DNA from: an uncultured delta proteobacterium
GTDB lineage: Bacteria; Desulfobacterota; RBG-13-43-22
DNA: 40,214 nucleotides
NCBI GenBank assembly: GCA_963802945.1
Contig: CAWDKY010000041.1
Span: 1-40,214, forward strand
Direction of reading: 5' to 3'
Shown here: piece by piece, positions 1 through 40,214 of the stretch
Position numbering within the stretch: the first letter of the stretch is position 1
How the letters are laid out: each line of letters begins with the position of its first letter
Notes under the pieces: model-generated
Told to the model about the DNA's origin: nothing
What the model saw: only the letters and a program-made list of their open reading frames with translations
Database searches by the model: none
Program-made: the position numbers and the translations under genes

Positions 1-2
1 TT

Positions 3-446
3 AAACAACGCTGTTCATTGGCCTGTGCCCTGGTGCACGAACCGGAGCTTTTACTTTTGGATGAGCCGACAGCCGGGGTGGATCCTGTTCTCAAAGAGAC
101 CTTCTGGAAACACTTTCGTGATTTGAAGGATCAAGGGAAAACGATCATCATCACCACGCATCTCATGGATGAACCCCTGGTCTGTGATCGCCTCGGCATT
201 CTTCGAGAAGGGCGCCTGATTATTGAAGACACCCCAGGGCGCATCATGGCCAAAGGGAAAACTCTGGTGACCCTGGATGCCGAGGGCCAAATAATCTCCG
301 AAGCGGTAAGCAATTATTCCCATGAACTACCGGGATTGTTAAAACGCTATGGCCTTGATCCCGGTATCACCAGCATATCCATCCGGCAGGAGACCCTGGA
401 AGATATTTTTTTGAAACTCCTTAAAGAGGAAAGTGAAAATGGTTAA
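3..446 (+). CDS. ABC transporter ATP-binding protein (5'-partial)
   Basis: Walker B/D-loop LLLLDEPTAGVDP and H-loop IIITTH; the frame is open to the window edge. Confidence 0.92.
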   Translation, partial: KQRCSLACALVHEPELLLLDEPTAGVDPVLKETFWKHFRDLKDQGKTIIITTHLMDEPLVCDRLGILREGRLIIEDTPGRIMAKGKTLVTLDAEGQIISEAVSNYSHELPGLLKRYGLDPGITSISIRQETLEDIFLKLLKEESENG

Positions 447-1185
447 AAACACCATAGCCATCGCCGCCCGCATCGACAACCAGCTTATCGGAGACCGGCG
501 TTTTCTAGCTCTGGCCATTTTTCTGCCTTTGATTATTTTTTATCTTTTTAAGGTCTTTATCCGGACCTTGCCGATCGCACTCCTCACCAATCCCCAAGAA
601 CTTTATATCATGATCACGGCTTTTATCATTCATTTCACCTCTTATGTACTCTGCTTGCTCGTCATCGTGCGGGAGCGTCAGGATGAAACACTCATCCGGA
701 TGTTTGTAAACAACTTCAGCCGCACCGAGGTCGTTTTCGGCTATCTCCTCGGATACGCATCTTTGGCTACGGTTCAGGCCGTCCTCATCATGCTGGAGGT
801 GAATCTCTTATTCCAATTGTCCTACAGGCTGAGTTTGATGCTCTCTCTGTTTGTAGTTATGTGGACCTTATCGCTGATCTCCATCGCCCTGGGGATTATG
901 GTCTCAAACCTGGCCAAGACCGAAGCCCAGATCTTTCCTTTCATCCCGTTGTTTATTCTGACCACGATTTTCATCTCCGGGTTGATCCTGCCCCTTACGA
1001 GCATTCCCTGGAGTGTGCGTTGGTTGTCCTATTTGATCCCTTTCACCTATGCGCAAATGTTGATCAAATCCCTGATTGTCGGTGCAGAAGGACTCTTGAT
1101 CTATCTCGGCCGGTTCGGTGTCCTGATTCTCTATGGTCTTCTCCTCTTGTTTTTATCGAGCAAGACCTTGAAGCAAAGGGAATGA
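433..1185 (+). CDS. ABC-2 type transporter permease
   Basis: About 6 hydrophobic segments, RER motif, ISGLILP..SIP.W motif; overlaps the ATPase gene. Confidence 0.88.
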   Translation: MKMVKNTIAIAARIDNQLIGDRRFLALAIFLPLIIFYLFKVFIRTLPIALLTNPQELYIMITAFIIHFTSYVLCLLVIVRERQDETLIRMFVNNFSRTEVVFGYLLGYASLATVQAVLIMLEVNLLFQLSYRLSLMLSLFVVMWTLSLISIALGIMVSNLAKTEAQIFPFIPLFILTTIFISGLILPLTSIPWSVRWLSYLIPFTYAQMLIKSLIVGAEGLLIYLGRFGVLILYGLLLLFLSSKTLKQRE

Positions 1186-1363
1186 GTGCACGGGTAATAT
1201 AGATCAGGTCTCATCGACGACAACAAAAAGTTAAAGAAAATCGTCCAATATTTTAAATATATCAAGTTAAACAGAAACTGGATAATATGACGAAAGGTAT
1301 ATTATCCTGTTTGCCAAGTATAATGAATTTAAATAGTTACGTTTCGTTTTGTTTTCTATTGCA

Positions 1364-1392
1364 TTGACCATTCTGAAACTTACTGATATTAT
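1364..1392 (+). promoter_or_regulatory. sigma70-like cassette promoter (Pc-like)
   Basis: TTGACC (1364-1369)-N17-TATTAT (1387-1392), directly upstream of the attI-like site. Confidence 0.6.
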
Positions 1393-1422
1393 CCAGAAAA
1401 CTGTTTAATAACTTATTATGTG
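1389..1422 (+). mobile_element. attI-like site, copy 1 (variant, core A|TT)
   Basis: TTATCCAGAAAACTGTTTAATAACTTA|TTATGTG resembles TTATCCAGAAAAACTTTAGAATAACTTG|TT at 21433 and 25951; TTATGTG complements R'' CACATAAC at 2031. Confidence 0.65.
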
Positions 1423-1446
1423 TGAAGAATGAACAACAAGAGGGAC

Positions 1447-2044
1447 ATGAAACAATACCTGAGATTGACCGATATTATCGACTGGAACCATTCAGCCGTT
1501 CTTCAAATGGCCCATTCTTTGTCGGCGGAAACGCGGAGATATAGAAGAGACAGTGAGGCGTTGTTATTACTGGGTGAGAGACCAGATAAAGCACAGTTTT
1601 GACTATCAAATGTCTCCTGTTACTTGTTCCGCTTCGGAGGTCATTCTTGCTGGAACCGGCTATTGTTTTGCAAAGAGCCATCTATTGGCGGCTTTGCTAC
1701 GCGCTAATGATATTCCCGCTGGTTTTTGCTACCAACGGTTGAGCCGAGATGACAATGGACCTCCCTTTGTGCTCCATGGTCTTATTGCAGTTCATATGCC
1801 TCAGTATGGCTGGTACAGGATCGACCCGCGTGGAAACCGTCCGGGTGTGGACGCGCAATTCACACCCCCGGTTGAGCAAATCGCGTTTCAACCCAGGCTT
1901 CTGGGTGAGGTGGATCTACCAGAAATATGGCCCGACCCTTTACCTATAGTCGTTCAGGCACTTCGCTCATGTAAGACATGGGATGATTTATGGGAAAATT
2001 TGCCCGACATAGAGCTTTTAGCACGAATAGCACATAACGAATAG
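1447..2044 (+). CDS. Transglutaminase-like family protein (gene cassette; +1 frameshift near 1528)
   Basis: ATG 1447 gives MKQYLRLTDIIDWNH; the +1 frame continues with GYCFAKSHLLAALLRA, HG and GWYRIDPRG (Cys-His-Asp triad); the stop lies inside the attC. Confidence 0.82.
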
Positions 2045-2097
2045 CTCCACCGGAAGTGGCAAAACAGCGTGCCACGCCGGGAAGCATGTTGTTATGC
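2031..2097 (+). mobile_element. attC site
   Basis: R'' CACATAAC ... R' GTTATGC, inner stems CCGG/CCGG and GTGGCA/TGCCAC, at the 3' end of the ORF. Confidence 0.85.
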
Positions 2098-2487
2098 ACG
2101 TGAACAAGACCAAATCAGTTGAAACGGGGACGGTCCACGAAAACTTTTTGATCTTGAAAAAGAAAATATCATCCTGAATCCTGCGTAAAAACAATAGCCA
2201 AAGAATCTATTTAAGAAGAAATTTAGCCTATAAATAAAGTTTAAAGACGAATTTGTTGTTTTTAAATACCTTCTTTTTTAATGTAATGTTAACCTCCTTT
2301 TTAATTGGGCTAATATTATGTCATGAAACACAGTCCGAAAAATTTACAAATTTCATTTTTCGGCAAAATCTTAACACATTTTGGTGGATTATTTTTACTA
2401 AACAAGGATGACCTCTTGAAACGATCGCTTAAACGACATAGTAATAGGAAAGGCCACTTTTCCAAAAAGTAAGGAACTGTCAGAAGT

Positions 2488-2964
2488 ATGAATGTTCAAA
2501 TCAGAAAGGCTACGAATCAAGACGTCCCGGCCATTGCCGAATTATTGAGGTCATTGGAGCTGTTTGATCATATTCAGGCCCAAACACCGGAAGCCGTTCG
2601 AGAGCAGGTTTCCCTCAATCTTGGTATATGTAATACCGACAACGGTCATTCCGTGTACGTGGCCCTGGCCGACGGAGAGATAGTCGGTTATTGTGCCGTG
2701 CATTGGCTGCCCTATCTGCTGCTCCCAGGTCCGGAAGGCTACGTATCGGAACTTTTTTTACGGGAATCATCGCGAGGCTTGGGTATAGGCGGTCAATTGC
2801 TGAAAACAGCCAAGGCCGAAGCCAAAGAACGAGGCTGTTCAAGAATGATGCTGCTCAATCTGCGTAACCGTGAATCTTATAGGCGCCAGTTTTACGAAAA
2901 ACAAGGTTGGGAGGAAAGGCCGGAAGCCATAAATTTCCTTCTAAGAATTGAGGAAGGCTCATGA
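2488..2964 (+). CDS. GNAT family N-acetyltransferase
   Basis: ELFLRESSRGLGIGGQLL acetyl-CoA motif A and FYEKQGW. Confidence 0.9.
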   Translation: MNVQIRKATNQDVPAIAELLRSLELFDHIQAQTPEAVREQVSLNLGICNTDNGHSVYVALADGEIVGYCAVHWLPYLLLPGPEGYVSELFLRESSRGLGIGGQLLKTAKAEAKERGCSRMMLLNLRNRESYRRQFYEKQGWEERPEAINFLLRIEEGS

Positions 2965-4160
2965 GCACCAAGAAGACGATCGAGATTGAAGATCAATGCT
3001 CACCGCCGTTTTTCAGCAAGATACCTGTTTCCATAGAACGCGGTGAAGGAGTTTATTGTTGGGATGAAGAAGGAAACCAGTTTCTGGACTTCACCGCCGG
3101 TTGGGGTGTCACCTGTCTGGGGCACGCTTCTCCGGTCATTAGCAATGCCCTTCTGGAACAAAGCCGGAAGATTATCCAGAACCCGAATTCCGGTTTGACC
3201 TACTCTCCCATACGGGCCAGGCTTCTTTCTCTAATGCGCGAGATATTACCCTCTAACCTGACCCGGGTCTTCTTTTCCAATAGCGGTGCTGAAGCCAATG
3301 ATGCGGCCATTAAACTGGCCCGCAAAGTTACCGGGAGAATGGATGTGATATCCACCCATCAGAGCTTCCATGGGCGGACGATCAGCACAGCCTCGGCCAC
3401 CGGGCAGGCCAAACACCGGGAGAAATTCAATCCCTTGATGCCTAACTATCGTTTTATCCCTTATAACGACCTTGACGCCTTGGAACGAAGTCTCGACAGC
3501 TCTGTTGCGGCAGTAATCCTGGAGCCTGTTCAAGGCGAAGGAGGGGTCCAGATTCCTGCGGATGATTATCTCGAACAAGTCAGTCAATTGTGCAAAACCA
3601 ATAGCAGCCTGCTCATCATTGACGAGGTTCAAACCGGATTCTGCCGTTGCGGCCCCATGTTTGCCGTCAGCCGCTCATGTGCTGAAGTGGACTTTTTGAC
3701 CATGGCCAAAGGCATTGCCGGCGGTTTCCCTTTTGGCGCCTTTGCTATGTCGGAAGCGGTTTCCGCCCGGCTTGAATCCGGAGATCACGGCGGCACTTAT
3801 TGCGGCAATCCACTCGGCTGTGCCGTGGCCTATGCGGTGATCCAACATCTGCTCGACCAGCAGATATCCGCCAATGTCCAGGAAATGGGTGATCTTGCCC
3901 TTCGGCATATGAAGGAATGGAAACAAAATTTTCCGAAAATAGTTACGGATGTTCGCGGCCTGGGCTTGCTTCTGGCTGTTGAGTTCTGTAATGAAGAAAC
4001 AGCCGCTCAGATCACCAACGAATGTCTGGTCCGAGGCCTGTTTGTCAGGCAGACCCAGGGAAACATGATCCGGATCTTCCCGGCCTTGAACATCAAACGT
4101 AGAGAGATGGAAGAAGGTCTGACTATATTTAAGGAAGCCATAGGAAACTATAAAAAATAA
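2961..4160 (+). CDS. argD: Acetylornithine/succinylornithine aminotransferase family (class III PLP)
   Basis: FSNSGAEAN, SFHGRT, EPVQGEGG, DEVQTG, PLP lysine in TMAKGIAGG, HGGTYCGNPL; exact substrate uncertain. Confidence 0.75.
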   Translation: MSTKKTIEIEDQCSPPFFSKIPVSIERGEGVYCWDEEGNQFLDFTAGWGVTCLGHASPVISNALLEQSRKIIQNPNSGLTYSPIRARLLSLMREILPSNLTRVFFSNSGAEANDAAIKLARKVTGRMDVISTHQSFHGRTISTASATGQAKHREKFNPLMPNYRFIPYNDLDALERSLDSSVAAVILEPVQGEGGVQIPADDYLEQVSQLCKTNSSLLIIDEVQTGFCRCGPMFAVSRSCAEVDFLTMAKGIAGGFPFGAFAMSEAVSARLESGDHGGTYCGNPLGCAVAYAVIQHLLDQQISANVQEMGDLALRHMKEWKQNFPKIVTDVRGLGLLLAVEFCNEETAAQITNECLVRGLFVRQTQGNMIRIFPALNIKRREMEEGLTIFKEAIGNYKK

Positions 4161-4210
4161 ATTCTTTGCTATTTAATGGTTAGAGTCTCGAAACAGAAAA
4201 AATAAAGTTA

Positions 4211-4383
4211 CTGGATTCCGGGTCAAGAGACTGTGTCGCAATTATATTTTTGTCATTCCGTGAAAGCGAAGCGCGACACGGAATCCAGTATTTTCATTAA
4301 GTTCTGGATGCCGGCTTTCGCCGGCATGACGGCTTTGATGGCGCTGTCCGCTATTACGACACAGTCTCCAAGCCCGGAATGAC
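4211..4383. repeat. Palindromic GTCATTCC/GGAATGAC-type repeat interrupted by a MITE
   Basis: CTGGATTCCGGGT-CAA-[insert]-CAA-GCCCGGAATGAC. Confidence 0.8.
4227..4368. mobile_element. 142-bp MITE, copy 1
   Basis: Terminal inverted repeats GAGACTGTGTCGCAAT / ATTACGACACAGTCTC, 3-bp duplication CAA, near-identical copy at 19063-19204. Confidence 0.85.
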
Positions 4384-4397
4384 GAAAGGAAACTATT

Positions 4398-4829
4398 ATG
4401 AATTTTCAGGACTGTATCAAATTTGCCAATGAGCACCGTGTCTGTAATGTCGCCACAACGGAGAAGAATCAACCTCATGTCAGGGTACTCGGCATGTGGT
4501 TCGCTGATGACAAGGGCTTTTATTTCCAGACGGAGTCTGCAAAAGCCGTCTACAAACAATTAAAAAGCAATAATCATATCGGACTTTGCTTTTATGCACC
4601 GGGTCCAAACCTGGGGACCATAATGAGGGTGACCGGCCAGGTTGAATTTCTCGATGATCTTGATCTTAAGACCAAGGTCCTGGCGGATAGACCTTTTCTA
4701 AAAGGATTGGGCGTTAAAGGGCCGGAAGACCCTTTGCTGGTTGTCTTTCGAGTGTCTTCCGGGGAAGCCTTCTTCTGGACCATGGCCGACAATATGAAGG
4801 AAGCGGAGATAGAAAGAATAAAATTCTAA
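4398..4829 (+). CDS. Pyridoxamine 5'-phosphate oxidase-like FMN-binding protein
   Basis: VATTEKNQPHVR, GFYFQT..K.VYKQLK.N..., RVTG pattern; RBS AAGGA. Confidence 0.85.
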   Translation: MNFQDCIKFANEHRVCNVATTEKNQPHVRVLGMWFADDKGFYFQTESAKAVYKQLKSNNHIGLCFYAPGPNLGTIMRVTGQVEFLDDLDLKTKVLADRPFLKGLGVKGPEDPLLVVFRVSSGEAFFWTMADNMKEAEIERIKF

Positions 4830-4831
4830 TT

Positions 4832-4990
4832 GACGGCACAGGAAAAAGTCCATCTCCTGTGTTGCGCTGCACCCTTCCCCGCTTTTCAGCGGGGCAGGCT
4901 TATTGCGGCGTACTTTCATGTACGCCTCATTCCTCAGGACTTGCGCGCCTAGTCCCGCCTTAGGCGGGAGAGCTTTTTTACTGTGCCGTC
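4832..4990. repeat. MITE-like intergenic repeat with terminal inverted repeats
   Basis: GACGGCACAGGAAAAAG ... CTTTTTTACTGTGCCGTC, with internal hairpins GGCGTAC/GTACGCC, CCCCGC/GCGGGG and TCCCGCC/GGCGGGA; lies between convergent genes. Confidence 0.7.
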
Positions 4991-5047
4991 CCTTTTAAAG
5001 GTTTATTACGAGATCAGTATGTCTCTTAAACCGTCCTGAACAAGGCT

Positions 5048-5779
5048 TTATTTCTCTGCCCCGGAAGGATGAACCATGGGGACGAATCGAACCGGCAAAA
5101 GTGTCTCCTTTTTATAGCCGGAGTTGGTTTTGGTAAGGAGATAAAGGTCCTGAAAGAAGCTGCCTATTGGAATGACCATCCTTCCGCCTGTCTTCAGTTG
5201 TTTGACCAATTCTCCCGGTATTTCGGAGGGGGCGGCGGTGACGATGATAGCATCAAAAGGGGCGTATTCTTTCCAGCCCTGATAACCGTCTCCCCATTTT
5301 ACTTTTAGATTCTTATACCCTAATTCTTTCAGAAGCCGGCCTGCACTTTCGGCCAGGGGCTGTAAAATCTCTATGGTATAAACCTCCTTGGCCATCTCAG
5401 CCAACACAGCCGCCTGGTATCCGGAACCTGTGCCTATCTCCAGTACCCGGTCGTTGGGACCAACCTTTGCAGCCTCCGTCATGTAAGCGACAATATAGGG
5501 TTGTGAGATGGTCTGAGCGTGCCCTATGGGCAGCGGCCGGTCGTCATAAGCGGCGTTTTGCAAATAGGCCGGAACGAACAGATGACGCTTGACTTTTCTC
5601 ATCGCCTCTAACACACGCTTATCGGTTATACCCCGGTTCTCGATCTGCTCCTTGACCATCTTCTGCCGGTCTAAGGTGAATGTATCCTCCACTGATGCTG
5701 CCCATGAGCTGCTTAAGGTAATGGTCATTAAGACGAAAAAAAATATTTTCCTTACGAGACTATTCCTTTTGATAACCAT
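5048..5779 (-). CDS. pcm: Protein-L-isoaspartate O-methyltransferase with N-terminal signal-like sequence
   Basis: QTISQPYIVAYM, VLEIGTGSGYQAAVLA, GDGYQGW, APFDAIIVTAA, VRFVPM. Confidence 0.93.
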   Translation of the reverse strand: MVIKRNSLVRKIFFFVLMTITLSSSWAASVEDTFTLDRQKMVKEQIENRGITDKRVLEAMRKVKRHLFVPAYLQNAAYDDRPLPIGHAQTISQPYIVAYMTEAAKVGPNDRVLEIGTGSGYQAAVLAEMAKEVYTIEILQPLAESAGRLLKELGYKNLKVKWGDGYQGWKEYAPFDAIIVTAAPSEIPGELVKQLKTGGRMVIPIGSFFQDLYLLTKTNSGYKKETLLPVRFVPMVHPSGAEK

Positions 5780-5790
5780 TTTTCTTTAGC

Positions 5791-7395
5791 TCATTCCAGG
5801 ATTGCTCCTTTGGCTGCGGAGCTGACATATTTGATATACCGCTGCATAAAACCTGGGGGCACGTCTTTTTTTATAGGTTTAAATCCCCGAAGGCGTCGCC
5901 TGATTTCTTCATCGGAAAGTCTCACCTCGATTTTTCGATTAGGGATGTCGATTTCTATCTGGTCCCCGTTTTGCAGTGCAGCAATGGGCCCTCCCACATA
6001 AGCCTCCGGTGAGATATGCCCCACACACGGCCCCGAAGTGGCGCCGGAAAAACGTCCGTCGGTAATCAGGGCCACTTGCTTCAATCCTGAGGTTATAATA
6101 GCCATGGTAACCGCCAACGTTTCCGGCATACCCGGTCCCCCTTTGGGTCCCTCATAGCGAATGACGATCACGTCTCCTTCTTTGATTTCTTTCTCACGAA
6201 AGGCCTTCAGGGCATCGGCCTCTGAGTCCATCACCCGCGCCTGACCGGTAAATTGTCCGCATCTCCGGATCCACGGCCGATTGCTTGATCACGGCACCAT
6301 CCGGGGCCAAGTTTCCAAAAAGAATCACCGTGCCGCCTTCGGGCAGAAAGGGTTTGTCCCTGGGGGGAATAATGGTTTCATCCATGACCTGTGACGGTCT
6401 TTACCACTTCTTTAAACGTTTGCCCGGTGACCGTCATAGCCTCCAGGTGAAGATCGTCAGCCATTACCTTCATAACGGCCGGGATCCCTCCGGCTGCATA
6501 AAGATCCAGGATTTCATGGGGCCCGCTGGGGGTGATGGACAAAAGCGTAGGGATTTTTCGATTGAGTTCGTTGAATCTGGACAGGGGCAGGGTCAGACCC
6601 AGTTCGTGGGCAATGGCCGGCAAATGAAGGGTCGAATTGGTCGAACCGCCTATGGCCAGGTCCATGATGACTGCATTCTCGATGGCCTTGGCAGTCAGGA
6701 TCTTCCTGGCCGAAAGCCCTTCTTCGACCATCTGAACAATCCGTTTTGCCGGACTGACGGGCAAAAAGCAACTTGTCGGTATGAAAGCCGGGGACATTGG
6801 CTGAACCGGGGATCGTCAATCCCAAGACTTCGGCCATACATTGAAAGGTGTTGGCCGTTCCCATCAGATCACAGGCCCCGCAGGAGGCTATATTTCCACT
6901 GCCAGGTCGTTTAGGTCCGATCAGCCGTCTCTGCCAGATGCTGGGTCCGCCGGTCAAAAAGATGGTGGGGAGGTCCAGCCGGGCGGCGGCCATGATCATC
7001 CCCGGGATGATCTTATCGCAACTGGCGATCATGACCATCCCGTCAAAAAGCATACTGCGGACATGAGTCTCGACTATATCGGCGATCAGCTCCCGCTGGG
7101 GCAAAATATATCGCATACCTTCATGACCTTCCGTCATCCCATCACAGGGGGCCGGGACATTGAACTCAAAAGGAATGCCGCCGGCAGCATGGACCCCGTT
7201 CTTGACTTTTTCGGCCAGGAGGCCAAGGTGCATGTGTCCGGGGTGCAGCTCCGTATGGGAATTGACCACGGCAATTAAGGGCTTTTCTCTGAGCTCTTCG
7301 ATGTCGGTCCCTGTGCCCCTGACCATGGTTTGTCGAATACGATTGATCGGAAAATCCTTATCATCCAGCAGCGGCATACTCTTCGGTTTTTTCAT
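5791..7395 (-). CDS. ilvD: Dihydroxy-acid dehydratase (IlvD/Edd family), split by three +1 frameshifts (about 6745, 6392, 6256)
   Basis: [60 protein letters not shown] spread over four ORF pieces; RBS AAGGAGG before ATG 7395. Confidence 0.85.
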
Positions 7396-7572
7396 GGCCA
7401 ATCCTCCTTAAGACCTTTTTTATCGTTCGGAGAACGATTATAAATAATTCTTTGTCTTGTTGAATCTAACTGTAAAAACATTTTTCAACTTATAAACGGG
7501 AGTGTTATTCGGTCGTCCCTTAAAACCCCAAAGGCTGAGCGAGTAAATTATTAATCTTTGAATAGGGAAGAT

Positions 7573-8184
7573 TTAGGCCGACTCAAACAGCATCGCCCTG
7601 CTCAGGGCAATTTGAGGTCTTTCCTTCTTGCGCAGGCCGGCCTTGATGGCCTCATCAATGGTCTTTTCGAAGGCACGTTCGGTTACGTGCATCTTGGGCT
7701 CAACCAGCAAGTATTGTCCTTGCGCTTTCATTAAATTTTTTATGTCCCATAGGAATTTCCCTTGATCCGGAACTTCATGCACCATCCAGAAAGTCAGGAC
7801 AAAGTCCGCCTTCTCATCAATGACTAAATTCTCCGAGGTACTCAGAACCGTACGAAGCTGTGAAAAGACGCCGGCCTTTTCCGCCCGTTTTTTTACTCTG
7901 TTCAGCATTTGCTCCTGGATATCCACAGCAATGACCTTCCCGCTTTTACCCACAAGTCTGCACAGGGGGATAGTAAAATAACCCATACCCGGCCCGATAT
8001 CAATGACCGTGAATCCGTCCTGGACATAGGGACTAAGGAGCTGTGTCGGATTATGGAATATTTTACGAATCGGGTTGTCAAAGGTAAAACAGCACCACCA
8101 AGGACAAACGTGTTTGTATCTGGCGAAAATAATATCAAATGGATTTTTCACATTAACTCTCCTACTAGAATTTAACGACTTCAC
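7573..8184 (-). CDS. Class I SAM-dependent methyltransferase
   Basis: HVCPWW N-terminus, DIGPGMGYF motif I, VDIQEQML, FWMVHEVPD; start uncertain. Confidence 0.85.
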   Translation of the reverse strand: MKSLNSSRRVNVKNPFDIIFARYKHVCPWWCCFTFDNPIRKIFHNPTQLLSPYVQDGFTVIDIGPGMGYFTIPLCRLVGKSGKVIAVDIQEQMLNRVKKRAEKAGVFSQLRTVLSTSENLVIDEKADFVLTFWMVHEVPDQGKFLWDIKNLMKAQGQYLLVEPKMHVTERAFEKTIDEAIKAGLRKKERPQIALSRAMLFESA

Positions 8185-8247
8185 CTACTACTCTTCTAAA
8201 GCAATCGTTCCGAAAAGTAACGATTACTATTTGAAATGTTTTTGAAA

Positions 8248-9630
8248 CTATGGCTCACAACAGACCATGTCCTTCCCGTTCTTTTTCGCCTGGTACATGA
8301 GCTGATCAACCCGGTGAACGAAGACCTTCATTTCTTCCTGATGCTTGTATTGCGCAATTCCGATGCTCACCATCACATGGATGTCTTGACCCGGCGCCGG
8401 GGAGAAAGTCTCCTTCTTGAACTCCGTCCGGATTCTTTCCGCTGTAACAGCGCCGTCCGCGCTTGTTGTCATGGGCAGGAGGATGGTGAATTCTTCGCCA
8501 CCATAACGATAAGCGAAATCCGTCTCGCGCAGGCATCTTTTGAGCACCTGGCCGATTCGCATCAAGACCTGATCTCCCTCAACATGGCCGTAAGCGTCGT
8601 TGAATGCCTTGAAATTATCGAGATCAAGCATAAGGAGGGTTAAAGGCAGTTCATAGCGGTTCGACCGGTCTAATTCGATTTTAAGTTGAAAGTAAAAATG
8701 CCGGGAATTGTAAAGCTGGGTGAGGTCATCGACAATACTGAGTTCGCGATATTTTTTTTCGCTTTCCATCAGCAAGGCCTCCACCTCTTTTTGCTTGCTG
8801 ATGTCGATGAGCGTCCCGCTAGCGCCGACAAATATGCCGTTTTCTATTCGGGGTTTTGTGCTGGTCCGCACCCATCTAAAATTACCGGCTTTGTCTTTGA
8901 ACCTGTAGCTCAATGGCTTTTCTACACCGTCGCTGAGTTCCACAAATCGCTGCAGTAAAAGGTCCCGATCATCCGGATGGACAAGTTCAATGAAGTTCTT
9001 CCCAATGACATCTTCCCGATTGTATCCCCAGATATCCTTTCCAGGCTGACTAAAATAGAGTACCACTCCCCGATGATCAACATCGAAGATGACATCGCTG
9101 ATATTTTCCACCAGATTCCGGTATTTCTCCTCACTTGCCTTGAGAGCCTCCTCTGTTTGCTTGCGCTCGGTGATGTCTTTCAGAAAATTCAAAGAAGCAG
9201 CTTTCCCCTTCCAGTGGACAAAAACTGCCTTAGCCTCAACCCACCTGACAACTCCATCCTGCCTAACAACCCTGAAAGAATAAAATGGGGGGACTTCTTC
9301 ACCACTCATTCTTTTGATATGACGCTCTATTACCAATTCACGGTCATCCGGATAGATGAACTCAATAGAAGGCTTTGAGGTTAATACTTCCAGAGGATAT
9401 CCAAGTATTTTAACGCCACCAGGATTGATAAATTTTAGTCTTCCCTCTTGTTCAATAGAAATCGATTCTGTCGCATTTTCAACAACAAGACGATATTCCT
9501 CTTCACTTTCCTTGAGTGCCTCTTCCGCAAATCGGGACTTAGACTCTGCTTCTTCCAAATGGGTTGCTTGCCGACGAAGTGCTTTTAACTCCTTGATCAG
9601 TTCCGCTTTAGTTTTATGGTTATCATTCAT
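8248..9630 (-). CDS. PAS-PAS diguanylate cyclase (GGEEF)
   Basis: Two PAS/PAC domains, DLDNFKAFNDAYGH.EGD, RETD I-site, RYGGEEF. Confidence 0.93.
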   Translation of the reverse strand: MNDNHKTKAELIKELKALRRQATHLEEAESKSRFAEEALKESEEEYRLVVENATESISIEQEGRLKFINPGGVKILGYPLEVLTSKPSIEFIYPDDRELVIERHIKRMSGEEVPPFYSFRVVRQDGVVRWVEAKAVFVHWKGKAASLNFLKDITERKQTEEALKASEEKYRNLVENISDVIFDVDHRGVVLYFSQPGKDIWGYNREDVIGKNFIELVHPDDRDLLLQRFVELSDGVEKPLSYRFKDKAGNFRWVRTSTKPRIENGIFVGASGTLIDISKQKEVEALLMESEKKYRELSIVDDLTQLYNSRHFYFQLKIELDRSNRYELPLTLLMLDLDNFKAFNDAYGHVEGDQVLMRIGQVLKRCLRETDFAYRYGGEEFTILLPMTTSADGAVTAERIRTEFKKETFSPAPGQDIHVMVSIGIAQYKHQEEMKVFVHRVDQLMYQAKKNGKDMVCCEP

Positions 9631-9659
9631 CTTGTAAATTTCCAGGCGATGAATTTAAT

Positions 9660-9696
9660 AATAAAAACCCCACCTCTCTTTTAAGAAACGGGGGTT
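9660..9696 (-). terminator. Intrinsic terminator-like hairpin, repeat copy A
   Basis: Minus strand AACCCCCGTTTCTTAAAAGAGAGGTGGGGTTTTTATT, about 30 nt upstream of the GGDEF ATG and just downstream of the HD-GYP stop. Confidence 0.65.
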
Positions 9697-9721
9697 ATTA
9701 TTCCATCGACACACCTTATTT

Positions 9722-12700
9722 TTAGAATTTATACCCCTTCTCTGTGAAAAGCCTCAGGCAGGCATCGACCGCAGCCGTGCTGTATAATTTCCCTTTGTTT
9801 TTTGAAATCTCATCCAGGGCTACCTCAATCCCCAGGGCAGGCCGGTAAGGCCGATGAGAGGCAATGGCCTCGACAACATCTGCCACCATCAGGATCTGAG
9901 CCTCGATCAAGATTTGATCCCCTTTAAGGCTCGAAGGATACCCGGAACCATCCAGCCGTTCGTGGTGCTGGAGGGCGATCTCGGCAATAGGCCAGGGGAA
10001 CTCTATATCCTTCAGGATATCATAACTGGTTTGTGAGTGACCCTTGATCAGGCTGAATTCAATATCAGAAAGCTTGGTCGGTTTACTTAAGATTTCGGCC
10101 GGCACCGATATCTTGCCCAGATCATGGACTAAACCGGCCATGCGGATAGCCTCAACCTGGTCTTTAGGCAGGCCCATTTCCTGGGCGATACTCCGCGCCA
10201 GGGCGGAGACCCGTTGTTGATGCCCAGCGGTGTAAGGGTCTTTGCTTTCCACGGTCAAGGCCATGGCCTGTATGATCCCTCCCATGGTTCTATGCACCTT
10301 TTCAAAACTTTGCTTGAGTTCTTCTTCGGCTCTTTTCCGTTCCGTGATGTCGCTTAAGGCCCCGATCCATTTGTAACCCCTTCCTTCTTCATTCCGCAGA
10401 CACATGCCGGCACTTTTTACATGGATGATATCACCGTCTTTTCCAACCAACCGGTATTCCTCCAGATGCGGGTCCCCTTGCTTCAAATGTCTTATCGTTG
10501 CCTGTGTGATACGTTCAAGGTCTTCAGGATAAATTTCTTTAACAAAGACGGCATTGGTATCAGGAAGTTCACCTAACATATCACCAAGTCGTTCAACGGC
10601 TTTACCGAACCAATTAACTCGACCTGATTGGAGATCCCATTCATAAATAAAATCATTGGCACTTTCGGCGGCCACACGAAAACGCTCTTCGCTGGTTTGT
10701 ACGGCCTTCTCTGCCTTTCTAAGTTCGGTCACATCCCGGACGATGCCCCGGAACCCGAGGATATCCCCCTTCGAATCCCTGATCAAAGATACCGAGGCCT
10801 CCAGATTTTTCTTTCCCCCACCCTTGGTGATAATTTCATAATAGATGCCCTTGGAAGGTTCTCCGGTGTTATAAACCCGGTTAAAGTGCCGAAAAAGGAT
10901 TTTAGCGTTCTGGGCATCGGTATATTGTCGATTATTCATACCCAACAGTTCTTCTCTTGAATATTCATGTACCCGAACCATGGCATCATTGAAATAGGTC
11001 AGGTTGCCGGCCAGGTCCGTCTCATAATACCCATCTTCAATGGTTTCAATAATGGTCCGGTATCGCTCCTCACTTGCTTTAAGAGCCTCCTCGGCCTTTT
11101 TGCGCTCGGTGACATCTCTCCCGTAAATATTAACATATTTATTGTCACTAGTTGGCGAAAACATAATTGAAAACACAAGTTCTCCGCAAGAGATATCCAT
11201 CGTAATTTTTCTCTTGCTGGCGATTGTATCCACAACCAGTTTACATAGAGACGTGGGGAGATAATTCCCCACTGCGGTATTCCAATCAAAAAGTAATGGT
11301 TTGCTGGCCTCATTGGAATAGACAATTAACCCGTCTGGCTCAACTCGCAAAACCGGATTGGGGTTTTCCTGGGGGAATCGCGCTAAATCCTCGATTTCTT
11401 TTTCCACCTGCTTCCGACCGGTAATGTCAGTATAGGCGATCACCACCCCGTAGTCTTCCAGGAGAATGGGAGCGGCAGTCACATTGATCCAGGTGATTTC
11501 ACCTTCTCCCTTGACAATACCCATTTCGACATTTTCAATCAGGCGATTCCCTTTCAGTGCCCTGACGCTGGGAAACTCATCTGCCGGCATGGGAGAACCG
11601 TCAGGCCGGATAATGCGCCATTCTGGGCCGTCAACCGTTCTTTTGGTATGTGCTCCCCTCGGCAATCCCAACAACTTCTCTGCCTCTTTATTGCTCTCCA
11701 AGATATTGCCGGCCTTATCCGTAATAGTAACGCCGAGAGGTAATGCCTCAAATAGGGTTTGATATTTTGTCAAACTAATCTCGTTTGCTTCCTCTGCCCG
11801 CTTGCGCTGTGTTTCGTCGGTATATACAGCAACGATCTCTCCCGATGGGAGCTTGTAAACGAAATTGTCTCTCCAACCATATATTCGTGCATCTTTATAT
11901 AGTTTTACCGGATAATGCTCGGATTTTCCTGTTTTCCATACCCTTTGAAATACATCAAAGAGACCGAATTCTTTTACCCCAGGGAAGACATCGGCAATAC
12001 TTTTTCCAAGAATATCTTCCTTTTTAACCTGCTCAATTGCCTCCGCCCCTTTATTGAAATCTTTGATAATAAAATTGTTTCCGTTGTCCTTGGTTTCATA
12101 TACGGCAACACCACTGGTCATGTTATTGAAGAGCTCACGATAGCGCTCCTCACTTTCCTTAAGTGCCTCCTCGGCCCGCTTGCGGTCCGTAATATCTACG
12201 ATAGCACCTCTAAGCCCAACAGGTTTGTCATCACTGTAAATGACACTTGAGACTACTATGGCAGGAAAGACAGAACCATCCAACCTCTTTAAATTATATT
12301 CAGTCCCTTCTATCTGCCCCCCCTTTAATAGCCTTTTAATGTTCTTACTGGATTTTTCAGCCTCTTCAGGTGAAAATATCTGCCCGACTTTAAGACCCCT
12401 TTTTAAATCCTCTTCTGTCCCTCGAAATGTTCTATAAATAGCGCGGTTAGCAGAAGTAATATTGGTTTCCAAATCCATCTCATAGACTGGGATCGGTAAA
12501 AAATCATACAGCTCACGATATTTCTTCTCGCTTTCCCGCAGCGCCTGCTCCACCTTCCTTTGCTCGGTGATATCATGCGCCATGCCGCGCACAATGGGAA
12601 CCACCACGCCTTCGGTCCGCAACGTATTGTTATATTCCCAGTAACGGGTTTCGCCGGAGGCGGTTTGTACTCGCAAGATGCCGCTTGCCCGGCCTTTCTC

Positions 12701-13399
12701 TTGTATTTCTTTCAAGTAGACTTCAAACTTTTCACGCTGTTCAGGGGCAAGAAGGTCCCTCGGGTTCATTTGTAACAAGGATTCACGCGAATATCCCAAT
12801 GTCCTAACAGGTGCCTCATTCACAGAAAGCAGATTTCCCTCCAGGTCGTGGGTACAGATCAGGTCGTGGCTATTCTCAACCAGATCGCGATAGCGCTCCT
12901 CACTCTCCAGCAGCGCCTCCTCCGCCTGTTTGCGCTCGGTGATGTCATTTAGAAAATTCAAGGCAGCCGGTTTCCCCTTCCATGGAACAACAACTGCATT
13001 AGCCTCAACCCACCTTACCACTCCATCCCGTCTGACAACTCTGAAAGAATAAATCGGGGGGGCTTCTTCACCACTCATTCTCTTGTTATGACGCTCCATT
13101 ACCATTCCACGATCATCAGGATGGATAAACTCAATAAAAGGCTTTGAGGTTAACACCTCCGGAGGATATCCAAGTATTTTTACGCTTCCAGGGTTGACAA
13201 ATATTTGTTTTCCGTCTTGGATAATAGAAATCGATTCTGCCACATTCTCAACAACAAGACGATATTTCTCCTCCGATTCCCGCAGCGCTTCTTCTGATCG
13301 CTTGCCCCTAGCTTCTGATCTTTCGAGTTTATTAATCCTCCGGCGAAGATCTTCCAACTCGTGGATCAGTTGCTCTTTGGTCTTTTTGTCATCTTTCAT
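9722..13399 (-). CDS. Multi-PAS HD-GYP c-di-GMP phosphodiesterase
   Basis: About 8 PAS domains; DPYTAGHQQRV, HDLGK, HHERLDGSGYP, HRPYR; ATG 13399 with RBS GGAGA. Confidence 0.92.
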   Translation of the reverse strand: MKDDKKTKEQLIHELEDLRRRINKLERSEARGKRSEEALRESEEKYRLVVENVAESISIIQDGKQIFVNPGSVKILGYPPEVLTSKPFIEFIHPDDRGMVMERHNKRMSGEEAPPIYSFRVVRRDGVVRWVEANAVVVPWKGKPAALNFLNDITERKQAEEALLESEERYRDLVENSHDLICTHDLEGNLLSVNEAPVRTLGYSRESLLQMNPRDLLAPEQREKFEVYLKEIQEKGRASGILRVQTASGETRYWEYNNTLRTEGVVVPIVRGMAHDITEQRKVEQALRESEKKYRELYDFLPIPVYEMDLETNITSANRAIYRTFRGTEEDLKRGLKVGQIFSPEEAEKSSKNIKRLLKGGQIEGTEYNLKRLDGSVFPAIVVSSVIYSDDKPVGLRGAIVDITDRKRAEEALKESEERYRELFNNMTSGVAVYETKDNGNNFIIKDFNKGAEAIEQVKKEDILGKSIADVFPGVKEFGLFDVFQRVWKTGKSEHYPVKLYKDARIYGWRDNFVYKLPSGEIVAVYTDETQRKRAEEANEISLTKYQTLFEALPLGVTITDKAGNILESNKEAEKLLGLPRGAHTKRTVDGPEWRIIRPDGSPMPADEFPSVRALKGNRLIENVEMGIVKGEGEITWINVTAAPILLEDYGVVIAYTDITGRKQVEKEIEDLARFPQENPNPVLRVEPDGLIVYSNEASKPLLFDWNTAVGNYLPTSLCKLVVDTIASKRKITMDISCGELVFSIMFSPTSDNKYVNIYGRDVTERKKAEEALKASEERYRTIIETIEDGYYETDLAGNLTYFNDAMVRVHEYSREELLGMNNRQYTDAQNAKILFRHFNRVYNTGEPSKGIYYEIITKGGGKKNLEASVSLIRDSKGDILGFRGIVRDVTELRKAEKAVQTSEERFRVAAESANDFIYEWDLQSGRVNWFGKAVERLGDMLGELPDTNAVFVKEIYPEDLERITQATIRHLKQGDPHLEEYRLVGKDGDIIHVKSAGMCLRNEEGRGYKWIGALSDITERKRAEEELKQSFEKVHRTMGGIIQAMALTVESKDPYTAGHQQRVSALARSIAQEMGLPKDQVEAIRMAGLVHDLGKISVPAEILSKPTKLSDIEFSLIKGHSQTSYDILKDIEFPWPIAEIALQHHERLDGSGYPSSLKGDQILIEAQILMVADVVEAIASHRPYRPALGIEVALDEISKNKGKLYSTAAVDACLRLFTEKGYKF

Positions 13400-13427
13400 T
13401 TTTAAAGTCTCCAGTTGAAGCATTTAC

Positions 13428-13465
13428 AATAAAAAACCCCACTTCTCTTTTGAGAAACGGGGTTT
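13428..13465 (-). terminator. Intrinsic terminator-like hairpin, repeat copy B
   Basis: Minus strand AAACCCCGTTTCTCAAAAGAGAAGTGGGGTTTTTTATT, about 30 nt upstream of the HD-GYP ATG. Confidence 0.65.
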
Positions 13466-13824
13466 CCTGCATCCTTCCATTTACTTGCTCCCTTTTAGGG
13501 TATAGTGGCTAAATCGGAAGACAGATTACCTTACTAAACTGGCCTTTGAATGTACCACATTATACACCTTTTTGGGAACAGTAAATAGGGGAATTTTTCT
13601 TTAGAACGGGACCAGTAAATAAGAAGGGTTTGTCAACGATTACCGTTTGAAATCCTGTCTTTTTTCAAAAATGGAAATTTGAAGGGTACAAGGAAGTACT
13701 CCACCCCCTAAAAAAGACCTATTATGAAAAAATCCAGAAAAACATCATTAAACCTAACAGACCTTGCAAGATCACATCCTAACTTTCACCCTATAATTAT
13801 ATCATGCCGTATTTATAAAACCAC

Positions 13825-14836
13825 TTAACAAATCCTGGGGAGTTGTTCGCCGGTCAACATATCAATCAGTCGTTTCCCGCCGATAAGGGTTTTCATGACC
13901 ACCTTTCCGGGATTTTCCGCCTTCACTTCTCCGATCAGGGCAGCCTCCTGTCCGTAGGGGTTCTTTTTCATGGCGGCCAGGACGACTTCGGCCTGGGCTT
14001 GCGGCAGAATGGCGATTAATTTTCCTTCATTGGCAATATAAAGTGGATCCAGTCCCAGGATTTCCGAAGCGGCCAGGACACTCGACCTGATCGGGTATGG
14101 ACTCTTCCCAAAGCTCGATCCCGACAGAGGATTGTCCGGCGATTTCATTTAAGGTAGTGGCCAGCCCTCCACGGGTGGGATCGCGCAGCACATGAATTTG
14201 GGAACCGGTCTTTAACATCTCCTGAACCAATTGATTTAAAGGGGCCGCATCGCTTTTCAAGGGAGAATCAAAAGCCAGTCCTTCTCTCTTGGAAAGGATG
14301 GTCATCCCGTGATCTCCGATCGTACCGCTGATCAAAACGGCATCTCCCGGTTCGGCATTCTGCCCGGCGATGCGGATGCCTTCAGGAATAAGGCCGATCC
14401 CGGAGGTATTGATGAAGATCTTGTCAGCTGCACCCTTGGGAACCACCTTGGTATCGCCGGTAACCACTTGGACTCCGGCTTCCTTGGCTGCCCTTTCCAT
14501 GGAAAGAATGATCTGATCCAGATCTTTGATCGGAAATCCTTCTTCGATGATGAAACCGACGCTTAGAAAATAAGGACGAGCCCCTCTCATAGCCAGATCA
14601 TTGACCGTGCCGCAAACAGCCAGAGAGCCGATGTCACCACCTGGGAAAAAAATCGGGTCCACCACATAACTGTCGGTGGTAAAGGCCAGCCTGGCACCGC
14701 TCAATTCAAAAACAGCGCTGTCATTCATTTCATTTAAGAAAGGGTTTTGAAACCGGGGAACAAAAACCTTTTCAATCAATTCATGGGAGGCCCGGCCTCC
14801 ACTGCCGTGATCCAGGGTGATTTTATCAAAAGACAT
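13825..14836 (-). CDS. hypE: Hydrogenase maturation protein HypE (+1 frameshift about 14094)
   Basis: HGSGG, TTDSYVV.P.FFPGGDIG, GDTKVV, RDPTRGG; C-terminal GEQLPRIC in the shifted frame. Confidence 0.92.
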
Positions 14837-14951
14837 GGGAAATTCCTTTTCAGCTGCAAGCTATTCGCAATCGGCGATTAGTATTATAAAGCATCCTGAT
14901 GCAAAGTTTGGTCTGATGCTATACATAGCGACATAAGTTATTGTGTATAAT

Positions 14952-15029
14952 GTCATTCCGGCGAAAGCCGGAATCCAGTGTTTATCCCGCCGTTGGTGGG
15001 ACTGGATGCCGGATCAAGTCCGGCATGAC
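14952..15029. repeat. Palindromic GTCATTCC-type repeat doublet
   Basis: GTCATTCCGGCGAAAGCCGGAATCCAG ... CTGGATGCCGGATCAAGTCCGGCATGAC. Confidence 0.85.
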
Positions 15030-15094
15030 GGCAAATGGGTATGGAATTTATCAATAAAAATTGATGCCTTCATCTATAGATACTGACAGCTGCT

Positions 15095-16177
15095 TCATTC
15101 ATGATATTTATAATAGGCCGCGCAGGTCCCTTCGGTGGAGACCATGCAGGGGCCGAGAGGATTGTCCGGCAGACAAACGGTTCCAAACAATTTACATTGC
15201 AAAGGCGTCATGACCCCGCGTAAAACCTCTCCGCAGGCACAGCCCGGATGATCCTTAGCCGGAGGGACTTGAAGATCGAAATGATCTTCGGCCGCAAAGG
15301 CCCTGTACTCTGCTCGTAAAGTCAACCCGCTCTCCGGAATAAGTCCCAACCCGCGCCACGGGGCATCACAGGGAACAAAAACCTGATTAAGCACGGCCAA
15401 AGCCTTGAGATTCCCTTCTGCTGTGGCCCCGCGTTTATATTGGATCTCGACCCTGGCTTGATCCTTTTCGATCTGCTCAACCAGCAGGAGAACGGTTTCC
15501 AGTATATCCACCGGCTCAAAACCGCAGACTACACCAGGCACTTGATAGACTTGGGCCACATGTTCGTAGGCAGCGGTGCCGATCACTGTGGTTACATGGC
15601 CCGGATAGATAAAACCTTGAATATTCAAATCGCCCGAGTCCAGCAAAGCCGCTAAAGCGGGGGGTAGGAGTTTATGGGCCGATAAAATAAAAAAATTCTT
15701 TAAACCCAGGCGTTGAGCCTCCAGAACGGTGGCGGCAATAGCCGGGGCAGTCGTTTCAAAGCCGATAGCCAGGAAGACCACTTTTTTATTTGGGTTTTCC
15801 TGGGCTATTTTCAAGGCATCAAAACTCGAATAAACCAGGCGAATGACCCGTCCCATAGCTCTTTCCTGTTGCAAAGAGGAATCCGAGCCGGGGACCCGGA
15901 TCAAGTCCCCGAAGGTGGCGACAATGCCCTCAGGATATCGAGCCAGCTTGATGGCCCGGTCTATTTCTTCCGTGGCCGTCACGCATACCGGACAGCCGGG
16001 ACCGGAGATGAGCTGTATGTGAGGTGGCAGGACCTGCCGGATCCCATGCCGAAAAATGGCGACCGTATGGGTGCCGCAGACCTCCATCAGGTGGATTGGC
16101 TTTTTAGACCTGGCCCATATAGCGCTTATCAATTTTTGGGCCAGGTCTTTATCCCGATATTCACTGAGATGCTTCAT
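15095..16177 (-). CDS. hypD: Hydrogenase maturation protein HypD
   Basis: MEVCGTHT, SGPGCPVCV, GFETTAP, PGHV, GPCMVSTEGTCAAYY. Confidence 0.97.
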   Translation of the reverse strand: MKHLSEYRDKDLAQKLISAIWARSKKPIHLMEVCGTHTVAIFRHGIRQVLPPHIQLISGPGCPVCVTATEEIDRAIKLARYPEGIVATFGDLIRVPGSDSSLQQERAMGRVIRLVYSSFDALKIAQENPNKKVVFLAIGFETTAPAIAATVLEAQRLGLKNFFILSAHKLLPPALAALLDSGDLNIQGFIYPGHVTTVIGTAAYEHVAQVYQVPGVVCGFEPVDILETVLLLVEQIEKDQARVEIQYKRGATAEGNLKALAVLNQVFVPCDAPWRGLGLIPESGLTLRAEYRAFAAEDHFDLQVPPAKDHPGCACGEVLRGVMTPLQCKLFGTVCLPDNPLGPCMVSTEGTCAAYYKYHE

Positions 16178-16397
16178 CGGCCTGGGCCATCATTTCCTTC
16201 CAGTAGCGGAGACTTTCTTTGGCCTCTTCTTCATCAATCCGGTGAATGGCAAAACCGGCGTGGATAATGACATAATCACCAACCTCCGGCGGATAATCGA
16301 TCACATCCAGCCGGACCTCCTGCTTGTTTCCTTCGTATTCCACCACCGCCCAGTTATCAGTAATCTTTTTAACTTCCATGGGAACAGCTAAACACAT
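16161..16397 (-). CDS. hypC: Hydrogenase chaperone HypC
   Basis: MCLAVP N-terminus, GDYVIIHAGFAI. Confidence 0.97.
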   Translation of the reverse strand: MCLAVPMEVKKITDNWAVVEYEGNKQEVRLDVIDYPPEVGDYVIIHAGFAIHRIDEEEAKESLRYWKEMMAQADEASQ

Positions 16398-16469
16398 AAA
16401 TTTTTTAAGCTCCTATCAAACTTAGAAAGAATTTCTATGGTTCTTTTTCGGCAATTCCTTTTCATCCTT

Positions 16470-16534
16470 GTCATTCCGGACTTGATCCAGAATCTAGTCT
16501 TTTTAACCTGGATTCCTGCTTTCGCAGGAATGAC
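16470..16534. repeat. Palindromic GTCATTCC-type repeat doublet
   Basis: GTCATTCCGGACTTGATCCAGAATCTAG ... CTGGATTCCTGCTTTCGCAGGAATGAC. Confidence 0.8.
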
Positions 16535-16646
16535 GTTGGAAAGATCGTTTCAAATAGATTAAGGATACTATAACAGTATATCCGTTTTGTCTCAAAAAAA
16601 CAATCAGGTTCCGGTTAAGATTCACTTGCCCCTTGACCCCCACCCC

Positions 16647-18923
16647 TTATTTTTTTTGATTTATATAATGGGCCGCTACGGCCTGGCCCAGGGCAATCCC
16701 TCCGTCATTGCTGGGAATCAAGGCCTTGCTGTAAACTTGAAATCCTTCTTTTTGAAGTTTTTCTTCCATACCGGCCAGGAGGGTTCGGTTTTGAAAGACC
16801 CCACCGCCCATGACCACCTTTTCAAGGCCTGATTCATCCCTGATCTTTTTACAAACCTGAGTCAAGACTTCCAACAAGGTCAGATGAAATCTTCGGCTGA
16901 TGGATCCCGCAGATTTGTTTTTCAAAATATCCTGGACTACCCCCTGAATGATGGGTTGAAGTCTTATTTGAAACACTCTTTTCTCTTCGATTATTTCCAA
17001 GGGATATGGCGCATCCGCTTCTTTTCCCTGAAGCATTTCCAATTCCATAGCTGCCTGGCCTTCATAGGCCACGAAATCCCTCAAGCCGATCAAAGCCGCC
17101 ACACCGTCAAAGAGCCTCCCGCAACTGGAAGTGAGGGGGGAATTAATCCCTTGCTTGATCATCTTGAGGATGATTTCTATTTTTGATTTATCTTGTCTTT
17201 GTAGAAACGGCAAAGGCAGCTCCCATATCCCCTCTCCATAGGCCAAATATAAATAACTGACGGCCATACGCCAGGGTTCTTTGATGGCCTTGCTTCCGCC
17301 GGGCATGGGCAGATAGGCGAAATGACCTTTTCGTTCAAAGGAACATAGGTCCCCGACCAAAATCTCACCGCCCCAGATCCGGCCGTCAAGGCCATAACCG
17401 GTGCCGTCCAAAGAAAGACCGATCACCTTTTCCTGAAGCCCGTGTTCGGCCATACCACCCACGATGTGAGCAAAATGATGCTGAATGCCGATCAAGCGCA
17501 GGCCTTGCTGTTCCAGGGCATAGCGGGTGCTCAGATAATCAGGATGCAGATCATAGGCAATGATCTCCGGCTCGATTTGGAGAATCTGCTTTAGATGGTT
17601 TATCGTTAATTTAAAAAAGTTTAAGGTCTCTAAGTTTTCAAGGTCGCCGATGTGTTGACTTAAAAAGGCCCTATTATCCTTGGTCAGGCAGATGGTATTT
17701 TTAAGTTCCGCCCCGCAAGCCAGGATGGGGGATACTGATTCTCTTAGGAAGATCGGCACCGGCACAAATCCCCTGGATCGCCTTATCTGACGTGTCCGAT
17801 TGGCAACCCTCTGGATAATGGAATCGTCGCTGCGCAGATAGATATCACGATTGTGGACCAGAAAAAAATCGGCAATCCCTTCTAAACGGCGGAAGGCCTC
17901 GTCATTATCTAAGCAAATCGGTTCCTCCGAGAGGTTCCCGCTGGTCATGACCAGGGCAATAAAATCATAATCCATTAAAAGCTGGTGAACAGGCGTATAG
18001 GGGAGCATGACGCCGAAATATTGATTGCCCGGGGCCACTCCAGAGGCAATCGAATTGGGGAGTTTCTTGGGAAGCAAAACAATGGGACGCTCCTTGGATA
18101 AAAGAATTTCTGCTTCCTCGTTCCCGATAAAGGCATAGGCAGAAACTTGTTCCAGATCCCTGGACATCAATGCCAAAGGTTTTTCTTCCCGGTGCTTCCG
18201 GGTCCTTAAACGCATCACCGCCTCTTCCTGGGTGGCATCGACGGCCAGATGAAATCCCCCCAAGCCTTTGATGGCTACGATGCAGCCTTCTTTGAGAAAC
18301 CGGGCCGTTTCCCGGATCGGTGAAGCATGATTGATGAATTGCCCCTGACTGTCATGTAAAGAAACCTGGGGGCCGCATTTCCAGCAGGCATTAGGCTGGG
18401 CGTGAAACCGCCGGCTCATAGGAGAATGGTATTCCGCGGCACAGTCCGGGCACATGATAAAAGGGGCCATGGTGGTCTTGTCCCGGTCGTAGGGTATATC
18501 TTTAATAATCGTGTAGCGGGGTCCGCAATTCGTACAATTGATAAAGGGATATTGAAAACGTCGATCCCCCGGATCCCTGAGTTCCCTGAGGCAATCGGGA
18601 CAAGTGGCTATATCCGGAGAAATAAGCGCTGATCGTTCTTCTTGGACAATGCTTTGACGGATGGTGAATTCCCGGTCATGGACCAACGGTAGCGATTCAA
18701 CCCGGAGGTCAATAATTCGGGCCAGCGGCGGCGGGTTTTTTTGTACGGCCTTCAAAAAATCCTCAAGGACTTCAGCCTCCCCTTCTATTTCCAATTCCAC
18801 ACCCTGAGAGGTATTGGTTACATAGCCGGATAGATTCCAGCTTGTGGCCTGCCGGTAGATAAAAGGACGGAATCCAACCCCTTGAACGATCCCCTGTATG
18901 GAAACTCGATATCGTTTTTTCAT
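16647..18923 (-). CDS. hypF: Carbamoyltransferase HypF
   Basis: Acylphosphatase GIVQGVGFRP, zinc fingers CPDC..CTNCGPR and CPDC..C.KCGP, QHHFAH, DGTGYG, SSCGRLFD, NDGGIALGQ. Confidence 0.97.
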   Translation of the reverse strand: MKKRYRVSIQGIVQGVGFRPFIYRQATSWNLSGYVTNTSQGVELEIEGEAEVLEDFLKAVQKNPPPLARIIDLRVESLPLVHDREFTIRQSIVQEERSALISPDIATCPDCLRELRDPGDRRFQYPFINCTNCGPRYTIIKDIPYDRDKTTMAPFIMCPDCAAEYHSPMSRRFHAQPNACWKCGPQVSLHDSQGQFINHASPIRETARFLKEGCIVAIKGLGGFHLAVDATQEEAVMRLRTRKHREEKPLALMSRDLEQVSAYAFIGNEEAEILLSKERPIVLLPKKLPNSIASGVAPGNQYFGVMLPYTPVHQLLMDYDFIALVMTSGNLSEEPICLDNDEAFRRLEGIADFFLVHNRDIYLRSDDSIIQRVANRTRQIRRSRGFVPVPIFLRESVSPILACGAELKNTICLTKDNRAFLSQHIGDLENLETLNFFKLTINHLKQILQIEPEIIAYDLHPDYLSTRYALEQQGLRLIGIQHHFAHIVGGMAEHGLQEKVIGLSLDGTGYGLDGRIWGGEILVGDLCSFERKGHFAYLPMPGGSKAIKEPWRMAVSYLYLAYGEGIWELPLPFLQRQDKSKIEIILKMIKQGINSPLTSSCGRLFDGVAALIGLRDFVAYEGQAAMELEMLQGKEADAPYPLEIIEEKRVFQIRLQPIIQGVVQDILKNKSAGSISRRFHLTLLEVLTQVCKKIRDESGLEKVVMGGGVFQNRTLLAGMEEKLQKEGFQVYSKALIPSNDGGIALGQAVAAHYINQKK

Positions 18924-18974
18924 AAGTTAATATGAAAACAACCACAAACTAAGTTGATAGCTTGTTTGTTTATT

Positions 18975-19218
18975 GTCATGCCGGACCCCGTATCAAGTAC
19001 GGGGCAAGCCCGATCCGGCATCCAGGAAGCTTGATGCTTATATAACCTGGATTCCGGCTTTCGAGACTGTGTCGCAATTATATTTTTGTCATTCCGTGCA
19101 AGCGAAGCGCGACACGGAATCCAGTATTTTCATTAAGTTCTGGATGCCGGCTTTCGCCGGCATGACGGCTTTGATGGCGCTGTCCGCTATTACGACACAG
19201 CCTCTCCGCCGGAATGAC
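18975..19218. repeat. Palindromic repeat doublet interrupted by a MITE
   Basis: GTCATGCCGG...CCGGCATCCAG then CTGGATTCCGGCT-TTC-[insert]-TCC-GCCGGAATGAC. Confidence 0.75.
19063..19204. mobile_element. 142-bp MITE, copy 2
   Basis: Matches 4227-4368 apart from two substitutions seen by eye; flanks TTC/TCC. Confidence 0.85.
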
Positions 19219-19413
19219 AATTCAATCCCAACCAAAGTAATTTTTTCATCCTTCGTAATGCCCCCGAACTCCCTTCTTCCTAAAAAAGGCTCAAAAATCC
19301 AGTGGACTTTTGGCCTCTTTAATCGTGACCTTCTTCACCGTATGGATGCAGATCATTGCTGTCCGCACATTCTTACTCCTAGTCTAACAATAAAACATTA
19401 GGGAATAGAAATG

Positions 19414-19542
19414 ATTTGTCAAGACAATATTTACCATTTATAATAGGTTACAAAGTGTCTGAGAGGGTTGGCAAACCATAACTCATCTCAAACAGAATAA
19501 TGATCAGGGTTGCCTTCCCCAATTTAGATTTTAAATGGAGTT
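19414..19542 (+). promoter_or_regulatory. Repeated cassette-leader element with a near-consensus promoter (attI part missing)
   Basis: Close copy of 25821-25950; TTGTCA (19416)-N17-TATAAT (19439). Confidence 0.75.
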
Positions 19543-19547
19543 GTTGC

Positions 19548-20366
19548 ATGAATATAAATTTAGGTGGTATTCAAGAAACTCTATTAATACCATTATGGAG
19601 TCGTGCAAAATTCAGTAAGGAAAATAACCCTATACTTGTTGATTCAAGAGCAGTAGATATCGTTAAAAAAATCCCATATAATTTTAGTAAAATAGATAAA
19701 AATTTTCCTTATTTTCTTCATTTCCAGAATTTAGCCAGAACAAAGATGCTAGATACTACCATTAAAGAATTTTTATCAAATCACCCAAAAGCAACAATTG
19801 TAAACTTAGGAGCAGGATTGGATACTACGTTTTATCGAGTCGATAATAGATTATTAAATTGGTATGATATTGATCTTCCAGATGTTATTGAAATTCGGAA
19901 CAAACTTATCCCTGGAGCTGACCGCCTGCATTATATTGAGGGCTCGATATTTGAAATGAAATGGGTAAAAAATATTGCAAACGCTAAAGATGGAATTCTA
20001 TTTATAAGTAATGGCGTTCTAGAATATTTTCAGAAAAGTGTGGTTAAAAAATTCTTATCTGATATGGCAGATAATTTTCCAGAAAGCGAAATCGTATTTA
20101 ATACCATACGCAGGAATATAATAATTTCTTATTTTAACAGAAGAATGATGAAACGATTAGGGATGAAATCAGCAACTACTAAATGGGGAATTAAAGATCC
20201 AGAGAAAATAAAACGATGGGATAAACGCATTGTTGTCTTAGCAAGTTATCCACTTTTTTCAAAAATAAAAATACAAAGAAATTGGGATACAAATCATGTA
20301 AAAGCAATGAACCGTTTTGATAAATGGAAGGCAGTAAACATAGTGCATTTGAAATTCATGAAATAA
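19548..20366 (+). CDS. Class I SAM-dependent methyltransferase (leucine carboxyl methyltransferase/TcmP-like)
   Basis: ETLLIPLWSRA, VNLGAGLDT.FYR, WYDIDLPDVI; strongly AT-rich, followed by a half attC. Confidence 0.87.
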   Translation: MNINLGGIQETLLIPLWSRAKFSKENNPILVDSRAVDIVKKIPYNFSKIDKNFPYFLHFQNLARTKMLDTTIKEFLSNHPKATIVNLGAGLDTTFYRVDNRLLNWYDIDLPDVIEIRNKLIPGADRLHYIEGSIFEMKWVKNIANAKDGILFISNGVLEYFQKSVVKKFLSDMADNFPESEIVFNTIRRNIIISYFNRRMMKRLGMKSATTKWGIKDPEKIKRWDKRIVVLASYPLFSKIKIQRNWDTNHVKAMNRFDKWKAVNIVHLKFMK

Positions 20367-20373
20367 TTAAATT

Positions 20374-20400
20374 TTCTAACAATAAAATCGAGCCTGATGC
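20374..20400 (+). mobile_element. Degenerate attC, left half only
   Basis: TTCTAACAATAAAATCGAGCC just after the stop codon (RYYYAAC-like box plus L''-like box); no R' found. Confidence 0.4.
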
Positions 20401-20441
20401 CGCTGGCTATTTTCCATTTCGAAAAATTCAACGGTGGACCC

Positions 20442-21107
20442 GTGGATGACCATGTAAGAAGGACCATCGCTACCTATGATATCATTGCACCTCATTACGG
20501 GGTAACGGCGACCTCTGAACTGCGGGCCTGGGAAGAGTCATCAATGCGGTTGTTCGCGGGCTATCTTTCTGGGACTAAAGTCCTCGTTCCTGGATGTGGA
20601 GATGGACGAGATTCAAGATATTTGTCTTCTCTTGGGCTCGATGTATTATCGTTCGATCTATCCGACGGAATGCTCCAAGAAGCACGTAAGCTGGATGGGC
20701 ACGCACGATATGTGAAGCTCGACCTCCGTGAAGTTAGCTCTCTTGCGCAGACCTTCGATGGCGTTTATGCCAGCGGGTGCTTGTACCATTTGTCTCGAAG
20801 GGAATTTGAAGCCTTTATCCGGGACACTTATGTCATGCTGGAGTTAAATGGTGTCTTCTACCTCAACATGAAAATCGGCATAGGTGAAGAGTATAGCGCG
20901 GTTCCAGGTGACCGGTATCCCGGAGGTGAACAAGCGCGACAGCTTTTGACGGGAGACCGCTACTACGTGTATTATCAGCGGAAGGAACTGGCCCATTACT
21001 TGCGAAGCTATCAGCTCTTGCACGAACGCGATATCCAGTACGCAGAGGAAGCCGTCGAATTATGGGTGCGTAAGAGTCCCGAGGCGAACCAAGGTAGGCA
21101 GGTATAG
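20442..21107 (+). CDS. Class I SAM-dependent methyltransferase
   Basis: TIATYD, VLVPGCGDGRD, FDLSDGML, FDGVYASGCLYHL; start uncertain. Confidence 0.85.
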   Translation: MDDHVRRTIATYDIIAPHYGVTATSELRAWEESSMRLFAGYLSGTKVLVPGCGDGRDSRYLSSLGLDVLSFDLSDGMLQEARKLDGHARYVKLDLREVSSLAQTFDGVYASGCLYHLSRREFEAFIRDTYVMLELNGVFYLNMKIGIGEEYSAVPGDRYPGGEQARQLLTGDRYYVYYQRKELAHYLRSYQLLHERDIQYAEEAVELWVRKSPEANQGRQV

Positions 21108-21269
21108 GTAGACTCAAACGATGAAATACGTCATCCGAGAACTAATATGTGCTGGTCTACCGACGATGTTATCTCTCTGTGTTCAACCGTACGTAGACGC
21201 AATAAGAGTCATGGACTTCGTCCAGCCATGGGTTCAGCCTTGTTTTTAAAGTTGAGAGCAAAAAAAACT

Positions 21270-21336
21270 GTGGAACGAGTCGCTGGGGCCAATCGGCAAC
21301 AAAGAGCGCTGCCTCTGGCTCAGCTTTTTGTTGAAC
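21270..21336 (+). mobile_element. Degenerate attC site
   Basis: ...GAAC GAGTC GCTGGGGCCA ... TGGCTCAGC TTTTT GTTGAAC; the L boxes pair, R'' is imperfect. Confidence 0.6.
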
Positions 21337-21399
21337 GACAAGAATGAAAACTAATCGCCATAGGAATGCGCCTAATGAGCCGTAAGCACTTTCAAATCG

Positions 21400-21467
21400 G
21401 GGTTGCCTTCCCCAAGACTTAAAAATGTAGTGTTATCCAGAAAAACTTTAGAATAACTTGTTAGGCC
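21400..21467 (+). mobile_element. Truncated leader plus attI-like site, copy 2
   Basis: GGGTTGCCTTCCCCAA...TTATCCAGAAAAACTTTAGAATAACTTG|TTAGGCC; identity with the 25.9 kb copy ends immediately after GTTA. Confidence 0.75.
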
Positions 21468-21483
21468 GTCTAAGGAAGATCGG

Positions 21484-22158
21484 ATGATAGGAAAAATTTT
21501 AACCACGGGGTTTGAGAACGCATTATGTGCCGATTGGCGCATTGTCCGCACTCACCTCGATGCTGTCTGTATTCTGATCGAACGTAATTCCGATTGTACT
21601 CCTCCCCTTATCGCACAGCGTTTACTTGTTTCAGGGGAGGACCACAGACATCCGCGTCATCCGGGTTTCGACTTGATTGCCATTGGACGTGCATGCTGGC
21701 GCCGCCTCAGTTGCGGAACCCATGAAGGTGGCAGCACAATTGAACAGCAGATCGTCCGTGTGTTAACGGGACGGTACGAACGCACCGTCACCCGCAAACT
21801 TCGTGAGATTGCACTCGCAGCCCTCGTTGCTAGACGCTACCCCAAACATCGACTTCCTGCGGCATATCTGTGGATTGGATACTACGGGTGGCGAATGAAC
21901 GGGTACCTACAAGCCTGTCGGCGGCTTGGGATGCCACCACAGTCCCTTAGCTCAGAGGAAGCGGCTATGCTTGTCGCTCGTTTAAAGTACCCTCAGCCTA
22001 GGGAAGCGTCGACCCACAGGGTATTACAAATCGAGCGACGGGCGAAGCACCTTCGTGCGCTTTATCAACGACATTTATTCGACGGAACATATAGGCATCT
22101 TAATGGCCCGACCCTTTACAAACGATCCACGTCTATCGAGCCACTTCCCCAGTCCTGA
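21484..22158 (+). CDS. Transglycosylase (GT51)-domain protein without a membrane anchor (cassette gene 1)
   Basis: GEDHRHPRHPGFD (EDxxFxxHxG-like), GGSTIEQQ, RKLRE motifs; no hydrophobic N-terminus. Confidence 0.75.
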   Translation: MIGKILTTGFENALCADWRIVRTHLDAVCILIERNSDCTPPLIAQRLLVSGEDHRHPRHPGFDLIAIGRACWRRLSCGTHEGGSTIEQQIVRVLTGRYERTVTRKLREIALAALVARRYPKHRLPAAYLWIGYYGWRMNGYLQACRRLGMPPQSLSSEEAAMLVARLKYPQPREASTHRVLQIERRAKHLRALYQRHLFDGTYRHLNGPTLYKRSTSIEPLPQS

Positions 22159-22777
22159 CGAACTGGAGAAGACATTGGCTAAAGCGTCACGCACCTCGCG
22201 CGAGGTTGTCGCACGGTTGTGGCTGAGCGAAGGTCTTCCATCTGCCTTTCTCACTTCTCCGGCAGTTTATGAAGACCTTCGCGGTTGGCTCGCCTCTCGA
22301 CTGAACGTTCATCCCAAAGAGATAACCCTCATTGGGAGCGCTAGAATCGGTTATTCGCTTTCACCGCCACCCGAGTTCGGGCGCCCCTTTGCTGTAAGAT
22401 CCGATCTCGATTTATGTATCGTATCCCGCGACCTTTTCCAGCGCGTAACCGCATCATTCGATGAATTTTCGGCTGACTACAGATCCGGGGCTGTGACCCC
22501 GAGAAGCCAACATGAACGGCACCTATGGGATGAGAATCTTATTTTTGGTGAACGCAACATCCCTCAAGGGTTCTTCGACCCTAATAAAATACCAAATTTT
22601 GATCGCTACCCTGTCGCGCAACAGGTAAGCCAGTCAATGTGGATGCTGGTGAAGAGACTTGAAGTCATACTCAATGCACCACAGGTTAGACGAGCGTCGA
22701 TTCGCGTCTACCGCGATTGGCAAAGTTTTATTGATAAGGTGTCATTTAATCTCATGGTTGCGTTGAAGAAGGCCTAA
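22103..22777 (+). CDS. Pol-beta-superfamily nucleotidyltransferase-like protein (cassette gene 2)
   Basis: hGS motif LIGSARIGYS ... SDLDLCIVS; the TAA stop lies within attC R''. Confidence 0.7.
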   Translation: MARPFTNDPRLSSHFPSPDELEKTLAKASRTSREVVARLWLSEGLPSAFLTSPAVYEDLRGWLASRLNVHPKEITLIGSARIGYSLSPPPEFGRPFAVRSDLDLCIVSRDLFQRVTASFDEFSADYRSGAVTPRSQHERHLWDENLIFGERNIPQGFFDPNKIPNFDRYPVAQQVSQSMWMLVKRLEVILNAPQVRRASIRVYRDWQSFIDKVSFNLMVALKKA

Positions 22778-22830
22778 CAATTCACTGGTGCGGAAGCAAA
22801 AAAGGAGCACCGCACAGCTCCGCATTGAGC
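22771..22830 (+). mobile_element. attC site (R' mutated to ATT)
   Basis: R'' GGCCTAAC is the exact complement of cassette start GTTAGGCC (21460); CTG.TGCGG/CCGCACAG stem; R' ATTGAGC. Confidence 0.8.
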
Positions 22831-22861
22831 TGCAACACATAAAGATGAAGGACTGGAGCAA

Positions 22862-23626
22862 ATGAACGGGCAGATCAGAGAGAATCCAGACTATGGCAAT
22901 TGGACTCCAAAACTAATAATTTATGTTCCTCTCGCAATAGCGCTCCTGTTCCTGGCATCGAGTCTCATGTGGTCTTTCCTGCTCATTCCGGCCGCCTTCT
23001 TCTTGCTGGTCGCTGCCTTTCTATTGTACGTTCGCTTCAAGCTTTCTCCTAAAACAGGAAATGTGCAAGAATCCATTTGGAAGCTCGTATTAGATCATTT
23101 GGATTGGAATGGAGAAGGCAGGGCCTTGGACATAGGTTGCGGGAACGGTGCCCTGGCCATCAAGCTGGCTCAGAGGCACAACAGGGCACACGTCCTCGGA
23201 ATAGACTATTGGGGAAAGAGGTGGGATTACTCGATGAAGGTCTGTGAACGCAACGCAGCGATTGAGGGAGTCAGTGACCGCGTGACGTTCCAGAAAGGCA
23301 GTGCCGCCTCATTGCCATTCGCTGATGAGTACTTCGATGCAGCGGTGAGCAATTTCGTCTTCCACGAGGTAGGCGGTGTCAAAGACAAGCGTGAAGTTAT
23401 TCGTGAAGCATTGCGGGTTCTTAAGAAAGGTGGCAAGTTCGCTTTTCAAGACGAATTTCTCATCAAGAAGATGTATGGTGATCCAGACGCGTTACTCACC
23501 ACTGTCAAGGGTTGGGGAATAGCCAAAGTGGAGTTCATTCAAACCAGAAATTTGCCTTTTATCCCACGCCTGTTGAAAGCGCCATTCATTTTGGGGACTA
23601 TGGGGATGATACGGGGAGAGAAATGA
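22862..23626 (+). CDS. Membrane-anchored class I SAM-dependent methyltransferase (cassette)
   Basis: Two N-terminal hydrophobic helices, LDIGCGNG, LPFADEYFDAAVSN, EALRVLKKGG; RBS GGAG. Confidence 0.88.
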   Translation: MNGQIRENPDYGNWTPKLIIYVPLAIALLFLASSLMWSFLLIPAAFFLLVAAFLLYVRFKLSPKTGNVQESIWKLVLDHLDWNGEGRALDIGCGNGALAIKLAQRHNRAHVLGIDYWGKRWDYSMKVCERNAAIEGVSDRVTFQKGSAASLPFADEYFDAAVSNFVFHEVGGVKDKREVIREALRVLKKGGKFAFQDEFLIKKMYGDPDALLTTVKGWGIAKVEFIQTRNLPFIPRLLKAPFILGTMGMIRGEK

Positions 23627-23642
23627 GCAGCACACACAATAA

Positions 23643-23700
23643 CAGCCCAACGAATCGTTCCACCGGATCGCTTAAGCTCCCAGTGAACTCGTTATTAGGC
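23643..23700 (+). mobile_element. attC site (R' mutated to ATT)
   Basis: R'' CAGCCCAAC versus cassette start TTGAGCTG (one mismatch); GTTCCAC/GTGAAC L boxes; R' ATTAGGC. Confidence 0.8.
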
Positions 23701-23791
23701 GCATATTATTAAACCAAAACATTCTTACATATACGTTATTCCCATATGAAAACGCTTATAAAGGAGGATTTATTCAGTATATACATGTTTT

Positions 23792-23855
23792 AACGCAGAT
23801 CTTCTAACTCCTTAATCTGTGCGCTTTGGTCTTTTTGTCATCTTTCATTTTTAAA
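23792..23855 (-). pseudogene. Remnant 5' end of a PAS signalling gene (MKDDKKTK...KELEDLR)
   Basis: 23824-23855 is identical over 32 nt to 13375-13406. Confidence 0.7.
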
Positions 23856-24007
23856 TAGGCATTAGCAGGGAACTAATGCTTTGCGTGGCTACAATCGGGG
23901 TTTCGGCTGGCGCAAGCAGCTGCACTTCAGAGCGCCGTTGCCCATCATCGGTGCTTCGCCGCCGCGCCTCGGAACCTAGTCATGCCCGGGGAACTCGGAG
24001 TGAGGTC

Positions 24008-25486
24008 CTACCGAACGACCTCGATGGCGGGAAGCCGATACGCTTTGGGATCGGTCAGCTCTTCGATCATCGCTGGTCCTGGCGCGTAAGCGCGCAGGAT
24101 CAGATAAAAAGGACCGGTCGGCGCAGGCAGCCAGTTTTGCACGCGAGCCTGTCCCGGGTTCGCGGCCTGAATATAAATCGTCGTCGTTCCATCGGCGTTG
24201 GTGGTTAGCGTGTTATCGCTGCCCAAAGAATAGCGATCGATCGAGTTCGGTACGGTGTAATTGTTCGTCGTATCGTACATCGTCACCGACCAGAAGCCTG
24301 GTTCGACAAACGGCGGCAGCTGGTGAAACATGATCGTGTAGCGATTGGCGCCACTCAAGAGAATACCGCGGCTGTCCGTGCCACCGTAGTAGTACGTGGC
24401 CTCCGTGGGGGTATTTAGCGTTATCCCTTCGCGCCCGGCGACGGCACGCGTTCTATAGTCGGTTCCGAAGTTGCCGACGGTCGGCGGCGACACGAACCAG
24501 CCACCCTCGAAACGGCCGGCCGGCAACTTGCGCAGCAGCGGGCCGATCGCGGCGGCAGCGCGATTCATGGCGGCAAGGGTGATCGGGTCCACCACAGAGG
24601 GGCGCCACTGCTTTCCCAGTTCGATACCGAGAGGTTTGAACATCGGAAGCAACGCGGCGATTTGACTCGCAGGCGGCGGATTTTCATTCATGGCAGCGGA
24701 GAAAATCTCCCAAAACTGCGCGGGATCCGCGAAATTCAAGGCGCTGGCCGATTGACGCTTGTCCGTAACGACGGGAACGGCGTAGTTGTACGCCGGAGTC
24801 GCCGGCGGCTGTTGTCCGAGGAACTGCGCAAGACCTTGTGTTGTAATGCCGTTGAGCACGGCTCGTGAAGTCGCGAGATCGCCTTGATTCTTCAAGTGGA
24901 CGCGCGGCTGAATCAGCACCCATCGCGTCGGAGAATCGATTCGCTGTATACCGTCCGGCAGCGTGCCCTTCCATCCGGGACCGACCAAGGCGAACTTGCC
25001 GCCCTTGTAGCCGTTGACAGCGCCGGCCGGATACGCGAACGCGTTCGTCCACATGTCGCAGACCTCGACCATGTAGTAAAGGCCCTTCGAATCCGGAAGC
25101 GTCAGAATGATCGGCTGCGGCCCGAGATCGAGAAAGCCGAATCCGTAGATCGTGTTCACGTTGGGTGTTACGTAGCCCGACTCTTCTGACAGTTGCGGTG
25201 TCGAAATGTTCGGCATGCGCCAAATATCATTGGGCGCCGCCTTCGGAGAGGGCCCGAACGTATCGTTGTAACGCAGGTTATACATACTGACGAGCGGGGC
25301 GCCATAGGTTGCCGCGTCGATCGCGAGCGCATAGGACCAGTCGGAAAGAGCCTTTACTTGTGAAGGCGGAAGTGAAACCCTCGCCGTAGGCGCGGCGGCC
25401 ACGCCCTGCGCTCCCGCTGCGGTGCCAAAGGCAATAAAAAACCCCAGTAGACCCGCCGCCAGCAATTCTCTCTTTAAGATCTTCAT
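24008..25486 (-). CDS. Exported DUF1254/DUF1214-domain protein
   Basis: Signal peptide, TPNVNTIY, DMWTN, GFWSVTMYD, NWLPAP, LRAY.P; visibly GC-rich; RBS GGAGG. Confidence 0.85.
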   Translation of the reverse strand: MKILKRELLAAGLLGFFIAFGTAAGAQGVAAAPTARVSLPPSQVKALSDWSYALAIDAATYGAPLVSMYNLRYNDTFGPSPKAAPNDIWRMPNISTPQLSEESGYVTPNVNTIYGFGFLDLGPQPIILTLPDSKGLYYMVEVCDMWTNAFAYPAGAVNGYKGGKFALVGPGWKGTLPDGIQRIDSPTRWVLIQPRVHLKNQGDLATSRAVLNGITTQGLAQFLGQQPPATPAYNYAVPVVTDKRQSASALNFADPAQFWEIFSAAMNENPPPASQIAALLPMFKPLGIELGKQWRPSVVDPITLAAMNRAAAAIGPLLRKLPAGRFEGGWFVSPPTVGNFGTDYRTRAVAGREGITLNTPTEATYYYGGTDSRGILLSGANRYTIMFHQLPPFVEPGFWSVTMYDTTNNYTVPNSIDRYSLGSDNTLTTNADGTTTIYIQAANPGQARVQNWLPAPTGPFYLILRAYAPGPAMIEELTDPKAYRLPAIEVVR

Positions 25487-25820
25487 CGTTCCCTCCTTCT
25501 CTAGTGCCGTCGCAGGGCTGCGATGCACGTTATATTATAGCTTGGAAGACGATTTCTTGTCAAAAGCTCCTCCGGAATCTTGGACTCACCCAAAATCAAT
25601 TTAATGTTTCGTGACGCCTGTTTCAAGCAGGCATAAGGGTTTAATACCAAATTTCTTCTAAGAGTGGAGTATAAGATAAGGATAAGAATGGATCAAGGAG
25701 AAAAAGAGGCTAACCAGGTGACCCTACAGGATTTAGGGCCGGGAACCTGTAGAAATAAAAAGGAAAATTCCCTTTAATGCGAAATCAAAAAATTAAATCC
25801 GTCCCTTTAAATCTAAAATA

Positions 25821-25950
25821 ATTTGTCAAGATAATACTTATCATTTATAATGGGTTACAAAGTTTCTAAGAGGGTTGGCAAACCATAGGTCATCTAAAAC
25901 AGAATAATGATCAGGGTTGCCTTCCCCAATTTAGACTTTAAAATGTAGTT
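25821..25950 (+). promoter_or_regulatory. Repeated cassette-leader element with promoter(s)
   Basis: TTGTCA (25823)-N17-TATAAT (25846); second candidate TTGCCT (25917)-N16-TAAAAT (25939). Confidence 0.75.
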
Positions 25951-25986
25951 TTATCCAGAAAAACTTTAGAATAACTTGTTATGTGT
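25951..25986 (+). mobile_element. attI-like site, copy 3
   Basis: TTATCCAGAAAAACTTTAGAATAACTTG|TTATGTGT; GTTATGTGT is the exact complement of R'' ACACATAAC at 27245. Confidence 0.75.
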
Positions 25987-26045
25987 AAGAGAGGAAAAGT
26001 CAGAATTCTAAAAGAACAATATAAAAAATGGTGTTTATACCTCCA

Positions 26046-26087
26046 AATTAACAGTATATGAACAATGAATATATACAAGCGTTGGCG
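26046..26087 (+). mobile_element. Short degenerate attC-like site
   Basis: AATTAAC AGTATATG ... TATATAC AAGC GTTGGCG. Confidence 0.45.
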
Positions 26088-26099
26088 GCAACTTGAGAA

Positions 26100-27143
26100 A
26101 TGAATAAATTAATATTAGCAATTAAAGAGAATTGGAAAGATCCGGTTTGGAGTAAAGTCATTGCTGCGGGTATCATTTCTGTCGCGGGGTTTATTTTGAC
26201 TACTCTTTATTCATTAATAAAATCGCTATTTACCAAAATTTCATTTGGAGATGCACTTAATGAAGTTGGGACATTTCTAAACAAGAATATAGACCTGAAA
26301 GTGTGGTTAATTATTGCTCTATCAGTCTTATATATGATTCTTGTCTTTAACCAATTCACATCACTGATTAAGAACATTTTCATTAAGCTCAAGAGTCCTC
26401 GCACTAAAACTAAAGAACCCACTGAACCAGAAGTGCCACGGGCAACAGAACACTCAACATCCTTATTTTATCAAAGAATGGCTAGTGCGTTTCCTGGCAT
26501 AAGAGAAGTAACATGGATTGAGAACCCAAAAGACGCAACAAATAGACTGGAAATTCTTTTGCAAAAACCATTGAGATTCAAATCGGATTTAGGAGAGTTT
26601 GAGTCAGACCCAATTTGGTGGTTTAGGGGAAGTAGCGCATTATATATTGAATTGTTTAAAAAGTTAGGAAGTAGAAAGATTCTAATGAATTTTGACCAAT
26701 TAAAAATAAGAAGGATTGCAGCTTATCATGATGATTCCTATTACAAAAATTTCGTTTACGTTGAGGTTGAAGGCGAGAAACAAACAGGACTTTATAATTT
26801 GACAGAAGAAGATATACAAAGGCATATAGATAAGTTTGGTTATAGCCGTGAAGAATATGGACTGATTAAGAACAAGCTTGGGTGGAAGACACCAATCCGT
26901 AGAGAAAACCATGACGATGGAGCTACGGTAATCAAGGGGAAAGTTCGTGACATAAAGAATGCAGAGCTAAGGGTCAGATATATTTCCCAATACAATTTTA
27001 TAATTGCTGCTAAAGGATCACCTTATAACTCTCGTAAATTCGATAGAAATTCAGAGAATTATCTAAACGGTATATTAAAGGGTGAAGTTGACCCAAATGA
27101 ATTTTTCGAATTCTTAAAAGGATTTCAAAAACATGAACAATAA
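26100..27143 (+). CDS. Hypothetical membrane protein (two N-terminal TM helices; cassette gene)
   Basis: 347-aa AT-rich ORF, WKDPVWSKVIAAGII hydrophobic start, bounded by GTTGGCGG and CCGCCAAC. Confidence 0.8.
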   Translation: MNKLILAIKENWKDPVWSKVIAAGIISVAGFILTTLYSLIKSLFTKISFGDALNEVGTFLNKNIDLKVWLIIALSVLYMILVFNQFTSLIKNIFIKLKSPRTKTKEPTEPEVPRATEHSTSLFYQRMASAFPGIREVTWIENPKDATNRLEILLQKPLRFKSDLGEFESDPIWWFRGSSALYIELFKKLGSRKILMNFDQLKIRRIAAYHDDSYYKNFVYVEVEGEKQTGLYNLTEEDIQRHIDKFGYSREEYGLIKNKLGWKTPIRRENHDDGATVIKGKVRDIKNAELRVRYISQYNFIIAAKGSPYNSRKFDRNSENYLNGILKGEVDPNEFFEFLKGFQKHEQ

Positions 27144-27149
27144 AAACTA

Positions 27150-27231
27150 CCGCCAACAATCTATAAGCGTAATGCGGGCGGACAGTGAATCGCTCCGAAA
27201 CCCGCACTAGGCTTATACTTGGCCGTTGAGA
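27150..27231 (+). mobile_element. attC site (inner cassette)
   Basis: R'' CCGCCAAC, TATAAGC/GCTTATA and GCGGG/CCCGC stems, R' GTTGAGA. Confidence 0.8.
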
Positions 27232-27244
27232 ATGATTAATGAGA

Positions 27245-27318
27245 ACACATAACAAATCACTGCACTGGATTTTTACTCCGCTCCGCCACGTAAAAACCAG
27301 TAAATTCAATCGTTAGTT
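27245..27318 (+). mobile_element. attC site (outer cassette)
   Basis: R'' ACACATAAC, ACTGG.TTTTTAC/GTAAAAACCAGT stem, R' GTTAGTT. Confidence 0.85.
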
Positions 27319-27337
27319 TGATAGCGAAGGATGGAAT

Positions 27338-27838
27338 TCAGGAGTTTGCTAATCTGTTTATTTTCAGCAATTGAAGAATCTTATCCTTGGCCGGAATCAA
27401 CATCAACTGGGTCTCCGAAGAGAAACTGCGTTTAAAATCGAAATCATGACCCCGGACGGATATTAGATAGGCCACGGGTTCATGGTGATAAATCGCTTTT
27501 AGAAAGGCCAGAAGCGCGGCCGGTGTCATATGATGGGTAAAGGTTGAAGTGACATATTCGGGAACAACTTTGGAACAATTAAGATCTTCCAGATCCGGGC
27601 CGGTATGGGCGTCAACAAAAATGATCTGTTCGTAATCCCTAAGCCAATCCATGATCTCAGGGACCAATTGAAGTAAAAAAACGGAATCCGTTTCCCCCTC
27701 CAGCCTTTCCAATCCGGTATCGCCTTCTTCCAAACTCGGTTGACCTAATTTTTTCCTCACTAGATTGATTATAGTATAAGCGGCGCCGTCATCGGAGCGG
27801 TCTATATTTCCGTAGCCGATAATAAGGGTCCGAGGCAT
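27338..27838 (-). CDS. Hydrogenase maturation protease (HoxW-like)
   Basis: IIGYGNIDRSDDG, IIFVDA, THH; RBS GGGGAG before ATG 27838. Confidence 0.88.
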   Translation of the reverse strand: MPRTLIIGYGNIDRSDDGAAYTIINLVRKKLGQPSLEEGDTGLERLEGETDSVFLLQLVPEIMDWLRDYEQIIFVDAHTGPDLEDLNCSKVVPEYVTSTFTHHMTPAALLAFLKAIYHHEPVAYLISVRGHDFDFKRSFSSETQLMLIPAKDKILQLLKINRLANS

Positions 27839-27850
27839 AGAGGCTCCCCT

Positions 27851-27893
27851 AAAAAAATGCAGACCGGAACAACCTATCGCCCCGGTCTGCATT
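27851..27893 (-). terminator. Intrinsic terminator-like hairpin between hoxH and the protease gene
   Basis: AATGCAGACCGG...CCGGTCTGCATT followed by a T-tract on the minus strand. Confidence 0.7.
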
Positions 27894-27912
27894 GGAATGA
27901 TTAAAATTATTT

Positions 27913-29340
27913 TTAACGGCTGATACGATCCAGTTCCGTGCCGTCCGCCGCCAGCAGTCTGATCTCCAAAGGCATTTGGCCGATGGCGTGCGTGGCGCAG
28001 GACAAGCAAGGGTCGTAACAACGAATGGCTGCCTCAACCCGGTTCAACATGCCTTCGGTCAGTTGGTTCCCTTTCACAAAGGCCTTGGCCACCGATCCCG
28101 CTGCCGTGTGCATGGCCCAGTTATTGTTGCCTGTGGCCACGATCAGATTCACCCTGGTCAATTGCCCGTTTTCGTCCGCACCGTAATCATGGAAAAGGGT
28201 TCCACGGGGGGCTTCAACCACACCGACCCCCTGTCCCGGTATCTCTTCCAAAGGCGGATAGTTTCTGACATCGTTGGACAGGATATCCGGGTCATCCAGC
28301 AACTGGCCTATTCTCTCCAAAGCATAGACCAGTTCAATCAGGCGGGCGTAATGGTAATACAGAGACCCCTCCACGGGCTTGCCGCCGTTGATCTGCTTAA
28401 ATAATTTAAATTCTTCCTGGGCCATCGGAGTGCCGATTTTGTCGATCACATTGAGCCGACCCAAGGGCCCGACACGGTAGAACCCTTGTGGCCAACCGAG
28501 CTTCCGTAAGTAGGGATGCTTGAGAAAGGACCAGGGTTCCACATGCTCGGCTATGTAGGAAAGATAATGTTCAGGTTTAAACTGGGCCAACAGTTTTCCG
28601 TTCGTATCTCTCGCCCGAATTTCACCGTCATAAAGTTGAAGGCCTCCCTCCTCATCCACCATACCCATATAATTGGAGGGAAATGAGGCAAAGACTTCCG
28701 CCGTTTCTTTATTGGCTCCCAGCCAGTCCTTGCCGATGCTGACCGCTACCTTGGCGATTTCAACCATAGTCTTAAGCTCGGCGGCGATCGCCTTGTGATC
28801 CTCCGGTTTCAAGGGGGCATTGACCCCGCCGGAAACGGCAAAATTGGCATGGATGCGCTTACCGCCCAGTCTTTCGATGATCTGCTGCCCGAAACGTCGA
28901 AGGTTCACCGCTTTCAGGGCCAGTTCCGGATTTTCTTCGACGATACGCAATACGTTGCGGGTCGCCGGATCGGCATCAAAACCGAACAGCAAATCCGGGG
29001 CGGCCAGGTAGAAAAAGTGCATGCCGTGAGACTGCACATACTGCCCCATATGCATCAATTCGCGTAATAATTTGGCTGGACGGGTCGGGACAACACGAGC
29101 CACACCATCACAGGCCTTGGCGGCCGCCAGGTGGTGACTGATCGGGCAGATTCCGCAAATACGCTGGGTAATTTGAGGCATTTCATAATACGGCCGGCCT
29201 TCAGTGAATTTCTCGAGACCGCGGAATTCATCGACATGAAAAAAAGTTTGTTCGACTTCACCCTGGTCATCCAGGTGGATGGTCACCCTTCCGTGACCCT
29301 CAATTCGTGTAATTGGTTCAATAGTTATCTTTCGCCCCAT
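27913..29340 (-). CDS. hoxH: [NiFe]-hydrogenase large subunit, Hox (group 3d)-like
   Basis: TRIEGHG, L1 QRICGICPISH, L2 CYDPCLSCATH plus a cleavable C-terminal extension (AIGQMPL...). Confidence 0.88.
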   Translation of the reverse strand: MGRKITIEPITRIEGHGRVTIHLDDQGEVEQTFFHVDEFRGLEKFTEGRPYYEMPQITQRICGICPISHHLAAAKACDGVARVVPTRPAKLLRELMHMGQYVQSHGMHFFYLAAPDLLFGFDADPATRNVLRIVEENPELALKAVNLRRFGQQIIERLGGKRIHANFAVSGGVNAPLKPEDHKAIAAELKTMVEIAKVAVSIGKDWLGANKETAEVFASFPSNYMGMVDEEGGLQLYDGEIRARDTNGKLLAQFKPEHYLSYIAEHVEPWSFLKHPYLRKLGWPQGFYRVGPLGRLNVIDKIGTPMAQEEFKLFKQINGGKPVEGSLYYHYARLIELVYALERIGQLLDDPDILSNDVRNYPPLEEIPGQGVGVVEAPRGTLFHDYGADENGQLTRVNLIVATGNNNWAMHTAAGSVAKAFVKGNQLTEGMLNRVEAAIRCYDPCLSCATHAIGQMPLEIRLLAADGTELDRISR

Positions 29341-29351
29341 AGACATTCTCC

Positions 29352-29897
29352 TCAATCATATGTAAATACTTCGGGCGGTAAAACCACTGGGGTTCGCCCG
29401 GCAAGAAGTTCCGTCAAAGCATAAAAAAAAGCATCCGCCCTCGGCGGACATCCCGGAATGAACAGATCCACCTTGACCACCTTGTCCACCCCCATGACCA
29501 TGTCCAAAGGTTTGCCCAATTCGGGAGAATCCGGAATCAACCCGTCAACGGTGCTTTCCGTTTCCAGGTAAGCCCTTTTCAAGGCCACATCGGTGCCTAC
29601 CAGATTACGCATGGCCGGCACGCCGCCGAAGGTGGCGCAATCCCCGACCGCGATTAGAATATCGCAACGTTCACGCATTTGTTTGGCGACTTCAATATTG
29701 TGGGTGTTGCAGATCGCCCCTTCCAGAATCCCTACCGTGACCCCTTCCTTCGGAGGATGCTTGAGATCGGTGATCGGACTGGAAGTAAACTCCACTAATT
29801 TAGATAATGGGACAATCCGTTCATCTATATCCAGCAATGACATATGGCAGCCAGCGCAGCCGGCCAGCCAGTCTGTCGCTATCTTTACTTTTGCCAT
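29352..29897 (-). CDS. hoxY: [NiFe]-hydrogenase small subunit, single cluster
   Basis: WLAGCAGCHMSLLD, GDCA..GGVPAMRN, IPGCPP; 181 aa. Confidence 0.88.
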   Translation of the reverse strand: MAKVKIATDWLAGCAGCHMSLLDIDERIVPLSKLVEFTSSPITDLKHPPKEGVTVGILEGAICNTHNIEVAKQMRERCDILIAVGDCATFGGVPAMRNLVGTDVALKRAYLETESTVDGLIPDSPELGKPLDMVMGVDKVVKVDLFIPGCPPRADAFFYALTELLAGRTPVVLPPEVFTYD

Positions 29898-29914
29898 TCA
29901 GACCGCTCCTTTCA

Positions 29915-31690
29915 TTATAATAACTTTTTCAAGCTGGCTGAAACCTCATCCGTGGAAACGGCGATTTTCCTGTCCAACTTTTCCGCCAACATTTGGAGAA
30001 TCTCCCAGTCAGACTTGGCCTGTCCCTCTGGTTTCACCGCACGGTTTACCAATTGAGTGCGGCCCTCCGTATTGGTCAAACTCCCTGTCCATTCCGACCA
30101 GATGGCCGAAGGCAGCACCAAGTCCGCCTTTTCAGTGAGTTCCGACAAATAACTCGACTGAACAATGATAAAAGCCCCTTTGGGAATCTTTTTCAACAAA
30201 TCCTTCCCATCACAGTTTTGCTCACCTTGAGCGACGTACAACAATTGAACAGCCGAAGGATTAAAACCGTTGTGGATTCCAAAAGCCTTGGAGGCCCTCG
30301 TATTGACCCCGGACTCCATGGCGATAAATTTCACCTTATCGTCCAATTTCTTCATCGCCGCAACCGAACTTTCAGAAATATCCGAACCGTACAATACGAC
30401 CGGGTTCTGCGCTCCATTGGCGATTTCAATGGCTTTCTGAATATCGCCTGTTTTCATGCTCAGATAGGCGAACGGGGTGAGGCCGTTTTCCCGATCATCA
30501 ACAACGATCAAGCGCGCCCCTTTATCCACGGTCCGTTTAATCAGGAAAGAAGCCACCGGCTGATCGACGACAGGGTTTGCGCCGATGACTAAAATGATAT
30601 CGCTTTGGGCGATATCGGCCAGAGAACCTTGCGGCTTTTTGTGAATTTGCGGCGCTGCAATATTGAGCAGGCCGATATTAGATACCTTAAGTTCATCATG
30701 AAACAACTTATTGATCAGATAAAGGGCTTCATTGGTTGAAAAACTGGTCGCCAGCACACCTATTTGTTTGGCTGAGGTGCCGCCGATCTGTTTCGCCAAA
30801 ATTTGCAGCGCCTCATTCCAGCCGACCGGTTTCAGTTTCTCTCCGTTTCGGAGCAGCGGTTCCGTTACTCTCTTGCGGTCATCATATAAAGGCTCAAATC
30901 GGCCCATTTTGCACAGCAGACCTTTATTGACCGGGGCGTCCCAATCTCCCTTGATTTGGAGGACATTCCCGCCGCGGGTCACGATTTCTATTCCACAGCC
31001 GATACTGCATTGTCCGCAAGTGCTTTTAACTTTCTCTGTCAGACTGTCCCGCCCCATATAGGCACTTCTTTTGTAAAATAAAGCCCCTGTCGGACATACC
31101 TGAGTGCAGGTACCGCAGGAGATACAGGAAGATTTGCCCAGAGGTATATCGGCATCGGCATGGATCATACTCTGATTGCCGCGCTGTTTTAAGCCGAGGG
31201 TGTGATTGGCTACCAGCTCTCCGCAGGCCCGGAAACATCGCTGGCACAAAACGCAACGGTTGTGATCCATCAAATAGTATTTTTGGGTGGCATCAATGGG
31301 AAATGGTTGGGTATAAGTCGGAAAGGCCCAATGATCGATACCATAACGGTATCCGAGTTCCTGCAGCTCACAACTGCCGCTCATTTCACAATAGGGGCAG
31401 AAGTGATTTCGTTCCGAAAACGTCAGACTGAGGATAAATTTCCGGGCCTTGACCACTTCGGGAGACTCTGTTTGTATTTGCATTCCTTCAGTTACAGGAA
31501 AGGTACAAGCTGTCTGCAGATTACGTTGTCCTTCAATTGCCACAATGCACATTCGGCAAGCACCGACGGCAGATAATGCCGGATGGTCACAGAGAGTCGG
31601 AATGTCAATTCCCGCTTGCTGGGCGGCCTTAAGGACCGTAATCCCCGCCTCTGTGGTTATTTTCCGGCCATTGATGGTAATATTCGCCAT
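29915..31690 (-). CDS. HoxU/NuoG-like Fe-S subunit with a molybdopterin-oxidoreductase-like C-terminal extension
   Basis: 2Fe-2S (IPTLC..GACRMC..AC), HFCPYC...C, two ferredoxin-type 4Fe-4S motifs, CGQCSIGC...LC, ADLVLP...TNTEGR. Confidence 0.85.
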   Translation of the reverse strand: MANITINGRKITTEAGITVLKAAQQAGIDIPTLCDHPALSAVGACRMCIVAIEGQRNLQTACTFPVTEGMQIQTESPEVVKARKFILSLTFSERNHFCPYCEMSGSCELQELGYRYGIDHWAFPTYTQPFPIDATQKYYLMDHNRCVLCQRCFRACGELVANHTLGLKQRGNQSMIHADADIPLGKSSCISCGTCTQVCPTGALFYKRSAYMGRDSLTEKVKSTCGQCSIGCGIEIVTRGGNVLQIKGDWDAPVNKGLLCKMGRFEPLYDDRKRVTEPLLRNGEKLKPVGWNEALQILAKQIGGTSAKQIGVLATSFSTNEALYLINKLFHDELKVSNIGLLNIAAPQIHKKPQGSLADIAQSDIILVIGANPVVDQPVASFLIKRTVDKGARLIVVDDRENGLTPFAYLSMKTGDIQKAIEIANGAQNPVVLYGSDISESSVAAMKKLDDKVKFIAMESGVNTRASKAFGIHNGFNPSAVQLLYVAQGEQNCDGKDLLKKIPKGAFIIVQSSYLSELTEKADLVLPSAIWSEWTGSLTNTEGRTQLVNRAVKPEGQAKSDWEILQMLAEKLDRKIAVSTDEVSASLKKLL

Positions 31691-31807
31691 AGCTATCTTT
31701 TCCTAACCTCCTTTTTACTTCTTTTTTTCTTTCCTTTGAAAAATATTCAATACTTACTGATAGTTTTAAAAAACAAGGGGACTATTTTTCAAAAAATTTA
31801 TGTATGC

Positions 31808-31836
31808 TATATAATTTATACGATCGATTGTGTCAA
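31808..31836 (-). promoter_or_regulatory. Putative sigma70 promoter of the hox module
   Basis: TTGACA-N17-TATATA on the minus strand, about 120 nt upstream of ATG 31690. Confidence 0.5.
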
Positions 31837-32333
31837 CAACAATTTAAGCATTTATTTTTAAAAGGGACTTATGACTAGATCTTGATATGACAGTCTACAA
31901 CTTTCATTAATAGAAACAATAGGTTTTATGTATTGATCCTTTCTGCTCAGTTATAAAAAAAGGAGTAGCCGACCGGCCTTTTTTTGTGATAGAACCCTTT
32001 CTCACCGATTGTCCTCGAATTAGTAGGGAATTGGAGAGGTTACCTAGAAAAAAGTTATCAAACAACTCATAAACTTACATCAAATCGTCCGAGAACTTAT
32101 CGTTAACCAAAAATTATCAGGGCATTTGGGGTCTTTTTTTAGGGGGAATCTTCAGTAACATCTGATTTTTTCTGATGGTCTGAAAATCGAACCACGGGCT
32201 GGATGCAGCCCTAACCCTTAGATCGAAACAAAGAAAAGGCGTTTGAAGAACAAAACTCCAACCGCCGGAATGCCATTAATTAAAATTGCTCTTTAATATT
32301 AGGTTCTAAGTTATGATCCTCGGTTTCGCCTAA

Positions 32334-33844
32334 TCAATGAACCGAACAGGATATACACGGATCATAGGATCGCACCAACATCGAGCAAAGCAACTCGAGC
32401 TGCTTATCCGTAAGCCCTTGGGGTGCAAATTGTTTAGCCAGTTCCTTCATATCAAAATGGATATTGGCATTATTTTGGGTCGTCGGGATAATACAATTGG
32501 CGCTTAGAATATGACCCGTATCATCATAGGTATAGTCATGATAGAGGATGCCGCGCGGTACTTCCACAGCCCCGACACCCCTGCCGGCCTTGGGCACAAC
32601 AGGCACCATGATGTTTTTAAAATCGTCTTCGAGTAAGGTTTCAATATAACGAATCGACTCAAAAACCACATGAACGCATTTCAATCAATTGGGCCACATT
32701 GTTCATAAAGGGATTATGCGAAACGGGTGCCAGTCCTAAAAACTCGGCCACCTTCTTGGCCTCGGGATGAAGTAGGGAGTAGTTGTTGTTAAAACGGGCC
32801 AGGGCGCCGACCGCCATGGATTCGCGGGAAAGCTTGCACCATTTTGAAGTATTATGTCGGATCGAGATACTCGTTGGTCATCTTTAGATATTCATCTTCC
32901 CTTTTGACCACACCGTCCGTAGAAATCAGATCGCCGCCGATAAAGGGATACTCATCCACACCCTTGAGGGAGACAAATTCCGTCTGGCGGACAAAATCAG
33001 GGATATTAAAGGTCTTAAACAACTCCGCCGTCATCTTCAGGTCGCCTACCGAGCGTTTCAATTCGTCGCGCAGAATGGCCAGGGCCTTTTTATCCGGGGC
33101 CATGGCCACACCGCCGACCTGTAATGAGACCGGATGGGTCGTTCGACCGGCCACCACATCGCAAATCCGGTTGCCCAGACTTTTCAGACGCGCGGCCATA
33201 TTGACAATCTCCGGTTTTTTATCCAGGAACGGCTTCACCGTTGGAAGCCCGATTAAGTCCGGCGCCGAATTTTCGGCAATACCAAACAGGGCCTCCTCAA
33301 TCTCTTCGCGCAACTCCGGGGCCAGCATCGATTTATCCCGTCGAGCCCCTCGTGCGGAAGGCTTGATGAACCGTTCTTGGGCCAGGGCCTCATCATAGAG
33401 ATAATCAGCCAGATTCGTGAGGCGGCGGGAAAGATCATAAACTTTAACTTCTTTTTCCAAGAGGTGGATTGCACTGGGCAAATTGAAAAAATCGGGTGCG
33501 GCTAGAAAAAAAAGGTGCAGGACATGGCTCTGGAGTGTCTCACCGTGCTTGGCCAGCATGCGTAATTTCCTGGCCGTCTCAGGTATGGTGACCCCCATGG
33601 CATTTTCGCTGGCCCGGATGCTGGCTAAGCAGTGACCTATGGAGCATATGCCGCAGATTCTGGCCGTGAGTATGCCGGCCTCGGTAAAGTGCTTTCCCTT
33701 GAGCATGGCCTCAAAGTATCTCGGGGTCTCGACGACATCCCAGCGCGCCTCTTCGACCTTACCGTCTTCAATACGAACCTTGATATTGCCATGCCCTTCA
33801 ACTCTAGTCAGATGATGAACGTCTACATTCAGTTGAACCTTCAT
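32334..33844 (-). CDS. Group 3b [NiFe]-hydrogenase alpha (large) subunit; two +1 frameshifts (about 32857 and 32680)
   Basis: TRVEGHG, L1 ARICGICSIGH, middle frame VGALARFNNN...NPFMNNVAQLIE, EVPRGILYH, L2 SYDPCISCSVH*. Confidence 0.88.
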
Positions 33845-34593
33845 TTTACCCCCTCAAATGCGCCATAGAAATTTAGTCGATCAGCGACCTGTTGGTCACT
33901 GAAACCTTTTTCGGATGCAATCTGAAAAAACTCCTTATAATTGGGATCCTCCGCCGGGCCGCGGCATCCCCAACAGCCAAGGCCGCCGGCTGGACAGGGT
34001 GCGTTGCAACCCGCCCGGGTAATCGGTCCCAGACAGATTTCCCCCATTTCAAACCTGCAGATCGTCCCGCGCTGTTTACACTCGACACAGACCGGGTAGA
34101 CTTGGAATTGAAAGGGAACTCCCCATACCAGGTGCCGAACAATTCTTTCCACCTCATCTTTGTTGACCGGACAGCCGGGTATCGCCAGATCAACACTGAC
34201 AACCTCTTTGATAGCCTGTGCCGGCATAGTTTCTCTGGGTGAGTCCCCATAGACAATTTTATTGGCCTGTTCCATGGTCATCTTGTTCTTCTGCTTGTTC
34301 ACACCGCCGAAGCAGGCACAACTGCCCAAGGCGACGAGAACCTTGGCCCGTTCCCTGATCTTTTTAATTCTTTCTATTTCATCACTTCTGGTAATAGAGC
34401 CCTCAATCAGGGCAATATCGTAGTCATCACTGCTGGCCGATGAGACCTCACGGAAGGCTAAAATCTCGATGGCCATCAGGAAATCGACCAGCGAATCCTC
34501 TTTGTTGGCCAACTGCAGTTCGCATCCCTCACAACTGGTGAAGTCAAAAACGGCGATACGAGGTTTTTGTTGTTTTATGCCTAAGTATTTCAT
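33841..34593 (-). CDS. Group 3b hydrogenase delta (small) subunit
   Basis: FTSCEGCELQ, GSCA, IPGCP, VCVEC, CLGPITRAGC.A.CP, CWGCRGP. Confidence 0.9.
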   Translation of the reverse strand: MKYLGIKQQKPRIAVFDFTSCEGCELQLANKEDSLVDFLMAIEILAFREVSSASSDDYDIALIEGSITRSDEIERIKKIRERAKVLVALGSCACFGGVNKQKNKMTMEQANKIVYGDSPRETMPAQAIKEVVSVDLAIPGCPVNKDEVERIVRHLVWGVPFQFQVYPVCVECKQRGTICRFEMGEICLGPITRAGCNAPCPAGGLGCWGCRGPAEDPNYKEFFQIASEKGFSDQQVADRLNFYGAFEGVK

Positions 34594-34606
34594 CTTTGTT
34601 CTCCCC

Positions 34607-35515
34607 TTAAATCGCTTCAATCAGGTTGATCACGGACCAATAATCAAAGACCGGGCCATCCACACAGGTGAAAGTTGAACCGACATTGCAACGACAGCAT
34701 TTTCCCATGCCGCAGTGCATCCTTCGCTCCAGAGAGACAAACATGCGCTGCATGGGAAGGCCCCTTTCCCTGAGTTGATTACAGACAAACTTAAACATGA
34801 CCGGCGGACCAATCACCAGGGCATAGGTATCGAGCGGATCGAACTGGATATCTTCCAGCAACTTGGTGATCAACCCTACGGGCCCTTTCCAATTGGCATC
34901 GGGCTGTTCGACAATAATCTGTATATTCATATCGTCGATTTTCCGCCACTCATCATACTGATAGGCAAACAGCAGTTGATCCGGCTGTCTGGCCCCGTAA
35001 ATGATATGGGCATCTTTAAATTCGGCACGGTTTTCAATCACGTGATAGATCGCCGAGCGAAGGGGCGCCAGACCTAAGCCGCCGGCTATCAGCAGGACAT
35101 TATGACCTTGTATCATGTCCATGGGAAAATGCGTTCCGAAAGGTCCCCGGAGACCGATAACGGCCCCCCGCTGGGCATTGTGCAGGACACCGGAAACCAG
35201 GCCGGCATTTCGAACACATAATTCGACATAGCCTTTCCGTGACTCTGAACTGGAAATAGAAATCGGCATCTCCCCGTATCCGGGGACTTCCACCATGCAA
35301 AATTGCCCCGGCAGGAAGCTGAACAGTTCTCGCTCCTTTTCATCAATCACTCTGATCTGGAAGAGCTTTTCCATCTCCGTCAGACGGATGACGTTGAGGA
35401 TCTCCGCCTTGAAGGCCCGATCGACATTTTTCAATGTCGCCACACTGTTAAAATCCACCGGCCGCCTTAACTGGTCGTCTTTGGTTACATCATATTGGGG
35501 GAAATACATGCTCAT
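34607..35515 (-). CDS. Group 3b hydrogenase gamma subunit (FAD/NAD(P)-binding, 2Fe-2S)
   Basis: PGQF, GEMPISISS, RGPFG, AGGLGLAPLRS, ERRMHCGMGKCCRC...CVDGPVF. Confidence 0.9.
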   Translation of the reverse strand: MSMYFPQYDVTKDDQLRRPVDFNSVATLKNVDRAFKAEILNVIRLTEMEKLFQIRVIDEKERELFSFLPGQFCMVEVPGYGEMPISISSSESRKGYVELCVRNAGLVSGVLHNAQRGAVIGLRGPFGTHFPMDMIQGHNVLLIAGGLGLAPLRSAIYHVIENRAEFKDAHIIYGARQPDQLLFAYQYDEWRKIDDMNIQIIVEQPDANWKGPVGLITKLLEDIQFDPLDTYALVIGPPVMFKFVCNQLRERGLPMQRMFVSLERRMHCGMGKCCRCNVGSTFTCVDGPVFDYWSVINLIEAI

Positions 35516-36555
35516 TCCTTTACCTCCGTCTGGATCTCCTGGATAATATCTTTAGGGTTAATCCCGGCCAAACACACTCGTCCACAGCGGTTGCAGCCCA
35601 CACACTTGGGTTCTCCATAGGATTCAACAAATCCACGATGCTGGTGGTAGTACCGGTATCGTAGTCTGTTTTCACGCTCGGGCCTGAAATTATGTCCGCC
35701 CGCAACCAAGGAAAAATCCTTAAGATTGCAGGAGTACAGCTTCTTGGTCTTTCGGCTGACCTTAAAATCCATCGAGGCGAGTTCGGTTATGCCGTAGCAA
35801 TAGCAGGTCGGACAGACCATGGCACAGCTACCGCAGCTCAAACACTTATCGCCCCACTTCTTCCAAAAATCCGATTTAAACTCCATGTCCAGGACATTGG
35901 GCAGATTCTTGACATTAATCAAGGGCTGTTCTTTCTTGGCAAATTGGCGGCGCTTCTCCAGATAGTCCTGGGTATCCTTATCGGTTACCTCATTATTTTT
36001 AACCTGCTGCAGAATATTGAATCCCTTATCCGAACCGATAGAAACGAAATACTTGTCTCCAATATCGGTCAGAAAGAGATCAAAACCTCTGGTAACGGAA
36101 TCCGTTCCTAAGGATCGGCAAAAGCCGCCTTCACAAGGGTCATGATCGATACCGATGATAAAGGCATTGTTTCTTCGAGCTAAGTAATAGGGATTGGGAA
36201 AAAATTCTTTGATGAACACCTTGTCCATTTTAAGCAGGGCATTGATGTCACAGGCATGCAGTCCTACAATCGCTCTGGGTTGAGACCAGTAGGTTATTTC
36301 CTGGCTCCAGTCCTTGCCGTCAAATTTGAAGGTGGACAGCACCTCCTCAAACGGTAAAAAATAGGACTTGGCGGAAAGGTCTGTGTTGCGATACTCGAGA
36401 TCCATCTGGTCGACTGATTCTATCGGCAAAAACTGATGAATGGGCTCGCCCTTGGCATTGACCCCGACCTTCTTGGGAGCAATCACCTCAATAGCTTCGA
36501 GCATCTGCTGCATCATGGACGTAAATTCGGATTTTGGCAATGTTCTGAATAACAC
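35512..36555 (-). CDS. Group 3b hydrogenase beta subunit (4Fe-4S dicluster, AsrA-like)
   Basis: CLSCGSCAMVCPTCYC and CVGCNRCGRVC; GTG 36555 with RBS AGGAG. Confidence 0.88.
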   Translation of the reverse strand: MLFRTLPKSEFTSMMQQMLEAIEVIAPKKVGVNAKGEPIHQFLPIESVDQMDLEYRNTDLSAKSYFLPFEEVLSTFKFDGKDWSQEITYWSQPRAIVGLHACDINALLKMDKVFIKEFFPNPYYLARRNNAFIIGIDHDPCEGGFCRSLGTDSVTRGFDLFLTDIGDKYFVSIGSDKGFNILQQVKNNEVTDKDTQDYLEKRRQFAKKEQPLINVKNLPNVLDMEFKSDFWKKWGDKCLSCGSCAMVCPTCYCYGITELASMDFKVSRKTKKLYSCNLKDFSLVAGGHNFRPERENRLRYRYYHQHRGFVESYGEPKCVGCNRCGRVCLAGINPKDIIQEIQTEVKE

Positions 36556-36630
36556 GTCTATTCTCCTTTTCTTAAAACCATAGAATGGGTTCCACCCCTG
36601 GAACTCCATAAAATGGTTTTATTAGGCATA

Positions 36631-36658
36631 TTGGGTTTCATCGGCTCAACCCAACCTA
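36631..36658 (-). repeat. GTAG-family REP-like palindrome
   Basis: Minus strand TAGGTTGGGTTGAGCCGATGAAACCCAA; only one copy seen. Confidence 0.45.
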
Positions 36659-37048
36659 TTTTTTTTCGGCAAGGGACGATTTTACGGCATCGAGCAAGGC
36701 ATCTGTCAGAACCGGCTTCCGCAGGATTCTTACCGTGCCCAGTTCCTGGGGAGAAATGCCATCCAGGCTTTCCTGAATTCCAAGGGCGGTTAAAAGAATC
36801 CTCGGAATATCTTTGGTCACCGGTTCGGCCATCAGAGACTGTATGAAGGTAAAGCCTTCGGAAAATTTCTCCATCATGACATCAATGATCAGTAAATCGG
36901 GGAGCTCCTTTTTGGCCTTTTCCATCCCAATCGTGCTGTTGGGAGCGGATATCACGGCATATCCTTTCGCTTCAAGAATTTTACTTAATGCCAGAATAAG
37001 GTCTTCATCGTCATCGACAAGAAGAATCTTCTGCTTGGAACCCGTCAT
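36656..37048 (-). CDS. Single-domain response regulator (receiver)
   Basis: ILLVDDD, PDLLIIDVMM, LLTA, KP. Confidence 0.92.
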   Translation of the reverse strand: MTGSKQKILLVDDDEDLILALSKILEAKGYAVISAPNSTIGMEKAKKELPDLLIIDVMMEKFSEGFTFIQSLMAEPVTKDIPRILLTALGIQESLDGISPQELGTVRILRKPVLTDALLDAVKSSLAEKK

Positions 37049-37295
37049 GGTATTCTCTCCTCTTTAATAGAAATGATAAGAATTCCCTTAATTATATTAG
37101 CAATTTTAATACCATTACCTAACAGATTAATATCACTTGCCATTTTTATTGACCAGGGCTATTATATTGTGAGCAAGGGGGTAACTTACCCCAATATAGG
37201 GGAGATATTACCCGGTGTGCAAGGGGACGTTGCCACGGCAGCGACAGGAAAAACAAGGGAAAAAATACAGGAACTGTAATGTTAATGAACTTAGG

Positions 37296-40214
37296 TTAAT
37301 GCTTCATAAATTTAGATTTCAAAGCGAACATTGCCGGAAGAAATACCGGAAGAAAAATAAGATTCAACAGCATAATGCCGAGAATGACGGTTATGGATAA
37401 TTGCATTAGAGTCATTACACCCGAAGGATACATGGCGGCAAAGGTTCCGGAAAGAATAATGGCTGCAGAGAAAATCACTCCTCCTACATTCTTGGCCGCC
37501 AGTATGATCGATTGGATGGATGGCCTATCTTGGTTTTCTCTTTGCCTCATGATCAGAAAAATACTGTAATCCACTCCCAGGGCTATAATCATAAGAAATG
37601 AAAAGAAGGGGACATTCCAGGTCAAATTTCCGTATCCTAAAACCTTGCCGAAGATCAGTCCCGAAGTTGAAAAGGCAATGTAATAGGAAGCAACTAAAGA
37701 AAGCATGATAGCGATCGACATCCAAAAATCTCTGGTAACGATAAGCAACACAATCAATATGCCTGCCAGCATGATCGCACTTGAGACCTTGAAATCATTT
37801 CCCGACATGGCATTTAAATCGACATTCATCTGTTCTACTCCTGAGATCCCCCATTCCGCTTCTTTCAAGGATGAATCCTTGATCTTATTGGTCACGATTT
37901 GCTGTATATGACGGACCACCTCCATGGCCTTTTCAGAATAGGGATCTTCGGTCAGCTGGATATTAATTTTGGTTATCCTTCTGTCAGGGGACATATATTG
38001 ATCCATGGATTTTGAAAATGCTTCTCTGTGAATTTGATCCTCGGGTATAAAAAATGAAGTCGCGGTTTTTGATCCGGCCAGTTTCTCCATATAAGCCTGG
38101 GCATCATGTAAACCTTGAGACAGGTCAGCAAGACCTTGTCTGGCATCGGATAATCCAATGACTAATTTCCCGGAATCGGCGGAAATCATTTTTAGGCCCT
38201 CAATCAGTTGATTTTGACCGCCGGCCAGCTGTTTCGATCCCTCCACCAATTGACCCAAGGCATCTGAAATTTTTTCCTGACCCACTGCACCCTGGGCCAG
38301 TAAGCGGCTCATTTCAGAACTGCCTTGCTTTAACTTAGAGGTGCCATCTTTCATGGCGGCAATACCGTTTTCCGCCTGCCCCAATCCCTTATTGGCTTTT
38401 TCCATTGAGCTGTTGGCGGTTGTCAAGGCGTTATGTAACTTGGAAATCCCCTCAACCATATCCTGCAGTTTGGCATTAAGCACTCTTGAATAGGATTCCA
38501 CCTTTCCAAAAGTGTCGTCAGAAGCCAATCCCGGGTACCGAGATAGAAGCTGGCTCTGCAGGTCTACCACTCCATGAAAGGCGGCTTGGAATCTTTTAGT
38601 TTGCTCAAGGAGCTGTCCTACTCCTTCTCCGATGGTTTGATAGCCTTTCCCAAGAGAAGAATAGCCGTTTTTTAATTCTGGGAATGAATCTTTAAGTTGG
38701 GTCATGGAATGGTCGAGGAATTCAATGCCTCTGAACAAATCCTTTGAGCCCTGTGCCCCCTGGTTCATTCCATTTTTCATCAGAGTAACATTCTGGTTGA
38801 CCAAGGCGATACTGGAGGTCAATTCCTGAGCCCCTTTTTGCAGCTTCTCGACCGGACTGAAATCCGATTCTTTGAAACGGATCTCTTCTAAGGCACTCCC
38901 AAATCCGCCATATAATTTATCAATGCCGTCCGTTGCCTTTTTCAGACCATCCCTGACCACCATAGTCTGGTCGTTAATATACAAGGCTTTAATTCTTTCT
39001 CCTTTAGGCTGCGTGACACTATAGACACCCTCGACCCCTTTAGCTGACTTTAAGGCCTCGGTCAGCAAATCCAATTCCGACAACTGGTAAGGCGTATCCA
39101 ATTTCTCCTGGTTTTGTATAGCAATGGTGGCCGGGAGGGCCTTCCCAATACCGAAGTGTTCAGAGATAAGATTAAACCCTTTAACGGAAGCATAGTCTTT
39201 TCCCACTTCCTTCAAGTGATTATAGGAAAGATCACCATTGTAAAAAAGCATGAGGCCGCAAACCATCAAAACAAAAACCAAGGCAACATAAGGTCGTTTG
39301 ACGGAAAAGGCGGCGGTCTTTTCCCATAAGGGACTGTCGATATGTCCTCCCATTTTTAAGGGAGACCAGAAAATATGCTTGCCGAATAATTTCATCATAG
39401 CCGGCAAAAATGAAAAAATCAAAAGGAGCAAGACTCCTATGCCGACGGCTACGGCCGAGGCCGATCGATTAGGTTTGAATTGAGCCAGCATCAAGCTGGA
39501 AGCGCTTAGTAAAATCGTAAGGGAACTTAAGAAGACCGTTTTGCCGGCCGTCTTGAACGTATGGATAACGGCCTCATTTTTGTCCAACCCTTTAGATAAT
39601 TCCTCTTTAAAGCGCATTAACAGCAACAGGGTATAATCGGTTCCGATGCCGAAAAGAACCAGGATGAGGAAGATATTGGTAAAATCAGATATGGTGAAAT
39701 TCAGCTTATCCGCCAGTTGTAAGACGATGCCCCTGGATATCAGGAAGGAAATGCCTACGATCATCAGGGTAAACAAAGGGGCCACGGGTGACCTGAAAAC
39801 CAGAATCAAGATGAGGATAATCAGAATGACCGTAATCCATTCGGTCTTCTTCACTCCGGCTTCAACGGTCTGGATAAAGTCTTCCACGATAAAGTCCGAG
39901 CCCGTCGGATAAAATGCAACTCCACTGACCTGCATCCTACTGGAAATTTCTTGTCTTATTTCCTTGATCGTGCGGCCTTGCCATTCGATACTTAAAGGCA
40001 CCAGTAACGTCGTCCCATCCTTGGAAATCACTTGGTCTCGGAGTTCCGGGTTGGTAAAAACGTTAAGGACTTTTCTGGCCTTGAACTCCTGCTTATGACT
40101 TTCCAGATGATTGACCTTATCTTTGATAAGATTTAATTTCTCCGGCAATAATTTTTCTTGGTTATAATAAACCAGGATGATGTCCGAGGCTTTATCGTTC
40201 CCAGGTATGTTGTC
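37296..40214 (-). CDS. MMPL/RND family transporter with long heptad-repeat coiled coil (5'-partial)
   Basis: FGIGTDY and ALGVDY TM motifs, two TM bundles, xxxLxxG-type repeats; the frame is open to the window edge. Confidence 0.9.
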   Translation of the reverse strand, partial: DNIPGNDKASDIILVYYNQEKLLPEKLNLIKDKVNHLESHKQEFKARKVLNVFTNPELRDQVISKDGTTLLVPLSIEWQGRTIKEIRQEISSRMQVSGVAFYPTGSDFIVEDFIQTVEAGVKKTEWITVILIILILILVFRSPVAPLFTLMIVGISFLISRGIVLQLADKLNFTISDFTNIFLILVLFGIGTDYTLLLLMRFKEELSKGLDKNEAVIHTFKTAGKTVFLSSLTILLSASSLMLAQFKPNRSASAVAVGIGVLLLLIFSFLPAMMKLFGKHIFWSPLKMGGHIDSPLWEKTAAFSVKRPYVALVFVLMVCGLMLFYNGDLSYNHLKEVGKDYASVKGFNLISEHFGIGKALPATIAIQNQEKLDTPYQLSELDLLTEALKSAKGVEGVYSVTQPKGERIKALYINDQTMVVRDGLKKATDGIDKLYGGFGSALEEIRFKESDFSPVEKLQKGAQELTSSIALVNQNVTLMKNGMNQGAQGSKDLFRGIEFLDHSMTQLKDSFPELKNGYSSLGKGYQTIGEGVGQLLEQTKRFQAAFHGVVDLQSQLLSRYPGLASDDTFGKVESYSRVLNAKLQDMVEGISKLHNALTTANSSMEKANKGLGQAENGIAAMKDGTSKLKQGSSEMSRLLAQGAVGQEKISDALGQLVEGSKQLAGGQNQLIEGLKMISADSGKLVIGLSDARQGLADLSQGLHDAQAYMEKLAGSKTATSFFIPEDQIHREAFSKSMDQYMSPDRRITKINIQLTEDPYSEKAMEVVRHIQQIVTNKIKDSSLKEAEWGISGVEQMNVDLNAMSGNDFKVSSAIMLAGILIVLLIVTRDFWMSIAIMLSLVASYYIAFSTSGLIFGKVLGYGNLTWNVPFFSFLMIIALGVDYSIFLIMRQRENQDRPSIQSIILAAKNVGGVIFSAAIILSGTFAAMYPSGVMTLMQLSITVILGIMLLNLIFLPVFLPAMFALKSKFMKH

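Follow-up and report, generated by a model that had tools for sequence, protein, structure and literature searches.

Several integrase-less integron platforms with identifiable attI sites in an uncultured Thermodesulfobacteriota genus

To our knowledge, the attI sites and Pc promoters of nearly all chromosomal integrons are unknown, and for this reason the origins of CALINs are usually untraceable. The sedentary chromosomal integrons of Xanthomonas reportedly combine an inactivated intI with a conserved locus and species-specific cassettes. The complex class 1 integrons that carry two attI1 sites, In104 of SGI1 among them, are said to arise by duplication of 5'-CS/3'-CS on mobile elements, with intI1 kept. 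According to Cury et al. (2016, PMC4889954), 36 genomes encode more than one IntI, a genome with several integrons may give rise to a CALIN when one of them loses its integrase, and attI and Pc/PintI are not identifiable for most integrons. A preprint (bioRxiv 10.1101/2022.09.11.507474) describes IntI-mediated insertion of cassettes outside att sites.

The window, by which we mean the whole 40,214-nt stretch of DNA analysed, holds several integrase-less gene-capture platforms and not a new kind of element; its host belongs to an uncultured Thermodesulfobacteriota genus, whose integron platform is what recurs here as the repeat. The finding falls within integron and CALIN biology of a known kind. 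Like the Xanthomonas integrons it is a chromosomal integron system with a conserved locus, a decayed integrase and species-specific cassettes, but here there are many loci per genome, the platform sequences are almost unchanged, and near-complete deletions of intI leave the 5'UTR and/or the last codons. In104 of SGI1 likewise unites several attI sites, and a first-position cassette for each of them, in one structure, whereas here the second attI (21396-21463) directly follows an attC and the integrase is absent. The arrays of attC sites without a neighbouring intI resemble the CALINs and multi-integron genomes of PMC4889954. They differ from those CALINs in that the attI, the PintI/Pc promoter common to both directions and the integrase stumps can each be recognised, which shows directly that a CALIN-like locus can be an entire platform short of nothing but its integrase, repeatedly and genus-wide, and in that one genome carries about 20 attI sites of three types with every intI gone. 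Insertion outside att sites, as described in bioRxiv 10.1101/2022.09.11.507474, would also account for scattered cassettes expressed from local promoters; the cassettes here, in contrast, lie behind a conserved attI-type sequence and promoter and not at arbitrary sites.

A sequence-only reading of this DNA had noted an identical 31-mer, TTATCCAGAAAAACTTTAGAATAACTTGTTA, at 21433 and 25951, and the two copies (21433-21463 and 25951-25981) are indeed exact; window matches at three or fewer mismatches numbered 2, against 0.00 expected from 100 shuffles. The leader with TTGTCA-N17-TATAAT that it placed at 19414 and 25821, and partly at 21400, also recurs, with 91% identity between 19409-19535 and 25816-25942, 90.4% over 135 nt for the copy at 19409-19542 (blastn) and 90.3% over 72 nt for the partial copy at 21396-21463. 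The two promoters, at 19416-19444 and 25823-25851, each match the consensus at 11/12 positions and are two of the three top promoter-like sites between 18900 and 27400 by consensus-match scoring; on that match they are candidate Pc promoters reading into the cassettes. TTGTCAA would serve as the -35 of Pc, and TTGACAA on the other strand as the -35 of a predicted divergent PintI. The module is made up of this promoter block, a poorly conserved leader of ~85 nt and a conserved attI block of ~30 nt, GTTATCC-N15-GAATAAC-TT-GTT, in which L/R/DR-like boxes (GTTATCC ... ATAAC-TT-GTT) can be read by eye and the crossover is predicted to fall between the G and the TT of the core. Similarity between copies breaks at the GTT, as claimed, in all 14 genome copies of the attI 25-mer (≤5 mismatches), but the claim does not extend to the core at 1415-1417, which is ATT. 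The same break runs through a 16-sequence genus alignment, where conservation is confined to the promoter and attI blocks and absent from the middle of the leader.

In three relatives (G002, G001 and G007), whose IntI proteins score 354-386 bits on TIGR02249 (cut-off 265), a divergent intI begins ~90 nt from the whole 167-nt module. Because of this linkage we conclude that the repeated sequence is the genuine attI and promoter of the integrons of this bacterial group, which bears out the proposal that each copy is a Pc-attI platform with its own cassette or cassettes. Across the genome there are some 20 attI-like sites, which sort into three related types in a pattern found genus-wide; an intact intI adjoins the module only in relatives. 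The variant reported at 1389 is present (1389-1428, 85.4% identity over 41 nt) but is a distinct attI type, type 3, with 4 copies in this genome and occurrences in 6 of 14 genus genomes. Homology breaks at the core in types 2 and 3 as it does in type 1 (for type 3, in 12/12 loci), and at none of the 12 type-3 loci is the pad next to an intI.

The bases after the core had been said to complement the R'' of a downstream attC in three cases. The complement is exact for 21462/22771 (GGCCTAAC) and 25980/27245 (CACATAAC) and spans 7 nt for 1417/2032 (2031 in the earlier reading), where the cassette start TTATGTG faces R'' ACATAAC. An exact 8-mer R'' complement was found downstream of 7 of 25 distinct attI copies, most loci offering only 1.5 kb of downstream sequence, compared with 6 of 594 in a cross-locus control; the exact-complement sites bear hairpins and a GTT R'. 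Covariance model R1, which was built from 7 attC seeds, all outside the window and picked by complementarity, and whose E-values are rough, recovers the three attC candidates named earlier and two more (2033, 27248, 22773, 23646 and 21271), although the R' of 22773-22829 is degenerate (ATT). The five best distinct window sites of R1 all lie on the + strand, just after or across ORF ends, with E-values of 0.09 to 0.75 for three of them. For 10 pads (173 kb, filters off), all 20 R1 matches at E≤1 fall downstream of an attI-like site on the same strand, including one that is itself a seed and four that depend on the weak attI-like site C28:186917; downstream of 3 of the 10 pads, all in this genome (C33:37470, C53:153203 and C30:216837), R1 returned no match. 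Where such a complement occurs, the inserted unit closes with an attC hairpin (R''-L''-loop-L'-R') that pairs through its R'' with the first bases of the cassette. The window also has two or more attC sites apart from any intI ORF, the mark of a CALIN, at 21271, 22773 and 23646 and again at 27151 and 27248.

We favour, with a probability of roughly 0.75, the interpretation that the window pads are the remnants of three integrase-less integrons, whose cassettes were once inserted by IntI and whose pads are now likely frozen. The junctions suggest that past insertion proceeded by IntI-catalysed attI x attC recombination. With IntI absent from the assembly, these pads have most probably come to a standstill, though each should still act as a promoter for the gene directly behind it. 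If the pads are mere fossils, this would be well-documented, ordinary integron decay.

The first remnant would consist of a type-3 pad at 1364 and one cassette; its features, and all those of the other remnants except the integrase stump, are on the + strand. The type-3 platform (1364..1417) has promoter-like elements TTGACC (1364-1369) and, after N17, TATTAT (1387-1392), and this promoter overlaps the type-3 attI-like block ATTATCCAGAAAACTGTTTAATAACTT at 1388-1414. The cassette (1416..2093) carries a transglutaminase-like ORF (Pfam Transglut_core, E 2.5e-14) split into 1429-1602 and 1553-2044 by an apparent frameshift. Its attC, at 2033..2096, is the top R1 match of the window (28.2 bits, E 2.6e-6), with a constrained DNA fold of -14.7 kcal/mol.

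The second remnant would be a type-1 integron at 19294-23699, with intI cut to its last ~26-30 codons and a second, internal attI. The stump (19294..19383, - strand; tblastn, hmmsearch and translation) is followed by a platform copy (19390..19542) that retains the leader up to position ~151 and lacks the attI block; the shared PintI/Pc promoter of this copy, assigned by sequence match, has its -35 at 19416-19421 and its -10 at 19439-19444. An inserted block (19543..21335) comes next, with two SAM-methyltransferase ORFs (19549-20366 and 20397-21107; Pfam LCM, Methyltransf_25), closed by a weak attC-like site at 21271-21335 (R1 11.7 bits, E 0.75). Starting 60 nt past that site, 21396-21463 is a true internal attI, formed of leader positions 111-182 and the full attI block, with its GTT core at 21460-21462. 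Behind it lie a cassette (21461..22829) with a GT51 transglycosylase-domain ORF (21484-22777; Pfam Transgly E 6e-28, apparent frameshift) and the attC at 22773-22829 (R1 14.4 bits, E 0.09), and then a cassette (22830..23699) with a SAM methyltransferase (22862-23626; Pfam) and an attC at 23646-23699 (R1 13.4 bits, E 0.21).

The third remnant would comprise the type-1 pad at 25816 and the single cassette behind it, at the ancestral site beside hypF. The platform (25816..25981) is complete, with a -35 at 25823-25828, a -10 at 25846-25851, the leader and the attI block at 25951-25981, whose GTT core is at 25978-25980. The cassette (25979..27317) encodes an ORF of unknown family (26100-27143, ~35% GC) that has no match in Pfam, NCBIfam or PADLOC; behind the ORF are an attC-like hairpin at 27151-27231, recognised by its fold, and an attC at 27248-27317 (R1 16.4 bits, E 0.02; R' GTT at 27312-27314). 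A full intI adjoins hypF in G004:C29 and an intI fragment in G011:C102. In the comparison with G005, homology resumes at 27311 and the variable region ends exactly at the GTT of the last attC, and the position orthologous to the 25816 platform is occupied by a type-2 platform. Judged against the nearest relative, 19294-23699 and 25816-27317 are two neighbouring integron remnants and not a single array.

The earlier statement that no tyrosine recombinase ORF is recognisable in the 40 kb is right in that none of the 39 window ORFs has an integrase domain (Pfam), but it passed over the C-terminal intI stump directly beside the 19416 promoter. This stump is 77-81% identical to the IntI C-termini of relatives (tblastn), is found by hmmsearch at E 7.9e-8 and reads Cys at the position of the catalytic Tyr. 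Comparable stumps are present in relatives (G005:C49, G006:C95 and G004:C16). In this genome several other copies retain the 5'UTR or the opening codons of intI, with a 5'UTR signature (≤1 mismatch in 24) next to the pads at C26, C37 and C16. At least four to five copies, namely the window stump, C16, C26, C37 and probably C27, keep vestiges of their own intI, and therefore much of the multiplicity reflects several integrons each losing its integrase, not the amplification of a single platform that had been proposed. Traces of an own integrase are confined to a minority of the copies, with no intI remnant within 1.5 kb at 12 of 20 genus loci. The ~20 pads may have arisen partly as independent integrons that shed intI and partly by duplication or replacement of the platform inside or beside arrays.

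The sequence-only reading had the pads served in trans by a distant IntI. No intact intI was found in the assembly, where nothing exceeds 79.6 bits on TIGR02249 (cut-off 265), and an IntI HMM run on the six-frame translation returned nothing beyond Xer-like proteins, ORFs of 66-69 aa resembling the N-terminus, and the stump in the window. Service in trans is unsupported in this genome; it is structurally possible in the relatives that keep intI. G001, G004 and G007 each have, besides a full-length intI, attI copies that lack one altogether or are flanked by just a stump. The general idea that orphan pads act as multi-copy landing and expression sites for one IntI, single or occasionally acquired, is doubtful. 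If true, it would make this a distributed integron with many cassettes simultaneously in the promoter-proximal first position, and the conserved attI and promoter blocks beside a decayed or absent intI would be a footprint of selection. We regard as unlikely the model of an active distributed integron in which selection keeps the pads as additional first-position expression slots, served by an IntI whose gene was missed in assembly, lies on another replicon or arrives from time to time. In its favour, 5 copies of the attI 25-mer in this genome are perfect and 9 of 14 differ by two mismatches at most, several copies share one and the same 29-nt promoter, and both blocks are far better kept than the adjoining stumps: at C26 the module is 89.8% identical, compared with 42% (amino acids) for the N-terminal intI remnant. 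The blocks are near-perfect in the intI-less genomes G000, G005 and G008 and beside strongly decayed stumps, a state of preservation that one would not expect of dead sites. It hints at continuing selection, whether through an IntI in trans or through a promoter/5'UTR function. An intI could have stayed unassembled, since the assembly is in 72 contigs with 6.7% estimated contamination; it is, however, 100% complete by marker genes, G005 (7 attI copies) and the 20-contig G008 (5 copies) also gave no IntI at E≤1e-30, and several pads clearly once had an intI of their own. The genus offers a natural system for two questions, the action of IntI on orphan attI in trans and the tolerance of ~20 attI sites, with three related attI types and cognate IntI types on hand for testing.

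Conservation of the module mainly as a regulated 'mobile promoter' with its 5'UTR, copied in front of unrelated genes with GATAA-N3-TTATC as operator and with an attI nature that is only historical and has no bearing on the survival of the copies, is quite improbable. Its starting point is the 15 promoter-block copies in the genome, some of which are without the attI block or are separated from it by inserted genes (C17:439228, C30:216422 with a HicB-like ORF, and 19416 in the window), together with the RBS-bearing ORF that begins 20-40 nt past the GTT in most copies. The palindrome lies between -35 and -10, and 7 of its 19 genome occurrences sit in these promoters, but the remaining 12 suggest no obvious regulon. 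The leader RNA fold is unremarkable (z = -1.17; 26 of 200 shuffled sequences equal or surpass it in stability), and Rfam gave 0 matches at gathering thresholds. The sharp GTT boundary and the complementary attCs would be left unexplained, which makes this model an add-on to the integron interpretation and not an alternative.

An IS or MITE end with an outward-reading promoter, though suggested by the dispersed, multi-copy occurrence and sharp 3' boundary of the repeat, is scarcely credible, for the ends of both module types lack terminal inverted repeats, the 5' ends vary between copies (target-site duplications were assessed just by eye), some copies consist of the promoter or of the attI alone, the module adjoins intI in relatives, and the downstream attCs complement the junction.

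The repeats described by the sequence-only reading are present in the window, which is one complete contig (C41) of a source assembly of 4.37 Mb in 72 contigs (G000). A 31-mer occurs exactly at 21433 and 25951 (two copies against 0.00 expected), promoter and leader (127-135 nt) are duplicated at 19409 and 25816 with 90-91% identity, a partial copy of the module (72 nt) lies at 21396-21463, and a variant copy of the attI motif (41 nt) lies at 1389. The claimed promoter consensus, TTGTCA-N17-TATAAT, was found at 19416 and 25823 with a score of 11/12. Genome-wide, the 25-mer CAGAAAAACTTTAGAATAACTTGTT has 14 copies at ≤5 mismatches, spread over 10 contigs, against a chance expectation that we ourselves estimate at ~0.1; a 29-nt promoter block has 15. 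The break in similarity at the GTT core, first noticed in the window, recurs in all 14 copies of the 25-mer; within 20-40 nt of the GTT there is usually an ORF with a ribosome-binding site.

If these modules (promoter block, leader and attI block, here called pads) are integron platforms, the motif should be found beside an integrase gene. This was seen in three relatives of the same genus, not in G000: at G002:C47, G001:C166 and G007:C174 (genome:contig) the whole module and the start codon of a divergent intI are ~90 nt apart, which is the canonical intI / PintI-Pc / attI arrangement of integrase promoter, cassette promoter and attachment site. On the opposite strand the -35 TTGTCAA reads TTGACAA, followed by N16 and TAAAAT, and this resembles a shared divergent PintI. 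The motif is present in 10 of the 13 other same-genus genomes, 1 of 7 other family genomes and 0 of 20 genomes from the phylum's other families; 6 of the 13 genus relatives have an IntI above the cut-off of the integron integrase model TIGR02249. Alignment of 16 genus copies limited conservation to the promoter block and the attI block GTTATCCAGAAAAACTTTAGAATAACTTGTT, with the ~85 nt between them variable. The RNA fold of the central leader stretch is not unusually stable (z = -1.17), and an Rfam scan of the window at gathering thresholds gave 0 matches. That the motif might instead be the end of an IS or MITE was rejected because no terminal inverted repeats were found at the module ends. The intI locus at G009:C5 is uninformative, as the pad motif is missing and response-regulator genes adjoin intI. 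We regard the anatomy of the pads, their adjacency to intI in relatives and the logic of their junctions as established.

Of the 19 GATAA-N3-TTATC palindromes in the genome, 7 sit inside pads. We set aside the idea that this palindrome is an operator, given the copies outside pads, among which no regulon was evident, and no demonstrated link to LexA.

The pads fall into three types, which together give ~20 attI-like sites in G000. The 31-mer family makes up type 1. Type 2, with the ending ...AAGAAACTATTCAATATATTGTT, was found in 14/14 genus genomes; its two copies in G000 (C29, C30) each adjoin an ORF resembling the IntI N-terminus, and at G006:C32 a divergent type-2 intI, truncated by the contig edge, lies ~135 nt from a type-2 pad. 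Type 3, which includes the window copy at 1389, has its own promoter, TTGACC-N17-TATTAT, overlapping the attI-like block; there are 4 copies in G000, it occurs in 6/14 genus genomes, and adjacency to intI was never seen at the type-3 loci examined.

A distant IntI serving the pads in trans, as had been proposed, is absent from the G000 assembly. No TIGR02249 score exceeds 79.6 bits (cut-off 265), and an HMM made from five relatives' IntI proteins and run against the six-frame translation matched two Xer-like proteins, a 388-aa recombinase, two 66-69 aa ORFs similar to the N-terminal extension of IntI and, in the window, a single fragment. The earlier statement that the window holds no recombinase ORF is right in that no IntI was found, but a 3' fragment of intI remains at 19294-19383 on the minus strand, immediately left of the 19416 promoter. 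This stump covers the C-terminal ~26-30 residues of IntI with 77-81% identity to relatives and has Cys in place of the catalytic Tyr. Pads at C26 and C37 adjoin an intI 5'UTR/RBS signature matched with ≤1 mismatch in 24; it also occurs at C16 and, in weaker form, at C27. Similar stumps were found in relatives at G005:C49, G005:C33, G006:C95, G004:C16, G004:C38 and G010:C20. Across 20 genus loci, taken ~1.5 kb to each side of attI, a long intI is present at 3, a remnant at 5 and nothing at 12. The attI and promoter blocks are almost perfect even where intI is gone. G000 has lost its integrase.

Several observations concern the form of these remnants. Only the last 18-38 intI codons are kept at three loci, window 19294-19383, L167 (G005:C49) and L018 (G006:C95), and L167 also retains the first ~42 codons, fused to these. 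The pattern looks like repeated loss of nearly the whole interior of the integrase gene. At the N-terminus, IntI of the genus is extended by ~180 aa, in ORFs of 463-524 aa (sequence stretches L042, L044 and L043); the 66-69 aa ORFs of G000 that resemble this extension are at C30:105897-106094 and C29:23937-24143, beside type-2 pads. At 6560-9388 of L051 (G004:C38), a type-1 pad has an intI N-terminal remnant upstream, and its first "cassette" is a co-oriented tyrosine recombinase ORF (7031-7837) ~30% identical to IntI, with an attC at 9291-9388. A 158-nt, GC palindrome-rich, MITE/REP-like repeat occurs at window 4211-4368 and 19047-19204 with 96% identity, one copy just past the 3' end of the intI stump.

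In 7 of 25 distinct genus attI copies the bases past the GTT recur downstream as an exact 8-mer reverse complement (ending AAC), compared with 6 of 594 when targets were swapped across loci. Behind these R''-like sites lie an imperfect hairpin and a GTT R' box. Seven such attCs, all outside the window, were trimmed, aligned with MAFFT and built into a covariance model, R1; a fold-based attC scanner was dropped in its favour owing to many false positives within coding regions. With filters off, the five best distinct window sites are all on the plus strand, just past or spanning ORF ends: attCs at 2033-2096 (28.2 bits, E 2.6e-6), 27248-27317 (16.4 bits, E 0.02), 22773-22829 (14.4 bits, E 0.09) and 23646-23699 (13.4 bits, E 0.21), and an attC-like site at 21271-21335 (11.7 bits, E 0.75). 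The first three are those that the sequence-only reading had picked out, here recovered by a model built without window sequences. Folding alone gave an attC-like hairpin at 27151-27231. In 173 kb around ten other G000 pads, 20/20 R1 hits (E ≤ 1) are on the same strand as, and downstream of, an attI-like site, counting one that is a seed and four that rest on the weak attI-like site C28:186917; downstream of 3 of the ten pads R1 found no match. A filtered genome-wide search gave 22 hits, about half close to recognised pads. We count the attCs, too, as established. Against PADLOC and NCBIfam the cassette ORFs gave generic methyltransferase and transglycosylase matches only.

A short GC-rich palindrome (GTTGGCGnCGCC...GGCGnCGCCAAC) comes directly after the attI cores at G000 C53:153203, C37:13805 and C27:189056, and at L179 and L187 of relatives, and some of these copies then carry a recurring element (…CAACCAGGCCATTGGACACC…). 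These may be an ORF-less cassette or attC family.

The hypF gene (16647-18923) gives a reference point in relatives: a full intI comes after it in G004:C29, an intI fragment in G011:C102. G005 is the nearest relative, with HypF 91% identical; there the sequence beside hypF matches window 25630-25784, beyond it lie another pad type and ~4 kb of different cassettes, and homology restarts at 27311, the GTT of the last attC. Because these flanks match, sequence comparison places 25816-27317 at the ancestral integron site. The interval 18929-25629 is additional sequence in G000 relative to G005 and carries the intI stump along with a pad, cassettes and a DUF1254/DUF1214 gene; the window therefore holds two adjacent integron remnants and a third at 1364. 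The DUF1254/DUF1214 gene (24008-25563, minus strand), between the two remnants and absent from the syntenic G005 locus, has a perfect TTGACA-N18-TATAAT promoter (12/12).

Two methyltransferase genes lie between promoter and attI at window 19543-21395, and the internal attI (21396-21463) follows 60 nt after the attC-like site. Recombination of two flanking attCs could excise an attI-carrying unit, a speculative route by which pads might spread. Past insertion at G|TT would have been mediated by IntI; the pads may serve as promoters today, and recombination is probably now inactive in G000. An arrangement mirroring 19543-21395 is seen at C30:216422-216837, where a small HicB-like ORF separates a pad promoter from its attI block. 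Comparing C37:6000-25000 with G005:C33 revealed a rearrangement, with Y-X-P1 in G005 and Y-x'-P1-cassette-X-P3 in G000. Gene X (~370 aa) is upstream of the pad in G005 and behind the first cassette in G000; there, on C37, a 55-nt copy of its 3' end also sits ahead of the pad, and gene X is followed by a type-3 pad.

According to Cury et al. 2016 (PMC4889954), 36 genomes encode multiple IntIs, most integrons have no known attI, and CALINs, attC clusters lacking a neighbouring integrase, may stem from integrase loss in one of several integrons. Titles and abstract openings of literature on second, multiple, orphan or duplicated attI included none about dispersed attI sites of chromosomal integrons. 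We therefore place the finding within integron/CALIN biology, as a new and well-resolved form of it and no new type of system.

Five window genes are split into two overlapping or adjacent frames each (5791-7401, 13825-14836, 32334-33844, 1429-2044 and 21484-22777), comprising the core genes ilvD, hypE and NiFe hydrogenase large subunit and two cassette ORFs. This suggests assembly indel errors rather than true pseudogenes. Window 8248-13423 encodes two large multi-PAS signalling proteins, one with GGDEF and one with HD-GYP, whose internal PAS units repeat with a period of 372-378 nt.

Follow-up and report, generated by a model that had tools for sequence, protein, structure and literature searches.

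A contig from an uncultured delta proteobacterium (CAWDKY010000041.1) carries a gene for a GT51 (peptidoglycan glycosyltransferase-like) protein that overlaps a gene for a nucleotidyltransferase (NTase)-like protein, raising the questions of what such a pair does and how it came to lie there. The window referred to below is the whole stretch of 40,214 nucleotides that was analysed. A preliminary description, made from its letters, had read the two genes as an integron cassette encoding a candidate defence or toxin system in which an NTase is paired with an effector. The part of this reading that concerns the pair itself fits the domains, the conserved pairing, the absence from PADLOC and the mobile and defence-related neighbours, while the placement in an active integron is not supported.

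Two overlapping genes and their proteins

Both genes lie on the same strand and overlap, as described previously; the ORFs span 21484-22158 and 22103-22777 and have 56 nt in common. The features of the locus are as follows:

21460..21467, + strand: core-site-like (GTTRRRY) left boundary GTTAGGCC, 17 nt upstream of the gene 1 start and the exact complement of 22771-22778
21472..21478, + strand: Shine-Dalgarno-like AAGGAAG, 5 nt ahead of the gene 1 ATG, a putative site read from the sequence alone
21484..22158, + strand: gene 1, encoding a 224-aa GT51 (peptidoglycan glycosyltransferase-like) protein without a transmembrane anchor (PF00912, motifs, AF2 model, Foldseek)
22103..22158, + strand: reading-frame overlap of 56 nt, from the position of both ORFs
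22103..22777, + strand: gene 2, encoding a 224-aa divergent minimal-nucleotidyltransferase-like protein (GS at 78-79, SDLD at 100-103, invariant D159; AF2 model, weak fold matches)
22771..22778, + strand: R''-like (RYYYAAC) right boundary GGCCTAAC, overlapping the gene 2 TAA stop, with no complete attC after it

The start of gene 2 was placed at ATG 22103, in agreement with the conserved N-terminus of its homologs, in place of GTG 22055, where the listed ORF began. The nearest relatives have the same overlap of the two genes (alignment gap -52), and the 56-nt overlap suggests that gene 1 and gene 2 are translationally coupled. An Rfam search of 18800-24200 returned 0 matches at E <= 1, and a promoter and terminator scan of 21000-23000 returned nothing above shuffle expectation; one terminator-like site was recorded in that scan, on the minus strand at 22821-22804. 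The neighbours upstream of the pair are methyltransferase genes on the same strand. Several genes of the window are apparently split, indicating that decay or assembly error occurs within it.

The first gene had been assigned to GT51 from its motifs, and this assignment is borne out by a match to PF00912 (Transgly; E 6.1e-28, 97.9 bits, cut-off 27) that spans residues 44-186 and profile positions 26-170 of 178. Canonical GT51 enzymes have a catalytic Glu in motif 1 and in motif 3, and a Gln pair in motif 2. Across 35 relatives of gene 1, residues E52, D53, H59 and G61 of motif 1, E81, G82, S84, T85, I86, Q88 and Q89 of motif 2, and R104, K105 and E108 of motif 3 are invariant, with E52 and E108 as the catalytic Glu pair. 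Such strict invariance argues for a role in substrate binding or catalysis rather than as a scaffold. The AF2 model (pLDDT 81.7) has a C-terminal tail that is disordered from about residue 209, and the fold search proposed earlier for this protein gave S. aureus MtgA (3vmt, E 2.5e-5) and Aquifex PGT (3nb6/2oqo) as the best Foldseek matches, with a probability of 1.00 and a TM-score of ~0.55.

The first gene had also been described as lacking a signal peptide, a transmembrane anchor and a transpeptidase domain. Consistent with this, an N-terminal 19-mer with a Kyte-Doolittle value of at least 1.6 was found in 0/35 GT51-like sequences, with no transmembrane anchor or signal peptide, and the length of 224 aa leaves no room for a transpeptidase domain. 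A value of 1.6 was reached in 5/35 of the sequences, at a single internal helix beyond the RK..E motif. The missing transmembrane segment suggests that the gene 1 protein is soluble. The N-terminus is fairly hydrophobic in some members that are distant or fused (KD19 of 1.80 in P0333 and 1.34 in P0319), so the presence of a membrane anchor, and hence the topology, may vary across the family. The idea that the N-terminus of gene 1 forms an amphipathic membrane helix was rejected, the mean hydrophobic moment being 0.27 against 0.28 in other segments.

Gene 1 scores far below all NCBIfam equivalog cut-offs (85.5 bits against 494 for PBP_1c, and 59.1 against 182.65 for mono_pep_trsgly), and the four other GT51 loci of the genome score 137-229 bits against 98 bits for gene 1, which appears to be an extra, divergent GT51 copy. 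Compared with MtgA and the GT51 domain of class A penicillin-binding proteins, its product has the same fold and all catalytic motifs, whereas it differs in having no transmembrane anchor, in its sub-equivalog scores, in being accessory to four normal GT51 loci, in being tied to an NTase gene, and in its family-specific features, namely an N-terminal helix pair with an invariant W18 and a C-terminal H197...Y203 motif. Owing to these differences, the names that NCBI gives to the relatives, "biosynthetic peptidoglycan transglycosylase" and "penicillin-binding protein", are probably misleading.

NTases of the Pol-beta superfamily carry the signature hG[GS] ... [DE]h[DE]. The claim that the second protein has such a signature holds, as G78 and S79 and the S100, D101 and D103 of the SDLD stretch are invariant across 34 relatives, as is D159; the spacing from GS to DxD is longer than usual, owing to an insertion. 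The fold check suggested for this protein gave a divided result, since VIA-align of the AF2 model (pLDDT 93.9) against 48,161 chains placed minimal NTases at the top three positions with weak scores, whereas Foldseek gave no match at E <= 0.001. The three chains were 1no5_B (Z 5.5, rmsd 3.6, 93 aligned), the sole chain at a Z of at least 5, followed by 1wot (Z 4.8) and 8xeh_E of a HEPN-MNT complex (Z 4.5). A second-look fold ranking held mostly Pol-beta-fold NTases at low Z (<= 3.8), and CD-NTase and Cas10-palm chains reached only Z 2.5-3.5 in the gene 2 fold ranking. In sequence comparisons, no Pfam, NCBIfam or PADLOC model matched gene 2, and the Pfam NTase models NTP_transf_2 and Polbeta gave no match even at E 10. 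When the gene 2 alignment A1 was compared with one MNT by hhalign, the SDxD stretch alone was aligned, at 6% probability; the A1 profile, run against PDB sequences, yielded just two chance-level matches (E 0.53 and 1.2), and an Atlas lead pointed to a cluster in which 11% of the members carry PF01909. A tblastn search of a phage collection with gene 2 gave no match, and no signal peptide was found in its product. The motif and the weak fold scores are thus what the NTase assignment draws on, and they suggest a divergent, minimal-NTase-like protein.

Conserved pairing, distribution and the integron question

Co-occurrence of the homologs had been put forward as a test of the pair, and it is upheld, the GT51-NTase pairing being close to obligate in both directions. 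A survey seeded with gene 2 found a GT51 gene upstream in 21/22 genomes, the remaining locus ending at a contig end, and a metagenome survey seeded with gene 1 found gene 2 directly downstream in 66/68 loci, counting those with at least 300 nt of room downstream of gene 1. Across 75 pairs, the identity of gene 1 to its window counterpart correlates with that of gene 2 (r 0.89), both ORFs are full length and are kept at 40-85% identity and in fixed order in >100 loci, and single-chain GT51-NTase fusions account for 5 of the best 150 family representatives. No third gene is conserved, the biggest neighbour cluster covering 6 of ~100 loci. In three loci, gene 2 is apparently broken while the GT51 motifs are intact, by frameshifts in L022 and L102 and by a stop in L021, whose sequence includes N as well. 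If these breaks are real rather than assembly errors, the GT51 protein alone is not lethal in these loci.

The distribution of the pair is sporadic and mobile. Judged by sequence titles, its hosts span at least seven phylum-level groups, and matches were found in 1/40 relatives (distant, 32% identity) and in 4/400 other genomes of the phylum. Cultured strains with the pair are Pandoraea eparura LMG 31012 and Aliarcobacter cryaerophilus; in the latter, the pair lies on plasmid pM830MA, surrounded by IS21, DUF4365, PLD-like, TIR and DUF4917 genes. Neighbours in other loci include a helicase-REase gene and Mrr (L007), Type ISP RM and Fic (L013), and HepT/MNT (L020). Distant gene 2 relatives adjoin a DUF262/GmrSD_N protein in two genomes (PADLOC NsnA match, E 3e-38 to 3e-39), which is the pattern expected of a swappable regulator module. 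A reading as a T6SS effector-immunity pair was rejected, gene 2 having no signal peptide and the scanned neighbours including no secretion genes. The pair had not been recognised as a named system, and this still stands: PADLOC-DB 2.0 (2023) gave 0 families at E <= 1 for either protein, and likewise 0 families when two fused forms and the distant pair were searched, and no description of a GT51 and NTase pair was found in the open-access literature searched, although supplementary tables of cassette and defence-system surveys may list the family.

Regarding the integron, the start of the proposed cassette had been noted to complement its R'' site, and the complementarity of GTTAGGCC (21460-21467) and GGCCTAAC (22771-22778) is indeed exact. 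The 7-mer core motif alone occurs at chance frequency (4 copies in the window against ~3 expected). A perfect GTT.../...AAC inverted repeat of at least 7 nt brackets the pair in 15/70 testable loci against 2.6% of shuffled controls, an approximately eightfold enrichment over shuffles. An attC had been placed at the 3' end, up to 22830, and this was not confirmed: DNA folding of the two flanks of the window pair gave no attC hairpin (z -0.45 and -1.24) and no R''/R' pairing, and no GTTRRRY lies downstream of the R''-like site in the window. The proposed first position behind an attI-like site is likewise unsupported, as the window holds no attI evidence, a scan of 35 window ORFs gave no tyrosine recombinase, and across the genome the best integron-integrase match, at 79.6 bits, falls short of the TIGR02249 cut-off of 265. 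Among the relatives, L054 (z -4.1) and L110 (z -2.6) have a folding attC and L056 shows R'/R'' pairing; Xer-like recombinases that score under the IntI cut-off lie near L001 and L022. The pair is a complete integron cassette in some metagenome contigs, and the window locus keeps 8-nt core-site remnants alone. The latter may be described as a putative former cassette that has become fixed in a mosaic island and has no functional attC. Two-gene toxin-antitoxin integron cassettes are matched by the pair in several metagenome contigs, where GTTRRRY bounds it on one side and a complementary R'', together with a folding attC, on the other, whereas the window pair differs from them in lacking intI, attI and a folding attC and in its larger proteins (224 aa each), both of which are predicted enzymes.

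Candidate function and competing explanations

In its overall make-up, the pair resembles an undescribed toxin-antitoxin or anti-phage module. The reading that we prefer, with a confidence that falls a little short of even, is that of a mobile conflict module in which the NTase would restrain a lipid-II-directed GT51 effector acting from the cytoplasm. As such, it would be an autonomous, horizontally mobile two-gene unit of the toxin-antitoxin or abortive-infection kind. Gene 1 would have kept the entire active site and lost the membrane anchor that places a normal GT51 outside the cytoplasm; as the effector, it would bind or polymerise unflipped lipid II, or a similar polyprenyl-diphosphate sugar, from the cytoplasmic side. 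The carrier lipid would then be trapped and wall synthesis would stop, leading to growth arrest or lysis. Gene 2 would be the regulator that keeps the effector off, and it may do so by nucleotidylylating it, in the way that the MNT antitoxin nucleotidylylates HEPN in type VII systems. Alternatively, a nucleotide product of gene 2 may inhibit the effector, as has been reported for Hailong, Clover and Panoptes. Going further, it could be speculated, tentatively, that GT51 has been redeployed intracellularly as a new abortive-infection or toxin-antitoxin effector that polymerises or sequesters unflipped lipid II and is held by an MNT-like NTase through either route, and that the same NTase family serves as a swappable regulator for other effectors, e.g., DUF262 proteins.

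Several known systems share elements of this arrangement. The HEPN-MNT type VII toxin-antitoxin systems (PDB 8xeh, 5yep, 1no5/HI0073) are likewise two-gene mobile units with a minimal NTase carrying GS...SDxD; MNT proteins are the best, albeit weak, folds for gene 2, and by analogy the logic would be similar, with an NTase restraining an enzymatic toxin. However, the HEPN-MNT partner is a HEPN RNase (Rx4-6H) with the MNT gene upstream, whereas the pair has a GT51 partner that itself lies upstream. Gene 2 is, moreover, roughly double an MNT in size, carries helical insertions as well as a helical region at the N-terminus, and has no Pfam NTase match. Hailong (HalB/HalA), Clover (CloB/CloA) and Panoptes (mCpol/2TM effector) resemble the pair as two-gene operons, in which, according to the review PMC13434031, a toxic effector is held off by the product of the NTase, and mutating the NTase active site is lethal. 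Their effectors are an ion channel, a dNTPase and a transmembrane protein, in contrast to the GT51 of the pair, and there is no sequence or PADLOC match between them and the pair. Predicted immunity effectors of the Lipocone superfamily (Min-Wnt), together with the TelC toxin, resemble the proposed gene 1 effector in having lipid II as the target, and PMC12419801 includes the prediction that cytoplasmic immunity effectors attack lipid II before flipping. They differ from gene 1 in their unrelated fold, in cleaving phosphoesters as opposed to glycosyl transfer or binding, and in their other partner genes.

Some observations count against the preferred reading. The order of effector first and NTase second is the reverse of that in HEPN-MNT and the same as in AbiE (AbiEi/AbiEii) and MenAT, which are also mobile, defence-linked two-gene systems with a downstream Pol-beta-fold NTase, and in which this NTase is the toxin. 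The three loci with a broken gene 2 and an intact GT51, the hydrophobic N-termini of P0333 and P0319 and the weak NTase fold scores also weaken the preferred reading, as do the fusions, since stable two-domain fusions are unusual for a classic labile-antitoxin system. The roles could be reversed, which we consider quite unlikely, with gene 2 as a MenT/AbiEii-like toxin acting by tRNA nucleotidylylation and the upstream GT51-like protein as its neutraliser, or as a sensor of the state of lipid II or wall precursors, e.g., under phage lysis proteins. Besides the gene order, the invariant catalytic GS...DxD residues of gene 2 and the three broken copies, as if the toxin decays first, would fit such a reversal, and distant gene 2 relatives pair with ParB-DUF262 proteins, which serve as sensors in Menshen according to PMC12065111. 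Yet a mere antitoxin would have no need of invariant GT51 catalytic motifs, gene 2 matches no AbiEii/DUF1814 or MenT family in Pfam, NCBIfam or PADLOC, the folds closest to it are MNT antitoxin-type proteins, and the upstream partner has an enzyme fold where AbiE and MenAT have a wHTH protein or the MenA antitoxin.

The fusions, typical of enzymes that act sequentially on one substrate, and the catalytic residues kept in both proteins are also what would be expected of a two-enzyme envelope-precursor pathway, in which the GT51-like protein would build or remodel a lipid-linked glycan at the inner membrane face and the NTase-fold partner would decorate the glycan or its carrier by nucleotidyl or phospho-alcohol transfer (LicD-type), altering the surface, e.g., phage receptors or wall-antibiotic tolerance. 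Integron cassettes often bear adaptive surface or resistance functions, in line with this explanation. Nevertheless, it is unlikely, as no transporter, flippase or sugar-activation gene travels along and no third gene is conserved, two genes would need to fit very different envelopes in at least seven phylum-level groups, the pair is surrounded by defence and mobile genes, not by envelope genes, and LicD/fukutin-type chains are absent among the listed fold matches, which is weak evidence. An antibiotic-resistance cassette, with gene 2 as an ANT-type drug nucleotidyltransferase and gene 1 as a decoy for a moenomycin-type GT51-binding antibiotic, is very improbable. AadA, an aminoglycoside adenylyltransferase and a classic integron cassette product, leads the second-look ranking of gene 2 (Z 3.8, ~105 residues aligned), and GT51 is the moenomycin target, with moenomycin complexes among the PDB titles of the gene 1 fold matches; however, a Z of 3.8 is within noise and the C-terminal helical domain of AadA is unmatched (model 43-220 against chain 2-141). 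In addition, moenomycin-type drugs act outside the cytoplasm, away from proteins without a signal peptide, neither protein reaches a curated NCBIfam cut-off, and the contexts are defence islands rather than resistance regions. Finally, the apparently split genes of the window and the chance frequency of the 7-mer core motif might indicate no functional unit at all, with gene 1 as a decayed class A penicillin-binding protein fragment beside an unrelated ORF and the flanking 8-mers arising by chance. This is scarcely credible, being contradicted by the two-way pairing, the co-varying identities and the fusions, and set against the full-length ORFs in fixed order and the enriched bracketing repeats.

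Implications

If the preferred reading of a lipid-II-directed GT51 effector restrained by an NTase holds, a core cell-wall synthase fold would have been recruited as a weapon against the host cell itself, and lipid II and the carrier-lipid pool would join the targets of bacterial immunity and addiction modules. Minimal nucleotidyltransferases would, in turn, gain a new class of partner. Public annotations as peptidoglycan transglycosylase or penicillin-binding protein are probably misleading for hundreds of sequences. The pair is small (1.3 kb) and present in cultured strains, making the hypothesis directly testable.

Layout and mobility of the pair

The pair comprises two ORFs on one strand within window positions 21460-22778, with the following features.

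Features of the pair in the window
21460-21467, left boundary: GTTAGGCC, exact complement of the right 8-mer
Preceding gene 1: AAGGAAG, Shine-Dalgarno-like
21484-22158, +, gene 1: GT51-like protein, 224 aa
22103-22777, +, gene 2: nucleotidyltransferase (NTase)-like protein, 224 aa, ATG start set by homolog N-termini
22771-22778, right boundary: GGCCTAAC, overlapping the TAA stop of gene 2

The gene 2 ORF as listed begins at GTG 22055, while ATG 22103 is the point from which the N-termini of 34 homologs align (M-x-x-P-F...), and the frames of the two genes overlap by 56 nt. Of 70 testable loci, 15 have the pair enclosed by a perfect GTT.../...AAC inverted repeat of at least 7 nt, compared with 2.6% of shuffled controls. 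At loci L054, L056, L058, L092, and L110, a typical attC with GTTRRRY-like bases at its end comes after R''; it folds as a hairpin at L054 (z -4.1) and L110 (z -2.6), and R' base-pairs with R'' at L056. Judged from these bracketing repeats and attC sites, the pair thus travels as a two-gene integron cassette. The preliminary description of the window pair as a cassette holds for the exactly complementary 8-mers, and at some related loci the cassette is complete, but the two 8-mers are the only cassette traces in the window. Its placement in first position behind attI is unsupported, since no attC fold was found in either flank, no R' after R'', and no recombinase gene among the window ORFs scanned, and no integron integrase scored over the cut-off in the host genome. 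The simplest reading is that the window pair is a fossil cassette.

The pair occupies an island of mosaic composition (30-62% GC) limited by hypF (16647-18923) and a DUF1254/DUF1214 gene (24008-25528). Three SAM-dependent methyltransferase genes flank it on the same strand (19500-21107 and 22862-23626): one LCM-like (~30% GC), one Methyltransf_25/11, and one Methyltransf_11 with a hydrophobic N-terminus. Dense 10-16-nt inverted repeats at 19015-19220, several 100% complementary and ~110 nt apart, fall inside an ORF without Pfam match (18973-19401), which may be a repeat element and not a gene. A low-GC stretch (25600-27200, 31-37%), with a 60% GC gene on one side and the hydrogenase genes on the other, holds a 347-aa ORF without Pfam match (26100-27143) and is probably another acquired segment. 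Elsewhere in the window, three genes appear split into two ORFs each, namely a hypE-like AIRS/AIRS_C gene (13825-14836), a dihydroxy-acid dehydratase N/C (5791-7401), and a NiFe hydrogenase large subunit N/C (32334-33844), with frameshifts, pseudogenes, or assembly errors as possible explanations.

Near-obligate linkage of the two genes

The linkage of gene 1 and gene 2 is near-obligate, and natural fusions occur, bearing out the pairing initially proposed. In a survey seeded on gene 2, relatives were found in 22 species genomes, 21 of which carry a GT51-like gene upstream on the same strand, directly adjoining gene 2 in 20. At L017, the GT51-like gene (233-1348) has a C-terminal extension of ~300 aa and ends 4 nt before gene 2; at L014, gene 2 begins at contig base 33, so that its upstream side falls outside the contig. 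Independent seeding on gene 1 gave 80 metagenome loci kept of 366 confirmed, and gene 2 directly follows gene 1 (gap -61 to +137 nt) in 66 of the 68 with at least 300 nt downstream, a partly non-independent set, as several contigs are near-duplicates. The two loci lacking gene 2 extend just 316 and 338 nt downstream, and among the 12 shorter loci its start is visible in four, the other eight having at most 150 nt. Gene 1 identity and gene 2 identity, both measured against the window pair, are correlated (Pearson r 0.89, 75 pairs). Single chains with an N-terminal GT51 domain and an NTase-like domain (P0249, P0333, P0357, P0360, and P0319) make up five of the best 150 gene 2 family representatives, Pfam Transgly having been found on these five of the eight long proteins tested. 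P0319 (634 aa) further carries a 180-aa C-terminal region without Pfam match. An AT-rich, very divergent pair at L113 (G145:C3, 1351-2526, minus strand; 207-aa GT51-like and 179-aa NTase-like) extends the pairing to low identity.

Neighbor clustering revealed no third conserved gene. The largest cluster is a downstream ORF of 128-140 aa in six loci of one clade (at least 51% identity, ~25-85 nt after gene 2), with no family assigned; it could be a third component of that clade or a co-travelling cassette. The remaining clusters stem from shared gene order among close Nitrospiraceae-type contigs.

Clade-specific ORF, by locus
L057: 4291-4713
L064: 4326-4736
L065: 4284-4694
L070: 1977-2363
L071: 4032-4418
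L074: 1309-1719

The pair is mobile, with defense-type neighbors at some loci. Record titles place it in Krumholzibacteriia, Nitrospirota, Alpha- and Betaproteobacteria, Acidobacteriota, Verrucomicrobia, Bacteroidota/Ignavibacteria, and a deltaproteobacterium, and a Campylobacterota plasmid carries one tblastn match. Only one of 40 relatives of the host genome has a match, a distant one (32% identity), and four of 400 other genomes of the host phylum have matches. Neighbors include a helicase with an MTES_1575 nuclease domain and an Mrr-type nuclease (L007), a Type ISP restriction enzyme and Fic (L013), HepT/MNT (L020), an IS110 transposase (L014), and Xer-like recombinases (L001 and L022); on plasmid pM830MA, it comes after IS21 and has DUF4365, PLD-like, TIR, and DUF4917 genes next to it. 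As the pair lies between housekeeping genes (DNA polymerase I, UvrB, pssA) at some other loci, its association with defense islands is just suggestive.

Predicted folds of the two proteins

Gene 1 matches PF00912 (Transglycosylase; E 6.1e-28, profile positions 26-170 of 178) and scores far under all NCBIfam PBP and MtgA cut-offs. An alignment of 35 relatives has three invariant blocks (E52 D53 R55 H59 G61 D63; E81 G82 S84 T85 I86 Q88 Q89; R104 K105 E108), which we take to be GT51 motifs 1-3 with both catalytic glutamates. Foldseek probability was 1.00 for matches of the AF2 model (pLDDT 81.7) to S. aureus MtgA, the Aquifex PGT domain, PBP2, and PBP1b (best E 2.5e-5, TM ~0.55). None of the 35 family sequences has an N-terminal TM-like segment by Kyte-Doolittle, and 1.6 is reached in five, at one internal helix. 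The active site is intact and, as originally described, the protein lacks a membrane anchor. Its first 18 residues show no greater amphipathicity than the remainder, so no peripheral membrane binding is claimed. Four other GT51 loci in the host genome score 137-229 bits vs 98 for gene 1, making it an extra, divergent copy.

Gene 2 had no match in Pfam (E up to 10), NCBIfam, or PADLOC. Its word-indexed homologs (at least 168) are all unnamed or "hypothetical", and a full HMMER scan of 1.84 billion representatives gave 1233 hits at E <= 1e-3, of which 283 reach E <= 1e-30. Residues G78 S79 R81 G83 S85 ... S100 D101 D103 and D159 are invariant in 34 homologs, a signature of the minimal-NTase type with a ~12-residue insertion. 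For the confident AF2 model (pLDDT 93.9), Foldseek returned nothing at E <= 0.001, with Pol-beta-type NTases scattered in weak rows; on re-examination, its list consisted mostly of Pol-beta-fold NTases (AadA, CdnD, CutA, Pol beta, lambda and mu, PAP, TUTases), all at Z <= 3.8. The top three of 48,161 chains in VIA-align were minimal NTases: HI0073 (1no5_B, Z 5.5, the only chain at Z >= 5), 1wot (Z 4.8), and 8xeh_E (Z 4.5), a chain of a HEPN-MNT complex. The signature behind the earlier NTase assignment is confirmed, and an NTase fold is likely; gene 2 is probably an active minimal NTase.

A putative NTase-restrained effector

The GT51 protein would stay in the cytoplasm, because it has no visible signal peptide and is fused to an NTP-using domain in the natural fusions. 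There it could encounter lipid II at the inner leaflet and bind or polymerize it before flipping, which would trap the carrier lipid and halt wall synthesis, while the NTase would keep this activity in check. MNT antitoxins nucleotidylylate HEPN toxins, a fitting precedent given the minimal NTases and the HEPN-MNT chain among the fold matches of gene 2. On the other hand, the NTase is the toxin in AbiE and MenAT, whose gene order is that of the GT51-NTase pair, which counts against gene 2 as the restraining partner. Fusions are commoner for sequential enzymes, so the GT51-NTase chains also argue against the proposed reading, as do the low-scoring NTase evidence and the hydrophobic N-terminus of some distant or fused forms. 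Gene 2 is moreover disrupted beside intact GT51 motifs at L022, L102, and L021, likewise a point against, these being MAG or metagenome contigs and L021 containing N. For restraint by the NTase, a further precedent is offered by Hailong, Clover, and Panoptes, where, according to a review (PMC13434031), NTase products keep effectors off and NTase mutants are lethal. Cytoplasmic immunity effectors predicted to attack unflipped lipid II are described in PMC12419801, with a fold differing from GT51.

As first suggested, the pair matches no named system: neither protein has a model in PADLOC 2.0, and no GT51 and NTase pair was found described in the main texts searched. The NTase and effector architecture is already known; the effector fold and its inferred target are new. 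Distant NTase-like members of the gene 2 family (195-210 aa, GS...SDxD signature kept) also immediately precede a DUF262/GmrSD_N protein (345-348 aa; PADLOC NsnA, E 3e-38 to 3e-39; also PD-T4-2_A) in two genomes, G005 and G364.

NTase and DUF262 loci
L111/L112 (G005:C67): 1471-3137
L114 (G364:C1): 1450-3083

At L114 the NTase stop overlaps the DUF262 start, and in G005 a CHAT-domain protein precedes the two genes. This NTase and DUF262 combination may be a second, undescribed pair. The third distant member, in G145, again follows a GT51-like gene, and from these three loci the gene 2 NTase family resembles a regulator module whose partners can be exchanged.
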